A DNA stretch of 64,000 nucleotides, taken from IMG/VR virus record IMGVR_UViG_2841629896_000001; one strand, given 5' to 3'. The notes under the pieces were generated by a model that saw nothing but the letters and a program-made list of their open reading frames with translations, made no database searches and was not told where the DNA came from. Source of the DNA: an uncultured virus (IMG/VR IMGVR_UViG_2841629896_000001). Its lineage: Duplodnaviria; Heunggongvirae; Uroviricota; Caudoviricetes. Below are positions 1 to 64,000 of this stretch, piece by piece (the stretch's first letter is position 1; every line of letters begins with the position of its first letter). Made by a program: the position numbers and the translations under genes.

Positions 1-276
1 ATGGGTAAAATTCAAGCACGCATCCCTGATGAAGTTCAGGAAGTTGCAAGCGCAGTTATTAAATCCGCGGGCTTAACTGTATCAGATGCGGTCCGTATGT
101 TTATGACCCGTATTGCTAGAGATAGAGCATTGCCACTTGATCTATTTCAACCTAATCCGGAAACATTGCAGGCTATTGAGGATGCTGAAATGGGACGTGT
201 TGAACGTACGTCATTGGATGGTTTGCGCGCCATGATTCGTGATGATAAAGCCGAAGTATGTAAGTCTGAAAAGTGA
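1..276 (+). CDS. RelB/DinJ family antitoxin
   Basis: IQARIPDEV...GLTVSDAVRMFMTRIA...PNPETLQAI signature; upstream of YafQ-like toxin. Confidence 0.9.
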   Translation: MGKIQARIPDEVQEVASAVIKSAGLTVSDAVRMFMTRIARDRALPLDLFQPNPETLQAIEDAEMGRVERTSLDGLRAMIRDDKAEVCKSEK

Positions 277-288
277 CTTTGGCTAGCG

Positions 289-570
289 ATGCCGGAAATT
301 ATTTATACTAAATCTTTTCGGCGTGATCTGAAACGTGAAAGTAAAGGGCGATATGCTGATACATTAGAGACAGATTTGCTGGTTGTGATCAAAGCATTAG
401 CGGAAAACGAACCCTTAAAAATGCAGTGGAGAGATCACGCACTAACAGGGCAATGGCGAAACTGTCGTGATTGCCATATTAAACCAGATCTCGTTTTGAT
501 CTATCGAAAGCCTGATGATGAAACTTTAGAACTTTTACGGCTTGGTTCACATTCTGAACTGCGTTTATGA
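289..570 (+). CDS. yafQ: YafQ family mRNA interferase toxin
   Basis: RDHALTGQW..CRDCHIKPDLVLIY...RLGSHSEL motif. Confidence 0.9.
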   Translation: MPEIIYTKSFRRDLKRESKGRYADTLETDLLVVIKALAENEPLKMQWRDHALTGQWRNCRDCHIKPDLVLIYRKPDDETLELLRLGSHSELRL

Positions 571-600
571 TAATTTTTCAAGTTTTTGAAAACTATTGTT

Positions 601-2655
601 TTAAATCTTTAATGTAGAAATAAATGCTTCATTCCTTAATTTTGCATCCGCCACTAAATCACTCCACTCTATTATTTCAACGGATCCTCGAAAATCACCT
701 TGTAGAGGATTAGTTCTCCCTCGCCCATTAGCTGTTTTCTGCCATGTTGACGTTTGCGTTTTAAGTTCACCTTCTATATCAGCAATAATATAACAATAAA
801 AAACACACTGCTCTGAAATATTTATTTTTTTATTATCCAATGTCTTTATACTTTTTCCTTTAAGTTCATTGAGGTATTTGTTTATTTGATTCATGGGGGA
901 GTAACCCGCTTTATATTTTTTCTGACCTGGTCTTTTAAACTCCACCAACATTAACTTATCCAGATCTGCATCAAGACGACCTTCAAGTCCTAAAGCATAT
1001 AATTGATCATAACATAATAAATCAGGACGACCTTTTTCTGTACTATTCTTTGCGATTTTTTTGATAGGCATATCCGAAGCGAAGTATCTTGTAAATGTTA
1101 ATCGCTCATCAATAATCCATAAATCATGCGTTAAATTTTCTTGAGATTTAGGATCATCCCCCCTAACACGCATTGGACAAATAAGTTCATGCAACGTTTT
1201 CTCTAAATGCGGTACGTCTTGACCGTTAACATTTTTCTTAACCTCTATTACTAATTCTCCTAAAATATCAAGTATAACTTTACGACGGATAACATACTCT
1301 GCTAATTGTCTTGTTTCTTCATCTTTAACTTCTTTTGCAAGTTCAGAAACTTTCTCGGAAAAGCTATATGTATTGGTATTCCCTTCAGTAATTTCACGGT
1401 ATATTTTTTCAATTCTCAAATTTTGCTTTTTTTCTCTCCTAAGCTTATGAATAGCCAGTGTCTTAACAAAGTCTTCTGTATCCTTTGCAGATTTGGGAAG
1501 TTTTTCTAATAATTTTTCATAACTATCAAAACAATACGAAGGGTGTGTTCTACAAAATTCTTTTAATTTATTTAAACGTTTTTCTTCGTAGTCTTTATTT
1601 TCTGGAGCAAGAACGCTATTTACAATATTATTAGCAACGGAACGTAAAATATCTTTCAATATTTTATCCTTAAAGGAAAAATGCGTTCTTTCTTGATTAA
1701 CTCTATCATCTAAATACTGACCACTTATACAACCATGATACACCAACCCCTGATCTCCAAATTTTCCGAAACCAATAAGGTTATCTATACTTTCAGTAGT
1801 AACAGTACGGTCATGTGCGAAAAGATGCAGATAGTGGTTCTTCCCTTTAAAGTTACGGTTAGCATCTGCCATGCAAATAAAATTACGAATTTTTAATAAA
1901 CCAAAATCTGCGGTTTCAAGTGTAGTATCTCCTCTATTTTCTACTAAATATTTTTTAACTTTCTGTGCTAAATCAACAGACATCTGATCATCACAAAAAG
2001 TTATTTTAGGAAGTTGTTCTAAAATTAAATCTGAAAAAAAATGTGCCCCAATATGATCGATAATTGCTTCAGTTTCACGTGGAAAGTGTTTTTGATACGC
2101 AGAATCTCTTAAACCAGTAAAAATAATTTCTGTTCCCGTTATCTCTTGATTAATAAGAGGTATTTTTGAATGATCAATAATTTGGTTTTCTTCATCTAAA
2201 CAAAACTTAAAGCTTCTTTGGTAAAGCTGATCTTTTTCGAAGAATACACTGTTAACCCGTATTTCATGAAAGGCATCCAACCATAGCAGCCGTCCAACCC
2301 CTTTTCCTCCTTTTTTAAATTTAAAATTAGTATCCACAGTACGAAAAGCTTGAAAGTGCTCATCATCCAACCCTATACCATTGTCTTTAATTATAATTTC
2401 AAGTGATTCATTATCCTCTATATCGTTGATTTTTATATCTATATTACCTGCGCTTCTGTAATCCTCTTGCTTAGAATCTTCAAGCGCATGAATAGCGTTG
2501 CTTACCGCTTCAAAAACAGGCTGCAAAGCTTCCATTTCAGTGGATGGTTTAGGAAAACGACAAACCCTTCCAGCAAGATTTTCTTTCATAGAAAACTTTT
2601 CAGTTTTATTTTTTTCTTGTTTTTGAACTGAAACACTTCTCATAATTATTTCCAC
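601..2655 (-). CDS. GHKL (HATPase_c) ATPase fused to a C-terminal PD-(D/E)XK-like nuclease; start uncertain
   Basis: FEAVSNAIHA, KDNGIG, GGKGVGR, GTEI motifs; C-terminal RPDLL...VEFKRPG. Confidence 0.75.
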   Translation of the reverse strand: MEIIMRSVSVQKQEKNKTEKFSMKENLAGRVCRFPKPSTEMEALQPVFEAVSNAIHALEDSKQEDYRSAGNIDIKINDIEDNESLEIIIKDNGIGLDDEHFQAFRTVDTNFKFKKGGKGVGRLLWLDAFHEIRVNSVFFEKDQLYQRSFKFCLDEENQIIDHSKIPLINQEITGTEIIFTGLRDSAYQKHFPRETEAIIDHIGAHFFSDLILEQLPKITFCDDQMSVDLAQKVKKYLVENRGDTTLETADFGLLKIRNFICMADANRNFKGKNHYLHLFAHDRTVTTESIDNLIGFGKFGDQGLVYHGCISGQYLDDRVNQERTHFSFKDKILKDILRSVANNIVNSVLAPENKDYEEKRLNKLKEFCRTHPSYCFDSYEKLLEKLPKSAKDTEDFVKTLAIHKLRREKKQNLRIEKIYREITEGNTNTYSFSEKVSELAKEVKDEETRQLAEYVIRRKVILDILGELVIEVKKNVNGQDVPHLEKTLHELICPMRVRGDDPKSQENLTHDLWIIDERLTFTRYFASDMPIKKIAKNSTEKGRPDLLCYDQLYALGLEGRLDADLDKLMLVEFKRPGQKKYKAGYSPMNQINKYLNELKGKSIKTLDNKKINISEQCVFYCYIIADIEGELKTQTSTWQKTANGRGRTNPLQGDFRGSVEIIEWSDLVADAKLRNEAFISTLKI

Positions 2656-2846
2656 TTTTTTAGCTAATAATACTAAGAAATATGCCTATTAAACGCACCT
2701 AAATTAATAATTTGTTATTATAGAGCAAATTGTTAATTTTTTGAAAACCACTGTTTGAGATGTGCAAAGATATTGTCTATGGATCCATTAGACGCGCGAA
2801 ATTGATAATTCATTTGCTAAACAGTTTTGCACATTTCAGAGTGTAT

Positions 2847-3077
2847 TTAGAGTCGGATATTTGGTTTTTGTGTAAAAATATTTTCTACAGCATCTATAAG
2901 ACGTGAAAAATCAAGTGCTAATAAGAGTATAATGAGTACAATCCATTTCGTATAACGTGACATCACTTTTATACTTTTGTAGGTCATGATGATTTCTTGA
3001 AGGATTTCTTTTTCTCCTTCTGTAAGCTCTATATCGTCTTGTGTTCTTTTCCTAGCCATGTTTCCACCCACATACAC
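2847..3077 (-). CDS. Small membrane protein at end of lysis cassette (possible holin)
   Basis: Single hydrophobic segment; follows spanin-like genes. Confidence 0.4.
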   Translation of the reverse strand: MYVGGNMARKRTQDDIELTEGEKEILQEIIMTYKSIKVMSRYTKWIVLIILLLALDFSRLIDAVENIFTQKPNIRL

Positions 3078-3255
3078 GTTCGCCCTGCTTGTTATGCTTT
3101 AAGATCTCTCTTGCTAAGCTCGAACTGATGACGTTGACATCTTTTCTCTCTAAATAAATTGGTAACCAACCAACACAAGAGACATACTTATTTGTTACGC
3201 AACCAGCGAGAGAGAGCAGCACGCACATCAGCATCACTTTTCTGATTAACTTCAT
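3052..3255 (-). CDS. Lipoprotein, o-spanin (Rz1)-like
   Basis: LAGC lipobox; overlaps the upstream membrane protein gene in the lysis cassette. Confidence 0.6.
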   Translation of the reverse strand: MKLIRKVMLMCVLLSLAGCVTNKYVSCVGWLPIYLERKDVNVISSSLAREILKHNKQGERVCGWKHG

Positions 3256-3415
3256 TTTCCACCTCCAGCCGTGTTGTTGCTGCCTTTAAGGTTTTTTCTG
3301 TTTGCTTTTGCTGTTCTGCCTTTTTCCCAAGGGTGAAAGCTTTGGCTAAAGCTATAAAAAAAGCGGCTAGAGCCGCGCCTGTTAATAGCAGATTTCTTTT
3401 CATCCATAAGATCAT
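3188..3415 (-). CDS. i-spanin (Rz)-like membrane protein
   Basis: N-terminal TM helix plus coiled-coil-like segment, directly after endolysin. Confidence 0.55.
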   Translation of the reverse strand: MILWMKRNLLLTGAALAAFFIALAKAFTLGKKAEQQKQTEKTLKAATTRLEVENEVNQKSDADVRAALSRWLRNK

Positions 3416-4086
3416 AGGCGGTGTTCCTGAAAACGTTTAGCAACAAAGAAAAGACCAACACCTGCAGCTAAAACCATGATAGTGGCGAGCGCCCATTGCA
3501 CTGGACCATTGCCTGCTAATAAGCCTCCAAGCCCAGAAAAAGAACCAATGACTGGAGCAAGGGCTTCGGCTTTGAAAATCCCGGTTTGCGCTTGCGTTTC
3601 TACGGTTTGGTAATTCGAGGAAACATAAGCACCTTTCGCCCATAATCCTGCTTCTGCTGCACGTCGGTGTACAAGACCTTGCAAACGTTTACCACCCGCT
3701 TTGGTCCATTTCTGTAATTCGGTTGGAATTGCTTCATATTCACCGTTATTGAGTTTTTTTAATAGGGTCGAATTGCAAAACGCTGTTGTTCCTACATTAT
3801 AGCAAAACGACACTAACGCCGCGAATTGTTCATCTGTTAATGAAACCGTAACAGCGCGTTCAACAGCATTCTCAAATTGTCTTAAGTCTTGGCAAAGAAG
3901 TTCTTCTGCTTGCTTTTCAGTGATTGTCATGCCTTCGTAAATAAAAGGCTTTCCAGCACTGTTTGTATGTCCATAACCGATTGTCCACACCCCAATGGCG
4001 TCTTTATAGGCATTGAGACGCAAACCTTCCCATTGTTTAATCAGTGCTAGTCCTTCTGATGATATTTTTCGCATATGCTTCTCCAT
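3412..4086 (-). CDS. Phage endolysin (GH24 lysozyme) with hydrophobic C-terminal tail
   Basis: EGLRLNAYKDAIGVWTIGYGHT catalytic E-D-T motif; GLVHRRAAE. Confidence 0.92.
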   Translation of the reverse strand: MEKHMRKISSEGLALIKQWEGLRLNAYKDAIGVWTIGYGHTNSAGKPFIYEGMTITEKQAEELLCQDLRQFENAVERAVTVSLTDEQFAALVSFCYNVGTTAFCNSTLLKKLNNGEYEAIPTELQKWTKAGGKRLQGLVHRRAAEAGLWAKGAYVSSNYQTVETQAQTGIFKAEALAPVIGSFSGLGGLLAGNGPVQWALATIMVLAAGVGLFFVAKRFQEHRL

Positions 4087-4233
4087 AAAAAAAGCTCCGC
4101 AAAAAGCAGAGCTGGATTAAAAAATTGATATTTTTCCCATTTGAAAGGATGGCTTGTTAAAACCTATGTAGCTTGTTCATTGGAACAAAAGAATGTATTT
4201 GACATTATCTATTATGTAGCATATAAACTACAA

Positions 4234-4536
4234 ATGTTTATTGTTAAAAAAACACACTATTTTACAGAGTGGTTAGACTCGTTAAAAGACAAACAAGTGC
4301 AAAAGAAAATTGCTGCACGTATTTTCCGCCTTGAATATGGGCTTCTAGGAGACGTGAAATATTTCCGTGGCATTGGTGAACTAAAAATAAATTATGGACC
4401 AGGCTATAGGATTTATTTTGTAAAACAAGGGAAACAAATCATTTTGTTATTAAATGCTGGTGATAAATCCACACAACAAAAAGATATCGAAAAAGCCCTT
4501 CAATTAGTAAAGGAAATGAAACATGGAAATTACTAA
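4234..4536 (+). CDS. RelE/ParE-superfamily toxin (HI1419-type addiction killer)
   Basis: GDVKYFRGIGELKINYGPGYRIYF...GDKSTQQKDI; start reassigned to ATG 4234. Confidence 0.85.
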   Translation: MFIVKKTHYFTEWLDSLKDKQVQKKIAARIFRLEYGLLGDVKYFRGIGELKINYGPGYRIYFVKQGKQIILLLNAGDKSTQQKDIEKALQLVKEMKHGNY

Positions 4537-4843
4537 ATTTGATGTAAGTGAATATTTTAATACACCTGAAGACTTTAAGATCTTATTAGATGATGCTTTA
4601 GAAACCAAAAATAGTGGCTATATTGCACATGTATTAGGTATTATTGCGCGTAAACAAGGAATGACAACTGTTTCTCAAGAGACAGGACTAAATCGCGAGT
4701 CTCTTTATCGTTCTTTAAGCGATAAAGGTGATCCACGCCTTTCTACTTTTCTTAGTGTGTTAAGTGCATTAGATTTACAAATGAGTTTAACGCCTATCCA
4801 AAAGAATAGTAAAGAGCAAACAGCTTTAGAAGAAGCCTCTTAA
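4523..4843 (+). CDS. HTH antitoxin (HI1420-type addiction antidote)
   Basis: GMTTVSQETGLNRESLYRSLSDKGDPRLST. Confidence 0.85.
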   Translation: MEITKFDVSEYFNTPEDFKILLDDALETKNSGYIAHVLGIIARKQGMTTVSQETGLNRESLYRSLSDKGDPRLSTFLSVLSALDLQMSLTPIQKNSKEQTALEEAS

Positions 4844-4845
4844 TC

Positions 4846-4873
4846 CCCTCCCCATTTTTGAGAACGAGGAGGG
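4846..4873. terminator. GC-rich hairpin between convergent TA and ant cassette 1
   Basis: ctccccattt / aacgaggag inverted repeat; related hairpins close all five cassettes. Confidence 0.5.
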
Positions 4874-4886
4874 AGTATATATTTAC

Positions 4887-5165
4887 TTAAGCAACCTTTT
4901 TAATGGGGTTATCTAAATCTGGATTATAAGTGCGCAATAAAGAATCCATGCTATGCGGTAACTCTGAAGCTCCAAAATCTGTAAGAATTGCTAAAATCTT
5001 TGTAATATTGGGTAGTTCATTTTGAAGTTTTAAAACTAAAACTTTTTCTATCAATTCCATAACTTCAACTATGGCATTACAATTTTCATCTCCAATGCCT
5101 CGATGATTGGAAAATTTAAACAGTGCCAACCACAAATCGCACAAGAAGTTGGTATCTATCTTCAT
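4887..5165 (-). CDS. Conserved 92-aa protein (MKIDTNFLCDLW...) coupled to ant, copy 1 (divergent allele)
   Basis: ATGA overlap with ant stop; four paralogs in window. Confidence 0.8.
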   Translation of the reverse strand: MKIDTNFLCDLWLALFKFSNHRGIGDENCNAIVEVMELIEKVLVLKLQNELPNITKILAILTDFGASELPHSMDSLLRTYNPDLDNPIKKVA

Positions 5166-5899
5166 TGTACACCTCCATGGATTTGTTCTCTCAAACATGC
5201 CAATCCTCTGGATGTGATTTTCGTTGAAGGGAGTACCTTTTCTGTACCATCCGGTCTTTGAATGGTGATAGCAGGACAATCCATGAATCCTTTCTTGATT
5301 TTATCCTGATAAGGTAATAGAGGCGCCCCTGGAGCCCGTCGATAGACCCAATCATTTTTACGCAAGTAATCTGTTAAATCCTTTGGTCGCACCTCTAACA
5401 TTTTTGCTGCTTCGATTAAACCAAACAAACCATCAGAACGTTTTAAACCTTCTAAAGCTTCTGCTTTTGGAGTTAGTTCTGCAATAACATGGTCTTTTTG
5501 CTCGATTTGGCTTTGTAAGTGATTCAAGACACCCAGTAAGGCTTGGGGAGTTGAGTAATCGATTTGTGGTGTTGCTACTTTTTTCAAAAGCTGTTCACAT
5601 TTGATAAAGTATTGACGTGCTTCATGTCCTTTATCATTACGCTCGATCATCGAAAGGTGTTTAGCCATGTCTAAGGTTAAGTAATATTCTTTACTGATAA
5701 TATTTTTACGTTTCTCATTTTTGAGAAGGGTAAAAATGAAGTCACGATTTTCTCGAAAATTACATTCTTTAATACGACGAATAATCCAATCTGCAAATTT
5801 AGAATTAATCTCTAAAAATGCATGCAAATCACGTGCGTTAACAGTTTGAACAGTTTCTTGATCAATAACTTGTTCTTTAATTTCTATAAGAGTGTTCAT
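5162..5899 (-). CDS. Antirepressor-like protein, AntA/AntB N-domain plus KilAC (ANT) C-domain, cassette 1
   Basis: VNARDLHAFLE...EYYLTLDMAKHLSMIER; C-terminal PKAEALE...KITSRGL. Confidence 0.88.
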   Translation of the reverse strand: MNTLIEIKEQVIDQETVQTVNARDLHAFLEINSKFADWIIRRIKECNFRENRDFIFTLLKNEKRKNIISKEYYLTLDMAKHLSMIERNDKGHEARQYFIKCEQLLKKVATPQIDYSTPQALLGVLNHLQSQIEQKDHVIAELTPKAEALEGLKRSDGLFGLIEAAKMLEVRPKDLTDYLRKNDWVYRRAPGAPLLPYQDKIKKGFMDCPAITIQRPDGTEKVLPSTKITSRGLACLREQIHGGVQ

Positions 5900-6172
5900 G
5901 TGAACTCCTATGCAGTTAGACGTTTCTTAATGACACTCAAAAAGAGTGCCGGGTGCTAAGAAACACGGTGCATAGTCCGTCGTCACGCTTTTCCCAAAAG
6001 GGTATTTTATGGCACAGCCACACCCGACAAAACCATTATATGCGTGTAACATATAACGAGTCAAAGTTTTTAATCGGCGGAGAAAAGATTGTATCGGCAA
6101 TCTATCCGCTGTGTATTTAAAGTGTTTCTTAGGCACCTGATTCGATTATTCATATTTTCGCCATATTGTCAA
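5900..6172 (-). promoter_or_regulatory. Tandem promoters with a1-b1 and a2-b2 target sites, cassette 1
   Basis: TTGACA (6172-6167) and TTGACT-N18-TATAAT; b2 overlaps SD AGGAG. Confidence 0.75.
5948..6028 (-). ncRNA. C4-like antisense RNA, copy 1 (b'=CUAUGCA, a'=GUUUCUUA)
   Basis: Closing stem GUCGGGUG/CACCCGGC; ACGG-loop-CCGU hairpin; loops complementary to flanking a/b sites. Confidence 0.8.
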
Positions 6173-6210
6173 GCGGCTTTCGAGATTTTTTACATTTTTG
6201 CTAATTTGGC

Positions 6211-7518
6211 TTATCTATCTTCCTCGTCCATATGGATAACGCCTTCGCCTTCATCACATGCGTTAGGTGGGGCGTTTGGATCAAGGGTATCATCTTTATC
6301 TGGTGTGGTATTGGCTACGTTTTTTGCAGCGTCTTCTTGGGTTTCATCAAAAAGTTCACAATCTATTTTTGTGGTGTAACCACCTGTTTTATCAAGCTTG
6401 TGTTTGACGCTTTTGATGCGCCATTCTGCTGGAATATAGGGGCGGAAAGGGGGCTCATGAACAAGCTTTGCTTCTGCTTGCACAAAGGGATCACCACCAA
6501 TATCACATGAGAAAGAAGATTTCCCACGTGATGATTTGTTGCGATAAGCAGCAATAGCCGCAACAGCTTCTGATTGATTGTGGTAGGTGTATTTGAGTTC
6601 ATGAAACGGTGCTTGACCAACCTTGACTTCCTTTTTTTCACCAGTGCGGATATCATGATAGGTGGCAAGTACACCGCCCTTTTTCTCTTCTTCTTGCTCT
6701 TGATTTTCAGGTGTTTTGGCTTCCGTCTCTGCTTTAGGCAAATTGGGGGCGTCACTTTTATCCATATGGATCACATCTTCGCTGTCATCAACTTCTTCTG
6801 GTTCTCGTGCATCAGCGGCGGCTTTTTGGTCATCTCCTGCATCTGTTGCTAAGCCATTGGCGGCACCTGCTTCATCGCGTGCACTGTATTTAAAATCCCA
6901 AGAGGTACATTGTTTTTCATGGATGACAACGACGGGCAGTGTTTCACCAGTGATGGCTTTGCCTTCACCCCGTTTAGCCAAAACAAGCTTGCCATCAACG
7001 GGTTTTGCTACCGCATCATAGTCTTCTGCAAGGCGTGTGGCAAAAGCCATATCGCTCTCAGAAGTTTGATCAATGTGACGCACAACAATTTTTGCAAGAG
7101 CAGGATCAACTTTGGGGGTATAGCCATTGCGCTGTGCTATCTCTTGAATGATATTGCCAAGGGTTTGCTGGTGATAGGATTGGCTTTTGGGTGTTCTATA
7201 AGACGTGTTCATGGAGGCGGCGCGTCCTGTCACGCTTAAGCTTTGTGGGGGGCTGCTTACAGAGATTTCATCAATCAGATAGGCTCCCATATCCCGATTT
7301 TTACCGCCTTCATAGCCAAGTGTGACAGAAATGATTGTTCCGATGAGAGGAATATCAAGAAAGCCATTGTCGCTCTCACGCGCGCGGTCATCAAGTTCTA
7401 TGGTGATGCGGTCGCTTTTATCTTCTGCTTCATCCGTAATTTCAATCGACAAAACATAGTCCATAAGTATGCGTGTAATATCTTCTCCATTTGCCATTAC
7501 TGTGCAAAAAGGTTTCAT
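6211..7518 (-). CDS. Phage late control/baseplate hub protein (P2 GpD-like)
   Basis: SIEITDEAEDKSDRITIELDD; HIDQTSESDMAFATRLA; ATGA coupling to gpX. Confidence 0.85.
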   Translation of the reverse strand: MKPFCTVMANGEDITRILMDYVLSIEITDEAEDKSDRITIELDDRARESDNGFLDIPLIGTIISVTLGYEGGKNRDMGAYLIDEISVSSPPQSLSVTGRAASMNTSYRTPKSQSYHQQTLGNIIQEIAQRNGYTPKVDPALAKIVVRHIDQTSESDMAFATRLAEDYDAVAKPVDGKLVLAKRGEGKAITGETLPVVVIHEKQCTSWDFKYSARDEAGAANGLATDAGDDQKAAADAREPEEVDDSEDVIHMDKSDAPNLPKAETEAKTPENQEQEEEKKGGVLATYHDIRTGEKKEVKVGQAPFHELKYTYHNQSEAVAAIAAYRNKSSRGKSSFSCDIGGDPFVQAEAKLVHEPPFRPYIPAEWRIKSVKHKLDKTGGYTTKIDCELFDETQEDAAKNVANTTPDKDDTLDPNAPPNACDEGEGVIHMDEEDR

Positions 7519-7739
7519 GATTGGCTGCCCCAAATTCTAATCACCGGTGTGGCTTTGGGATAGGGGAGGATTGGCAAAACGATTGTGATGCCTGCTTTTA
7601 AAATCGGTCCATAGTCTGCAAGACCAAAATTTGCTGCATAAACGTGTTCAACAGCAAGAGCTTGTTGACCCTTGGCATAATATCTCCAGCAAATGGCATC
7701 AACCATATCGCCTTCTTTTGTCACGTAAAGATCACTCAT
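7515..7739 (-). CDS. Tail protein X (P2 GpX-like)
   Basis: TKEGDMVDAICWRYY; synteny U-X-D. Confidence 0.85.
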   Translation of the reverse strand: MSDLYVTKEGDMVDAICWRYYAKGQQALAVEHVYAANFGLADYGPILKAGITIVLPILPYPKATPVIRIWGSQS

Positions 7740-8116
7740 AGCTCTTCACCATATTCTCTCAATTTTATTGTAAATTCTTGTTTTTTTGGGGTCCCATTTT
7801 GGTGAAAAATGCTTTGCTTTTCTTCTACAGAAAGAATGACAAACTTTCCTAAAATTTTTCCCTGACCCGTCACAAGAATATGAGGACCATTATGTGCCAT
7901 TTGTCGCAAATATTCCAGTTGTCTATAACCGCCTTTAAAATCTGGATAGATCACACCGGTTAAAGAAAATTCCGCATTTGCAACGGCAGGCAATTGAAGT
8001 GCTGCTTTGCGCCCCAAACGCCCTTGCTCGACCCATGGAACACCATAAGACATGTCAAGGGTTTGATAAGCGGCCGTTTCAATGGAAAAGATAAAACTAC
8101 CCAAAGCTAACATCAT
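7736..8116 (-). CDS. Tail protein U (P2 GpU-like)
   Basis: MMLALGSFIFSIETAAYQ...GKILGKFVI. Confidence 0.85.
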   Translation of the reverse strand: MMLALGSFIFSIETAAYQTLDMSYGVPWVEQGRLGRKAALQLPAVANAEFSLTGVIYPDFKGGYRQLEYLRQMAHNGPHILVTGQGKILGKFVILSVEEKQSIFHQNGTPKKQEFTIKLREYGEEL

Positions 8117-8121
8117 GATGT

Positions 8122-10257
8122 TTAATCCGAAAGGCTAGAGGCTATAGCCAAGCGTTGCTGTTTGGCATAGCGTTCAAGGGCTTGGTTAACGGCGGCGCGG
8201 ATTTCATCTTTAAGACCATTGGGGACGGAAATATTTAAATTTGAAATCATCACGCGGGCATCGATTTCTATCGGCTTATGAACGGTAATGGGCTTGGGAG
8301 CTTTGAGGGAACCCACTTTTGCATTTGGAGCTTCCATATGCCTTGTTTCAACGCCCCCTGTATTAAAACCACTCTTGCGTTTTTCAGGGGGGGTATTTGT
8401 AACCACGGCTGTATCAAGCATTCTTTTGACAGGGGCTTTGGTTTGATTGGTAAAGGTTTTAATGGTCTTCGTTGAAGTTTTGTCGATTGTAGCCTTAAAT
8501 TCTGATTTTTTTCCTCCAAAGCCAGGTATCCAACTGGTTAATTTTTGGGTCTGGTTGCTAAACCAGTCAGACAGAGCATTCCATTTGCTTTTTATGCCAT
8601 CCCATAATCCCCCAATCAGATTGGAGCCTGCTTCCATTAAATCGACACCGAACAGCCATTCAATGAGTTCATTGATTTTTTTCGAAATCCAAGAGAGTGG
8701 TGAAAAGTTTTTAAAGAGCGCCAAGAGGTTATTAAAAACATTACTACATAAGCTCGCAAAAGAATCCCATAACTTGCTTATAAAGCTTATGACTGTGTCC
8801 CAATTTTTATAAAGCAGATATCCAATTCCAATAAGGGCTGCAATGCCAGCCATTATCCAGCCAATAGGTGTGGTCATGATAGCAACACCAAGCGATATAA
8901 AAGCAGAACCAACGGCGGTTATTGCTGGAATAAGTGAAGTTACAAGAGATACCGCAAGACCCGCAACTGCGGAAGCAGCCGGGACCATTGCTGCAATGAA
9001 TGATCCGATAAGAATTGTTCCAACTACAGCTAAAGATGCTGCTATCCAGCCATTGAGTTTATCCCAATATTTATAGAGTACAGCAAGTGTTGCAATACCG
9101 CCAATGAGCCAACCGATAGGGGTGGTCATCATAGCATAGCCAAGGCTAACAAATGCGGCTCCCACGGCTGCTAATGCGGTAATGAGTGGACCAAAAATGA
9201 AGGAACCAAGAGCGACAAGTCCCACCTTGAAAAGAGTTATTTCACCAATCAGAGGTTCTAGCCATTGGAACCAGCCTTTAATCCTCTCTGTAAGATCACT
9301 GATGCCCTTTCTTAAATCTGAGGTAGGATTAAGCAAATCTTGGAAGACTTTTCTTAAGGTTTTAGCCCAGCTCGCAACGGTTGTTTGAATGAGGTCACGG
9401 TTTTCATCAATCAACTTTGAAAAACCGTCAACCATATCATTGATCACGGGCATAAAGCGTGCGCCAATAAAGCTCGCGATACCACCTATTTTTTTCTTAA
9501 AGGCACCAAGCTTATCACTTAAATCTGCGGCATAGCGTGCAACATCGGCACCTATCAGCCATTTTCCTTTTCTCGCCTTTGCAAACAGCTCTTTAATGGG
9601 TGCCATGCCTTGTGAGAGCATGGATGCCATCTCTTTACCATCTCCACCAAACAGTAAGGCAGCAATGTGCTGTCTTTGTGCTTGATTTTTCATCTTACTC
9701 ATCTTGTCGGTAATTTCTTCTAGTAAGAGAGAATTTGATTTGAGTTTGCCAGAAGCATTTTTGACAGAAATACCAAGCGCTTCAAAGCCCATCATGCCTC
9801 TTTTTTGTCCGGCATATGCTTGTGCCGAACGCCTATTTAAAACCGCTAAGGATTGTTGAAAAAGCTCGGCAGAAGTGCCTGAATTATCGGCTGCATCCCC
9901 CCATAATTGAAGTGATGCAACACTCATACCTAAATGGTGTGAGGCATGGTAAAGACTATCCCCCAGATGCATGGTTTTCATGGTGAGGGCGGTTACACTT
10001 GCCACAAGCCCCCCACCAGCAAGCCCTAAGACACCGGTAAAGACCGAAGCACGGCTTGCCGCTGTACCAAGAGCACTTTGAACACCATGAAGACTTTTTG
10101 TCATGTTTTTTACAGCAGCAGAAAAGCGCGGAATACCCAAACTATGGGATAATTTTTTTGACAACGTATCGAATTGCTTTTGTACACGTTTAAGAGGCGC
10201 GGTGAGTTCGTCTTCAAGAGACAATCTCACCTTTGCGTCGGCAACTTTTTCACTCAT
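8122..10257 (-). CDS. Tail tape measure protein
   Basis: 711 aa, Ala/Gly-rich helical, TTPIGW...YKNWD repeats; synteny. Confidence 0.88.
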   Translation of the reverse strand: MSEKVADAKVRLSLEDELTAPLKRVQKQFDTLSKKLSHSLGIPRFSAAVKNMTKSLHGVQSALGTAASRASVFTGVLGLAGGGLVASVTALTMKTMHLGDSLYHASHHLGMSVASLQLWGDAADNSGTSAELFQQSLAVLNRRSAQAYAGQKRGMMGFEALGISVKNASGKLKSNSLLLEEITDKMSKMKNQAQRQHIAALLFGGDGKEMASMLSQGMAPIKELFAKARKGKWLIGADVARYAADLSDKLGAFKKKIGGIASFIGARFMPVINDMVDGFSKLIDENRDLIQTTVASWAKTLRKVFQDLLNPTSDLRKGISDLTERIKGWFQWLEPLIGEITLFKVGLVALGSFIFGPLITALAAVGAAFVSLGYAMMTTPIGWLIGGIATLAVLYKYWDKLNGWIAASLAVVGTILIGSFIAAMVPAASAVAGLAVSLVTSLIPAITAVGSAFISLGVAIMTTPIGWIMAGIAALIGIGYLLYKNWDTVISFISKLWDSFASLCSNVFNNLLALFKNFSPLSWISKKINELIEWLFGVDLMEAGSNLIGGLWDGIKSKWNALSDWFSNQTQKLTSWIPGFGGKKSEFKATIDKTSTKTIKTFTNQTKAPVKRMLDTAVVTNTPPEKRKSGFNTGGVETRHMEAPNAKVGSLKAPKPITVHKPIEIDARVMISNLNISVPNGLKDEIRAAVNQALERYAKQQRLAIASSLSD

Positions 10258-10415
10258 TTTGTCTTATACCTTTCTGCTGCTTGTTTTCGCCAGAATATGA
10301 GTTCTTGTGGTTCCATTTCCATCATCTCTGAAAGGGACCAATGGAACACAATGGCGATATCGGCTATGAGTTTTGCGGCGGTTTCCCAGTCAAGGTATCC
10401 CGCCGTTTGATAAAA
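10254..10415 (-). CDS. GpE'-like extension in the -1 frame of the tail chaperone
   Basis: -1 frame reads ADIAIVFHWSLSEMMEMEPQELIFWRKQA; its stop overlaps the tape measure ATG. Confidence 0.75.
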   Translation of the reverse strand, partial: FYQTAGYLDWETAAKLIADIAIVFHWSLSEMMEMEPQELIFWRKQAAERYKTK

Positions 10416-10651
10416 GACTCCAAGATCTCTCCAATGCTTGACAAATCATTGATATCAAGTTCACTGATAGCTTCATGCGGCCATCCAGAAAGGCGTGCGA
10501 TCATAGCGATTGTTTGCTCTACACCTTCTTTTTTATCAATGGCTTGCAAATCTTTTGTTTTGGGGCGCTGTAAGGTAATTGTGGTGTGCTCTTTTCCTTC
10601 AAAGGTAATAGGGATAAGCAATTGATGGGTAACACTTTGTTGTATAGTCAT
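10364..10651 (-). CDS. Tail assembly chaperone (GpE-like)
   Basis: ITLQRPKTKDL; lies between tube and tape measure. Confidence 0.8.
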   Translation of the reverse strand: MTIQQSVTHQLLIPITFEGKEHTTITLQRPKTKDLQAIDKKEGVEQTIAMIARLSGWPHEAISELDINDLSSIGEILESFIKRRDTLTGKPPQNS

Positions 10652-10652
10652 T

Positions 10653-11159
10653 TTATAATCCTATGTTTTCTCTGTGGCCTGCGAGTTGATTGACGCCATT
10701 GAATTTTCTGATGAGGTTGAGAACGTCTATCTCAACGATTTCAACGTCTTTCTGGACATATTTGAAATATTGCAATGTGAATGTTGCTGTAGAAGTTGCT
10801 TTGCCTCCCGGTTGCCATTCTGCCATTTCAAAGCCTTTGCAAAGTCCTCTCATGGTCATGACAACACCTTCTGCGGGTGTGCCTTGTGCTTGCATTGAAC
10901 TGCGCAATGAGATGTCGACATCTGTGCGTCCCAACAGTGCCATTAATTCTGGAGAGCAATCAGAAATGGTCATGCTAAGCGTGAGGGTTTCAAGACCAAG
11001 ATCAACCTCAATGGAGCTATCCATGCCACCGCCGCGATAACTCTCAACGACCAAACTCAAATTCGGTAGGGTGACACTTTCACATTTTGCTTGATAGGGA
11101 ATGCCGTCGACAAAAATGTTAAAATATTTCAAAACTCTTGGTAATACGGGGACTGTCAT
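10653..11159 (-). CDS. Major tail tube protein (FII-like)
   Basis: VTLPNL...YRGGGMD...EIDVLN. Confidence 0.9.
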   Translation of the reverse strand: MTVPVLPRVLKYFNIFVDGIPYQAKCESVTLPNLSLVVESYRGGGMDSSIEVDLGLETLTLSMTISDCSPELMALLGRTDVDISLRSSMQAQGTPAEGVVMTMRGLCKGFEMAEWQPGGKATSTATFTLQYFKYVQKDVEIVEIDVLNLIRKFNGVNQLAGHRENIGL

Positions 11160-12370
11160 TAAAAGATCTCCTCTAGGTAATCATTGATGATTTGTGAACG
11201 GAACGTGATGTGTTCTGCGGGTGTTGTCGGGGTAAATTCCACATTGAAATAGACTCTGCCGCTTTCAATGGCGCTTGCTGTATTAAGCTCTAGATCAGGC
11301 GTACAGCGCCCACCAAGAATAGCGCCTTGTGCTTTCAAATCACGCAAATAAGCATTGACGCTTTCACTCACATCATGCATGTACGTTTTTTTGATATTGC
11401 GGTCGACAGCCCATAGGTGTCCGCGCAAAATAGCATCATTGATCATATCTGCGGTGCGCACCACGGATAAAAAAGCAAATTTTGTATCGCTTGAGAGTGT
11501 GCGATTGCCCCAGAGACGATAGCCATTTTCGCGAATAATGGTTGTGATGTTTTGTTCATTGAGAAGGTTGGCACGGCTTGATCTGTCACCAATGGAAAAA
11601 TCAATGGGGCGCGCAGTTCCCACAATTCCATTGATCACTTTATTAGAAGGGGAATGCCAAAAGCCATGAGTAAAATCATTTTTGGCAATGACACCAGCAA
11701 CCACTGCACTCGCGGGCTGTTCTATGATTTTGCCATCACGATTTATCTTTACAAACGGGTCAATGAGAATAGCGCGTTTTGAATCAAAATCCTTTGCTGT
11801 GCTAAGGGCTGCTTCATCTGTTGTGTTTGGAGCATCAAGCACCACAATAGCGCGCAAACGCTCTGCAATGCCAATCAGTTCTGCTGCGACGGGGTTGGCA
11901 GTCGCATCAGTTTCATCATTTTCAGTATTCACACTGGAAGGGCGTTGATGTGTAAAGCCTGGAGCAATCAGAATACGTGGTGTTTGTCCTACAATGGATT
12001 GTGCTCCAATGAAAGCATGAACGCCTTCATAAGCACCATTTGCGTTTACACCACCTAGAATATTGGTGAGTGTTGCATTTTCGTTGTCACCTTCTTGCAC
12101 ACGGATGACAACGACAATTGCTCCTACTTGTTTAAAAATGAGATCAAGGGCATTGGGTAATGTACCTTGACGCTTACCCGTTTTATCGAGTTTTGCGGCT
12201 TGTGAAAGAGAGCCTGCGACCAAAACCGGTGTGTTGAGGGGGAATGCTTGTTCATCAGCATCGGGTGCTGTGCCAACAATTCCGATAACGGCAGACTGAA
12301 CCGCACGAAGGGGGCGGGTGCCGTCGTCAACCTCAACGACTTCAACACCGTGTAAAAAACCTGTTGCCAT
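11159..12370 (-). CDS. Contractile tail sheath protein (FI-like)
   Basis: FLHGVEVVEV, PRILIAPGF, GFWHSPSN, GYRLWGNRT. Confidence 0.92.
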   Translation of the reverse strand: MATGFLHGVEVVEVDDGTRPLRAVQSAVIGIVGTAPDADEQAFPLNTPVLVAGSLSQAAKLDKTGKRQGTLPNALDLIFKQVGAIVVVIRVQEGDNENATLTNILGGVNANGAYEGVHAFIGAQSIVGQTPRILIAPGFTHQRPSSVNTENDETDATANPVAAELIGIAERLRAIVVLDAPNTTDEAALSTAKDFDSKRAILIDPFVKINRDGKIIEQPASAVVAGVIAKNDFTHGFWHSPSNKVINGIVGTARPIDFSIGDRSSRANLLNEQNITTIIRENGYRLWGNRTLSSDTKFAFLSVVRTADMINDAILRGHLWAVDRNIKKTYMHDVSESVNAYLRDLKAQGAILGGRCTPDLELNTASAIESGRVYFNVEFTPTTPAEHITFRSQIINDYLEEIF

Positions 12371-12476
12371 TTTATACTCCTTTAAAATATTGGTTAATGA
12401 AATGAATGGAAAAACGAAGGGGATGATTGCTGTGTTTGTTAAACTGGCATTACGATAAAAAATTATCGAAAATATC

Positions 12477-12751
12477 TTGACATTATTTCTGCAATGTGTA
12501 TTTTCAAATCAGGTGCCTGAAAAACGCCTTAAATACACAGCGGACAAACTACCGACATAGTTTATTTTCCGCACATTAAAGACTTTGACTCATTATATGC
12601 TACATGCGTATAATAGATTTGTCGGGTGTAGTTGCGCTATACAATACCCTTATGGGGAAAGCATAACGACGGACTGTGTACCGTGTTTTTCAGCACCCGG
12701 CACTCTTCTGGAGTGTCAATGAAAAACGTTTAATTACACAGGAGCCAAATC
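12477..12751 (+). promoter_or_regulatory. Tandem promoters with a1-b1 and a2-b2 target sites, cassette 2
   Basis: TTGACA 12477; TTGACT 12585-N18-TATAAT 12609; TGAAAAAC at 12518 and 12720; TACACAG at 12534 and 12735. Confidence 0.78.
12621..12701 (+). ncRNA. C4-like antisense RNA, copy 2 (b'=CUGUGUA, a'=GUUUUUCA)
   Basis: 3-way junction; loops are exact reverse complements of both flanking a/b pairs. Confidence 0.82.
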
Positions 12752-13510
12752 ATGGCGCAATATTTAATCGACATACACAAAGCTACGATTGATGGTGATA
12801 TCGTTCAGACCGTTAATGCACGTGAATTACATACATTTTTGGAAGTAGGTAAAAAGTTTGCGGATTGGATTACTGAACGTATCAACAAATATAATTTAGT
12901 AGAAAATCAAGACTTTGTTTGCTTCCCTATTTTGGGAAGCAAAGGCAGGGGTGGTCACAATCGTAAAGACTATCACCTTACCTTAAGCGTAGCTAAAGAG
13001 CTTTCTATGCTTGAAAATAATAAGAAAGGTAGAGAAGCTCGTTTATACTTTATCGAATGTGAAAGACGGTTAAAACAAGTAGCAACACCACAGATAGTCG
13101 CTCCACAAGTTGATTACTCCAAACCCGAAGCATTACTTGGTGTCTTAAATCATCTACAAAGACAAATCGAGAAGAAGGATAACACCATTGCTGAATTGAC
13201 TCCAAAAGCAGAGGCTTTAGAAGGCTTAAAACGTTCTGATGGTTTGTTTGGTCTTATCGAAGCAGCGAAGATGTTGGAGGTGCGACCAAAGGACTTAACC
13301 GATTACTTGCGTAAACATGATTGGGTCTATCGTCGTGCTCCAGGGGCGCCTTTGTTACCTTATCAGGATAAAATCAAAAAAGGCTTCATGGATTGCCCTG
13401 CTATCACCATTCAAAGACCGGATGGTACAGAAAAGGTACTCCCTTCAACGAAAATCACATCCAGAGGATTGGCATGTTTGAGAGAGCAAATCCATGGAGG
13501 TGTACAATGA
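12752..13510 (+). CDS. Antirepressor-like protein AntA/AntB plus KilAC, cassette 2
   Basis: VNARELHTFLEV; C-domain nearly identical to other cassettes. Confidence 0.88.
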   Translation: MAQYLIDIHKATIDGDIVQTVNARELHTFLEVGKKFADWITERINKYNLVENQDFVCFPILGSKGRGGHNRKDYHLTLSVAKELSMLENNKKGREARLYFIECERRLKQVATPQIVAPQVDYSKPEALLGVLNHLQRQIEKKDNTIAELTPKAEALEGLKRSDGLFGLIEAAKMLEVRPKDLTDYLRKHDWVYRRAPGAPLLPYQDKIKKGFMDCPAITIQRPDGTEKVLPSTKITSRGLACLREQIHGGVQ

Positions 13511-13785
13511 AGATAGATACCAACTTCTTGTGCGATTTATGGATGGCATTATCTCAATTTTCTAGACATGGAAATATGAATGATAAAGATTGTACAGCTC
13601 TGGTTGATACTATGAGTGTCATAGAAAAAGCTTTGATTTTAAAACTACAAGATGAGATGCCAAGTATGCTTAAAATCTTAACAGTTCTAACAGATTTCGG
13701 AGATTCAGAATTACCGCATAGCATGGATTCTTTATTGCGCGCTTACGAACCAAATTTCGAGAGCCCCATTAAAAAAGTTGCTTAA
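13507..13785 (+). CDS. Conserved 92-aa protein coupled to ant, copy 2
   Basis: ATGA overlap; MKIDTNFLCDLW. Confidence 0.8.
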   Translation: MKIDTNFLCDLWMALSQFSRHGNMNDKDCTALVDTMSVIEKALILKLQDEMPSMLKILTVLTDFGDSELPHSMDSLLRAYEPNFESPIKKVA

Positions 13786-13802
13786 GTAAAAAACATGACT
13801 CA

Positions 13803-13827
13803 TCTCCCCGTCTTTAGGGCGGGGAGA
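13803..13827. terminator. Hairpin between cassette 2 and higA
   Basis: tctccccgtc-tttag-ggcggggaga. Confidence 0.55.
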
Positions 13828-13830
13828 AGG

Positions 13831-14172
13831 TTACGAATGGCTATGTTCCATTTGCGCATTCATTTCTCTAGCTGTTAGTGTTGGAACTTTGCTAACATCT
13901 GTTTCCCGTTCTGCATGCCAAGCATCATAATTGGCTTGCATACGTAACCATATGGCAGCTCCATCACCAAACATTTTTCCAAGGCAAGCAGAAATAGCAG
14001 GAGAAACAGGCTTTTTTGCCTTCAGGATATCATAAAGATGTTGGCGTGATATACCGAGCATCTGTGCAATTTCTAATTTTGTTTTGCCTGTCTCAGGAAT
14101 AATATCTGCTAAAACTTTTCCTGGATGAGTAGGGCAGCGGTTTTTATCTCTTTGTGCAGGAATGTCATTCAT
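13831..14172 (-). CDS. higA: HigA family antitoxin
   Basis: PTHPGKVL...WLRMQANYD; start reassigned to 14172. Confidence 0.88.
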   Translation of the reverse strand: MNDIPAQRDKNRCPTHPGKVLADIIPETGKTKLEIAQMLGISRQHLYDILKAKKPVSPAISACLGKMFGDGAAIWLRMQANYDAWHAERETDVSKVPTLTAREMNAQMEHSHS

Positions 14173-14182
14173 AACTGTATCC

Positions 14183-14461
14183 TTAGTGATATTGTTCAAG
14201 ATCAACACGGTAAGCATTACATGAGTCAAATTCAAAAGTAATACACCATGGTCCGTTAACGTGGACAGTGTAACGAGTGGGTGAATATCCAATCAAAGAA
14301 TGAAAGTTAAATCCTGGAAGATTCATATCTTCTGGTTTTTCAGAAAAATCTAAACGATCAAGGCGAACCATGATACGTTTTACAAGTCTCTTATCAATCT
14401 TGGATGAATTTCCCGTTTTGAATAATTCTGCCAATGTTTTGCTTTTAAACGTTTTAATCAT
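14183..14461 (-). CDS. higB: HigB family toxin
   Basis: MIKTFKSKTL...PGFNFHSL...VNGPWCITF...DLEQYH. Confidence 0.88.
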   Translation of the reverse strand: MIKTFKSKTLAELFKTGNSSKIDKRLVKRIMVRLDRLDFSEKPEDMNLPGFNFHSLIGYSPTRYTVHVNGPWCITFEFDSCNAYRVDLEQYH

Positions 14462-14655
14462 TCCTTTATATAGCGTGAAAGACTATAAATGTCAACAAAT
14501 AGCTTACATTGCATGTGCTAAAAAAGCCCTATCTCTTAAGTTTTTTTATTTAAGGTGGGGGGAGAAGATCAAATTTTGATACTAGATTTTCAGAAATTCG
14601 CTTAAGGGTCTTCAAAGGTCATTTAAAGACCCTTTAATATATATTATTTTTCGTT

Positions 14656-15480
14656 TTAGAACTCACAATTGGTGATGATAAGCTCTTTAGCGGGAATTGC
14701 ATTATTTGAGGCGTTACACGAATAAAACGTGTTTATTTTTTTTAAGGTAAATTGACTGAAGGTTTTTCGAACTTCTGGCACATCATTGAGAGACAAAAGA
14801 AACTTCCCTTTTAATTGTGCGAGCAGTATAGCCATCCTCTGATAATCCTCCCGCTTAAACAAATCTTTTCCGTAATAATCCTCAACACCCCAATAAGGCG
14901 GGTCGAGGTAAAACAAGGTGTTTGGACGATCATAACGCACAATAAAATCAGTCCAGTCTAAATGTTCAATGGTAACACCCGCTAAACGGCGATAAATAAG
15001 CTTTAATAAGTCCTCAAGTTTCAAAGCATTAAACCGGGCACCACGGTCTGTTTCAACTCCAAACGTACGATTGGCGACCTGACCACTAAAGCTTAACCGC
15101 TGTAAATATAAAAACCTTGAAGCCCGTTCTAAATCCGTAAGCGTTTCTGGATTTTGTGACCGTAATCGTTGAAATTCCTCACGGCTGCTTATTTGAAACT
15201 CCAAAAACTCTATAAACGGGTGATAATGGCGTTGTAACACCCGAAAAAAATTCACCACATCTCCTAAACGGTCATTAATAATTTCAGTAGGGGGTATCAA
15301 TTTTCTCCTAAAGAATATTCCACCCATTCCAACGAAAGGTTCGGCATAAATGCTATGAGGGATGTCTTCGATAATTTTGATAATGGTTTTGGCTAATCTT
15401 CTTTTGCCTCCAATATAAGCAGCAGCTGGTGAGATAGGATCAACAGATTTTAATTTTTCTTTACAAAGTGTATCCATCAT
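14656..15480 (-). CDS. D12/Dam-family DNA adenine methyltransferase
   Basis: YIGGKRRLA, EPFVGMG, FYLDPPY. Confidence 0.9.
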   Translation of the reverse strand: MMDTLCKEKLKSVDPISPAAAYIGGKRRLAKTIIKIIEDIPHSIYAEPFVGMGGIFFRRKLIPPTEIINDRLGDVVNFFRVLQRHYHPFIEFLEFQISSREEFQRLRSQNPETLTDLERASRFLYLQRLSFSGQVANRTFGVETDRGARFNALKLEDLLKLIYRRLAGVTIEHLDWTDFIVRYDRPNTLFYLDPPYWGVEDYYGKDLFKREDYQRMAILLAQLKGKFLLSLNDVPEVRKTFSQFTLKKINTFYSCNASNNAIPAKELIITNCEF

Positions 15481-15505
15481 TTTTTAACACTCTTCCATCT
15501 ATATT

Positions 15506-15618
15506 AGCCATCTTCTCACTGTTTCCAAGTGAGAAGAAGTGGCTGCGATGTTAAGTTGTGTTACATCGAACGGGTTTGTCGCTAAACTTCTCCCGTTGGC
15601 TGGACAACCAGCCCAGCC
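15506..15618 (-). other. Four abutting hairpins upstream of the methylase (candidate structured RNA leader)
   Basis: Inverted repeats at 15506-15544, 15546-15568, 15569-15597, 15598-15618. Confidence 0.55.
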
Positions 15619-15970
15619 TCTATTTTTTGTTCCGTTCTCCTTGTTTTTGAGTTTTTAGGATAATTTCTGTGGTGTCCCCGCTATGTTTTCTCATAGCGAT
15701 AGGTTATTAGAGCGGCTTGCCAAGAGCCGTTAATCTCTTTACAAAACTTTTGGAATAGAAGAGGTGGCACGCCGTGATTTCGGGGTTTCTTCTAAAAATA
15801 AAGAATGATTTTGCTATAGCGCGGATAGACTATTTACTTTTGTTACCATTTTGCTCTCCAAATCAATGGAGAGACCATAACAACAAGAGCTCCCTTTCAT
15901 AAGTCTGACACTGTCAGTCAAAAAAAACCTTTAAAAGGGCTTTGAAAGATCAATAAAAAGCTTTAAAAAC

Positions 15971-17296
15971 TTATACAAAAACCTTTAATTTAACTGCACC
16001 ATCTCCACCCCGTCCAGCACCACTTGCTGTTCCATCCTCGCCATCTCGATACCCGCCGCCACCGCCACCGCCTTTGCCTAATTCAGCGCCGTTTCCTCCA
16101 TTGCCACCATACTGGCTTTTTCCACCATTCCCTCCATTATTAGGTACACGACCATCACCTCCACTACCACCTCCACCTGCACCACCATAGCTACTATCCC
16201 CCCCATTGCCACCACGACCATTATTGGTACCACCGCCACCGCCTCCTCCTCCATGCCATGCATGGCTTTTTCCTGAAAAACCACTCTCGTTGTTGGACAT
16301 AGAGCCACTACCACCTGAAACACCACCGCCACTATTCCCACCAATATAACCGTTATTTCCCTTGCCCCCGCGAGCTGTAAGAACAGACCCCACTAATGTA
16401 TTGCCACCATTAGCACCATCTCCATATCCGCCTTTTCCTATCGTTATCACGTCATTATTCTGCAATTGGCGTTTTTGAATTTTTAGAGTAACACATTCAC
16501 CGCCACCACCACCTCCACGTTGACCACCGCTACCGCCAGCTCCCCAAGCCGTAATTTCAATTTCCGTATCATCTGAGACACCGTCAGGCCAGGGAATATT
16601 GCCACTCTGCAGCATGGTAATTTCAACGTATTCTTCTTTACGTTTTTTGATTAAAGAATCTAATAAAGCATCTACTTGCGCTTTCGTATAAACAAGATCA
16701 CCATCGACCCTCAAAGGTCCTTTTAATGTGCTTCCATTTGTGCTTAAACTTGTCACCGTTTCACCATTATGAATAAGGCTAAACGGCGAATTACCCAAAA
16801 GTTCTAAGCCACCACTCATTGTGACTTTGCTGGTAAATTTATTATAACTTTGCCATTCATTGGGGCTTGTAAGGCGACCGTAGCTTGTGAGATCTTGATT
16901 GATCTTGGCTCTAAAATCATCAAGCCCCACGATATCTTCGGTTTTATGTTGGTGCGCACCTAACAGTGAGACAGCACTGCCAAAAGTAAAATTATTGTTA
17001 CTTGATTTGTAGAGCACATAATTGTTGGCGGCATCTTTGGCGCCCTCGATATCGCTTAAATCGGCAAAAGTGAAGGTTTTATCCGCTGCCATCTTGCCAT
17101 TGAGGACACTTTCTAGATCTGTGATTTCACTTATGGTATGCGTGTGGTGCAAAGGCGCTTTTTCGTCTACCTTTTCCTCAACAACCACAAGCGCTTGATC
17201 AAGTTTATTGAGGTTTTCGCGCAAGATTGGGAATTCAGAACTGATAAAACGCCCTTCTTGTGGCAATTCCATGTCGAGTTTTTTGGTTTTAGTCAT
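15971..17296 (-). CDS. Tail fibre-like protein with glycine-rich C-terminus
   Basis: HHTHTISEITDL motif; WGAGGSGG then Gly-rich tract; follows baseplate genes. Confidence 0.75.
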   Translation of the reverse strand: MTKTKKLDMELPQEGRFISSEFPILRENLNKLDQALVVVEEKVDEKAPLHHTHTISEITDLESVLNGKMAADKTFTFADLSDIEGAKDAANNYVLYKSSNNNFTFGSAVSLLGAHQHKTEDIVGLDDFRAKINQDLTSYGRLTSPNEWQSYNKFTSKVTMSGGLELLGNSPFSLIHNGETVTSLSTNGSTLKGPLRVDGDLVYTKAQVDALLDSLIKKRKEEYVEITMLQSGNIPWPDGVSDDTEIEITAWGAGGSGGQRGGGGGGECVTLKIQKRQLQNNDVITIGKGGYGDGANGGNTLVGSVLTARGGKGNNGYIGGNSGGGVSGGSGSMSNNESGFSGKSHAWHGGGGGGGGTNNGRGGNGGDSSYGGAGGGGSGGDGRVPNNGGNGGKSQYGGNGGNGAELGKGGGGGGGYRDGEDGTASGAGRGGDGAVKLKVFV

Positions 17297-17310
17297 CTCT
17301 TATTCTCCCC

Positions 17311-20300
17311 TCATAATATACCGGCGCCAAAATCACACACCATGGAACGCGCCGCAGGCCCACCGGTAAGCGTGATTTTAAGGCGTGCTTGTCGTGCTGT
17401 TTTGTCACCACTGATAAATTTGCGCTCTGTCCAGAGAGGCTCCGATAACTGTTCTGTTTCATCGAGTTTCAAAGGGACAAACGCCCCATCATCCAGTTGC
17501 ATCTCGAGGGTGAAAGAGGAACCGCCCGGCAAGAAGGTTTTGATATAGCTGGTCAACCTTGCCTTTTCCCCAAAGGAAAAAGCCCGTGTGATATAAGTTG
17601 CTGTTTTATGAATCTTTCCTGCAATCAACTGAACCGGGGCAAATAACACCGGAGAAAGCTTCTCTGTGCCTTTAAGAATGGCGCGAAGCTTGACCTTTTC
17701 ACTGATATATTCGCTAAGGCTTAGCAATTGAAAGGGTAGCAGTTGGTAAACCGTGCCGTTGTTGCGTTCAATTTCAAAGATGACAGAGCAATCGCTTGAA
17801 GGCAATTCGACAGCTGCACGCACTTGCAAATCAGAACAATCCACAAGATCAAAGGTGCCTAAATCAACCCTCTTTTCTGTTTGCCTGTAGCGTGCAGCCA
17901 ACACCCGAAAGGCTAATGCTTCATCTTGATGGGCGCTCCAGCTTTGTGCATTGACAGAAGAAAAGCGCGGCCCCGTCACATAGGGGTGGCTTGAGACATA
18001 TCTTTGGCTGTCTTTATCAAAATCCCCAAGTTTAGCCAGTGATACGGAATGATCCGCATCATCTGTTTTAATGACAAAGGCGGTGAGACGGTCATCAGGA
18101 ACGGTTAAGGGTACATCATAGCGTGCGCCAGCCCAGCCGGTTTTGGCGCCCTTCATGGAATAGGAGGTTTGGGCTTGAATATCGGCGGTAGGATAACCGT
18201 TTTCGGTAGTGACCAAATCAATCACCAGATCATGGGCTTGATTGCCAATTTTACAAAGATGGAAATCAATGCCAGTGATTTGCCGTGTTTCATCGGGGGT
18301 AAAGACTTGGGCTTGCGGGTCGACTTGTGTCCAGATTTTCACCGTTGTGGTGCGCCGCATCACCTTTACATCAATCACCCCTTGACCGGTAAAAAGCCCT
18401 GTTGCAACGGTGCCCCCTCTGCCTCGTGCAATCACATTCTTTGTACCAGCCGTAATATTCGCAGGAATGCTAAAGATGCCTTCAAGGGTGCCTTTGCTAT
18501 CGGCAACAAGGCGGCTGTGTGGTAAGACATCCACACCATCAAAGGTAAGACTGTCCAAGATTTCTCCACTGCCAAAGCCTTCAATCTTAAAATTCAGCTT
18601 AATTTGTCTTAAAAAGTCGATTTGCTCCCTTGTTGTATTCACCAAATCATCACGGATTTCTGTCTTAACGATGCTTCTTCCACGGTTCTGCCCCATATTG
18701 AGTTGATTGGTCACACCAGAGAGCCAATCAGTGCGCTCAACATGCCAAAAGTCTGTCGCGGGGGTAAGGGTGACTGTACCAGGGAGAGGCGCAAAATTTT
18801 GATAAGGATTGATCTTTTCACAAGCGGTTGTCAATTCTTGCGCAATGATCACTTCATTGGTCCAGTCAAGCGTGACAGGGGCATTTAGGGGGGCGGTGTA
18901 AAAAGTTGGATCAATAGCAAGCTGTAAAATACCGTTGCCGACAGCACCCGTTTGTTCAAAACCTTCATCGCGATAAGAGTCATCGAGAAAAGGGTCGGCA
19001 AACATGCCTTTTTTGGCAACAGGCTCTTTAGAGTCAACATTACTTTTAATACGCTCTAATTGCATCAGGCGGTCAAGGGAGAGCACCCGTTGAAAATAGC
19101 GCCACATCTCATCATAAGGCGCAACACGTGTGCCATCATTTTTCACATGCGGTATATCAAGCCAGTTATTGGTAATGGTGGCAAGAGAGAGCACATCATC
19201 CGGGACACTGGGAGCCATGGGTTGGTCTGCCGAGACGCCTTTGATATAGACGACATTGCCTCCTGTGTTGAGACCAATACGGTCAATGCGGGGGAGTTTA
19301 TAAGTGTAGCTTACAATGATATCACCTCCCTCAGCCCCTCCTGAGACGGTGATTTCCTGCGCTGTTACTTTATCGGCTTTTATGCTCGCGCGATATCGAT
19401 AGGTTACTTTATAACTACTGCCAGGGAGTGGTTCATCGCCCATGGGCGCCCAATCAATGGTGTCTCCGGTTTTTTTAAAGTCCTTGCCCTCTTTAAATTC
19501 TTTGTTCCCTTGCACAATTTTAAGAAAAGCGGTGATGCTTTTGTCCGCCACCCCATCACGCCCGGAGGCAACTGCACCGCGGGTGATTGTCACGGTTTTT
19601 TCTTTCGTCAACAAAAGGGAATGAACAGCAGCAATGGGAGCGTAATAGGTTTTAAAGGTAAAGCTTGTTTTGCCCTTTGGAGGTGCAAAAATATGAGTTT
19701 CACTAGGAACGGCACTTGTCGAAAAGTCCTCGAGTTCTTCATAGCGCAAAGCGGCCAAGCGCTTGCGTTTGAAACCATTGATATTGGCTTCTCCCTCTTG
19801 AATACTGAACACTTGCTTTTGTCCCTCTTGCCCCAAAGCTGTGACACGGCATCCCCCCACGATATAGTGTCCATGGGCGCGATCATACGTCGCAATGGCT
19901 TGCATAGCGGGTTCAAGCAGTGAGGGGGATTTTTGATCAATCAAAACGCCATCTTGCAAAATGTAAACGGGGAAAAACGTGCCTTGCTGGTCATCATCTT
20001 TGAGAGCCCAGACAAGTTTTGCGACCTCGCGTGCCGCACCTCCTTCTCCTTCTGCCAAGGAGCCTGGAACTTGTCCTAAGAGTTCTGGATCATCCTCATA
20101 GGTCACCCATTTCTTTTGCAACTTTACACCGATTTCCACGCGCCCCATCATGGAAATATTCGTGAGAACAGCATTTGAGACGGGAAAGATATCGCCTGCG
20201 ATATAAATCTTGCCCTCTGTTAAGGTAACGGTTTTTGTGTCTTTATTGACAAAGGCATCTGCTCGTTCAACGCGGTCTCCTTCTTGTGCCACAAGGCGCC

Positions 20301-20454
20301 CCAAACGGTCATGGCGCCCCCTTATGATGGTTTGAACTTCATTGAGTTCACCCGCTTGAAGAAAAGGGCGCTGTCCATAAAACACAACGCTTTGTTGTTC
20401 ATCTTTGCCGCGAGAGCGATCAATTGCAAAGGGTAGTCCGCTTTCATGTTTCAT
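17311..20454 (-). CDS. Large baseplate/tail virion protein (DUF4815-like)
   Basis: LQAGELNEVQ motif, GMFADPF; position after gpI. Confidence 0.7.
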   Translation of the reverse strand: MKHESGLPFAIDRSRGKDEQQSVVFYGQRPFLQAGELNEVQTIIRGRHDRLGRLVAQEGDRVERADAFVNKDTKTVTLTEGKIYIAGDIFPVSNAVLTNISMMGRVEIGVKLQKKWVTYEDDPELLGQVPGSLAEGEGGAAREVAKLVWALKDDDQQGTFFPVYILQDGVLIDQKSPSLLEPAMQAIATYDRAHGHYIVGGCRVTALGQEGQKQVFSIQEGEANINGFKRKRLAALRYEELEDFSTSAVPSETHIFAPPKGKTSFTFKTYYAPIAAVHSLLLTKEKTVTITRGAVASGRDGVADKSITAFLKIVQGNKEFKEGKDFKKTGDTIDWAPMGDEPLPGSSYKVTYRYRASIKADKVTAQEITVSGGAEGGDIIVSYTYKLPRIDRIGLNTGGNVVYIKGVSADQPMAPSVPDDVLSLATITNNWLDIPHVKNDGTRVAPYDEMWRYFQRVLSLDRLMQLERIKSNVDSKEPVAKKGMFADPFLDDSYRDEGFEQTGAVGNGILQLAIDPTFYTAPLNAPVTLDWTNEVIIAQELTTACEKINPYQNFAPLPGTVTLTPATDFWHVERTDWLSGVTNQLNMGQNRGRSIVKTEIRDDLVNTTREQIDFLRQIKLNFKIEGFGSGEILDSLTFDGVDVLPHSRLVADSKGTLEGIFSIPANITAGTKNVIARGRGGTVATGLFTGQGVIDVKVMRRTTTVKIWTQVDPQAQVFTPDETRQITGIDFHLCKIGNQAHDLVIDLVTTENGYPTADIQAQTSYSMKGAKTGWAGARYDVPLTVPDDRLTAFVIKTDDADHSVSLAKLGDFDKDSQRYVSSHPYVTGPRFSSVNAQSWSAHQDEALAFRVLAARYRQTEKRVDLGTFDLVDCSDLQVRAAVELPSSDCSVIFEIERNNGTVYQLLPFQLLSLSEYISEKVKLRAILKGTEKLSPVLFAPVQLIAGKIHKTATYITRAFSFGEKARLTSYIKTFLPGGSSFTLEMQLDDGAFVPLKLDETEQLSEPLWTERKFISGDKTARQARLKITLTGGPAARSMVCDFGAGIL

Positions 20455-20455
20455 G

Positions 20456-21568
20456 TTAAAACCTCAATAAAATCTTGAATTGTTCGCGAACATCAGCACG
20501 CAAAGGAATGTTGATAGGTGTTTTAAGGATCTCCATTCCACCACGCAGTTCATCAGCCCCTAACCAAAGTTTACCAGGAGGTGTTTGTTCTACGAGAGAG
20601 CCATGAACGAGGAGGGAAACAGAGGCAGCTTGTTTGTTCTCAACATCCTCAAAATCTGTGCGGGCTGCAAGAAACAGCATGGTGCCAGTTGGGGAAGGAT
20701 TAAATCTGTTGCCACAATGGCTGTAAACACCCTCGACCGCTTGTTCGACAGGCTGTACAGCATAGCATCTGCGATAGCCAATCAGAGTGTTATCGAGATC
20801 TCTTAAAGCCAAATAAAGGGGACGGTTTTGGAACCACTTTGCCATGAGTATATCGCGTTCGTGTTTTTTGACCGAACACCAGGGGAAATTTGCCAACTCC
20901 CAAGGGTAATCGATTTGGTTCCAGCTTAACTCCTCATCCACATCATCAATCCAGTTGCCAATGCGTTTGCCTTCTTCTTTTGTGAGTGTGAGTGTGTGTT
21001 TGATTTGTGTTGTGCGTCCAAAGGAAAACAGAGTGTCACGAGCTGTTAAGCGCACGCCACTTTCAAAATCCAGCATGCTGTCATCAAGGTGTGACATATC
21101 GCCTTCTGTGGCTTCCACATCATAACCATAGGTGCTACGGCGAAAATCAGAGCGCAAACTTTTGGAAAGGTCGACAATGGCTTCAATGGCTTCAAGGCTG
21201 CTTTGTTCAGGCAATTGATCAAAATCAAGTTGAAAGGAATTCCACCATGCACGCCCTGACCATGCGGGTGTAAAGCGTGCAGAAAGCTCTAACCATTTAA
21301 GTCCCAATTCAATGGCTGCAACAGAGCCACGCAAGCGCTGCCATGCAAGCCCTTGGTCAATCAAATCATAGAGGTTTGGAACATAAGGTGTGAGTTCACC
21401 AAGTCCATATTCTTCAATCAACCATGGCAAAAAGCGGGGAGGGCGTGTGATCAGTTTTGCACGTGAAATCCCTAAAACAGCTCCATCAACATCTTGATGA
21501 AAGTCGCAAGCATCGGCAAGGCGTTTCTCAAATTCTGTTGCATGTGAGGGGAGAAGCGAGCCAACCAT
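20456..21568 (-). CDS. Tail/baseplate protein I (P2 GpI-like)
   Basis: SLLPSHATEFEK...FLPWL. Confidence 0.8.
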   Translation of the reverse strand: MVGSLLPSHATEFEKRLADACDFHQDVDGAVLGISRAKLITRPPRFLPWLIEEYGLGELTPYVPNLYDLIDQGLAWQRLRGSVAAIELGLKWLELSARFTPAWSGRAWWNSFQLDFDQLPEQSSLEAIEAIVDLSKSLRSDFRRSTYGYDVEATEGDMSHLDDSMLDFESGVRLTARDTLFSFGRTTQIKHTLTLTKEEGKRIGNWIDDVDEELSWNQIDYPWELANFPWCSVKKHERDILMAKWFQNRPLYLALRDLDNTLIGYRRCYAVQPVEQAVEGVYSHCGNRFNPSPTGTMLFLAARTDFEDVENKQAASVSLLVHGSLVEQTPPGKLWLGADELRGGMEILKTPINIPLRADVREQFKILLRF

Positions 21569-22395
21569 TAGCGCGTCCGTCCTTTAAAGTTTAAGGTGAT
21601 TTTGCCAATCGATAAGATTTCTTCATCACAAACCACACTGTCCTTTGTTGGTGTCATGGCAATCACTTTCTGGACACCAGGAATCATTAGTTTTGAAACC
21701 CACCACGAGAGGCTTAATTCGCGACCAATGGCTTGTTCTTGTTTCCAAGCCGTGCGTAAATTTGCCTCCATTGTCGTGAGAATTTTCAAAGATGCTTCTG
21801 GAAGCAGCCAAACATCGGCTTCTAAGTCCAGCACTTTTTTGACAGCAGCATGCACAATGATGGTATCATTGGTCATGATGATATTTTTTCTGTGAAGAGC
21901 TTGTGAAACTGTTTGTAAGAGATCTTCAGAGGCTGTTCCTTCTTCATTGTTGCCAAAAATAGCAACATAGATGGTTGGATCTTTGCCTTTGCGGTAAATA
22001 ATGGCATCTTTCACACGACTATCGGCTGTTAAGGCGATAAGCTTGTAATAGGGTTCTGTTCCACTTCCATTTCCCCCACGGGCATGAAGCTGTATGCGTT
22101 CACGATACCTCTCATCACTCTCACCCTCTAAGCGGGCAATACCATGCCAGTTTCCCAAAGCATCAAGGGATTCACCGGTGGCAAAATCAAGAATATTATT
22201 GCGTGCCGCCTCATTGATACGCTGTCTTAAAAGCAGTTCTCGATAGCTAAAAGCCTCTATGACTTTTACAGCTGGATCACTTTCCAAAAATGTATATTCG
22301 GGTAAAAGCTCTTTTAAATGGGTAAGAACAGCAGCGCGGATTTCCTCAAAAGAAAGTTCTGTAATAATTTCCGGTTTTGCAAGCGCTCTACTCAT
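21568..22395 (-). CDS. Baseplate J protein
   Basis: ESDPAVKVIEAFSYRELLLRQRINEAA; ESDERYRERI. Confidence 0.9.
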   Translation of the reverse strand: MSRALAKPEIITELSFEEIRAAVLTHLKELLPEYTFLESDPAVKVIEAFSYRELLLRQRINEAARNNILDFATGESLDALGNWHGIARLEGESDERYRERIQLHARGGNGSGTEPYYKLIALTADSRVKDAIIYRKGKDPTIYVAIFGNNEEGTASEDLLQTVSQALHRKNIIMTNDTIIVHAAVKKVLDLEADVWLLPEASLKILTTMEANLRTAWKQEQAIGRELSLSWWVSKLMIPGVQKVIAMTPTKDSVVCDEEILSIGKITLNFKGRTR

Positions 22396-22733
22396 TGTAT
22401 CAATAATCCTTCCATGGTAATGGGCTTTCCTGATGGCAAATACATGCCCTCAAAGGACAGAGAAACTTGTCCGGTTCCAAGCATTTTAAAATCAATCTTT
22501 TGGAGCTTAAAACGTGGTTTCCATTTGTCTAAAGCCTCAGCAATGGCGGCATAAAGAGCAACGGAAAAGCTGCTGTTAACCGGTGCATCAATGAGTTCTG
22601 CAATACGTGAACCATAATCACGTCGCATCACACGCGTGCCAATGCGTGTTGACAAGATATCAATAATCGACTGCCGCAAATGTTCTATGCCAACCAATGG
22701 CTTTCCTGTTGTACGGTCCATTCCACTGTTCAA
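22392..22733 (-). CDS. Baseplate W / gp25 family
   Basis: HLRQSIIDILSTRIGTRVMRRDYGS. Confidence 0.9.
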   Translation of the reverse strand: MNSGMDRTTGKPLVGIEHLRQSIIDILSTRIGTRVMRRDYGSRIAELIDAPVNSSFSVALYAAIAEALDKWKPRFKLQKIDFKMLGTGQVSLSFEGMYLPSGKPITMEGLLIQ

Positions 22734-23419
22734 TTCGGACCTCCTGTCATGGAACCACCAGGGAAAACACCTCCATGAACATGGGTTGCTCCGACATTGG
22801 TGCTGTTATGCTTTAATTCCCTTGAATTGATGGAAACCTCATTGTCTGAATGAAGAGAAACTCCATTTTGTGAATGGAGTGAAATGTTCCCCTCTGCTTT
22901 TACAGAAATGTTGCCCTTTGCTTTTAAACTCAGATCACTTTCTGAAGTGATTTTGATGCCTTCTGGTGCACTAAGCTCTAGCTTACCAGCTTCTCCTTTG
23001 AGTGATACGCCATCAGAGATGGTTAGGATAAACTTTCCTCCCGATTTTATATTAAGGGCATAGGTGTTTTGTTCATCATCATATTCAAGGCTGGTGCCAT
23101 CAGGATAAAGTGTTTTATGAATATTACCTTTATCGGCTACTTGGTTCACATCGGTATGAATAGAGCCTACAATGACCCCTTGTGATAAATCGCCTGATGA
23201 TGAAACAACAATGACTTGTTCTCCAACATCGCGCCCTTCATAAGAGCGTGTTTTACCGGCGCGGGCTTGGGTATCTGGAATCCAATCACTGATAAGATTT
23301 CCACTTTTTACTCGATAGCGTGCGTTTTTATGGTCAACATGGCTAATTTTCCCTACCACAACCATATTGGCTACGCGTCTTTTTAAATCGGTGATCTCTT
23401 TATCGCGTCGCTCTAACAT
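22730..23419 (-). CDS. Baseplate spike protein V
   Basis: VGEQV, YPDGTSLEYD, C-terminal HVHGGV; start reassigned to 23419. Confidence 0.88.
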   Translation of the reverse strand: MLERRDKEITDLKRRVANMVVVGKISHVDHKNARYRVKSGNLISDWIPDTQARAGKTRSYEGRDVGEQVIVVSSSGDLSQGVIVGSIHTDVNQVADKGNIHKTLYPDGTSLEYDDEQNTYALNIKSGGKFILTISDGVSLKGEAGKLELSAPEGIKITSESDLSLKAKGNISVKAEGNISLHSQNGVSLHSDNEVSINSRELKHNSTNVGATHVHGGVFPGGSMTGGPN

Positions 23420-23957
23420 GGTCACCTTTAATTTTATGGTATTTGTCTTTGTTTCCCATACCTGTTTCGGGTTTAAAACCGACAAGGGGTTCAACAACTC
23501 CTACGGTTGCATTTCCTTCATCAGGGTAGGGGATATTGGTTACGTAAGTCACGTCAAAGGTTAAAATTGCACCGTGGAGCGCTAGGGCACCATTATCACC
23601 AAAGGCAAAAGCAATATTTTGCAGGCGGCATGTCTCAACAGTGTTGTTAAGATTGGGATTGGCATAGAAAATTTCTTCAACTTCCCATGCTAATTGGTCA
23701 ACAAAGCGTGCGCCATCTTCACATGTTGCATAGCATTCAACATCCACCGTTAAAACACGCCGCCTTAAGCCAAAATCATGTCCATCTTCAATGGTTTCAC
23801 TTTGCGTTGAGATATTAATAGCTGGCATTGTCTCAATAAATAAGTTGAAGTCACGCATATTGAAAACATTGTCACCAGCCACTGTTTTTGCTGCCTTTAT
23901 CAATGCAACAAATGTTTCTCTTATCGTCTCACGGGGATGCATAAATGTTTCTGTCAT
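23400..23957 (-). CDS. Tail completion/terminator-like protein
   Basis: Synteny between head-tail joining protein and gpV. Confidence 0.55.
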   Translation of the reverse strand: MTETFMHPRETIRETFVALIKAAKTVAGDNVFNMRDFNLFIETMPAINISTQSETIEDGHDFGLRRRVLTVDVECYATCEDGARFVDQLAWEVEEIFYANPNLNNTVETCRLQNIAFAFGDNGALALHGAILTFDVTYVTNIPYPDEGNATVGVVEPLVGFKPETGMGNKDKYHKIKGDHVRATR

Positions 23958-24024
23958 TCAATATTTATCCTTTTCTTTAAACTAGTATCATGTTACGATA
24001 CATAAAAGAACGAATAGAGGTGAT

Positions 24025-24309
24025 TTGGTGATTGAATCTTTTGTGGATAAGCGGTGTAAAGATCTTTTAGAAGGCAAGACGCCCAAAGGTTTTCCTGCAA
24101 CATTGGTACGCATAGCACAAAGAAAATTGTTTATGCTCGATAAAGCAGTTGATCTTAAAGATTTGCGCAGTCCTCCAGGAAATCATTTAGAAGCATTGAA
24201 AGGAGAGCGTAAAGGTCAATATTCTATTCGTATTAATAACCAGTTTCGTCTTTGTTTTGAATGGCGTACTAATGGTGCCTATGAAGTTGAAATTGTAGAT
24301 TATCATTGA
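24025..24309 (+). CDS. higB: HigB family toxin
   Basis: DLRSPPGNHLEALKGERKGQYSIRINNQFRLCF...IVDYH. Confidence 0.92.
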   Translation: MVIESFVDKRCKDLLEGKTPKGFPATLVRIAQRKLFMLDKAVDLKDLRSPPGNHLEALKGERKGQYSIRINNQFRLCFEWRTNGAYEVEIVDYH

Positions 24310-24325
24310 TCTATAGGAGGTCGAG

Positions 24326-24622
24326 ATGAAAAATTATATTGCAATACATCCTGGAGAAATTTTACGGGAGGAATATTTAAAAGAATATGCTCTTTCTGCT
24401 TATGCCCTTGCAAAAGCATTGAATGTTCCACGCACGAGGATAGAACGTATTGTTGCGGAAAATAGTCCAATAACTCCTGATACGGCTCTCAGACTGGCTT
24501 CTTTTTTTGATACGACAGCTGAATTTTGGCTTAATATGCAAGCTGCTTATGATGTTCATATTTTACAAGCCGAAAAAGCAGATGAATTTGCCAAAATTAA
24601 TAAATTTGAATGTACAATTTAA
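24326..24622 (+). CDS. higA: HigA family antitoxin
   Basis: IHPGEILREEYL...ITPDTALRL...FWLNMQAAYD. Confidence 0.92.
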   Translation: MKNYIAIHPGEILREEYLKEYALSAYALAKALNVPRTRIERIVAENSPITPDTALRLASFFDTTAEFWLNMQAAYDVHILQAEKADEFAKINKFECTI

Positions 24623-24668
24623 CCACCTCCCCACCTTTGAAGTGGGGGAGATGAGTCATGTTTTTTAA

Positions 24669-24947
24669 TTAAGCAACCTTTTTAATGGGGCTATCGAGAT
24701 TTGGTTCATAAGCGCACAATAAAGAATCCATGCTATGCGGTAATTCTGAATCGCCAAAATCTGTGAGAACTGTTAAGATTTTAAGTATACTTGGCATCTC
24801 ATCTTGGAGTTTTGAAATTAAAGCTTTTTCTATGACACTCATAGTATCAACCAGAGCTGTACAATCTTTATCATTCATATTTCCATGTCTAGAAAATTGA
24901 GATAATGCCATCCATAAATCGCACAAGAAGTTGGTATCTATCTTCAT
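24669..24947 (-). CDS. Conserved 92-aa protein coupled to ant, copy 3
   Basis: ATGA overlap; near-identical to copies 2 and 4. Confidence 0.8.
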   Translation of the reverse strand: MKIDTNFLCDLWMALSQFSRHGNMNDKDCTALVDTMSVIEKALISKLQDEMPSILKILTVLTDFGDSELPHSMDSLLCAYEPNLDSPIKKVA

Positions 24948-25684
24948 TGTACACCTCCATGGATTTGCTCTCTCAAACATGCCAATCCTCTGGATGTGAT
25001 TTTCGTTGAAGGGAGTACCTTTTCTGTACCATCCGGTCTTTGAATGGTGATAGCAGGACAGTCCATAAAGCCTTTCTTGATCTTGTCCTGATAAGGCAAC
25101 AAAGGCGCCCCTGGAGCCCGTCGATAGACCCAATCATGTTTACGCAAGTAATCCGTTAAATCCTTTGGTCGCACCTCTAACATCTTCGCAGCTTCGATAA
25201 GACCAAACAAACCATCAGAACGTTTTAAACCTTCCAAAGCCTCTGCTTTTGGAGCCAATTCGGCAATGGTGTTATCCTTCTGCTCGATTTGATTTTGTAA
25301 GTGATTTAAAACACCAAGTAATGCTTCGGGTTTGGAATAATCAACTTGTGGTGTTGCTACTTGCTTTTCCAATTCTTGCCAACGGTCAATAATCTTTGCT
25401 CGTAAAGTAGTGTTATAACCAGAAACAAGAATTAGACATTCACGCTTTGGAAGGTTGTAACAAGGAAGTGTACGCCCTGTTGAGTCTTTGTATAATCCTG
25501 AAAAATCACTCACCCCAAATTTGGGGGCAGTACTTTCAGAGTTTAATTCTCCTAACATTTGTTTAATGTCACGCATGACATGGTCATGTCTTTTACCGCA
25601 CAACTCAGCAATTTCGCGACTAGACATAGTCTGAGTGGTAGCACTATTAGCAGTGCTTTCTTTAATTTCTATAAGTGTGTTCAT
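24944..25684 (-). CDS. Antirepressor-like protein, Rha-type N-domain plus KilAC, cassette 3
   Basis: MSSREIAELCGKRHDHVMRDI...LRAKIIDRWQELE; shared C-domain. Confidence 0.88.
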   Translation of the reverse strand: MNTLIEIKESTANSATTQTMSSREIAELCGKRHDHVMRDIKQMLGELNSESTAPKFGVSDFSGLYKDSTGRTLPCYNLPKRECLILVSGYNTTLRAKIIDRWQELEKQVATPQVDYSKPEALLGVLNHLQNQIEQKDNTIAELAPKAEALEGLKRSDGLFGLIEAAKMLEVRPKDLTDYLRKHDWVYRRAPGAPLLPYQDKIKKGFMDCPAITIQRPDGTEKVLPSTKITSRGLACLREQIHGGVQ

Positions 25685-25957
25685 AATGAACTCCTTGGTA
25701 ATAGACGTTTTTGATTGACACTCTAAAAGAGTGCCGGGTGCTCAAAAACACGGTACCAAGTCCGTCGTTATGCTTTCCCTGCGAAGGTATTTTATAGCAC
25801 AACCACACCCGACAAGATCTTTATATGCTACCACATATAATGAGTCAAAATCTTTAATGTTCAGAAGATTGATTATTTCGGCAATCAATCCGCTTGGTAT
25901 TTTAAGGTGTTTTTGAGGCACCTGATTCGATTATTCATATTGTCGCCACATTGTCAA
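25685..25957 (-). promoter_or_regulatory. Tandem promoters with a/b target sites, cassette 3
   Basis: TTGACA and TTGACT-N17-TATAAA; b2 TACCAAG runs into SD AGGAG. Confidence 0.75.
25733..25813 (-). ncRNA. C4-like antisense RNA, copy 3 (b'=CUUGGUA, a'=GUUUUUGA)
   Basis: Same fold; TCAAAAAC and TACCAAG occur both upstream and downstream. Confidence 0.82.
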
Positions 25958-26014
25958 GTGGGAACGTAATATTTTTATAACAATAATCAAAACAGCTTGC
26001 TAGACAAAGGTGCC

Positions 26015-26386
26015 TTATTGTTTCTGTTCTCGTAAGATAAGCTTGTACATGCCGGATTCAGAGGCTTGGACATCTGTGACCACGAAGTGCTCTTGAGAAG
26101 AGGGGGATTTATTGTTTTCAGGTGAGATGATCACAATACTATCTTGAGGTTTTGGTGGTATTCCCCCGATATCATTGATACAAAGGTCAAGTTCCTTTTT
26201 TGCGATTGTGGTGGGGATTCTGCCACCAGCCTCCGATTCCGAATGTTTAATGGTGTAAATCGCTGTAATTTGAAACGATTGTTGATTATCCTTTCGCGTG
26301 TAGATGACGGGTTGCCCAAAGGTGTTGCGCACATCTTGAATCATTTTATGAAGCAACCCGTGCCATCGCATGTTATTTTCCTCCAC
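26015..26386 (-). CDS. Head-tail joining protein
   Basis: Directly after major capsid; TFGQPVIY. Confidence 0.6.
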   Translation of the reverse strand: MEENNMRWHGLLHKMIQDVRNTFGQPVIYTRKDNQQSFQITAIYTIKHSESEAGGRIPTTIAKKELDLCINDIGGIPPKPQDSIVIISPENNKSPSSQEHFVVTDVQASESGMYKLILREQKQ

Positions 26387-27449
26387 TAACCGCTTTAAAG
26401 AGCATTTCAGGGCGTGTGCAGATGTAAAGCGGATAGCTATAGACCTCTGGTTTTACCCATGCATTACGGTCGTGATCAACGATCAGCATGGTGTAGAGAG
26501 GTTTTCCAACCGTGTTGGCAAAATCCAAACTTTCTCCTGGTGCAAAGGTTTTTTGAAACACTCCCGGCGCATTGGCAGGCAAGAATTGACATTCATCAGG
26601 CTTAATGCCTATGGCGCGCTTTGTCCCAGCCTTCGCACTCACATTATAGTTGTGAATACTCCGGTAATTAATGAAAGTAACGCCCGCAAAGTCAAAACTG
26701 CCAAAGCTCCCAGAGCCAATCGAACTTGGTGTTGCAACACCTCCAGCACTATTTAAAGTTTGTGCAAGAGCTGTGTTGAGATAGGTTTCACGAATTGTTT
26801 TATGGTTTTTCAATTTGGAGAAAAATTCATTTCCACAAAGCCCAATAATGCGTGAACGATCAGAAAACGCTCCCTTTGAAGCTTCAATCATTTTCATAAT
26901 GACTTGATCAACATGGTCCGCAACATTGGTTGTCTCAACATTGAGTTTAAAATCAATTGGCTTTGGTGGTGCGATTTCCCATTCCTTGTACCAATCGACA
27001 ATGACAGAGCCATCGGCATCAAGAACCACCCCTTGAACAGCGCCAAGTTGCATGTTTTCCCATGTCAATTCGATTTCAGAAATCAGTTTCTTTTGTTTTC
27101 TGGCAATATATTTCATTGCTGTCTCGAGTTGATCTTCTGTCCCAAATTCACGTCGGTTTTGGATTTCCTCTGATTTCACCGTGTCACTTTTGGCAATCCG
27201 TGTTGTTTTGAAAAACCGAAGATTACGTCCATCTCTATCACCTTCTGCCAAGGGGGCGCCACGTTCACTGGTTTGAATCAAGGACAATGTATTGTCACGT
27301 CTTTCAATACCAACCACTGTGGTGCTTGTTTCCACTTCCTCAAAAAGATTAAGAGAACTAATAAGCCCCGGTTGAAACTCATAGTTTTCAATCGCTTTCA
27401 TCATGGTGGTGGCTGAGAAAGCATCATGTTTAAAAAAATTCATATCCAT
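26373..27449 (-). CDS. Major capsid protein (lambda E family)
   Basis: LIQTSERGAP, TWENMQLGAVQG, SYPLYICTRP. Confidence 0.9.
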   Translation of the reverse strand: MDMNFFKHDAFSATTMMKAIENYEFQPGLISSLNLFEEVETSTTVVGIERRDNTLSLIQTSERGAPLAEGDRDGRNLRFFKTTRIAKSDTVKSEEIQNRREFGTEDQLETAMKYIARKQKKLISEIELTWENMQLGAVQGVVLDADGSVIVDWYKEWEIAPPKPIDFKLNVETTNVADHVDQVIMKMIEASKGAFSDRSRIIGLCGNEFFSKLKNHKTIRETYLNTALAQTLNSAGGVATPSSIGSGSFGSFDFAGVTFINYRSIHNYNVSAKAGTKRAIGIKPDECQFLPANAPGVFQKTFAPGESLDFANTVGKPLYTMLIVDHDRNAWVKPEVYSYPLYICTRPEMLFKAVSGGK

Positions 27450-27461
27450 GTGCGCATTCTC

Positions 27462-27829
27462 CTATCGCAATAAAATATTGTTATGGTCTTCAAGAGACTG
27501 AATGGCAGCACTTTTTTGTTCATCTGTAATGGCATCTGGCCATAGTAGTTCAGAAGCCTTTACAGTGCATAAGCGTGCTGTCATCACGGCACGTTGATCT
27601 GCCTCTGTTGCATCAACAGTGGCAAAAGAAATCCCCGCAGGGATTTGACTGCCATCTGATGCTGCTGGATTAAGGGGGTATATTTTTCTGACGCGGTAAT
27701 TTTCCCCATGATAGTTCCTGCTTCAATGAATGCTCCTGATGCAAAAACCACTTCTTCGTTTGACATATCCGTATCGTAGGGTCCAAGATAAGCGCCATTG
27801 CGGATGTCTTCATAAAAAACTTGACTCAT
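27462..27829 (-). CDS. Head decoration protein D, frameshifted at a C5 run (27674-27678)
   Basis: One extra C restores ...AGTIMGKITASEKYTPLNPAASDGSQ...LLWPDAIT...ILLR. Confidence 0.75.
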
Positions 27830-28263
27830 TTTATTGCCCTCCAAGCTGTTTCCCATTTTGCATAAATTTTTTCCTTGCTCGTCCCATCCCTATGGGGAGC
27901 TGTGGTTGATAGTTTTAAAGAGGAACTTTTCGAGACAGCTGCGGTTAAAACAACATTTTTTGCTTTCTCAACACTCATGCCGCTTTTAATGGCTTTTGCT
28001 GCATCAAAAGAAACGCCTAAGCGCTTTGCTTGCCTTTCAAGGTTTGTTAGTGCCTCGCCACGTTTTCTTTCCTTTTCAAGAGCAGCTTTTACGCTTTCTT
28101 GCTTATCTTCGTCCTCATCTTCGTCTTCGTTTTCCTCTTCGTCGTCGAAGTCTTGAGTGTCTTCGTCAATGTCGCTCTCGTTTTCGTCCTCTTCGTCCTC
28201 ATTAATGACGTCGATAATTTTTTCATCATCATCTTCTTCGGCGCGGTATAGGGTGCGTGCCAT
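27826..28263 (-). CDS. Acidic scaffold (Nu3-like) protein
   Basis: D/E-rich plus helical region; between protease and D; own SD (AAGGA). Confidence 0.6.
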   Translation of the reverse strand: MARTLYRAEEDDDEKIIDVINEDEEDENESDIDEDTQDFDDEEENEDEDEDEDKQESVKAALEKERKRGEALTNLERQAKRLGVSFDAAKAIKSGMSVEKAKNVVLTAAVSKSSSLKLSTTAPHRDGTSKEKIYAKWETAWRAIK

Positions 28264-29156
28264 GTGTTTTGTCCTTTTTTTGTTGCTGTTGGGGGTTGTG
28301 ATATGGAATCCGTTAAGGCTTCCAAAGCTTGCGCAAGAGTGCCCTGCGCATCTGCTAATCCAAGCTCTAAAGCTTGGGTGCCTATAAAAGTTTCTGCTTT
28401 TGTGTCACGAATTGCGTCTGCACTCAGAGGTCTGTTTTTTGCAACCAAATCGACAAACATTTCGTAGAGCAGGGCGCAATCGGCTTGCATTTTTATCTGT
28501 GCTGTATCGGCGAGTGGTTCGTGAGAATTGCCATGCGTTTTGTGATCACCTTCAAAAACAAAGGTCCATTTAAGTCCCTGTTTCTCATCTGCACGGGATT
28601 GGTCAAGATGGGCGCAAACAACTCCAATGGAGCCAACAACACCCGTGCGTGCAATCCATATTTGAGAAGCCGCACAAGCAATGGCATAAGCCGCCGAGCA
28701 AGCAAATTCATTGGCATGCGCCCAAATGGGCTTGGCATATTGTTTTGAAAGGGTTTGAAACTCTTCAACCAAATCAAAGATGCCACCGGCTTCTCCACCA
28801 CCACTGTCAATATCAAGTAAGACAGCCTTCACATCAGGCTGTGCAATGGCTTCACGAAAAGAAGCTCTTAAACCTTCATAAGAAGTCAAGCCCGATAAAG
28901 CTCCAAGCCATGCGCCACGGCGTACAAGTGTGCCATGAACCGGTATGATGGCAATATTGTTTTGTACTACATAGGTTTCTGGTGGTCTTAAAGCTTTTGT
29001 ATTCCCTTGCGAATAAGCTTCAATGGGAAACTTTTCACCTGCAAAAAGCCGTGGAGCAAGAGCATTAAGGATAATGTCAAGCTTTGTGGAGGCAAGCATG
29101 TGTGGAACCCCAAAAAGCCGTGATGCCAAAAACGGCATGTCAATATTACTCACCAT
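28089..29156 (-). CDS. S49 family prohead protease (lambda C-like)
   Basis: LLDIDSGGGE, ACSAAYAIA, VGSIGV; start reassigned to 29156. Confidence 0.9.
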   Translation of the reverse strand: MVSNIDMPFLASRLFGVPHMLASTKLDIILNALAPRLFAGEKFPIEAYSQGNTKALRPPETYVVQNNIAIIPVHGTLVRRGAWLGALSGLTSYEGLRASFREAIAQPDVKAVLLDIDSGGGEAGGIFDLVEEFQTLSKQYAKPIWAHANEFACSAAYAIACAASQIWIARTGVVGSIGVVCAHLDQSRADEKQGLKWTFVFEGDHKTHGNSHEPLADTAQIKMQADCALLYEMFVDLVAKNRPLSADAIRDTKAETFIGTQALELGLADAQGTLAQALEALTDSISQPPTATKKGQNTWHAPYTAPKKMMMKKLSTSLMRTKRTKTRATLTKTLKTSTTKRKTKTKMRTKISKKA

Positions 29157-30690
29157 TTTTGTGTGCCTCGCTGCCTTGGTTGCTTTCATAAGTCTCAGAA
29201 GTCTCTGAATCTTCATCACCAATCGCTTGATTTTCACTAGAAGGTGCTGCCATATCCGTGTCAAAAGATAAGCCGCGTGCACGAGCATCTGTGTGTTCTT
29301 CCTCAAGTTCGGCATGAATGCTGTCGATATCAAAGCCGCGTTCGGCTAGTGCCATGCGTCGTGTTTTCAAGCCAGCACGAATTTCTTCTTTTTCTGCCGA
29401 AATATCCTTGTTTGGATCAATCATTTCAAGCGGGGGTGCAAAGCTTTCACATTGAAGCCATGGCAAGGGATTTTCTTCCCATCCGGGTAAGTGAATGCGT
29501 CCAGAAAGTACGGCCATTTCAACAAAACGTTCCCAAATAATGCGGTTAAACTGAAAGGCAATGATATGTTCACGCCATTGTTTGACATGCCGTCTAAACT
29601 GAATGATAGAAGTTCGCACATTGGAAAAATTACCGCGCGTAACGTCTCCTGTCACAACGGCATAAGGCATATTGAGAGCCGAGCAAATTTTTAAAATATT
29701 ACGATACTGAAAAGCCTCATAAGAACCTCCAACCTCAACAGGATTAGAGAATGTAACATCTTTATTCTCTCCTAAATAAAGAGATGCACCGGGTGCAATG
29801 GCAGGTGCTTCGTATTCTTCTTCAACGTCGTTTTTATCACGATTATCGGATAATTTTGCGACGTTTGGGGAATTGTCCTTGACAAACGCTGCGAAAAGAG
29901 CCGCCGTCCTTTTTCGATCAAGTTCTGCATCATCATAGGATTCGAGTTGAAAGATTTTTGTCATAGAGCGCGTTATTTTGGGAGAACCGCGCAATTGTCC
30001 GGCAATCCGGCGTTCTTTGATATGAAGGACCATTTCAGCAGGCACACGTATGCGCTCTTGGCTCTTAAAAGCTCTGTTTGCAGGGCAATCATCATAGGGA
30101 TGATGTTCCCAGAAATGATAAGCAACGCGCTTACCACTTGCATTAAACTCAATTCCCATACGAATGTAATTGCCTTCAATCTCAGCAGGTCCATTGTAAG
30201 TAAGGTCCAGCATTTCAGTGGGATAAACTTGCAACTGAAGAGGCACACCAGAGCGCCCATAAAGGTCAACATAATGCAATCTTACAAAGCATTCTCCGGT
30301 TAAAAAGACCTCTCGGGCAATGGTTGCTTGCAGCCCATAAAAGCTGGCATCTTCATCATAATCGGCTTCATCAACCCATTGCCACCATAAGTCTAAAAGC
30401 TTTTTCTTCTCTTCTTGAAAACCTTCAATGCGAGGATAAGGCTTAATCCCATCACTAACAGCCGCAGAGACCCATTCTTCCGTTGCAGAACCGTAAAGAG
30501 CTTCATTGTCATAAAGCCATCTTGAACGGGCAACAATAGTATCACCGCATTCTTCAATGGCTTTATTGATATGTTTTTTTGCGGGATCAAAACCACCCAT
30601 GCGACGGCTTTTGCTTGCAGCTTCAAAATGGGGATTGTGTTGACGAGAAATTGTAAAAAAGCCCGTGAGTTTATTGAGAAAGCCAGCCAT
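29146..30690 (-). CDS. Portal protein, lambda family
   Basis: RIAGQLRG, NFSNVR, IDPNKD motifs. Confidence 0.9.
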   Translation of the reverse strand: MAGFLNKLTGFFTISRQHNPHFEAASKSRRMGGFDPAKKHINKAIEECGDTIVARSRWLYDNEALYGSATEEWVSAAVSDGIKPYPRIEGFQEEKKKLLDLWWQWVDEADYDEDASFYGLQATIAREVFLTGECFVRLHYVDLYGRSGVPLQLQVYPTEMLDLTYNGPAEIEGNYIRMGIEFNASGKRVAYHFWEHHPYDDCPANRAFKSQERIRVPAEMVLHIKERRIAGQLRGSPKITRSMTKIFQLESYDDAELDRKRTAALFAAFVKDNSPNVAKLSDNRDKNDVEEEYEAPAIAPGASLYLGENKDVTFSNPVEVGGSYEAFQYRNILKICSALNMPYAVVTGDVTRGNFSNVRTSIIQFRRHVKQWREHIIAFQFNRIIWERFVEMAVLSGRIHLPGWEENPLPWLQCESFAPPLEMIDPNKDISAEKEEIRAGLKTRRMALAERGFDIDSIHAELEEEHTDARARGLSFDTDMAAPSSENQAIGDEDSETSETYESNQGSEAHKNGE

Positions 30691-30938
30691 TAATAGCCTC
30701 GTGATATGTTAAAATAGAACACGCGTGAACCTTTACGCCCTTCAAGGTCCGCTATTTGCGTATTGATCATTTCAAGAGCTCTGCGCAATTCCTCAACAGA
30801 GCGGTTGCTTACTTGCTTATCGCCATGGCGTACCGATTGCGCACCCGAATAAAGAGCCTCTTCAATTTGCTCTCGCCGCCTTTTTAAACTTTCCAGTCTC
30901 GAAAATTTGCTGTTCATTGGTTCTAAAGTTTCATCCAC
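30690..30938 (-). CDS. gpW-like head completion protein
   Basis: ALYSGAQSVRHGDKQV; between terminase and portal. Confidence 0.8.
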   Translation of the reverse strand: MDETLEPMNSKFSRLESLKRRREQIEEALYSGAQSVRHGDKQVSNRSVEELRRALEMINTQIADLEGRKGSRVFYFNISRGY

Positions 30939-30941
30939 AAA

Positions 30942-32873
30942 TTACCTCCAATCCCCTTGCATATAAGGATTCATCACCGTTCTGGATTGTTTCCTTTGAG
31001 GTTGTGCTATCTGAGATCTTCTTGGAGAAGTGAATGAAGAAATCCTAGATGTTTTTTCTTCCAAAGAGCTTTCAGCAATTTTAAGTTTTTCCAAACGCTC
31101 TTCTAAGATATCGACTTCTCGATTAAGGTTTATTCCTGCCGAAATCAGCCCTTGCAAAGCCGCATAAGCATAGACTCTACAATCCAAGGCTTCGTTTCTT
31201 GCCTTTTCACTTTTTTGCCATTCAATACGCTTGAAGCCTTTAAAATATTTGATGACTTTTCTTTCAGCGGTTAGCTGGGCAAAATATTCCTGGTCAAGGC
31301 TTTTGTGAAAGTGTGTTGCGCCAGCCCCCGTTGCTTCGGGACCCGATTTTTTAAACCGTGCTGTAATGATATCTTTCGCGGCGTCAACCCCAACAATATA
31401 AAGATTAATCTGCCCTTTATTGTTTTTGCTTGGTCGGCGTGGCCATACCGCACGCCAGCCAGCTTGTCCCTTAATGCCCCAGATGCGCCGCCCCTCACGC
31501 GGACGCACATAGTTATAAACTGCCTGTGTGTGTCCACCACCGGTATCAATGCAAGCCGCTGTTATCCTAATACCGTCTTTATAGCCTGGATGCGGCCAGC
31601 GCTTTGCAAGATATTCATCCAATTGGTCCCACACTTCAAAAGAAGAGGGGTCACCAAGGATAACTTGGTAATCAATATGCCAACTTTCTTCACTACGCCC
31701 CCATCCCACCACTTCAAGCTCTAAACGGTCATTTTGCACATCAATGCCTGCTGTCAACACGACGGCTTGTTCTGGTGCAAGGGGATAATCTTCGCGTTTT
31801 GCATAGAGGCTGTCTGGATCAACAACTTCGCCTGTTCTGTCCTCCCATGGCTCTCCAAGAACTGTATTGACAAAAGGCTGTAGAAGAGCTGGATCATCTT
31901 TGGCATTTAAAAACTCTCTTGCACATTCCCCCCATGTAAGCCAAGGTGAATAGAGTGCTGAAATATGATAAGAACGCAAATTCAGTCTGCTTGACTCACT
32001 GGTTGGGACCCAGCATGCACCTCTTTCTTCACACATGAGATCTGTTTTTCGGTGTTCGGCATGTTCATGACCACAATGCGCACAAACAAAAACAGCTTTT
32101 TCGGGAGCCCCTTTTGGCCATTTGATTTGTGACCAAACAATCGGCTGGAGTGTACCACATTCATCACAAGGCACGTTATAATATCGCTGGTCTCCTAGCA
32201 CAAAATCCTTGGCAATACGGCTTGTGTCACGATGGGTGGGAGTGGACAATTTAAAGATCTTTCGTTGTACAAAGGTTGATGTGCGCTTTTCCGCAATCAT
32301 CACTGGATCACCTTCGTTATCGACACTGAGAGGATAACCATCAACCTCATCCAAAATCAGATAACGAATAGGCATAGAACGCAGACCAGCTGCACTGTTT
32401 GCTCCTGTAAGCATCAGTGCTCCACCATCAAACTCTTTCGAAAACATGGTATTCCCGCTGTCACGTGCTCGCGCTGGGGCTATGCGTTCACTTAAAACTG
32501 GACTTGCCATAATCATGGGATCAAGACGCGTCTTTGAAAGCTTTTTGGCTGTCTCAACGGTCGGCATGACATAAAGGGCAGGTCCTGGACTATAATGAAT
32601 AGCATAACCGCAGAAATTCAATCCTGCCTCTGACATGCCAACCTGCGCTCCTTTCATGACAATGGTTGTTTCAATCGGCACGTAAGAGGAAAGATTATCC
32701 ATGATTTCGCGCAAATAGGGGGTGCGTTTTGTTCTCCACAATCCAGGTTCAGCACTGGCTACCGTGCTAAGGTATCTATTCTTGTCTGCCCATTGGGAAA
32801 CCGTATATGGTGGGTCCGGTTGTCTTGCATCATTGGCATGGGCGAAAAATTCTGTAACAGCATTCTCATCCAT
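30942..32873 (-). CDS. Terminase large subunit (lambda GpA family)
   Basis: KGAQVGMSE, LILDEVDGY, STPT, GIDVQ, RNEALDC. Confidence 0.95.
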   Translation of the reverse strand: MDENAVTEFFAHANDARQPDPPYTVSQWADKNRYLSTVASAEPGLWRTKRTPYLREIMDNLSSYVPIETTIVMKGAQVGMSEAGLNFCGYAIHYSPGPALYVMPTVETAKKLSKTRLDPMIMASPVLSERIAPARARDSGNTMFSKEFDGGALMLTGANSAAGLRSMPIRYLILDEVDGYPLSVDNEGDPVMIAEKRTSTFVQRKIFKLSTPTHRDTSRIAKDFVLGDQRYYNVPCDECGTLQPIVWSQIKWPKGAPEKAVFVCAHCGHEHAEHRKTDLMCEERGACWVPTSESSRLNLRSYHISALYSPWLTWGECAREFLNAKDDPALLQPFVNTVLGEPWEDRTGEVVDPDSLYAKREDYPLAPEQAVVLTAGIDVQNDRLELEVVGWGRSEESWHIDYQVILGDPSSFEVWDQLDEYLAKRWPHPGYKDGIRITAACIDTGGGHTQAVYNYVRPREGRRIWGIKGQAGWRAVWPRRPSKNNKGQINLYIVGVDAAKDIITARFKKSGPEATGAGATHFHKSLDQEYFAQLTAERKVIKYFKGFKRIEWQKSEKARNEALDCRVYAYAALQGLISAGINLNREVDILEERLEKLKIAESSLEEKTSRISSFTSPRRSQIAQPQRKQSRTVMNPYMQGDWR

Positions 32874-32903
32874 TATTCATTCTTTGCTCGCCCCAAAACG
32901 CTC

Positions 32904-33455
32904 TCATTCTGGAGGTTGAGGATCATGATAAGGAACTGGAATATGAACAGCTTCAAGCAAAGCCTTTCGTATGTAATAATCAATGGCACCGATTAGGCTT
33001 GCAGCATCACATCCAACTTGTGCGGCAATGCTTGCACCAAATCGATGAGGAAAATTCAACATGGCGTCACGGTGTGCTCTTCCAAACTCACGGGCAGCTC
33101 TCTTGACTTCTTCACGATCAACAGTTGTTTCGCGTAAGCGTTCAAGGGCAATCTTTTCGCTTTCAAGAGCAACTTGCATTCGCTCCAGTTTAATCTTGTA
33201 TTCATTGGCCGCCTCTGTAGAGGTTTGTTTGATCTTTGTCCGCGGTTGACCATCCGGTGCTAAAAATGGAGCAGGGCGTTTTGTTGGATTCTCATTCCAG
33301 ATAGCTGTTGCAAGCGCTTCATTGACGGAACCATCTTCAAAAAGAGCCTTATCAAATTTACCTGTCTTAAATCGAGAAACCACCGCATTAGGAGAAACAC
33401 GCATCTTTTTGGCAAATGCACGGAGCGATAAACCCTTACGCGTTTTCTTATTCAT
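32904..33455 (-). CDS. Terminase small subunit (Nu1-like)
   Basis: N-terminal HTH SLRAFAKKMRVSPNAV plus coiled coil; upstream of GpA. Confidence 0.75.
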   Translation of the reverse strand: MNKKTRKGLSLRAFAKKMRVSPNAVVSRFKTGKFDKALFEDGSVNEALATAIWNENPTKRPAPFLAPDGQPRTKIKQTSTEAANEYKIKLERMQVALESEKIALERLRETTVDREEVKRAAREFGRAHRDAMLNFPHRFGASIAAQVGCDAASLIGAIDYYIRKALLEAVHIPVPYHDPQPPE

Positions 33456-33539
33456 AGTGGCTCCATTTTGAATGGTTTATACGAATTATTGTACACTTTA
33501 ATTATTGACAAGGTTTTATTTTTCGTGTACATAAAATAT

Positions 33540-33806
33540 ATGAAGATAGTGTGGGATGAACCAAAAAGAGCTTTGAACATTATTAAACATAAGCTTGATT
33601 TTGCTGATGTTATTTACTTTGATTGGGAGCATGCCCTTATTGATGCGACCCATTCAAACCGCATGAAGGCTATTGGACATTTTGCGGATGGCACAACAGT
33701 TATTGTTTTTGCAAAGCTTGGCAATGAAGCGATATCCATTATCAGTTTTCGTCGAGCTAATAAAAAAGAAAGAGAGATTTTCAATGACTATCAAAAAAAA
33801 CTTTGA
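33540..33806 (+). CDS. brnT: BrnT family toxin
   Basis: WDEPKRALNIIKHKLDF...ISFRRANKKER; start reassigned to 33540. Confidence 0.9.
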   Translation: MKIVWDEPKRALNIIKHKLDFADVIYFDWEHALIDATHSNRMKAIGHFADGTTVIVFAKLGNEAISIISFRRANKKEREIFNDYQKKL

Positions 33807-34089
33807 AGCAGGATGTGATTACGCAAAAGAAGATTGGGATGCTGTGGATTCTCCACCATTGACAGATGAAGAACTTGCACGCTTAAAGCCAGCTAAAGAC
33901 GTTTTACCAGCCTCCTTTTTTAAGTATGTAACAGAAGAGCGCCGTAAACGTGGGCGTCCCCCCGTTGAATCTCCTAAACAAGCGGTTACTCTCCGCCTCG
34001 ACCCAAACGTTATTGCCTCTTTTAAAAAACAAGGAAAAGATTGGCGCACACGTATGGGTGAAGTCTTAAAAAAAGCAAGCGGTTGTTAA
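33784..34089 (+). CDS. brnA: BrnA family antitoxin
   Basis: RGRPP..PKQAVTLRLDPNVIASFK.QGKDWRTRM. Confidence 0.9.
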   Translation: MTIKKNFEAGCDYAKEDWDAVDSPPLTDEELARLKPAKDVLPASFFKYVTEERRKRGRPPVESPKQAVTLRLDPNVIASFKKQGKDWRTRMGEVLKKASGC

Positions 34090-34191
34090 GTCAAACGATC
34101 TCTCCACTTTAAAAATAATGCTTTACAGTTGAAATTAAACTCCAATTGTATTACATTGAAATACAGTTGAGTTGAGAGAGGAGAAATCATT

Positions 34192-34455
34192 ATGGCTACC
34201 AGTCGCATGGTTCAAGCACGTGTACCGGAAGAAATTCAAAATGTTGCTAATCAAGTTATTCAAGCCTCTGGTTTGTCAGTAAGTGATGTCGTGAGAGTGT
34301 TGATGACACGTATTGCGCAAGATAAAGCTATTCCTTCTTTTTTGTTTCAACCCAATGCAGAAACCATAGCGGCTTTTGCTGAACTTGATGAAGGCAACTT
34401 AAAAAAGTTTCATTCCGTAGACGAATTATTTGATGATCTCTATGCGGACGATTGA
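34192..34455 (+). CDS. RelB/DinJ family antitoxin
   Basis: VQARVPEE...GLSVSDVVRVLMTRIA...PNAETIAA. Confidence 0.9.
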   Translation: MATSRMVQARVPEEIQNVANQVIQASGLSVSDVVRVLMTRIAQDKAIPSFLFQPNAETIAAFAELDEGNLKKFHSVDELFDDLYADD

Positions 34456-34723
34456 ACGTACGACTATCTTCAAACGTGATTTCAAGCGTGAGATGAAAGG
34501 ACGATATCGGCATCTTTTAGATACTGATTTACGCAAAGTCATCGCAGCATTAGCAAATGATCAACCTTTAGAGCTTCGATATCATGACCATGCTTTAACT
34601 GGAAATTGGAAAGATTATCGGGATTGTCATATTCGACCTGATTTGGTTTTGATCTATCGCTTGATTGGTCAAGAGAGGCTCGTTTTAGTGCGTCTTGGTT
34701 CTCATTCACAGCTTAATCTGTAA
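34442..34723 (+). CDS. yafQ: YafQ family toxin
   Basis: DHALTGNWKDYRDCHIRPDLVLIY...RLGSHSQL. Confidence 0.9.
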   Translation: MRTIERTTIFKRDFKREMKGRYRHLLDTDLRKVIAALANDQPLELRYHDHALTGNWKDYRDCHIRPDLVLIYRLIGQERLVLVRLGSHSQLNL

Positions 34724-34778
34724 TGTCAATTAACAACCCTCCCCATTTTTGAGAACGAGGAGGAGGTATATATTTTAC

Positions 34779-35057
34779 TTAAGCAACCTTTTTAATGGGG
34801 CTCTCGAAATTTGGTTCATAAGCGCGCAACAAAGAATCCATGCTATGTGGTAATTCTGAATCGCCAAAATCTGTGAGAACTGTTAAGATTTTGAGTATAC
34901 TTGGCATCTCATCTTGAAGTTTTGAAATTAAAGCTTTTTCTATGACACTCATAGTATCAACCAGAGCAGTACAATCTTTGTCATTCATATTCTCATGTCT
35001 AGAAAATTGAGATAATGCCATCCATAAATCACATAAGAAGTTGGTATCTATCTTCAT
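34779..35057 (-). CDS. Conserved 92-aa protein coupled to ant, copy 4
   Basis: ATGA overlap; MKIDTNFLCDLW. Confidence 0.8.
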   Translation of the reverse strand: MKIDTNFLCDLWMALSQFSRHENMNDKDCTALVDTMSVIEKALISKLQDEMPSILKILTVLTDFGDSELPHSMDSLLRAYEPNFESPIKKVA

Positions 35058-35797
35058 TGCACACCTCCATGGATTTGCTCTCTCAAACATGCCAAACCTC
35101 TGGATGTGATTTTTGTCGAAGGGAGTACCTTTTCTGTACCATCTGGTCTTTGGATAGTGATAGCAGGACAATCCATGAATCCTTTCTTGATTTTATCTTG
35201 GTAAGGTAACAAAGGTGCTCCTGGAGCTCGTCGATAGATCCAGTCATGTTTGCGCAAGTAATCGTTTAAATCCTTTGGTCGCACCTCTAACATCTTCGCT
35301 GCTTCGATTAAACCAAACAAACCATCAGAACGTTTTAAGCCTTCCAAAGCTTCTGCTTTTGGCTTGAGTGTACTCACCTCATTTCTTAAGTCTTCTAATT
35401 GATTGATACTCTCTAAAAGGAGCTGTTTAATCGTAAGAGGATTTTCCAATGCATTGGCAAGATCTACTTGTGGTGTTGCTACTTGTTTCAAAAGCCGTTC
35501 ACATTTGATAAAGTATTGACGTGCTTCATGCCCTTTATCATTACGTTCGATCATGGAAAGATGTTTAGCCATGTCTAAGGTAATGTGGTATTCTTTAGAA
35601 GGACGCCCACCTGAACTTTCGCTCAAAAAAGAGCAAAAGTCATATCCTTCTTTAAATTTACAGTCTTGAATACGTCTGATAATCCAGTCTTTAAAGCTGG
35701 TTTTTACTTCTAAAAACGCATGCAAATCACGAGCATTAACGGTTTGGACAGTTTCCTGATCAATAGTTTGTTCCGATATCGGAATAAGAGTGTTCAT
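35054..35797 (-). CDS. Antirepressor-like protein AntA/AntB plus KilAC, cassette 4
   Basis: VNARDLHAFLEV; shared C-domain; start after SD AGGAG. Confidence 0.88.
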   Translation of the reverse strand: MNTLIPISEQTIDQETVQTVNARDLHAFLEVKTSFKDWIIRRIQDCKFKEGYDFCSFLSESSGGRPSKEYHITLDMAKHLSMIERNDKGHEARQYFIKCERLLKQVATPQVDLANALENPLTIKQLLLESINQLEDLRNEVSTLKPKAEALEGLKRSDGLFGLIEAAKMLEVRPKDLNDYLRKHDWIYRRAPGAPLLPYQDKIKKGFMDCPAITIQRPDGTEKVLPSTKITSRGLACLREQIHGGVQ

Positions 35798-36076
35798 GTG
35801 AACTCCTTGTTGATAGATGTTTCTTAATGACACTCCAAAAGAGCGCCGGGTGCTAAGAAACACGGCAACAAGCCCGTCGTTATGCTTTTCCCCCGAAAGG
35901 GTATTTTATGGCATAACCACACCCGACAAGACCAGTATACGCTATACGCGCATAATGAGTCAAAGCCTTTACAATGTGCGGAAGACTGATTATTTCGGCA
36001 ACCAATCCGCTTGTTGTTTTGAGGTGTTTCTTAGGCACCTGATTCGGCAATAGACATAACATCACTGCCTTGTCAA
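35798..36076 (-). promoter_or_regulatory. Tandem promoters with a/b target sites, cassette 4
   Basis: TTGACA and TTGACT-N18-TATACT; b2 CAACAAG runs into SD. Confidence 0.75.
35845..35927 (-). ncRNA. C4-like antisense RNA, copy 4 (b'=CUUGUUG, a'=GUUUCUUA)
   Basis: Same fold, UUCG-capped middle stem; TAAGAAAC and CAACAAG on both flanks. Confidence 0.82.
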
Positions 36077-36210
36077 GTGATAAAAACTTTTTTCTAAAAA
36101 TAATACGCTATTGTACAGTGTGTATATAAATACACATTAAATTCGTTATTTATCAATGTGTTGTGTGTACAATGTACAGTTGATTTGAAAATTCTGTCGC
36201 TAGCGATAGT

Positions 36211-36257
36211 TCGCGCTAGCCTGCCCCGCAACGAAGCCAACCCGCTGGGAAGTACCT
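36211..36257 (-). other. Putative lambda-type cos site (cosQ-cosN-like)
   Basis: AGGTACT-N24-GGGCAGGCTAGC resembles lambda GGGTCCT-N23-GGGCGGCGACCT; upstream of terS. Confidence 0.6.
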
Positions 36258-36394
36258 TTTACATTGATTTTATTTACTTTTTTATGGAAAAAACAAAGCA
36301 TAAATGATGATCTTTTTTTAAAATTGCAATAAGAATAGGGAATGCTTAAACGCATAAAGATATGGAATATAGAGATAAAGCTTGAGAACATGAT

Positions 36395-36973
36395 CTAGCC
36401 TTTTTTATTAGCAGCGTATTCTTGACGAGCAAGTTGTCTCTGTATATTTTTGGTTAATCTTTCATTGGCATATTGTGCAATAGCACTTGCAATCTCTGGC
36501 TTGGACATCACTTTAGCAATTGATGGTCCTTCCTGTTTTGCAATAGGGAATTGGTCTCCATCATCTCTTTGAAACACATTCCCTCCCATTTTTAATTCAA
36601 CACGTTTTGGAAAACTGCCTCCCATGATAAAACCATGGGGCAAGATTTCTTTCTTTTTAAACAGTGTGTAAGTTACGCCGCGTTTTGTTTCTTTTGCCTT
36701 AAAAAATTTAAGAGGTATCGGTGTTCCAGAACCAATGATATCTGTCTCAAGAAATCTTGCTGTCGCCTTTTCTTTAATATAAACACCTCTTCTTATACGC
36801 TTTATTTGGGCTGATGAGATGTCGGTAACTTGCTTTTCAGTAAAGCGTTCAACTTGTTTTGCTGCAGTGTTTAGAGCATTACGCAGAGCCCAATTAAGGC
36901 GAGGGGCTTGAAGGCTTGTGAAGGTATCCTTCACCTGTTGAAGATACCATTTTTGGTGGATAATTAATTTCAA
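36395..36973 (-). CDS. Minor tail protein Z-like
   Basis: Basic; ALRNALN...IPLKFF...GPSI. Confidence 0.6.
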   Translation of the reverse strand: MKLIIHQKWYLQQVKDTFTSLQAPRLNWALRNALNTAAKQVERFTEKQVTDISSAQIKRIRRGVYIKEKATARFLETDIIGSGTPIPLKFFKAKETKRGVTYTLFKKKEILPHGFIMGGSFPKRVELKMGGNVFQRDDGDQFPIAKQEGPSIAKVMSKPEIASAIAQYANERLTKNIQRQLARQEYAANKKG

Positions 36974-36976
36974 CTT

Positions 36977-37297
36977 TTAAGCCTTTTGGGGGGTAGATGT
37001 TGATGGCTTGGAAGCTTTAGGTGCTTTTGGTTTTTCGAATGAGGGTTCCTCTGTTACTGTTTCAGATGATGTTTGGTTGGGTTCTTTTTCTACCTGCTTA
37101 ATCTGTTCAATTGTCTTGTTGGGTTTTATTTTTGTTTTGACATCAACAAAGGGTTTAGCAGCATTTGCACGCTTGAGACGTGCGTAGACTTGATTAGAAA
37201 TCTCAACAAATGGATTATTGGGAGTTGAAGTTTCAAAACGAACAGTGCTTTTATTATCGCCAACAACACACATTGGCTTGGTGATGATTGCTTTCAT
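36977..37297 (-). CDS. Hypothetical phage protein
   Basis: ORF with SD (AAAGGAG). Confidence 0.6.
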   Translation of the reverse strand: MKAIITKPMCVVGDNKSTVRFETSTPNNPFVEISNQVYARLKRANAAKPFVDVKTKIKPNKTIEQIKQVEKEPNQTSSETVTEEPSFEKPKAPKASKPSTSTPQKA

Positions 37298-37648
37298 CTT
37301 CGCTCCTTTTGAGGCAATGAATTAATGACATCATTGGTTACTGAATGGCGTTTGATATGTGCAAAATAGATTAGTCTGTTTTATCAATAAAAACAGTACT
37401 TTAAGCCCTCTTGAAAGCTTAATATTTTATCAAATTTTAGGGGATATTTTTGAACTTTAGATACAATACGACTAGTGCCGTACTGCCACTAAATACGATT
37501 TTTCACGTATTGTCAATAGAAAAATCACGATATTATATATTTTTAATTTTTTTGATCAAAACTTAGTATTTTAAAAGCCAATCTTTAATTTTATACAAAT
37601 AACAACATTTATGTTGTATTTAAACATTTTAGATGTTATATTATATTT

Positions 37649-37831
37649 ATGAACAGTCAAGAATTAAAAAGATATCTTACGAAACATGGTTGCAGTTTTA
37701 CCTCAGGGAAAGGTGGCCATTTGCTTGTAAAACGTGGTTCTAAAAAATCCGTTTTACCTATGCATGGTACGCGGAAAGAATTAGGAACGGGATTAGTTCA
37801 AAAGATTCTTAAAGATCTTGACCTAAGGTAA
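37649..37831 (+). CDS. hicA: HicA toxin
   Basis: GKGGHLLV...VLPMHG.RKELGTGLVQKILKDL. Confidence 0.9.
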   Translation: MNSQELKRYLTKHGCSFTSGKGGHLLVKRGSKKSVLPMHGTRKELGTGLVQKILKDLDLR

Positions 37832-37851
37832 GTCTGAATATGGAGATGTAA

Positions 37852-38274
37852 ATGAAATATGCACTTAAATTTATCAAAGATGACAATGATACTCTTCTTG
37901 TCGTTTCCAAAGACTTTCAAGAATTTATTACCTATGGTAACGACGAAAAAGAGGCTTTGGAACACGCTAAAAATGCCCTTTTAACAGTTATTATGGGGCG
38001 TTTCCAAGATCGAGAAGTTGTCCCTTTTGGAGCTCGTGATGCTGCCTATCCTTTTGTTGAAGTATCTTCATTAGTTATTTTAAAAATTGCAATACACAAC
38101 GCTATGGTTGAAAAGAATTTACGCAAAGCTGATCTTACGCGTCTTTTAAAACTCAATCCAATACAAATTGACCGATTATTGGATTTAAACCACGCAACAA
38201 AATTAGACTCTTTAGAATCCACTCTTATTACTCTTGGCAAAGAAGTTACCATTAGTATCCAAGATGCCGCTTGA
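37852..38274 (+). CDS. hicB: HicB antitoxin
   Basis: FITYGNDEKEALEHAKNAL plus C-terminal HTH. Confidence 0.88.
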   Translation: MKYALKFIKDDNDTLLVVSKDFQEFITYGNDEKEALEHAKNALLTVIMGRFQDREVVPFGARDAAYPFVEVSSLVILKIAIHNAMVEKNLRKADLTRLLKLNPIQIDRLLDLNHATKLDSLESTLITLGKEVTISIQDAA

Positions 38275-38277
38275 AAC

Positions 38278-38820
38278 TTATTGGTTTTGCGTAAAATGTT
38301 TATGGAGCGCATTAAGAGCAACATACAGCGAACCTACAAGATGAGATAGTGATTGATCTTCACTAACAAGATATTGTAATGCGGCATGAAGATTATATTG
38401 ATGGTAAAAACATTGTGCTTCTTTGATAACCCCTTTCATTTCTTCATAACAATGAGTTGCTCTTTCAATCCATCGTTGTTGTGCCTCTTCATTTGATGAA
38501 GGAGTAAAATCATCATAAATTGCATTTGGTAAGGCTTTTGCACAGAGGTAATTATTTCTCACTTCAAGGTATTTTTGTGCTGCATCATACTGATCTTGGT
38601 TAATCACACCTTGCAGATAAAGCCGTCCGATATAGGTAGCGGAAAGCGGATTTTTTGCTTCTTCTATGGTTAAACAGAAGCGTTTGGCACGCATTTCTAT
38701 TGCTAATTTATCAATGGGGTCATGAGGCATTTTTGTCCGTGAGATACGACCGTTGGGTTCTCTGATACATCCCTTAATCCGTGGACGCCCACGTTTTGCA
38801 TGTTTTTTTCTTTTTGTCAT
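38278..38820 (-). CDS. Phage protein, possible late-gene regulator
   Basis: Position at end of early operon; RGRPR basic N-terminus. Confidence 0.45.
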   Translation of the reverse strand: MTKRKKHAKRGRPRIKGCIREPNGRISRTKMPHDPIDKLAIEMRAKRFCLTIEEAKNPLSATYIGRLYLQGVINQDQYDAAQKYLEVRNNYLCAKALPNAIYDDFTPSSNEEAQQRWIERATHCYEEMKGVIKEAQCFYHQYNLHAALQYLVSEDQSLSHLVGSLYVALNALHKHFTQNQ

Positions 38821-38830
38821 ATTTTTTCAA

Positions 38831-39274
38831 TCAGAATGGGACGCTATCATTAAGAGATGCGCTATAATCTTGAGTACCAGAGGCGATAGCATAATTTTGA
38901 GAAGTAATGGGTGAGGGGGTAGATTGCTCTTTCTTTGCATCAAGCAAATACAACTCGCCTTTATATTGAGGCAAAATAATTTCTGTTGTGTAACGGTCAT
39001 GACCATTTTTATCTTGCCATTTACGGGTTTGTAATTTGCCTTCTACATAAACCTTTGAACCTTTGTTTAGATATTGAAGTGCTATTTTTGCCAAATGCGG
39101 ATTAAAAACCACTACGGAGTGCCATTCAGTTTTCTCTACTTTTTGGTGCGTGTTTTTATCCGTATAGCTTTCAGAAGTAGCCAACCTAAAATTGACTATT
39201 TCAGCTCCAGAAGTCATCGTTTTGCTTTCGGGATCTGCCCCTAAATAGCCCATTAAGATCACTTTATTCAACAT
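38831..39274 (-). CDS. ssb: Single-stranded DNA-binding protein
   Basis: [35 protein letters not shown]-terminal DSVPF. Confidence 0.95.
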
Positions 39275-39415
39275 GTTTTTTGTTACCTTAAGTTTGTGTT
39301 TAAATATGTAAAAAAACTAGTATAATTTTATTATTTTTTCAATTATTTCAAAATGATATTATTAATTATTAACATATAACATTATGTTTTACGGCATACC
39401 TATACGATAAGGAGA

Positions 39416-39811
39416 TCAAGGTAATTTATTTTGCTGTTTCTTTTCTATTTTCTTCATGAATTCCTTGAATTCTGTTAGATCTTTTTGTGAAAGGCACTTA
39501 AAATTTCTAACAAACGGGTTAGGCATTTCATGGTTAAGTGGATCAGAAGAGTTTATTGTAAAATTCTTGCGATAAATATCAGCTTCTTGTTTTAAGAGAG
39601 AAGCCATATCTTGATCTAAATCGTATAATTCTATGACCTTTTCTTCCATACCAACGGGCACAGATTTTTTGCCAATCTCGACAGAAGATAAAAACGCTAC
39701 AGATATACCTAATTTCTCAGCCATATCTAATAGACGCTCTGCATGATCTATACGAATTTTACGTAAGGTTTTGCCAAATGGTGTAAGCATTTGATTAAAG
39801 CTCCTATTCAC
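39416..39811 (-). CDS. XRE-family HTH regulator
   Basis: FGKTLRKIR...MAEKLGISVAFLSSVEIGK. Confidence 0.85.
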   Translation of the reverse strand: MNRSFNQMLTPFGKTLRKIRIDHAERLLDMAEKLGISVAFLSSVEIGKKSVPVGMEEKVIELYDLDQDMASLLKQEADIYRKNFTINSSDPLNHEMPNPFVRNFKCLSQKDLTEFKEFMKKIEKKQQNKLP

Positions 39812-39815
39812 GCAA

Positions 39816-40688
39816 TCAAGCTGCTTTGAGAAGTGATATTGTGTTCTTTTCTAAGAATTGAGGCATTTTGATTTTAGGCGAAAAAATCATCAGTTCAGTA
39901 GCTTGCCTTTTCTCCTGTAGAGAATACTGTATGTTGAATTCTACTAAGGGATATTTTCTGTACAAAGATTTAATTTCTTCTACATTATCATAGGTGATCA
40001 ACCAGGGCGCATTCACATGTTGGGAAAGGGTATTTTCTAATACCTGATGATCGTTAGCTTGATAAAATGAAGCATATAATCCTCGTCCTTTTTTAAAATA
40101 AGGAGGGTCCATATAAAAGAAAATATTTTCATCTTTATCTGTCCCATAACGTAGCAAAAACTCTCGTGCATCTAACCATGTTAAATGTATCCTATCTTTG
40201 TGCGTACTTATGCGAAGAATGCGTTCAATGATGTTTTTTTTGTTAAATCGGCAATTTATTTTATAATTGCCATTTTGTCCTTTGCCTCCAATTGGACCAG
40301 AATTTTTAATAATTCCAGATCGATTTGTACGATTTAAAAAGAGTGCAGCAAATCCTAGGCTAAGTACATCTGCTTGTTCAGAAGAAATTTCTTTTTGTTT
40401 ATACCATTCTTCTAAGCTAACGGCCGTTGTGTTAATTTTTTCTATTAATTCTTCTGTTTTGTGTAAGACACAATGCCAAAAGCTCCAAATGAATGGATCA
40501 ATATCGTTAATATGAATATCTTTAACGTCATTATTCAAAAGAAGCTTGAGCGCAAGCCCACATCCACCAGCAAAAGGTTCCCTATAGGAACATCCATTTA
40601 ATCCATTTTTTTCAAAAATTTCTTTGATTTTTCCATAAAGTATGGCTTTACCGCCTGGATATCTCAATGGTGAGCAGATATGAGTCAT
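39816..40688 (-). CDS. Dam/D12-family DNA adenine methyltransferase
   Basis: SPLRYPGGK, EPFAGG, YMDPPY. Confidence 0.9.
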   Translation of the reverse strand: MTHICSPLRYPGGKAILYGKIKEIFEKNGLNGCSYREPFAGGCGLALKLLLNNDVKDIHINDIDPFIWSFWHCVLHKTEELIEKINTTAVSLEEWYKQKEISSEQADVLSLGFAALFLNRTNRSGIIKNSGPIGGKGQNGNYKINCRFNKKNIIERILRISTHKDRIHLTWLDAREFLLRYGTDKDENIFFYMDPPYFKKGRGLYASFYQANDHQVLENTLSQHVNAPWLITYDNVEEIKSLYRKYPLVEFNIQYSLQEKRQATELMIFSPKIKMPQFLEKNTISLLKAA

Positions 40689-40799
40689 TGCTACACCCCT
40701 TTCAATATGTTTGTGATTTCTTTAGTTGATTTCATTAATAGAGTGTTAAGAAGATACAGCACCGATTAACCTAAAAAGTCTTATAAATTGGAAATTTTG

Positions 40800-41358
40800 C
40801 TATGGCTTTTTAGTACAAGACTGTAGTATGTAGATGGATATATTTATTAAACTGCGTGTACGAAACATAAGAAACAATACACAGCATAAAAAGTAGTACC
40901 AAAGCACAATGTCTAAATACCCAAATACGGTATCCAATGAAAAAGAAAACTGGTGTTCCACGTGCTTAGAAGTGACAGGCAAAGAAACAGCCTCTTCATA
41001 ACTATTTGGAAAAATTAAAACGACAAGTGCTAAAATTATTAGATTTAAAATTCGGTGCATATATTGTTGTAAATCACGTGTTAGGATCCGTTGTATCATC
41101 ATGTTTATATTTTGGATTATTTTGCAATTCAAAAGGAATATGAGAATTGCATAAAATTACAAAAATATTTGTTATTATTATCAAACCAAAAGAGGCAAAT
41201 ATCAAAATACTTTGAATAAAATAGGGATTTTTTTTGATATCTAAAAAGCATAAAAATATAAAAACTATAATGCCAAACAAGGCTCTTAGTTGCTTATCTG
41301 TAAACATTTTCATTTCCTGCGGTTTTCGATAGTTTTTTAATCTCTCTGTTGATGTCAT
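40800..41358 (-). CDS. AT-rich hypothetical membrane protein(s), possibly one frameshifted gene
   Basis: Two overlapping hydrophobic ORFs. Confidence 0.35.
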
Positions 41359-41491
41359 CTATGAGAGGTTCGTAATTAAGAACGCTTTTTGGCAAATTGC
41401 CACCATAAACCCATGCTTTTACTTGCGCTTTGGTGCTAAAATCTGCCTTTTCTGGTATGGTGTAATACTGACCACCGTCAAACTTTTCACA

Positions 41492-41559
41492 CTCTCTTAT
41501 GCCGTCTTCTGCTTGAAAAAAAAAAAAATTTNATNNNTNNNNNNTTNNNNANNNANNNN
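41492..41559 (+). other. Illumina adapter remnant, poly-A and Ns (assembly artefact)
   Basis: TATGCCGTCTTCTGCTTG followed by an A-run matches the TruSeq P7 adapter end. Confidence 0.95.
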
Positions 41560-41803
41560 TTACGGCCGTTGCGATAAACTTTTTTTGCATGGGCTTTTAC
41601 GGTTTATTAAGGATAAATGTTTTAAAATGGGCATGTTTTAATCCTAACTTTACCTATGGGTTTATTTATCTCAAACTTGACCGTACAAGGCGTTTTGTAT
41701 TGCGGATGTGGTTTTCATCATAAAATCTTTAAATCGCTTTGTACGGTACTTTTTTAGCTGTTTAAACCCATATATCTAATCTCAAAACCATCAGCACTTT
41801 TCA

Positions 41804-43294
41804 CTATTTTGCTGTTCTATTAGGTGACGTTAAATACAATTTTACAACTGATGCTTCTAAAAGATCTGCTTTCAAATTTCTGCAATAATCTGCAAGCTCT
41901 GCCCTGTTGGCATAAAGGTTTTGATAACCCCTTTGCTTCTCCACGTATAACGTCCTTAACAGCTCGTTTAAGAGCGTGCTCTCTGCTAACGCTATGCTAT
42001 AGTTCAAAGCGATAACATCAGAGTCTGTATTTGCCGGTATTTTGAGACCAGAAAGCAAATAAGCTGCCGCCCCGATATGTTCAACTGTAACTTGCCGTGA
42101 AAGCAGTGTTTGTAAGCGGTTACAATCTTGCAAAGTTTGCACTTCTTCCTCCTGCGTCAACGGCTTTCCTCTCATAGAGATCCGAGGATACCAACTCCGG
42201 TCCACCCTCTTGCAAGTTCTTTCAAATGAACTGATAGTCTCTGTATTTCTGCTGCATTCTGATCCGTAAGTATCGCCAGCATAGATTGCTGCTTTGAGGT
42301 CACTGAAGCTTTCTGCGAGGTTGCTGGAGAAGTTGTTTGCTGGTTGCTTATAGCGTTCATTCGCATAGCGTTTTTCCCTTTCTTTTTCTCGTTTCTTGGC
42401 TAGCAATCCATATTCTTGGTGTGTAATCCACTTGTACCATGCCTTTTGCCAATCACTTTTTTTAGCATTTCGATTTGGATTATTTTGCCAATGAAGTTTA
42501 AATCTTTCGAATTCTAATAACGCCTCATCATGCGTTAATCCTTTGTCGATTGCGTATTGCAAATTAGGTTCGAAATCATCAGGCAAAAAACACTCGATTA
42601 GCTTTTGACCGCTTGGCTTTTTTGGGAACGCTTGTCTGCTCGTGAATGGGTGGTTGGTTTTCTGATGATGTTTCGATTTGTTCTGATTGGCTTTCAACAG
42701 CATCAACCTCGATTGGTTCGTGAACCAAATCAGTTGTTTCTAAATTTTCAGAACCAATTTCTTTTTTTGCTAATACGATAGTATTAGTTTTTTTATTATA
42801 TATGTTATTGTTATTGTTAATGGCATCATTAAGCATTGCTTGTGCATTGCTAAAATCCCCACAAGCATCATGCTTAGCATCCTTAAGCATACCGTTAGCA
42901 TCATGCTTAGCATTTTTAGCATCACTCATTGTTTTTGCTTTATGATGTTTTTCCCATTTTGCCTGTGCTGCCTTCTTTGCTCTCTCTGAAAATTTATTTA
43001 TATTTTCATTTGAGTTATTGAGTTCTTCCTCAACATCTGAACTCCACAAACGACCATCTTCTAAAGAAATGATGTGCCCAGATCTAAATAAGTAATTTAA
43101 CGCCTTTTCAAATCTTTTACTGAACAACAAGNAANATGAGATAATATTCCTGCATCATTCAAAAGAGGCTCACGCGTGTGTAACATTCTTATCCGTAACT
43201 TCACATAAACATTGACTTCCATAGGTGGTAAATCAGAGAGTTTAAATAGCCACTGGTCTGTATTAAGTCTCGTCCAAGCCAATTTAGTTGACAT
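41804..43294 (-). pseudogene. Phage replication protein(s), DUF1376/YdaU-like N-terminus, apparently frameshifted
   Basis: ORF pieces in several frames; Ns at about 43132-43135; LPDDFEP...EFERFKLHW..DWQKAW motif. Confidence 0.6.
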
Positions 43295-43618
43295 ATTTTA
43301 CCTCCTTTTCTTCATTATTATTAGAGGTAAAATTATCTAGCTCTTCACTGAAGTTATTAAGCTCTTCTTCAACACGCGTATTCCACAATCCGCCATCTAT
43401 CTCAATAAGTTTATCATTTCTCATGAGATATTCGACAATCGTTGCAAATTTTTTCTGCGAACAATTGCAAGCGCGTGCAAGCGTTTGAAAGTCTGTTTTA
43501 ATTGGTGCTTTTTTATCATACATGCGAACGAGAAGCGTCATATAAGCCCCCCTTTGCTCCAATGTCATTCCATCTGTACCACTTATCCAGTCATACAAAT
43601 CTTATCCATGGCATACCA
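43284..43618 (-). CDS. DUF1376/YdaU family protein
   Basis: DWISGTDGMTLEQRGAYMTLL...NTRVEEEL. Confidence 0.7.
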
Positions 43619-44077
43619 TTAGACATGTGCCCCTTCTTTCTTTAAATATAAAATCTGCTTCATTATCATCTTCAGGCGCGTGCCCTTTGCATACATCGCC
43701 TTAATCATTTCTACTTTTGAGGCGTTTCCTTTTCCTGTCGTTGCTTTCTTAATTGTGCTAACAGGAATGCCTTCATACGGTATCTGATGATGTTCACACC
43801 ACGCCGTTAAGGTTGCTAACAAACCGCCCACATGGGCTGCATCAGTACCGATATGCCGGCGTACTTCTTCAAAATACACGGCATCAATGCCGCCTACTGC
43901 CTGCTTTATTTCTGATAGACATCTCTTAAAGCGTAAGTAACGCATACCACCGCCTTCAAAACGACGTGGCTGGAAATTCATGACACCACTGACGATGTGA
44001 CCATCAGCACCACAAATAGCCCAGCCAGTCTTGATACCTAGATCAAGACAGAGAATGGTTCGCGTGTTATTGATCAT
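43619..44077 (-). CDS. RuvC-like Holliday junction resolvase (phage type)
   Basis: ILCLDLGIKTGWA, VYFEEVRRH, TGKGNASK. Confidence 0.8.
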   Translation of the reverse strand: MINNTRTILCLDLGIKTGWAICGADGHIVSGVMNFQPRRFEGGGMRYLRFKRCLSEIKQAVGGIDAVYFEEVRRHIGTDAAHVGGLLATLTAWCEHHQIPYEGIPVSTIKKATTGKGNASKVEMIKAMYAKGTRLKMIMKQILYLKKEGAHV

Positions 44078-44182
44078 AATCCCCCCCTTAGGCTCTACGT
44101 ATTTATATGCGTGCTGTGACAGAGCGCGTAATCATAAGTTTAAAAAAGTGGATTAACTCAATTCAGACGCACACTACACGCA

Positions 44183-44578
44183 TCATTTATTAATTTGATT
44201 TCTTCTTCTTTTTTTGATGAGGTCATCCCTTAAGAAGCCAAGATTACTTTCGACTAAAGCTGTAAACAAAAGTAGCTCATTTAGGCGATGAAAAGATGAC
44301 AAATCTTGAGAAAAATAATTATCAAACCAAGTTGTAAAAGCTTGCGTAAAGGCAGATGAAAACCATTGATTAAAATCATCGTATGGCAATAACGGAAAAT
44401 AATTTATCATCACGCGCAAAATATTTTGCAGTATATAGACAAGATAACCTGTTGATGAGGGATCTATGCAACTTTCACATGTCTGATTAGGCGAGCGAAC
44501 ACCATAATATATGTCTTCACGTCCAATCTTATTAACAAGATTAATCAACTTGACTTTACTTATAGTGATATGGGACAT
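44183..44578 (-). CDS. Hypothetical protein
   Basis: 131-aa ORF downstream of cro. Confidence 0.45.
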   Translation of the reverse strand: MSHITISKVKLINLVNKIGREDIYYGVRSPNQTCESCIDPSSTGYLVYILQNILRVMINYFPLLPYDDFNQWFSSAFTQAFTTWFDNYFSQDLSSFHRLNELLLFTALVESNLGFLRDDLIKKRRRNQINK

Positions 44579-44836
44579 CTATCATCTCTGATCTTTCTTC
44601 TTTAAGCCTGTGAATTATGCTGTGGGTGTTTGTTGTTGTCTGTAGAAGCAATAGTAAAAGCAGGCATAGAACTGTTCTTTAATTGTTGTAGTTTCAGATA
44701 ACTTTTTAATGATAATCCTTTGCCTTGTTCCCAACGACAAACAGAAGCTTGCTTAACGCCTAAAAGGTCTGCTAATTCCTTTTGTGTTAGAGATAAACAC
44801 TTTCGATTTAATCTTTAATTTTTCCTCTGTGCCCAT
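44575..44836 (-). pseudogene. Cro-like HTH, apparently frameshifted
   Basis: Frame containing LTQKELADLLGVKQASVCRWEQG, divergent from CI. Confidence 0.65.
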
Positions 44837-44926
44837 TTGAATTGAATCCATTATTTTTAACCATATACGCAATTGTATACAATTTATTTAAAAAAACAAT
44901 AGATTTTTTTAAATTTAAAATCATAA

Positions 44927-45523
44927 GTGATTATGACAAAAAACATCATTGCTACATTGCAAGTATTGCAATCTGAATTTGGTCTCAGCCAACAAGATCT
45001 TGCAGAGAGATTAAATGTAACCCAAGCAACCATATCAAGATGGTTGGGGGAGTCAGATCCTAGAGGTTCACATAGAGATGCAATTTATAAAAGCTTAAAG
45101 GGCTATAACCAAATTACTACACTCGTTCCTATTATGGGGTATGTAGGAGCAGGACTAGAGATTGATACAGATGTTGAACAAATTCCAGAAGATGGGCTTG
45201 AGACAGTTGAAATACCATTTGATTTACCTTTTGAAGCATTAGGTTTCATGGTTCGTGGAGATTCCATGTATCCTGTGTATAAAGATGGTGATTTAATTGT
45301 AGTTAAACATCTGCAAACAAAGCCAGTAAGCGATTATTATGGTGATGAAGTTGTTGTTCTAACAGAAGATAATAGGCGATTCATCAAACAAATTACTCGT
45401 TCTCTAGAGGGCATTGTACTTAAATCATGGAATGCAGACCCTATTAAAAATGCTAAGATAAAATGGGTTGGAGAAATAGTTGCAATACTACCACGTAAAT
45501 CTTATCGTCCACTTATGAAATAA
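44927..45523 (+). CDS. CI-like repressor (HTH plus S24 peptidase)
   Basis: LSQQDLAERLNVTQATISRW; VGAG cleavage site; VRGDSMYP; FIKQ. Confidence 0.92.
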   Translation: MIMTKNIIATLQVLQSEFGLSQQDLAERLNVTQATISRWLGESDPRGSHRDAIYKSLKGYNQITTLVPIMGYVGAGLEIDTDVEQIPEDGLETVEIPFDLPFEALGFMVRGDSMYPVYKDGDLIVVKHLQTKPVSDYYGDEVVVLTEDNRRFIKQITRSLEGIVLKSWNADPIKNAKIKWVGEIVAILPRKSYRPLMK

Positions 45524-45684
45524 TCCCTATAAAGCTTTTGATTCTATCATTCTAAAGACGATATTTATACAGAAATGCAAAAAAAAAATATTTGTAATTT
45601 TTTCTTGATTTAATTTATACGTTTGCGTAAGTATTATATAAATTAACACAAGCAATTGCCAAGGGGCGTTAGGGAGGAGAAATT

Positions 45685-46060
45685 ATGGAAAAGCCAATTC
45701 TTATAAATTCTAATGAAATTCTCTTAGTCATCTGCGAAGATGAAGATCAAAATCTCGCTAAATATGGACCTTTTTTCGAAGAAAAGGAAGTGATCAAATT
45801 TATCGACCACGTCGATAATGCGGTGGAAATTTTCCGTATCGAACCAACAAATAACCGGTGCGAAGATATCTCTGAAGATGCTGCTGAATTATACCTTAAA
45901 AAAAGAAGAGTGTTTTGAAGGAGGTATCACCCATGATTTTGTTCTACATAGTTCTGCATACGGTGTTTTTTTAGATGATATCAAACGGTGTGAATATGAA
46001 GATGAAATGTACGGTACTTACGAACAACAGCACCGTTTGCGTCCTTGTGATGTGCTTTAA
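45685..46060 (+). pseudogene. Acidic hypothetical protein, paralog of 62665-63036, frameshifted
   Basis: KPILINSNEILLV...YGTYEQQ split over two frames. Confidence 0.65.
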
Positions 46061-46530
46061 AACTCTTAAGGGCGTTTGAAAAGCCCCTTTTCCCATCAAT
46101 AATTGATTAGAGTAAACTTATGAACACACATGATAATGATAGTGAAGGATATCTCATACCTGAAAACGAGGCAGACAATAGTATTGGTTATGGTCAATGC
46201 CCATGTCATGCATAGGTACTTAAATTTAAAACAAGATTTTAATACTTGGTTTAATGATTGTGTTGAAAAGCTTAAAAGAAGGTGTGGATTTTGTTTTACA
46301 AAACAAGAATGGAACAAAAAAAGATTTGTCCAAAATCTGAAATAGAAACAGATAAAACTGATAATCATCACTTCAAAATTCACGCAGCAAAGAAAATCGC
46401 TCAAGAGCGCCATAGAAACTATGGCAGAATATTATACCAAGACTTGTGTTTTTATTAATTTAGGAAGTGATGATGCAGAATTTTATTGGAACATATGAAA
46501 AAAAATACAAGCTTCTTAAAGGAGTCCATT

Positions 46531-47253
46531 ATGCATAATTTTGTCACAACGGCCAAAAGCAATTTTAATAACAAAACTGTTCAAACTATGTCCAGTCGTG
46601 AAATTGCTGAACTATGTGGTAAGCAACATGCACATTATGCGTGATATTAGGCAAATGTTAGGGGAATTATACCCTGAAGAGGGTCAATCCAAATTTGGAT
46701 CCACCTATTTAGACAAACAAGGCAAGCCCCAAAACTGCTACCATCCCCAAACGTGAATGCCTCATCTTAGTTTGGTTACAACATGGCATTACGTGCTAGG
46801 ATTATAGACCGTTGGCAAGAATTGGAAAAGCAAGCAGTAACACCACAAATCGACTATTCAAGTCCAAAAGCTATGATTGGCTTTTTGAATTACCTCCAAG
46901 GGCAAATAGATCAAAAAGACAGCATTATTGAAGATTTAACACCAAAAGCCATGGCACTTGAAAGTTTACAGCGCCATGATGGGCTCTTTGGTCTTACTGA
47001 AGCCGCGAAAATACTCGAGATGCAACCAAAACAATTCATTCAATTTTTACAGCAAAAAGGTTGGATTTACAGNCNGGGCAGCGGGGGAAATTTTCCCCCT
47101 TATAAAAAAAAAACCAAAAAGNAACTGATGGATTGCCCACCCACCACACTCAAAACCGCCAGTGGAATAGAAAAAGTCATTCCTTGCGCAAAAATCACAG
47201 CAAAAGGCATGGGGCTGTTGTCTCAAGAGCTTAAAAGACAAAGCATGCATTAA
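46531..47253 (+). pseudogene. Rha-type plus KilAC antirepressor, frameshifted (no C4-like leader)
   Basis: TMSSREIAELCGKQH; LRARIIDRWQELE; KITAKG. Confidence 0.75.
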
Positions 47254-47265
47254 GAGGAGGGCATT

Positions 47266-48459
47266 ATGATAAAAAAGAAATATAAACTCACTGATGAAAC
47301 AATCAAAGTTGATGGAACAACGCTTTATCGCATACGCGCCTTAAAAGATTTTGATGATGTCAAAGAAGGCGACCTTGGAGTCGAGAGTGAATGGAATCTT
47401 AGCCATGATGATAATTGCTGGGTTGGAGGCAATGCTTGTGTTTATCAAAATGCATATATCTCTGAAAATGCCAAGGTTTATGATGATGCCGAAGTTTATA
47501 ATAACGCAAAGTTCGTGGTAATGCCATAGTAGCCGGAGATACAGCATTTTATGGAAGTGACGCTATTTTAAGGTAGGGGATAAATCATGGAAAAGAAATA
47601 CGAACTTACTGATGAAAGCTGAGTTTAAAGGTAACTCTTCACCGTATCCGCGCTTTAAGAGACTTTGGAGTTAAAAAAGGTAATTTAGGCGGCTTTATAG
47701 AAAATGAAAACAACCTATCGCATCATGGTAATTGCTGGGTAGGTGGTAATGCATCTGTCTTATCTGCTTGCGTTTACGATAATGCTCAAGTTTATGATGA
47801 TGCTGAAGTTTATGGTAGTGCACGAATTAAACATAATGCACATGTTTACGGTTTTGCCGAAGTTTATGGAATGGCAACGGTTTCCGGTAATGCACGTATT
47901 TATGGTAACGCAAAATTTATCGTGATGCGGATATTGATGGCGATAATATCATGTCCACTGGAGAAAAGCATGGTGAAAAATACGAACTGACTGATGAGAC
48001 AATCGAAGTTGATGGAAAACTCTTCACCGAATTAGAGCATTGAGAGACTTTGGAGATGTTAAAAAGGAGATCTAGGTGGTTTTATTGAAAATGAAGGAAA
48101 TCTTAGCCATGAGGGCAATTGTTGGGTAGGTGGTTCATATATCCCTGTGCAACTGGATATGTTTACGGCAATGCCAAGATTTATGAGAATGCTAATGGCA
48201 ATGCACGTGTTTATGACAATGTAGAGGTTTTGGAAATACCTATATTATGGGTCCTGCTCGCATTTATAACAATGTAAAAATTTATGATAATGCTATTATA
48301 TCGGGCTGTTTCGTGGGAAATGTTGAGATTTTTGGAGATGCAAAAGTTTATGAGAATGCTCGTATTTATGACGAAGTTAAGATTTCTCAAAATGCCGAGG
48401 TTTGTGGATTAGCTAATATTAACGGAAACACGAGAATTCCTCAAGATATAAAAATCTAA
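47266..48459 (+). pseudogene. Three tandem hexapeptide-repeat (left-handed beta-helix) genes, frameshifted
   Basis: Starts at about 47266, 47587, 47970; KKYELTDE...RIRAL.DF...NLSH..NCWV plus A.VY.N repeats. Confidence 0.75.
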
Positions 48460-48534
48460 CAACCAAACCAAACAACTTTTAACACAAGCGTGATTCACGC
48501 CACGGGGGAATTGCGCGCAATGGAGGAAAGCAAA

Positions 48535-49344
48535 ATGAATGAACAAAACACGAACTTAACAGAAGTAAACAAAACAAACAATTGTGAAGTCAAATCTACA
48601 GCTATGGAACTTATTTTAGAAAGAGCTTTAGAAAATGATGTCGATCTGGACCGTCTCAAGAGCCTTCTCGAGTTACGAGAAAAGGAGATAGAACGACAAG
48701 AGCGCAAGAATTTTGTCCGTGATCTTTCTATTATGCAAATGGAATATCAAAAAATACATAAAAATGCTACAAACACCCATACAAATAGCCAATATGCTAC
48801 GCTTGATAAATATCTTGATGCCATAAAGGATAGTCTTTCAAAATATCGCTTTTCCTTGTTTTCTCGTATCAAAGAGCAGAATTCAAATGGCATAACTGTA
48901 GAAATGACTTTAAAGCATATATCAGGCAATGAAATATCAACACAAGGAACATTTCCTTTTGACACTACAGGGAGTAAAAATAACATACAAGCAGTTGGTT
49001 CTACAATCACTTACGCACGTAGATATCTCTTAGGTATGCTTCTTAATATTGTGAGTGAAGATGATGGAAACGCTCCTATCAAAAAAGGCATTTCCGCAGC
49101 AAATCAATGAAATCAGAAGACTCATAGTGCAAACCCAATCAGAAGAAGCAAAGGTACTTGATTATGTTAAAGTCAAAAATCTTACGGATATGAGGGACAA
49201 GCCCAAATCGTTTTGCATCTTTTGAAAGATAAACAAAACAAGCAAAAGGCTCCAAAAGAACAATCTCTTCCACAACAAAAGAAGATAGACGCACCTATAC
49301 AAGATATTGAATATGCACCAACACAACAACAAACGGCGGTGTGA
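48535..49344 (+). CDS. ERF-family single-strand annealing protein (frameshift near 49080)
   Basis: YATLD, QAVGSTITYARRY.L...EDD motif. Confidence 0.85.
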
Positions 49345-49345
49345 A

Positions 49346-49969
49346 ATGAAACAAAGAACAGAAGAATGGTTTCAAGCCCGTCTAGGCAAAGTCACCGCAT
49401 CAAACGTTTATAATGTACTCAGTAAAACAGCGAGGGGAACCCCTACAAGCAAATATGAGAACTATAAAATCCAACTTATGACAGAGCGATTAGCAGAGAA
49501 AGTAAACCAGTTTTATACGACACCTGCTATGCAATGGGGCATTGAACATGAAGAAGATGCCCTAAAAGAATATGAATTCATTTATGACACGATTGTCACA
49601 AGATGCGGATTTATCGAACATCCCACAATCAAAATGGCTGGTGCAAGCCCTGATGGTTTTATTGGTGATGACGGTTTAGTTGAAGTCAAATGCCCGCAAA
49701 CAAATACTCACCTGCGCTTTTTTATAGATGACAATATAAAGCCCGAATATAGTGCGCAAATGCAGTTCCAAATGGCTTGCACTGGACGAAAATGGTGTGA
49801 TTTCATTAGCTATAATCCGCATTTTGTAGGCAAATCACTTCACTTGCGCATGAAAATCAAACGCATCTACCGTGATGAAGAACAAATTGAACAGATCAAT
49901 CAAGCGGTTGAAGTCTTTTTAGAGGAAATAGAGCAAGAGATGGAAAAGATCTCGACAAAAGCTGCATGA
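49346..49969 (+). CDS. YqaJ/lambda-exonuclease family
   Basis: QRTEEWFQARLGKVTAS, GASPDG, EVKCP. Confidence 0.92.
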   Translation: MKQRTEEWFQARLGKVTASNVYNVLSKTARGTPTSKYENYKIQLMTERLAEKVNQFYTTPAMQWGIEHEEDALKEYEFIYDTIVTRCGFIEHPTIKMAGASPDGFIGDDGLVEVKCPQTNTHLRFFIDDNIKPEYSAQMQFQMACTGRKWCDFISYNPHFVGKSLHLRMKIKRIYRDEEQIEQINQAVEVFLEEIEQEMEKISTKAA

Positions 49970-49975
49970 AGTTAT

Positions 49976-50003
49976 GGGGGTGCTCTCTCCTCCCAGCACC
50001 CCC
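49976..50003 (+). terminator. Hairpin after exonuclease; counterpart at 58848-58885
   Basis: gggggtgct...agcaccccc. Confidence 0.5.
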
Positions 50004-50051
50004 GCCTATTTATAATTATTCTCAACACTTAGATAATAAGGAAAGTTTTAA

Positions 50052-50318
50052 ATGAACGAAGAAAAATTAACTGCCTCAATAGAAAAAGTAAGCTTATTCG
50101 AACAAGCTTTACTGTCGATGCGTTTGCAACGGCTTGTCAATATACAAGATCTCTCAATTTATCTCGGAATGTCAATGACATATATTAGAGAGCTTGTAAA
50201 AATCGGAGCTTTTCCTAAGCCTATACAAGAAGGACGATACCTAAAATGGGATCTTGTTGAAATTGATCGTTATATTGAAGCTAAAAAAACTGAAAGAGAT
50301 TCTGTAGAATTGTCTTGA
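50052..50318 (+). CDS. AlpA/excisionase-like HTH protein
   Basis: YLGMSMTYIRELVKIGAFPKPI...KWDLVEIDRYI. Confidence 0.75.
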   Translation: MNEEKLTASIEKVSLFEQALLSMRLQRLVNIQDLSIYLGMSMTYIRELVKIGAFPKPIQEGRYLKWDLVEIDRYIEAKKTERDSVELS

Positions 50319-50394
50319 AGAAGTCCAAAGTAACGAACTGCTCGTAGAGACAGGTTAACAAAAATGACAGAAAATTATTGATAATAGCTTGATC

Positions 50395-50562
50395 ATGAAT
50401 AATTTAGTGACAATCGGTAATGATGGTATTGCCGTTAAGATCTCTTTAAAAATTACAGAGGGTGTGGGGAATAGCCACGCTACAGTTATAAAGCTTGTAC
50501 ATCAAAATATTGAAGACTTTCAAGAATTTGGAAGGGTTGGATTTGAAATCTCACCCTTTTGA
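50395..50562 (+). pseudogene. Truncated Rha-family fragment
   Basis: SLKITEGVGNSHATVIKLV...DFQEFGRVGFEI then stop. Confidence 0.6.
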
Positions 50563-50679
50563 AAAAAGGGTGTTCTATTTGCTGGAAGTTCAGTGACAAA
50601 TTTAAAAAATGGAGATAAGAAACATCAACAGGCTTTAAAGCCTTCTCATAGTCAATAAATCTATTAAAAAAGGGGAAAA

Positions 50680-51099
50680 ATGAAACAAACTTTAAAATTA
50701 TTAAGCTGCATAGCTTTATTAAATATGGCTGGATGTAACTCAAAGCCTCCTTCAACATCCTTTGTTATATGGGAAAAGCCAGGTGTAAACTCTACTGAGG
50801 TAGGAAACGCACTATTAGAGTGTGGTGCGCTATCTCCTTATAGTAGCGGTATAGACAATAGCAAATTAGGCATTCATGAATGGTCGATGATTCATGCTTG
50901 TATGATCCAATCAGGATTTCACTATAAAATTAAAGATGGGAAATGGTGTGAAAATTGTAAAGATGATAGGATTCCGGTATATTCTCTTAATAGTTCTATC
51001 AAGACTCAAAGAAGTGTTGAGAAACGCTTAAACAGCTCGTTTTGTAAAAACGACGGTATAATAAAACTTCTCAATATCAACACTCCGTTTTGCCATTGA
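50680..51099 (+). CDS. Cys-containing lipoprotein
   Basis: Signal peptide ending MAGC; ALLECG, CMIQSGF. Confidence 0.7.
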   Translation: MKQTLKLLSCIALLNMAGCNSKPPSTSFVIWEKPGVNSTEVGNALLECGALSPYSSGIDNSKLGIHEWSMIHACMIQSGFHYKIKDGKWCENCKDDRIPVYSLNSSIKTQRSVEKRLNSSFCKNDGIIKLLNINTPFCH

Positions 51100-51172
51100 T
51101 CATCAACAATCAAAATACTGTATGGGATAGTAATAGCTTATATGCGAACAGATTTTTGGGAACAATGACATA

Positions 51173-51216
51173 CCCTTATGGAACAGTGGGCTGCCCCTTA
51201 TGGAACAGTGGGCTGC
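51173..51216 (+). repeat. Perfect 22-bp tandem duplication
   Basis: cccttatggaacagtgggctgc x2. Confidence 0.9.
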
Positions 51217-51234
51217 ATTTATAACAGGAGCGAC

Positions 51235-51511
51235 TTGACAGGCTTATAACAATGTGTCTATTGTCGAATCAGGTGCCTGAAAAACACCTTGAATCGATAG
51301 CGGATAGATTGCCGAAACAATCTTTTCTCCGCACATTAAAGGCTTTGACTCATTGTATGCTACACGCATATAATGACTTTGTCGGGTGTGGTTATGCTAT
51401 ACAATACCTTTTATAGGGAAAGCGTGACGACGGACTATCGACCGTGTTTTTCAGCACCCGGCATCCTTTGTTGGATGTCAATGAAAAATCTCTAATCGAT
51501 AGGAGTTCGTT
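51235..51511 (+). promoter_or_regulatory. Tandem promoters with a/b target sites, cassette 5
   Basis: TTGACA 51235; TTGACT-N18-TATAAT; TCGATAG upstream and over the SD. Confidence 0.75.
51381..51462 (+). ncRNA. C4-like antisense RNA, copy 5 (b'=CUAUCGA, a'=GUUUUUCA)
   Basis: Same fold and covarying loops. Confidence 0.82.
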
Positions 51512-52042
51512 ATGAACACACTTATAGAAATTAAAGAACAAATCATTGATCAGGAAACTGTTCAGACAGTAAACGCGCGCGAATTGCATACGTTTTTGGC
51601 AATAGGAAAACGTTTTGCGACTTGGATTACGAACCGCATTAATCAGTATGCATTTGAAGAAGGAAAGGACTATATTTTAACGCTTCCCAAAATTGGGAAA
51701 CGTAAAAATGTTATCAGCAAAGAATATCACCTTACCTTAGATATGGCCAAAGAGCTCTCAATGGTTGAACGCAATGAGAAAGGTAGACTGGCTCGTCGTT
51801 ACTTTATTGAGTGTGAGAAAAAGTTAAAAAGCCAATCTGTTGATTATGACCATGATACGCGCTTTGATTTGCCAAGCCATTGGGAGGGTATGAGTGCTGG
51901 TGAAAAAGCTTTGTATCTTTTAGGTCCTATTCATGTTCGTCTTATTGATGCTTTTAGAGTGGATGAAGAGAACAGAAAATATAAAGCCCTCATTAAAGAA
52001 GTAAAGCAGGTTTTAGCAAGATCTGTCGTAAAAGCAGCTTAG
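51512..52042 (+). CDS. AntA/AntB antirepressor-like protein with a different C-terminus, cassette 5
   Basis: VNARELHTFL...LTLDMAKELSMVER; no KilAC domain. Confidence 0.85.
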   Translation: MNTLIEIKEQIIDQETVQTVNARELHTFLAIGKRFATWITNRINQYAFEEGKDYILTLPKIGKRKNVISKEYHLTLDMAKELSMVERNEKGRLARRYFIECEKKLKSQSVDYDHDTRFDLPSHWEGMSAGEKALYLLGPIHVRLIDAFRVDEENRKYKALIKEVKQVLARSVVKAA

Positions 52043-52291
52043 TTTGTAGAATTGATTCTATTTCCTCGTCTTTTATGGCGGGGAGGGGAATTGGGGAGTC
52101 GAAGCAAAACATGGTATGGTGATTTAGTTCCAAAATATGCTTCAAAAAAGCAGCAATGATTCGTATTTTAGTACTATCTCAATACCATCTGATAGCGTTA
52201 TGATAGGGTTTTAAAAGGTGGTTTAGAAGGTGGTTTAATTTTTTCTAATTTCTAATAAATTACTGAAAAATAAGGGGAAATCCACATACCG

Positions 52292-52377
52292 TGGTGCGGA
52301 CGGCGGGACTTGAACCCGCAAGGTCTTCGACCGGCAGATTTTAAGTCTGCTATGTTTACCGTTTTCATCACGTCCGC
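52292..52377 (-). tRNA. tRNA-Leu(TAA)
   Basis: GCGGACG...GCAGA-CTTAAAA-TCTGC, long variable arm, GGTTCAAGTCC, CCA end. Confidence 0.95.
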
Positions 52378-52526
52378 GACGAGAGTTCTCTCATAAGCTA
52401 TATCTTTTATTGAATCAAGAATTAATGACAAAAGAAAAAATTTTCACTTTTTTTTCGTGAAATTTTGACTGACAATATTTTTTTTTATCGCTAGAAGAAG
52501 CCTGTATAATATAAATAAAGCATGAA

Positions 52527-53804
52527 ATGATCAGTGTTATGAGTAAATTTATTCAAGATGTCACAAAAGCTATGGTGGGATTACATCACGTGTTTGCTGA
52601 AACCCCCCTTCAAAGAAATGATTTTCTAAGCCAAAAATATGATGCAGAAATTTATTTGAAGCGTGAAGATTTAACACCGGTGCGGTCTTATAAGATTCGT
52701 GGTGCTTTCAATTTTGTTTCAGAAATGTTGAGCAGTATATCGTCAGATTCTGCATTTGTGTGTGCTTCAGCAGGGAATCACGCACAAGGGGTTTCTTTTG
52801 TTTGTCGTTATTTTAAACGTAAAGGCGTGATTTTTATGCCTATGACAACGCCACAACAGAAAATTGAGAAGACACGTATTTTTGGTGAAGAGTTTATTGA
52901 TATTCGTTTGGTTGGTGAAACATTTGATCAATGTTATGAAGCTGCGCAATCTTTTGTCGTCGAGAACGGTGGTGTGATGGCTCCTCCGTTTGATGATATT
53001 CGCATTATTACGGGGCAAGCAACTGTGCTCTGTGAAGCTGCTTTGCAATGGAAAAAACTCAATGGAGAAAGTGAACCAGATTTAATGATTGTGCCGGTAG
53101 GGGGAGGTGGTTTGGCAAGTGGGATAAGCAAGTTCTTACGGGAATATGGTTGGAATACAAAGCTTCGTTTTGTTGAGCCCCAAAGAGCTGCAAGCTTGCT
53201 TGCTTGTTTGGAGAGTGGAAAAAGGGTCAAACTAGAAAATATTGATACTTTTGTAGATGGGGCTGCGGTGGCTGAAATTGGTGCACTAAACTATACAATT
53301 TTAAAGCATTTTTCTCCTGATTCTGTCATTACGGTTCCTGAAAATCGCGTTTGTTCTACGATGGTTGAAATGCTTAATGTAGAAGGTGTGGTTCTTGAAC
53401 CAGCTGGTGCTTTATCGATTGATGCGCTTAACAGTATTCCATCTCAAGAGTTGAGCGGTAAAAAAATTATTCTCGTTATTTCAGGAGGTAATTTTGATTT
53501 TGAGCGTTTGCCAGAGATTAAAGAGCGTTCTTTACGTTTCCAAGGCTTGAGAAAATATTTTATTTTTAGTTTTCCGCAGCATCCTGGTGCATTGCGTCAT
53601 TTTCTTTCCACATTATCACCGGATGATGATATTGTGCGCTTTGAATATTTTAAAAAATCAGCGAGAAATTTTGGTTCTGTATTGGTTGCGATTGAAACAA
53701 AAAAATACGACAATTTTCGTCTCTTAGAAGAAAAATTTCAAGCGTTAGGTTGGCGCTATCGTGATATTACGGATGATCAAACATTATTTGATTTTGTTAT
53801 TTGA
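52527..53804 (+). CDS. ilvA: Threonine dehydratase (biosynthetic)
   Basis: LKREDL.PVRSYKIRGA, ASAGNHAQG, VGGGGL, C-terminal regulatory domain. Confidence 0.95.
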   Translation: MISVMSKFIQDVTKAMVGLHHVFAETPLQRNDFLSQKYDAEIYLKREDLTPVRSYKIRGAFNFVSEMLSSISSDSAFVCASAGNHAQGVSFVCRYFKRKGVIFMPMTTPQQKIEKTRIFGEEFIDIRLVGETFDQCYEAAQSFVVENGGVMAPPFDDIRIITGQATVLCEAALQWKKLNGESEPDLMIVPVGGGGLASGISKFLREYGWNTKLRFVEPQRAASLLACLESGKRVKLENIDTFVDGAAVAEIGALNYTILKHFSPDSVITVPENRVCSTMVEMLNVEGVVLEPAGALSIDALNSIPSQELSGKKIILVISGGNFDFERLPEIKERSLRFQGLRKYFIFSFPQHPGALRHFLSTLSPDDDIVRFEYFKKSARNFGSVLVAIETKKYDNFRLLEEKFQALGWRYRDITDDQTLFDFVI

Positions 53805-53839
53805 AAAATTGAAATTTTACTAAAACAAGAAGTGTAAAA

Positions 53840-54370
53840 ATGAAATCTATTTTTTATTTTGTACTGAGTCTGTTTTTCTTCTTGATTGTTCATCAACAGA
53901 GTTTAGCATCTCAGCCAACAGCACTCCAAAAAACTGAACTTTCAGGAATAGTTGTTGATGTTAATGCTGCTATAAAAAGTGGCGATTTTTCGCTTATATC
54001 TCATTATATGCCGGAGCGACTTTATAAAGAGATGGCACGTCGATTAAATACAACTGAGGATGCTTTACGGGGTAATTTTCTTCAACAGCTGCAGAAGCAA
54101 TTTGAAAACTTGCCTTCTGGTGCTTATTGTTTAGATAAAGAAAATATTGAGTATTTTCAAACAGATAACGGTAATTTATATGCTCTAATTCCAACGGTCC
54201 TTGAGATGAAGGATCGCATTATTCAATATAAAACTTTGGCGATTTTTGATAAAACCCAATGGTATTTAATTTATGGCGGTCAAAAAACTTTACAAAATCC
54301 AGTTTTTCTCGAGATTTATCCTGATTTTATTAAGGTACATTTACCGATGGAGACAATCATCAAGAAATAA
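53840..54370 (+). CDS. Exported hypothetical protein
   Basis: N-terminal signal peptide. Confidence 0.7.
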   Translation: MKSIFYFVLSLFFFLIVHQQSLASQPTALQKTELSGIVVDVNAAIKSGDFSLISHYMPERLYKEMARRLNTTEDALRGNFLQQLQKQFENLPSGAYCLDKENIEYFQTDNGNLYALIPTVLEMKDRIIQYKTLAIFDKTQWYLIYGGQKTLQNPVFLEIYPDFIKVHLPMETIIKK

Positions 54371-54618
54371 ATGATTTAAATATTTTTTGTCGCGATAAAT
54401 GTATTTCGTAAAGTCCTTGCTTTTTTATCATAATCCAAGGATAATAAAGATGAAGGTATTTAAGTTAGTGTATTAGCTTTTGGGAAAATTATATGCCTTT
54501 GCCTTGATTCCAAGGTGCTCATGGGTTGCGCAGGTCGCTTTTTAAGTGTTGCTTCGTTTAAAATATCAAGGATTTCTCTTGCGCGGATTCTTGAGTGGAG
54601 AGTTCAGCTGGTGATTGA

Positions 54619-56034
54619 GTGAAAGTTGTTCAGCTGAGGGAAGTTTTTATTTTGCCTATAAAAAAAGAAGATGTTTTTACAAAGTTAGGTTTGCCTGCTC
54701 TTTTGATTAAGAATTTACGCATTTCTGGGATGAGTAAACCTAAACCTATACAAGAACAAGCTATTCCAATGATGTTGAAAGGACACGATATTTTAGGGAT
54801 TGCACAGACAGGTTCTGGAAAAACCTTGGCATTTGGTTTGCCTATTTTAAGTCAAATTTTAACTTTGGGTGACAAACGCTGTCCTAAAACTGCACGTGCT
54901 TTGATTTTAGCGCCAACCCGTGAACTTGCTGTTCAGATTGACGAAGCAATTCGCACTGTGGCGAAGGGAGCGCATCTTTCGACGTGTCTTATTTTTGGGG
55001 GAGTATCACGTTTAAAACAAATTAAACGTATGGAAGCAGGTGTGGATGTTTTGATAGCCACTCCAGGGCGTTTGAGAGATCTTGTTCGTGAAAAATGTGT
55101 TGATCTTTCTCAATCTCGTTTTTTGATTTTGGATGAAGCAGATCGTATGTTGGATATGGGGTTTATTCATGACGTTAAGCAAATTGCAAAGCTTTTGCAT
55201 CAAGAGCGTCAGACAGCCCTTTTTTCTGCGACAATGCCGAAAGAAATTGCTGCGCTTGCAAAGTGTTTACTCAATGATCCAGTTAAGATTGAAGTTGCTC
55301 CTCAAGGTACTACAGCTTTAGAGATTACCCAGAAATTATATTGTGTTCCTACCAGTGAAAAAAAGAATGTTTTAAGTAAACTTTTGACAAATCCAGCTTT
55401 TAATTCGGTTATTGTTTTTACTCGAACGAAACATGGGGCTGATGCTGTCACACGTCATTTAGCAAAGAACGGCTATTTAGTTGCAACAATTCATGGGAAT
55501 AAATCACAAGGTGCTCGCCAATCTGCTTTAAAAGCTTTTCGGGAAAGATCGGTCCAGATCCTTGTTGCAACAGATATTGCGGCACGCGGTATTGATATAC
55601 CAAGAATAAGCCACGTTATTAATTATGATTTACCAGATGAAGCTGAAAGTTATGTGCATCGTATTGGTCGGACAGGACGCAATGGTGAATCGGGTGAAGC
55701 ACTTACGCTTTTTGATGAAAAAATTGAAAGGACACGGTTGCGTGCCATAGAGCGCTTGATTCGTATGAAATTGGTGTCTGACTCTGTTCCAGAACAATTT
55801 GCAGCATTTCCAGAAAAGCTCAATGGGCTCCAAAGTGGAGAAAAAGAAAACAATAAAGAACGCCGTTTAAAAAAATCTAAACGTCAGAGACGGTTTTTAG
55901 GTCGAAAAGATGATGCTGCACAGTTACAGCGGAAGAATTCTTCCTCTCCAAATGAGAGGCATAAAAAGGCAAAAGCAGCGGCAAAGCGTGCAAAGGCTTT
56001 TCGTTTTCGCAAGTCAGTCAAGAAAGCGGCTTAA
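54619..56034 (+). CDS. DEAD-box RNA helicase (RhlE-like); start uncertain
   Basis: AQTGSGKT, PTRELA, DEAD, SAT, HRIGRTGR. Confidence 0.95.
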   Translation: MKVVQLREVFILPIKKEDVFTKLGLPALLIKNLRISGMSKPKPIQEQAIPMMLKGHDILGIAQTGSGKTLAFGLPILSQILTLGDKRCPKTARALILAPTRELAVQIDEAIRTVAKGAHLSTCLIFGGVSRLKQIKRMEAGVDVLIATPGRLRDLVREKCVDLSQSRFLILDEADRMLDMGFIHDVKQIAKLLHQERQTALFSATMPKEIAALAKCLLNDPVKIEVAPQGTTALEITQKLYCVPTSEKKNVLSKLLTNPAFNSVIVFTRTKHGADAVTRHLAKNGYLVATIHGNKSQGARQSALKAFRERSVQILVATDIAARGIDIPRISHVINYDLPDEAESYVHRIGRTGRNGESGEALTLFDEKIERTRLRAIERLIRMKLVSDSVPEQFAAFPEKLNGLQSGEKENNKERRLKKSKRQRRFLGRKDDAAQLQRKNSSSPNERHKKAKAAAKRAKAFRFRKSVKKAA

Positions 56035-57398
56035 ATAAAATCTTGAAAAGAGATTATGTCTTGAGAGTTTTTTACTTTTATCGATTTTTTTTCAATTAAA
56101 AAGAGACATACAACATTCTTGCTAAAACAAGAGAGGTCTTCAAAGGTTTTCATTTTTTAGAAATGGGAACCTTTGGATGTTTGGACTGATTTAAAAATCT
56201 TTTGAAAAAAAGTTTTATTGTAGAGATGATTATTCATTTGCTTTATTCCCATTTTTAAAAATAGGGATAAAGATCAATTTTATTGATATAAAAGATGCAT
56301 TTTATCGTTCATGATAACTTTTAATTTAACAATTTTATTATCTCATAATAACTGATTGTTTTATATATTAAATAATCTACTTCTATTGTAAAATTCTCTC
56401 ATTTTGAATCTGTTTATATTGATCTCTTAAAACTATTTGTTTGCATGTTACAAACGAGATTGCTGTATGGATAAAACATTTAAGAAATCAATAAAATGAT
56501 TCTTATAACCTATTGCAAAAAAGGAATATTTTTAATATTGAGTGTTAGAAAATAGCATGAAGGTATGGCTTTTATTGTAGGTCAAAGATGTTGCTCATCA
56601 ATGGATTTTATTTTAACCATTTATGGAAGCCATGGTAAAAAGGCTTGGGGGATTTAAGGGATGTCTCTTTAAATATGGTGTAGATGCACAATACAATGGA
56701 GACAATGAAGAAAACACCTATGATTTGTTGAAGGTTTTCACAGGATTCTCATCAACTTAGATTGCTATATTGTTTGTGCTGTAAAACACTCTCGTTTAGG
56801 GACGTTATATAAAGCCCATAACACTTTTACGCGCTTAGTGTTTTTATGACAGTATAAGAAATATTCACGGCAAGGCTGTTTTTAGAATTTATGAAGTGAT
56901 TAAGTAGGAGAAACCCATGAGAGTAAGAAACTGGACTTTATTACAGACTTTTCGGTTGGGAGTTTCTGCTTTCAAGGTAGGGAGGAAGTATGAGGTGTAG
57001 GGAGATAATATAGATGATTTTGATTATGTTTTCCCGTTTTTCAAAATGATTGTTTCAAGAGTAGATTTTTGAGTTTAATTGTTTTATTGAGTAAAAATCA
57101 TTTTTGGATTGGAAAACAAAGTTTATGCGAAATCTTTTTCATTACTGGTGGTGTTTAATAATTTTCTCTCGTGAAAGAAGTAATTATTTCAAATTAACTA
57201 ATAAGAAAAAAACTTGTGCAATCTCTTTCCCTTTAAAATGAATCAATCATTTTCGCGTTCATTGCAAAAAATACATCCCGTAGGACATTGCATTTCTACT
57301 TTATTGCAAAAATCCTCTTTCCTCACTTTTATTAACAAATCTCTCATGTTTAAAAAGTGTTAGCAAAAACGATAAACTATACGGGATAAAAAAAGAAG

Positions 57399-57413
57399 TG
57401 GCTCCCCGGGCCG
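57399..57413 (-). repeat. att core of prophage 2: displaced tRNA-Asn-like 3' end
   Basis: Minus strand reads CGGCCCGGGGAGCCA, about 90 bp past the integrase stop. Confidence 0.7.
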
Positions 57414-57504
57414 TTCTAATCGATTTTAATAAAATTAACATATTAACAAAATATAAGGGAATATTGTAGGTATTGTTTTTTTTAAGTTTTTTTTGCTTCT
57501 ATCC

Positions 57505-58548
57505 CTAACTTTTTTGGAGCTTTTTTATAGCTTCAAGAGCTAATCTTTTACGATCTGCGCTCTTTGTATAAAGAGATGCCATTTTATCTTCTGTCCAGCC
57601 AAAAATTGCTTTCAATTGTGAAACTGTTGCACCAGAGTTAGCTGCGCGTGTGGCTGCTAATTTTCTCAATCCATGGGCTGATTTTTTAATACCTGCTGTA
57701 TTACATGCTTCACGAAACAGGTTGCCAAAACTTTCTTTTACGAGCTTATTTCCATTTTTCCCGCAAATGAATGTTTCATTTCCAATAGGACCAATTTTAA
57801 GGGTTTCTGTTAATTCAGGCAAAATGGGTAGAAAAACATCTGTTTTAAATTGGCTCTTTTCTGTTTTCAGATGAATGATATTATCATTAACATCTTTCCA
57901 ACCAATGCGAACGGCATCACCACGGCGTAAGCCCGTATACAAAAGAACATCAATCCAAACCCGTTCATGGGTACCATGTGACCAGCGTTGGTAATATTTC
58001 TCAACATCATCTTCTGTCCAAACAGCGAATCCGTCTTTATTGCTAAGAGCTGGTCTTTTTACTCCTATTGTTGGATTATTTTCCAAAAGTCCTTGGTCAA
58101 TTGCCCAATTAAAAAGCCCATTAAGAGCTTTCAAAAAATTTTGAGCAGCTGATGGTGTTTCTTTACGCCGTTCAACACCGGCTATAATATGTTTTTTTTC
58201 AATTGCTTTGTATGGAATATTTCCTATGCTATCGCATACCTTCATAAGAATGAGTTCTTTTTGTCTTTTCGTAGCTTTAGCAAGGCTATGCCAATTGACG
58301 CTATTAAAATATTGTTTAAGCAGCCATGCAAATGACCCTTCAATCAGTTTTCCGGTTTTAGGTTTTGGAGGGATTATGCCTTGTAATTCGGCAAGTGCGC
58401 TTTTGTAGTTATCAACAAACTCTTGCGTTCCATAGGTTCCGCGTATTCGAATACGTTTTCCATGACCAATACGTACATACCATATGATTTTGTTATGGCG
58501 TGTGACTTCTTTTAGAAGATAGGGGGGGCGTGGTTTTGGCATGATCAA
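57505..58548 (-). CDS. Tyrosine integrase
   Basis: YTGLRRGD, HGLRK, GW...Y catalytic residues. Confidence 0.93.
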   Translation of the reverse strand: MIMPKPRPPYLLKEVTRHNKIIWYVRIGHGKRIRIRGTYGTQEFVDNYKSALAELQGIIPPKPKTGKLIEGSFAWLLKQYFNSVNWHSLAKATKRQKELILMKVCDSIGNIPYKAIEKKHIIAGVERRKETPSAAQNFLKALNGLFNWAIDQGLLENNPTIGVKRPALSNKDGFAVWTEDDVEKYYQRWSHGTHERVWIDVLLYTGLRRGDAVRIGWKDVNDNIIHLKTEKSQFKTDVFLPILPELTETLKIGPIGNETFICGKNGNKLVKESFGNLFREACNTAGIKKSAHGLRKLAATRAANSGATVSQLKAIFGWTEDKMASLYTKSADRKRLALEAIKKLQKS

Positions 58549-58550
58549 TT

Positions 58551-58769
58551 TTACATCTTAGAGAGTGCGATTTCGTAATATTCATTCTTTGACAAATCTA
58601 AAAGTGTGTCTGGGTGGCTAACGGAATTTAGTCTTGGAATATCTGCTTTAAGATAGATAAGCAGTTCACCGGTAGGTTTGATTTCTATGAGTTCGCAGCC
58701 TTGCTTTTTTGCTTCTTTTAAAGCGCGTGCAATGTCTGCTTGCGTTATGATAGCTTTACGAGGCGCCAT
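58551..58769 (-). CDS. Excisionase-position small protein
   Basis: ITQADIARALKEA; directly upstream of int. Confidence 0.55.
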   Translation of the reverse strand: MAPRKAIITQADIARALKEAKKQGCELIEIKPTGELLIYLKADIPRLNSVSHPDTLLDLSKNEYYEIALSKM

Positions 58770-58890
58770 ATCTCTTCTCCTTACATTGAGACGCAATTCA
58801 CTCGTGTGGTGAGTCACGAATTGATTAAAAATTGTTAGGAAAGGGTGGGGGTGCTAGGAGGCGTTGGTGAGGATAAGCACCCCCATAGTT

Positions 58891-59514
58891 TCAAGCGGCT
58901 TTTATTGAGATTCTTTGTATCTCTTGTTCTATTTCTGCTAAAAAAGCTTCGACGGCTTGATTAATCTGTTCAATTTGTTTGTCATCACGGTAGATGCGTT
59001 TGATTTTCATACGCAAGTGAGATGAATCCCCCACAAAACGCGGGTCATAACTGATAAAATCACACCATTTTCGCTCTGTACAAGCCATTTGGAATTGCAT
59101 TTGCGCATGATATTCTGGTTTAATTTCATCATCTATACAAAAGCGTAAATGGTTGATTGATTGTGGACATTTGATTTCGATTAAACCGTTTTCACCAATA
59201 AGCCCATCAGGGCTAGCCCCCGCCATTTTGATTGTGGGGTGTTGGATAAAACCACATTGAGTGATTTCTGTATCATAAATGAATGCATATTCTTTTAGAG
59301 CATCTTCTTCATGTTCAATGCCCCATTGCATAGCCGGCGTTGGATAAGATTGGCTTATTTCACCCGTTAAACGCTCTGTCATAAGTTTGATTTTGTAATC
59401 TTCATATTTGCTTGTAGGAGTTCCCTTTGCTGTTTTACTAATGACGTTATAAACGTTTGAAGCGGTGACTTTGCCTAACCGTGCTTGAAACCATTGTGCT
59501 GTTCTTTGTTCCAT
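58891..59514 (-). CDS. YqaJ/lambda-exonuclease family
   Basis: Close paralog of 49346-49969. Confidence 0.92.
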   Translation of the reverse strand: MEQRTAQWFQARLGKVTASNVYNVISKTAKGTPTSKYEDYKIKLMTERLTGEISQSYPTPAMQWGIEHEEDALKEYAFIYDTEITQCGFIQHPTIKMAGASPDGLIGENGLIEIKCPQSINHLRFCIDDEIKPEYHAQMQFQMACTERKWCDFISYDPRFVGDSSHLRMKIKRIYRDDKQIEQINQAVEAFLAEIEQEIQRISIKAA

Positions 59515-59515
59515 C

Positions 59516-60337
59516 TCACACCGCCGTTTGTTGTTGAGTGGGTGCATATTCGATATCTTGGATATGAATATATTCGGCATCTTGTATAGGCGCGTCTATT
59601 TGCTCTTGTTGCGGGTGAGATTGTAGAGCTCTTTCTTTTTGAATATTTTGCTTTTTTTCCAATAGCTCTAAAATCTCTTGTGCTTTTTCACAAGACAGAT
59701 CTGTTAGGTTTTCGATATTTGCGTAAGAGAGAAGAATATTTTCATTGGTTTGTGTTTCTTTAATTAACAGTTTGATTTGTTCGAGCATGGCATGAGAAAC
59801 AAATTGTACTTGTGTATTCCGGCTTGCTTCATTAATACGCGCTGCTTCATCTTCTTCATAAATGCCAGAAAAGCCAAAAGCGTAGCGAGCGCATTGTATA
59901 GTTGCTTTATGACGTAACATACGAGCGGGGTATTTTTGCCAAGTGTCACTTTTTTGTTTGCATTCATTTAAATATTCGGTGACTTCGATAGGGTCTTGAA
60001 TACCTTTGAGACGAATAGCGCATTTAATGGCAATGATATTACCGTTTTTATCGAGTTGATCTTGAAAGGTCATACCATCAAATTGAGGATTAGATTTAAT
60101 GATCTTAATCCAGCCATCAATAGAGACAACAGGGATAATGCCGCCACCTCTTTTAGGGAGCGCATAGATTTCTTTTGTTAATGGGTTAAGCCCATAAGTA
60201 TTTGCCACCGATATAAAAGCAGCGAATTCTTCATCAGAGAAGTTATGATTGATACAAGTTTTGATAATTGTTTTACGGAATTGATCATGAGAAAATCCAT
60301 ATTTGCTAGCCATTGTTGTTAAAGGAGAATTTGTCAT
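59516..60337 (-). CDS. RecT/Bet-family annealase
   Basis: YGLNPLTKEIY, VSIDGW, W..YPARMLRHKA..QCARYAFG. Confidence 0.92.
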   Translation of the reverse strand: MTNSPLTTMASKYGFSHDQFRKTIIKTCINHNFSDEEFAAFISVANTYGLNPLTKEIYALPKRGGGIIPVVSIDGWIKIIKSNPQFDGMTFQDQLDKNGNIIAIKCAIRLKGIQDPIEVTEYLNECKQKSDTWQKYPARMLRHKATIQCARYAFGFSGIYEEDEAARINEASRNTQVQFVSHAMLEQIKLLIKETQTNENILLSYANIENLTDLSCEKAQEILELLEKKQNIQKERALQSHPQQEQIDAPIQDAEYIHIQDIEYAPTQQQTAV

Positions 60338-60413
60338 TATTGTTTCCTTGATTTGCGCGCAATTCCCCCGTGGCGTGAATCACGCTTGTGTTAAAAGTTG
60401 TTTGGTTTGGTTG

Positions 60414-60944
60414 TTAGAAAGGATTGTAATCCTCTGTTGAAGGTTTGCGGTTATCGCCAATCATGGCTAGTCCAGAAAGTTCAAAGTCTCCATAAACATT
60501 TACATAACCACAGACCAATACCTTGTCGTAAATTTTTGTATTTCCGTAGATAGATGCACCGCAGCAAGCTTTTGCATTTCCATAAATCTGCGCATTTTCA
60601 TAAATCACTGTACCGGAAACACATGCGTTGTCGTAGATACGTGCATTATCGGAAACTTTAGCACCATTGGTAACCTGCGCATTACCAAAAACCTTGGCAT
60701 TTTTACTAACTTGCGAGGCAACATCAACTATCGCATTATCACAAACTACAGCATCATCATAAACAGCGGACAAACCACGAACCCAACAATTTCCATTATG
60801 CGAGAGGTTTCTTTCGTGCTCTACAAAACCACCTAAATCACCAGCCTTTACATCTCCAAAATCTCTCAATGCACGAATGCGATAAGTTAACTTATTTCCG
60901 TATATCCAAGTTGTCTCATCAGTAAGTTCGTATTTTTTTTCCAT
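60414..60944 (-). CDS. Hexapeptide-repeat (LbH) phage protein
   Basis: Conserved N-domain plus 6-aa repeats. Confidence 0.8.
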   Translation of the reverse strand: MEKKYELTDETTWIYGNKLTYRIRALRDFGDVKAGDLGGFVEHERNLSHNGNCWVRGLSAVYDDAVVCDNAIVDVASQVSKNAKVFGNAQVTNGAKVSDNARIYDNACVSGTVIYENAQIYGNAKACCGASIYGNTKIYDKVLVCGYVNVYGDFELSGLAMIGDNRKPSTEDYNPF

Positions 60945-60947
60945 GGT

Positions 60948-61415
60948 TTATTGCTTCTCACGATCTAAGATCACGGTGGATCCACTAATTTTACAATCTC
61001 CAGCAATGTCTACACGACAGCAAATATATGCTTGATTATAAATTTTAGCATTTCCGTAAACGTGTACACTCCCCCCTATAACAGAATTTTCATAAATCCG
61101 TGCATAGCCATAAATTTTGGCATTATCTCTAACAGAAGAACCACTAACTTCGGCATAATCGGAAACTTGTGCATTTTCAGAAACGAGTGCATTCCCATAA
61201 ATCCGCGCATCACCATAAACTTTGGCATTATCATAAACTTGTGCATTGCCAAAAATCCAACAGTCTCCCTTATGGCTTAAGTTGCTCTCTTTTTGTATAA
61301 AACCGCCAAGGTCACCTTTTTTGACATATCCAAAATCTTTTAAGGCACGTATGCGGTGTAGAGTATGTCTATTAACTTCGATTGTCTCATCAGTCAGTTC
61401 GTATTTTTTCACCAT
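60948..61415 (-). CDS. Hexapeptide-repeat (LbH) phage protein
   Basis: NAQVYD/NAKVYG repeats. Confidence 0.8.
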   Translation of the reverse strand: MVKKYELTDETIEVNRHTLHRIRALKDFGYVKKGDLGGFIQKESNLSHKGDCWIFGNAQVYDNAKVYGDARIYGNALVSENAQVSDYAEVSGSSVRDNAKIYGYARIYENSVIGGSVHVYGNAKIYNQAYICCRVDIAGDCKISGSTVILDREKQ

Positions 61416-61810
61416 GCTTTTTCTCCAGTGGACATGATATTATCGCCATCAATATCCGCATCACGATAAATTTTTGCGTCACCATAAATACGTGCATTAC
61501 CGGAAACCGTTGCCATTCCATAAATTTCGGCAAAACCGTAAACATGTGCATTATGTTTAATTCGTGCACTACCATAAACTTCAGCATCATCATAAACTTG
61601 AGCATTATCGTAAACGCAAGCACAAGATAAGACGAATGCATTACCACCTACCCAGCAATTACCATGATGCGATAGGTTGTTTTCATGTTCTATAAAGCCG
61701 CCTAAATTACCTTTTTTAATAACTCCAAAGTCTCTTAAAGCTCGGATACGGTGAAGAGTTACCCCTTTAAACTCAGCTTTCTCATCAGTAAGTTCGTACT
61801 TCTTTTCCAT
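61409..61810 (-). CDS. Hexapeptide-repeat (LbH) phage protein
   Basis: Near-identical to 47587-47976. Confidence 0.8.
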   Translation of the reverse strand: MEKKYELTDEKAEFKGVTLHRIRALRDFGVIKKGNLGGFIEHENNLSHHGNCWVGGNAFVLSCACVYDNAQVYDDAEVYGSARIKHNAHVYGFAEIYGMATVSGNARIYGDAKIYRDADIDGDNIMSTGEKAW

Positions 61811-61822
61811 GGTTTATTGCCT

Positions 61823-62584
61823 TTAATGCATGTTTTGTCGTTTAAATTCTTGAGACAGCAGCCCCATACCTTTTGTTGTGATTTTTGCTGAAGGAATGAC
61901 TTTTTCTGTTCCATTTTCGGTTTGAACAGTGTGTGTTGAGCAATCCATAAGACCTTTTTGGATTTTATCTTGATAAGGCAATAAATGCGCCCCGAAAGTG
62001 CGTCGATACACCCATCCTTTTTTCTGTAGGAACTGAATGAACTGTTTTGGTTGAATTTCGAGAATTTTAGCAGCTTCAGTAAGACCGAAGAGCCCATCAG
62101 CGCGTTGCAAGCTTTCCAAAGCCATTGCTTTTGGTTTTAAATATTCAATGATAGTATCTTGTTGATCTATTTGACTTTGTAGGTAATTCAAAAAGCCCAT
62201 CATAGCTTTTGGACTTGAATAGTCGATTTGTTGTAGTGTTAGTGCCTGCTTTGCACGCCGCTCGCACTCGATAAAGTATAAACGAGCTTGTTTTCCTTTT
62301 TCATTACGCTCTACCATGGAAAGTTCTTTTGCCATTTCCAAGGTGAGATGATAATTAATTGCAATAACAGATCTAGATTTTGCGCTCGCCAAATTTGGTG
62401 ACCGCAAATCTTGTGTTTTTACAAAGTCTTGTCCTTCTATAAAATTGTATCTGCTAATACGGTCCTTAATCCAATTGGAAAAGTCTCGTTTTGCTTCTAA
62501 GAATGCGTGCAAATCACGAGCATTGACTGTTTGAACGTCTTCTCCGTTAACCGTGTTATTTGTAATAGCAATAGGATTATCCAT
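61823..62584 (-). CDS. AntA/AntB plus KilAC antirepressor (early operon, no C4-like leader)
   Basis: VNARDLHAFLE...KITTKG. Confidence 0.88.
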   Translation of the reverse strand: MDNPIAITNNTVNGEDVQTVNARDLHAFLEAKRDFSNWIKDRISRYNFIEGQDFVKTQDLRSPNLASAKSRSVIAINYHLTLEMAKELSMVERNEKGKQARLYFIECERRAKQALTLQQIDYSSPKAMMGFLNYLQSQIDQQDTIIEYLKPKAMALESLQRADGLFGLTEAAKILEIQPKQFIQFLQKKGWVYRRTFGAHLLPYQDKIQKGLMDCSTHTVQTENGTEKVIPSAKITTKGMGLLSQEFKRQNMH

Positions 62585-62664
62585 AAGTTTACTCCGTCCG
62601 ATATTTAATAAGAGGAAAGAGGGGGCGCTCTTAAAAACGCCCTTCATAGTTTTTAAAGCACATC

Positions 62665-63036
62665 TCAAGGATAACGGTTCTGTTCTTCATAGGTACCATA
62701 GACCTCATCATTATATTTTTCTTTTGCTAAATCATCTAAAAGGTCATTGTAAGAAACACTTTCGCGAACAAAGTCATGAACATTACTATTCTCATCGAGA
62801 TGTTCGATATTTTTTTCTACATATGCTTCTGCAATCTCTTCAGAAATGTCTTCACAACTCTTTTCAGAAGGATTTATACGAAAGATTTGTATAACATCAT
62901 CTACCCCATCAACAATGCTTAGAATTTGGCTCGCATCAAGCGGTCCAGACTCTGCAATGTTTTGATCATCATCGCAGGAAACTAGTAAAATTTCATCAGA
63001 ATTTATAAGCACTGGTTTGTTCACAACTACCTCCAT
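62665..63036 (-). CDS. Acidic hypothetical phage protein
   Basis: Paralog of 45685-46060. Confidence 0.65.
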   Translation of the reverse strand: MEVVVNKPVLINSDEILLVSCDDDQNIAESGPLDASQILSIVDGVDDVIQIFRINPSEKSCEDISEEIAEAYVEKNIEHLDENSNVHDFVRESVSYNDLLDDLAKEKYNDEVYGTYEEQNRYP

Positions 63037-63120
63037 TATCAAAATATTTAAATACATTTTGAAAAAAACGCCTTGACATAGGTTTTTTTTTTCAGGGTAT
63101 GGTGCTGTGATAATTGTATT

Positions 63121-63708
63121 TTATGCACAAGTCAACTAAAATTTTGCATAAAACGCAAAAATAAATCTTAAAATATATAATTAATTTATGCGCTATCCAC
63201 AATTTAGGAGATGTTTATGAGCGATATAGATAAAAAAATAGAATCTGTTTTCTCATTATTTAATGAGAAAGAGCAGTTAATTCTTACTTATTTTGTTTTT
63301 AATTTTTTTAATAATTCAAGAAAATCAAGCACCGCTTCTTTGTCGACTGGATCAAGCGATGCACATATTTTCATAAAATCCAAGTCTACTTCTTTATAAA
63401 AACTGGGTGGAGGTTCATTAAAAAATTCAGAAATCTTCACTAGTTCATCTATTGTTATATCTCGCGTTTTCCCATTCTGATAGGTATTAAGCATGCGATT
63501 CACTGCTGACGGGTGTAGCTCTAAATGTAATGCTAATAATGTTTGTGCGCCGTGTCCTCGTTCTTTAAGACGCTCTTTAATCCATAGCTTAAGTTTGGAC
63601 TGAATATCTTGTTCCATAGTTTGTATAATCCTTGAAAATATATTTTTATGCAAATGTGTAAAAATGATAAAAACGCATAATTTTGTTGACTTGTGCATAA
63701 AACGCAAT
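63121..63708. promoter_or_regulatory. Candidate operators/promoters flanking the repressor
   Basis: TGCATAAAACGCA near 63144 and 63694; GTTGACTTGTGCATAAA near 63685 with its reverse complement near 63121. Confidence 0.6.
63288..63617 (-). CDS. HTH repressor of prophage 2 (no peptidase domain)
   Basis: GAQTLLALHLELHPSAVNRML; divergent from cro. Confidence 0.75.
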   Translation of the reverse strand: MEQDIQSKLKLWIKERLKERGHGAQTLLALHLELHPSAVNRMLNTYQNGKTRDITIDELVKISEFFNEPPPSFYKEVDLDFMKICASLDPVDKEAVLDFLELLKKLKTK

Positions 63709-63737
63709 TATTTGTTACGCTGTTATGGAGATTACAT

Positions 63738-64000
63738 ATGCCTGCGAGATTAATTATAAAATATTTAGGCGGTTTAAAAATTGTAGCAGCTATAGTGCAA
63801 AGAGATGCGTCGTCTGTTTCTAGATGGCATGATTTTATACCAGCAAAGCACCAACAAAAATTATTAAATTATGCGCGTGAACATGGGATAGATTTACGTC
63901 CAGAAGATTTTTTTTATCCCGAGCGTTTGCAGTCATTAATGCAAGAGCAACGCCCCCCATTGTCGAAAATTTGCAAGAGCCGCGTTGTTGATCACACCGG
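63738..64000 (+). CDS. Cro-like protein (runs off window)
   Basis: IIKYLGGLKIVAAIVQRDASSVSRW..IPAKHQ. Confidence 0.7.
   Translation, partial: MPARLIIKYLGGLKIVAAIVQRDASSVSRWHDFIPAKHQQKLLNYAREHGIDLRPEDFFYPERLQSLMQEQRPPLSKICKSRVVDHT

Follow-up and report, generated by a model that had tools for sequence, protein, structure and literature searches.

Each of five leaders in the window, a 64,000-nt stretch of Bartonella DNA, is most probably an antisense-RNA lock of the c4/immI type, in which a small structured RNA would keep the gene behind it from being translated. The a1b1-RNA-a2b2 design gating antirepressor-like genes, which an initial annotation had proposed from the letters of the sequence, is borne out by a topology and element order like those of phage P1, by covariation of the pairing words, by the domains of the downstream proteins and by an RNA seen in ncRNA-seq data. 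The Bartonella leader set is a real, amplified and diversified form of a known lock type.

The five leaders are about 275 nt long each, share 80% mean column identity in a five-sequence alignment, and lie where the initial annotation had placed them, as confirmed by this alignment and by a BLAST search with copy 2 against the record, which recovered the other window copies at E values from 5e-63 to 2e-41. The elements follow one another in the order P1, a1 (in a hairpin loop), b1, a hairpin, P2, a three-way junction, another hairpin, a2, b2, the Shine-Dalgarno sequence (SD) and the ATG. This order is kept in 5/5 window copies and in 16 genomic copies, among which one (L261) is without a2 and b2. 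The three-way junction is formed by a core RNA of about 85 nt, whose words a' and b' are complementary to the a and b words. The promoter-like sites P1 and P2 score 10/12 and 11/12 against the consensus, and shuffles of the leader region contain 1.2 such sites on average, so that the support for these promoters consists of consensus matches. No intrinsic terminator was found in the leader, including the segment after b1, and a search for the a..b word pairs elsewhere in the window returned nothing. No icd-like leader ORF separates b2 from ant in any of the five copies, the ATG following about 10 nt after b2. The five word pairs of the initial annotation, its two exceptions (b1 of copy 1 and a2 of copy 5) and the AG at the end of every b word all hold, the last for each of the 24 to 30 b words observed, depending on the set; each b word is followed by GAG downstream.

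Copy 1 (5900..6172, minus strand) carries the code a=TAAGAAAC, b=TGCATAG, with the -35 box of P1 at 6167-6172, a1 at 6124-6131, b1 at 6109-6115, P2 at 6035-6064, the hairpin before a2 at 5933-5950, a2 at 5922-5929, b2 at 5908-5914 and the ATG at 5897-5899. Its core RNA (5948..6029), a three-way junction in the RNAalifold consensus fold, presents b' in the loop of hairpin 2 (5969-5975) and a' in the 3' junction strand (5957-5964), and scores 40.4 bits (E 5e-7) against the Rfam family sRNA-Xcc1 (RF02221). Its b1 reads TACACAG and is therefore mismatched to the TGCATAG code of b' and b2. Since the 5' half of copy 1 is identical to a genomic copy (L255) with the code TACACAG, copy 1 is a recombinant, which explains the mismatch. 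Copy 2 (12477..12751, plus strand; code TGAAAAAC/TACACAG) has P1 at 12477-12504 (-35 box 12477-12482), a1 at 12518-12525, b1 at 12534-12540, P2 at 12585-12614, the hairpin at 12699-12716, a2 at 12720-12727, b2 at 12735-12741 and the ATG at 12752; its core RNA (12620..12701; b' 12674-12680, a' 12685-12692) folds as a three-way junction with a minimum free energy of -26.2 kcal/mol and matches RF02221 at 50.2 bits (E 2.6e-9).

Copy 3 (25685..25957, minus strand) bears the code TCAAAAAC/TACCAAG, the P1 -35 box at 25952-25957, a1 at 25909-25916, b1 at 25893-25899, P2 at 25820-25848, the hairpin at 25718-25735, a2 at 25707-25714 and b2 at 25694-25700; the core RNA spans 25733..25814 (b' 25754-25760, a' 25742-25749; RF02221 48.1 bits). 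The corresponding positions in copy 4 (35798..36076, minus strand; code TAAGAAAC/CAACAAG) are 36071-36076 for the -35 box, 36026-36033 for a1, 36010-36016 for b1, 35934-35963 for P2, 35830-35847 for the hairpin, 35819-35826 for a2, 35806-35812 for b2 and 35845..35928 for the core RNA (b' 35866-35872, a' 35854-35861; 41.4 bits). Copy 5 (51235..51511, plus strand; code TGAAAAAC/TCGATAG) contains the -35 box at 51235-51240, a1 at 51278-51285, b1 at 51294-51300, P2 at 51345-51374, the hairpin at 51460-51478, a2 at 51482-51489, where TGAAAAAT yields a G-U pair, b2 at 51496-51502 and the core RNA at 51380..51462 (b' 51435-51441, a' 51446-51453; 44.6 bits).

According to Pfam, the genes behind the window leaders encode AntA+KilAC, Rha+KilAC or AntA-only proteins, which their domain names suggest to be antirepressor-like. 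The product of ant1 (5162..5899, minus strand; 245 aa) combines AntA (PF08346, 4.8e-24) with KilAC (PF03374, 4e-21), as do those of ant2 (12752..13510, plus strand; 252 aa) and ant4 (35054..35797, minus strand; 247 aa from the ATG at 35797, a start set by b2 and the SD). In ant3 (24944..25684, minus strand; 246 aa) the N-terminal domain is of the Rha type (PF09669, 9.7e-21) and is joined to KilAC (PF03374, 1.3e-21), and ant5 (51512..52042, plus strand; 176 aa) has AntA only, with an unrelated C-terminus, and is adjoined by a tRNA-Leu gene (52295-52377, minus strand). Copies 1-4 are complete cassettes, in which ant is followed by a coupled orfX of about 92 aa and a type II toxin-antitoxin (TA) pair lies nearby; copy 5 is without either. 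The four orfX genes, namely orfX1 (4887..5165, minus strand; product beginning MKIDTNFLCDLW), orfX2 (13507..13785, plus strand), orfX3 (24669..24947, minus strand) and orfX4 (34779..35057, minus strand), each overlap the stop codon of their ant gene, orfX1 and orfX2 through ATGA. The orfX1 product matched no Pfam family; at other loci, a related small protein is encoded directly behind the leader. Among the cassette proteins, identity is 93-99% in the C-terminal KilAC halves but only 36-74% in the variable N-terminal domains. Leaders elsewhere also gate non-Ant genes, which encode YdcK-like solenoid proteins and an uncharacterised protein of about 100 aa, and the same words are found before unrelated protein classes.

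The copy-specific a/b code holds at all three sites well beyond the window. We collected 112 unique loci with a search pattern in which the words were left as N, so that word matches were not forced by the pattern. Exact cognate words were present at a1 in 101, b1 in 102, a2 in 98 and b2 in 101 loci, leaving 9-13% of inexact sites, whereas among 12,432 non-cognate locus pairs the exact matches amounted to 19%, 5.8%, 17% and 5.3%, respectively. All four sites are exact in 86/112 loci, and a2 and b2 together in 96/112, versus 1.3% of the non-cognate pairs. In an alignment of 145 sequences, 97.5% of the cells pair, compared with 36-46% when the partners are slid, and 500 shuffles all stayed below the observed value. 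The a1:a' and b1:b' cells of this alignment pair in 96.4% and 96.7% of cases, and pairing of a' with a2 is about 95%; compensatory changes occur at 5/7 b pairs, in 54-76 sequences each. Thus the words do covary in a larger alignment, where the initial annotation had looked for its possible refutation. The 112 loci contain 9 a-words and 24 b-words in 54 combinations. Variability is concentrated in the words, and the rest of the RNA hardly changes: mean entropy is 1.0 bit for the b' loop and 0.41 for a', but 0.13 for the closing stem, and the hairpin 2 stem shows none (0).

The core is found as an abundant RNA in a related Bartonella species. A genome at B. henselae coordinates contains four homologous copies within 3.2 kb, and in one ncRNA-seq run high depth is confined to the four cores (peaks of 12,800-119,800), with little else in the 3.2 kb. 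Judging by adapter remnants, the RNAs extend 3, 4 and 6 nt beyond the closing stem, and one further end falls on the first G of GUCGGGUG. The matching RNA is about 85-88 nt long and abundant in this library, as judged from assembled contigs that carry neither strand nor true level. Other RNA runs yielded contigs that extend from a1b1 into the core, and from the core through a2b2 to the start of ant.

We propose that P2 drives synthesis of the three-way-junction RNA of about 85 nt, which is probably also cut from longer P1 transcripts. This RNA would expose the 7-nt b' in the loop of hairpin 2 and the 7-8-nt a' in the single strand between hairpin 2 and the closing stem, and these words could pair with a2 and b2, which immediately precede the gated gene. 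Because the AG that ends b2 forms the first bases of the AGGAG SD, such pairing would block ribosome binding, and neither Ant nor the translationally coupled orfX would be made. The P1-type Rho-polarity step need not apply here, as there is no icd-like ORF between b2 and ant. The a1 and b1 words, identical copies of the targets that would occur only in P1 transcripts, most likely serve as a built-in decoy, tying up a' and b' so that the gene fires when P1 is active; its product would presumably act as an antirepressor. With a different code in each copy, an RNA should chiefly repress its own cassette, or one that enters the cell with the same code, following the logic of P1/P7 heteroimmunity; a cassette entering a cell that lacks its code might fire, as initially suggested.

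Covariation alone fits cis as well as trans action, because all three sites can lie on one transcript. The leader might accordingly be an attenuator or riboregulator in which a' and b' pair alternately with a1/b1 or a2/b2 of the same molecule, with no diffusible repressor and no immunity or addressing. Such intramolecular pairing would explain the covariation equally well and agrees with the spacing of the sites within about 275 nt, with the contigs that span a1b1, the core and a2b2-ant, and with within-genome codes that show no excess distinctness. We nevertheless consider it improbable: most of the ncRNA-seq signal at four loci comes from a separate RNA of core size, a near-consensus promoter directly precedes the core, 11/161 loci are RNA-only tandem or orphan copies, and the coordinated change of three sites, with 24-30 b-words in an otherwise invariant RNA, is hard to obtain without selection on intermolecular specificity. 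Moreover, the available excerpt of a review lists P1 c4, whose layout is the same, as trans-acting. Repeated words could also be bound as operators by a protein, such as the variable N-terminal domain of each Ant, given that these domains are of DNA-binding types, differ between cassettes, and that each word occurs three times per leader. This is hardly credible, however, as the third occurrence is always the reverse complement and always placed in a loop or junction of an RNA fold that is conserved and covaries, the position of b2 is fixed against the SD, G-U-compatible changes occur (a2 of copy 5), the same words precede unrelated protein classes, and the core is an abundant RNA.

A different question is what the locked protein does. 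The cassettes might be RNA-antitoxin/toxic-protein modules (type I TA or abortive infection), with a KilAC protein that becomes harmful to the cell once the RNA is lost or titrated away, rather than an antirepressor. The P1 record says that the KilA product 'can kill host', and the available excerpts on sRNA-Xcc1 place it upstream of the toxin gene symE in Xanthomonas integron cassettes. Likewise compatible with a toxin are the near-constant KilAC halves behind varying N-terminal domains, the gating of solenoid and ~100-aa proteins, and the orfX genes and type II TA pairs that accompany copies 1-4 and are missing from copy 5. Against this, AntA or Rha joined to KilAC is the usual antirepressor-type architecture, a CI/LexA-type S24 repressor encoded at 44927-45523 in the same prophage offers a possible target, and the P1 precedent gates a true antirepressor. 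On balance we find the toxin reading possible but unlikely, and retain the RNA lock on antirepressor-like genes.

Insulation of the five circuits from one another is a prediction. In a crude matrix of duplex energies, the cognate RNA is predicted to bind best to 11/12 targets (mean -14.9 versus -5.8 kcal/mol for non-cognate pairs). However, the same matrix predicts cross-talk, for instance at -16 versus -18 kcal/mol, and a-words are common to several copies. Codes are shared by 4/267 within-genome pairs, compared with 2.7% of between-genome pairs, and within-genome copies are no more distinct than the diversity of the pool predicts.

The set is larger than the five copies in one prophage that were initially counted. 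The prophage has six copies, the sixth lying about 0.7 kb to the left of the window, and a neighbouring second prophage has two divergent ones (68.1 and 75.4 kb of the record); the element has 7 copies in the record and 16 in the chromosome, and it is present in 68/90 Bartonella genomes. Among 161 unique loci, 7 tandem leader repeats and 4 orphans have no gated gene, and such RNA-only copies make sense for a trans-acting RNA. We came across no published account of a genome with this many differently coded copies, in agreement with the initial annotation. Multiplicity as such is not new, since multi-copy sets of this kind of RNA have been reported in Xylella and in APSE phages, without a code concept in the available excerpts.

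Comparison with Rfam sets the architecture apart from family membership. The leaders are C4-like in layout, as initially claimed, but a search at E<=10 with C4 (RF01695, cut-off 45 bits) detected nothing in the 351 nt scanned for copy 2, in positions 5700-13000 or in the whole 117-kb record, and c4-a1b1 (RF03163, cut-off 46.7 bits) did not match the leaders at the same threshold; P1, the positive control, scored 68.8 and 51.0 bits, respectively. The nearest family is sRNA-Xcc1, which matches 7/7 record copies at 40.4-50.2 bits (E 2.6e-9 to 5.4e-7), with 0/7 passing its cut-off of 53 bits. Two sister copies in another Bartonella genome exceed this cut-off (56.6 and 54.4 bits), and the leader family as a whole straddles it. 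Like the leaders, sRNA-Xcc1 forms a three-way junction and is multi-copy in some genomes, while the Bartonella branch differs by the extra hairpin before a2, many more copies and a far richer set of words. The family was first described in Xanthomonas integron cassettes, and the available excerpts present it as a trans-acting, Hfq-type or virulence-linked sRNA without mentioning flanking cognate sites. At bona fide sRNA-Xcc1 loci, complements of the core words nevertheless occur both up- and downstream in 12/24 cases versus 29/552 (5%) permuted pairs, and distant single-copy relatives also keep the key-and-lock pattern.

Two other RNAs were compared. The isrK model (RF01394; Salmonella Gifsy-1) scores 35.1 bits on the a1b1 segment of P1 and does not match the Bartonella leaders. 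According to the excerpts available, IsrK activates translation of the downstream orf45-anrP operon, which by analogy would be consistent with a1b1 acting as an activator or decoy in such leaders. Brt1-9 of B. henselae, as far as the available text goes, are likewise Bartonella-specific, multicopy leader transcripts of about 200 nt upstream of DNA-binding-type genes in plastic regions; they precede XRE-type Trp regulators and were proposed to act as a riboswitch or attenuator (Tu et al. 2016, PMC5387305). We rejected Brt as the identity of the leaders, as consensus and position mark it as another sequence family at other loci. In one genome Brt lies at 1.44-1.72 Mb, whereas BLAST places 11 leader copies at 372-411 kb and none at the Brt coordinates; the consensus of the aligned Brt regions (80%) shows none of the conserved blocks of the leader, and no XRE gene occurs among 217 distinct downstream ORF starts.

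The closest likeness is to the immI region of P1/P7 (C4 and c4-a1b1, clan CL00128). Both systems run from promoters through a1, b1, the RNA, a2 and b2 to the SD; both form a three-way junction whose hairpin 2 loop carries b' and whose 3' junction strand carries a'; and in both, b2 abuts the SD about 10-11 nt ahead of the start codon and an antirepressor-type gene is under control. The two RNAs are also of similar size, 77 nt for P1 c4 and about 85-88 nt in Bartonella. In the window, consensus folds give the three-way junction with exposed words, a1 and b1 precede the RNA on the same strand (b1 of copy 1 being mismatched), and a2/b2 at the ribosome-binding site are exact in 4/5 copies, with the G-U pair in copy 5. 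Nevertheless, the leaders have no detectable sequence or covariance-model similarity to P1 immI. Both P1 promoters lie upstream of a1b1, whereas the second promoter-like site in Bartonella is located between b1 and the RNA. In P1, a2 begins 4 nt after c4, and in Bartonella an extra conserved hairpin intervenes. The icd-like ORF that P1 has between b2 and ant is absent from Bartonella, where the small orfX follows ant instead. Finally, P1 carries one copy per element, while Bartonella, an alphaproteobacterial host, carries many.

The five leaders that the initial annotation had placed at 5900-6172 (-), 12477-12751 (+), 25685-25957 (-), 35798-36076 (-) and 51235-51511 (+) (copies 1 to 5) were all recovered at these positions, both by BLAST of the record and from the element coordinates, and the alignment of these five units of about 275 nt gave a mean identity of 80%. 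On the 5' side, a TTGACA-type promoter-like site (P1) is followed by a short hairpin with the a1 word in its loop, the b1 word, a longer hairpin, and a near-consensus TTGACT-18-TATAAT promoter-like site (P2; 11/12 consensus in copy 2). The core RNA comes next, in consensus and MFE folds a three-way junction of about 82 nt closed by the stem GUCGGGUG/CACCCGGC. Its two 'key' words are b', in the loop of hairpin 2 (stem ACGG/CCGU), and a', in the single strand joining hairpin 2 to the closing stem. A conserved hairpin then leads to the 'lock', a2 and b2, the latter running into AGGAG, with the ATG of the gated gene (ant) about 10 nt further. The five a/b word pairs proposed earlier are correct, as are the two exceptions named with them, in b1 of copy 1 and a2 of copy 5. 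The b1 mismatch arises because copy 1 is a recombinant leader, its 5' half being identical to the genomic copy L255 (code TACACAG). No intrinsic terminator was found after the core or after b1, inspection of the alignment by eye revealed no obvious operator shared by the P1 promoters, and the window holds no further a..b word-pair targets outside the leaders.

A GANTC site lies about 95-125 nt upstream of the core, for example in the region of window positions 12490-12496 (GAATC in TCGAATCAGGTG), and in 104 of 161 unique loci such a site is located at the predicted P1 transcript start. GANTC is the target of CcrM-type methylases of alphaproteobacteria, and two genes for D12-class adenine methyltransferases are present in the first prophage (14656-15480 and 39816-40688). 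Judged from these sequence features, methylation control of P1 is conceivable.

The correspondence between key and lock was evaluated on 181 pattern matches, reduced to 112 unique loci with at least 200 nt upstream and at least 80 nt downstream. The exact reverse complement of a' occupies the a1 place in 101 and the a2 place in 98 of the 112 loci, that of b' the b1 place in 102 and the b2 place in 101, and all four sites are exact in 86. When the RNA words of one locus were applied to the sites of another (12,432 non-cognate pairs), the rates were 19% for a1, 5.8% for b1, 17% for a2 and 5.3% for b2. We also aligned 145 leaders, drawn at random from the 208 that remained of 220 unique leaders after removal of near-duplicates. 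Pairing of the three-way junction together with a1:a' and b1:b' was present in 97.5% of cells, versus 88.7% in shuffled alignments; none of 500 shuffles reached the observed value, and slid partners gave 36-46%. At five of the seven b1:b' pairs both partners have changed, in 54-76 sequences per pair, and three to four pair types occur. Pairing of a' with a2 was about 95%, and that of b' with b2 only 71.5%, a figure that we attribute to MAFFT gaps around b2 misplacing letters, because the exact-word search finds b2 in 101 of the 112 loci. The expectation that loop and target words covary in a larger alignment was thus upheld by both data sets. The a' and b' words are where the core RNA varies: entropy averages 1.0 bit over the b' loop and 0.41 over a', versus 0.13 over the closing stem and 0 over the stem of hairpin 2. 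Altogether the catalogue contains 9 a-words, 24 b-words (30 in a larger set) and 54 combinations, and the rule that every b word ends in AG holds for all 24-30 of them, depending on the set.

Expression was assessed in a related Bartonella rather than in the species of the window, using a 3.2-kb stretch with four copies (L273) from a genome at B. henselae coordinates (G028). An ncRNA-seq run covers this stretch in four islands only, about 12,800 to 119,800 deep, which coincide with the four cores (L273 positions 568-649, 1141-1223, 2001-2082 and 2571-2652). Adapter remnants place ends 6, 4 and 3 nt beyond the closing stem and one more end at the first G of GUCGGGUG, which fits a species of about 85-88 nt. 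In addition, contigs of another RNA run span a1b1 and the core, and those of two more runs connect the core with a2b2 and the start of ant; therefore longer transcripts exist too. All these runs are assembled contigs that convey neither strand nor level, so that uncovered parts of the stretch carry no weight and silence of ant is not to be deduced from them.

The window makes up the leading 64 kb of a provirus record of 117 kb. The initial annotation counted five copies in one prophage, which holds for the window, but the total is higher, with seven copies in the record and 16 in the Bartonella chromosome to which it belongs (G032). The two record copies beyond the window, at 68.1 and 75.4 kb (G000:68105-68217 and G000:75396-75513), belong to a second prophage; they form a divergent subtype with the layout of the other leaders and their own matching words, and the proteins they gate, of 174 and 243 aa, are YdcK-like. 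Among the 16 chromosomal copies, one is located about 0.7 kb to the left of the window and another on a plasmid contig, for which a named B. kosoyi plasmid gives a match with identical coordinates. The first prophage starts before the window and ends at tRNA-Leu (52295-52377). It encodes a lambda-type head, a P2-type tail, ERF, YqaJ and a CI/LexA-like repressor (44927-45523, +) that contains an S24 peptidase domain. Should the Ant proteins be genuine antirepressors, this repressor would be the obvious candidate for their target. The second prophage starts at its integrase (57505-58548, -) and continues through the window end at 64000 and beyond. It also carries RecT, YqaJ, several YdcK-type beta-solenoid ORFs (60414-61810) and an AntA+KilAC gene (61823-62668) with no recognisable leader. 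The C-terminal half of this last protein is 73% identical to a KilAC-only ORF of 156 aa at 46783-47253 (+); X residues in the translation of this ORF show that the bases of the window are partly ambiguous at this place.

A search pattern built on the invariant stems, with the a/b words left free, matched 112 stretches in viral contigs, where many proviruses have 4-10 copies, and at least 132 stretches in species genomes, all 80 titles listed being Bartonella. By BLAST, the leader is matched in 68 of 90 Bartonella genomes; seven Bartonella plasmids carry one copy each, and blastn against 50,697 phage records gave no match. Four viral contigs (L026, L034, L067 and L106) contain tandem arrays of leaders with a period of about 273 nt, gene-free between units and with some codes identical. 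Tandem leaders of identical code would raise the dose of one RNA key.

The gated genes of the window encode three AntA+KilAC proteins, one Rha+KilAC protein and one AntA-only protein. The last 110 residues of Ant1-4 are 93-99% identical and the first 110 residues 36-74%, and each of these full-length genes is followed by an ORF of about 92 aa (orfX), the ATG of which overlaps the stop codon of ant. Among 217 distinct ORF starts downstream of the leaders we found AntA-type proteins, two Rha-like types, YdcK-like solenoid proteins and an unknown protein of about 100 aa, and no XRE gene. Exact a2 and b2 are both present in 135 of the 161 unique loci with adequate flanks and one of the two in 15; in seven a second leader lies downstream within 300 nt, and four, which show a recurrent break point, are orphans. 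A type II toxin-antitoxin pair adjoins the ant-orfX unit of cassettes 1-4 (4141-4843, 13831-14461, 24025-24622 and 34192-34723), and another one (1-570) comes after the copy that lies to the left of the window. RelB/YafQ occurs twice, Gp49/HI1420 once and HigB/HTH twice; most pairs are convergent with the cassette, and within the window the association looks systematic.

The leaders had further been described as insulated circuits. Copies 1 and 4 have their a word in common, as do copies 2 and 5. In a duplex-energy matrix, a simple energy sum over 13 of the 16 genomic copies (L265, L267 and L268, which do not fit the word pattern, were excluded), cognate pairs average -14.9 kcal/mol versus -5.8 for the others, and the cognate RNA is predicted to be the best for 11 of 12 targets. 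Against full insulation, L255 RNA is predicted to cross-talk with the copy 1 target, at -16 kcal/mol versus -18 for the cognate RNA. Both words are shared in 4 of 267 within-genome pairs (1.5%), versus 2.65% between genomes, a value inflated by near-identical strains; within-genome sharing is about what the diversity of the pool gives. Orthogonality is therefore plausible, but incomplete and without sign of within-genome selection.

Identity of the leader with the Brt RNAs of B. henselae (Tu et al. 2016) was considered and rejected. The coordinates in the accessible part of that transcriptome study correspond in G028 to an unrelated repeat and a 118-aa XRE ORF, and the leader element has 11 copies elsewhere, at 372-411 kb. 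These are thus two separate multicopy leader families, of which that part of the study describes the Brt RNAs only; agreement with its 'one copy on B. grahamii plasmid' is a coincidence. The Brt repeats (four loci of G028, L269-L272) share about 80% mutual identity over roughly 300 nt and terminate in a GC-rich hairpin, GCGAGGGCGCTCGC, immediately ahead of the XRE gene. The leader family can now be separated from the Brt RNAs.

We read the leader as a c4-type translational lock, on the basis of its anatomy, the three-site covariation, the hypervariable words and the core-sized RNA in a relative. The core RNA would act in trans and occlude the ribosome-binding site, and a1b1 would serve as a decoy. 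The main rival for the mechanism is a switch acting in cis only. What the lock is for we infer, and here the main rival is a module of an RNA antitoxin and a toxic protein.

Taking the leader as a trans-acting lock, one may go further and suppose that Bartonella mobile elements practise combinatorial RNA addressing, in which keys lock potentially harmful genes, keyless entry fires the cassette, word diversity stems from an arms race and the whole sRNA-Xcc1 family behaves alike; we regard this extension as tentative and rather doubtful. If true, each genome would deploy dozens of antisense keys, from at least nine a-words and 24-30 b-words, each locking an antirepressor or Kil-type gene. Firing in a keyless cell would induce resident prophages or kill the cell, matching incomers would be disarmed by resident and orphan keys, and the contest between elements would be comparable to plasmid incompatibility or heteroimmunity. 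The extension would also cover sRNA-Xcc1, which is at present classed as a virulence-linked sRNA.

Prophages and related mobile islands shape the genomes of Bartonella, and a multi-copy layer of RNA immunity over genes of the antirepressor type would have consequences for the cross-induction of prophages and for gene transfer in this genus. The at least 54 natural two-word antisense codes on one conserved scaffold are a candidate library of orthogonal regulators, and the leader set is a model for RNA-RNA specificity that diversifies when three sites change together.

The c4/immI design attributed to the leaders stands as to architecture and kind, but not as to membership of the Rfam families. 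The P1 record gives the order Oc4, P51a, P51b, a1, b1, c4 (77 nt), a2, b2, icd, and the C4 consensus shares with the Bartonella core the closing stem, hairpin 1, hairpin 2 with the b' loop, and a' in the 3' junction strand. The Rfam models C4, c4-a1b1 and isrK gave no match to the copy 2 leader, nor did C4 and c4-a1b1 over the whole 117-kb record, whereas an identical scan of P1 gave 68.8 bits for C4 and 51.0 bits for c4-a1b1. Thus the kind is that of P1 c4, and covariance-model membership fails. The Bartonella leaders differ from P1 in that a promoter-like site separates b1 from the RNA, an additional hairpin precedes a2, an icd-like ORF is lacking and the copies are many.

The closest Rfam family is a different one: RF02221 (sRNA-Xcc1) gives significant matches to all seven record copies, but their scores of 40.4-50.2 bits fall short of the 53-bit cut-off, which two copies of another Bartonella genome pass. 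This model exceeds its cut-off in 25 of 151 sampled Pseudomonadota genomes. At 12 of 24 non-Bartonella loci over the cut-off, the only ones considered, a 7-mer of the hairpin 2 loop or 3' junction is matched by an exact complement on either side, at 80-100 nt upstream as well as at 4-16 nt downstream, compared with 29 of 552 permuted pairs. Our own covariance model found single weaker copies, with the key-and-lock pattern kept, in 3 of 150 other genomes of Bartonella's order. The c4 logic therefore appears, at the sequence level, to be common to the whole sRNA-Xcc1 kind.

In the available portions of published accounts, C4, isrK and sRNA-Xcc1 RNAs lie upstream of BRO/ORF6N genes in APSE phages, seven sRNA-Xcc1 homologues are present in Xylella, of which five are arranged in tandem, and sRNA-Xcc1 precedes symE in Xanthomonas cassettes; the flanking key-and-lock pattern is unstated in these portions, and they present the family as a generic sRNA that acts in trans or is linked to virulence. 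For sRNA-Xcc1 and its Bartonella branch, a c4-type fold with key and lock words provides a mechanistic reading. No description of the Bartonella leader family was found in the literature searched, on c4 antisense RNA and Bartonella sRNA topics. Within that literature, the Bartonella branch, its copy number per element and per genome, and the size of its two-word repertoire are apparently new, and so, in the portions available and with the original sRNA-Xcc1 description outside them, are the c4-style flanking sites of sRNA-Xcc1-type RNAs. The kind of switch is already known from c4, and Bartonella appears to have amplified and diversified its sRNA-Xcc1-type form.
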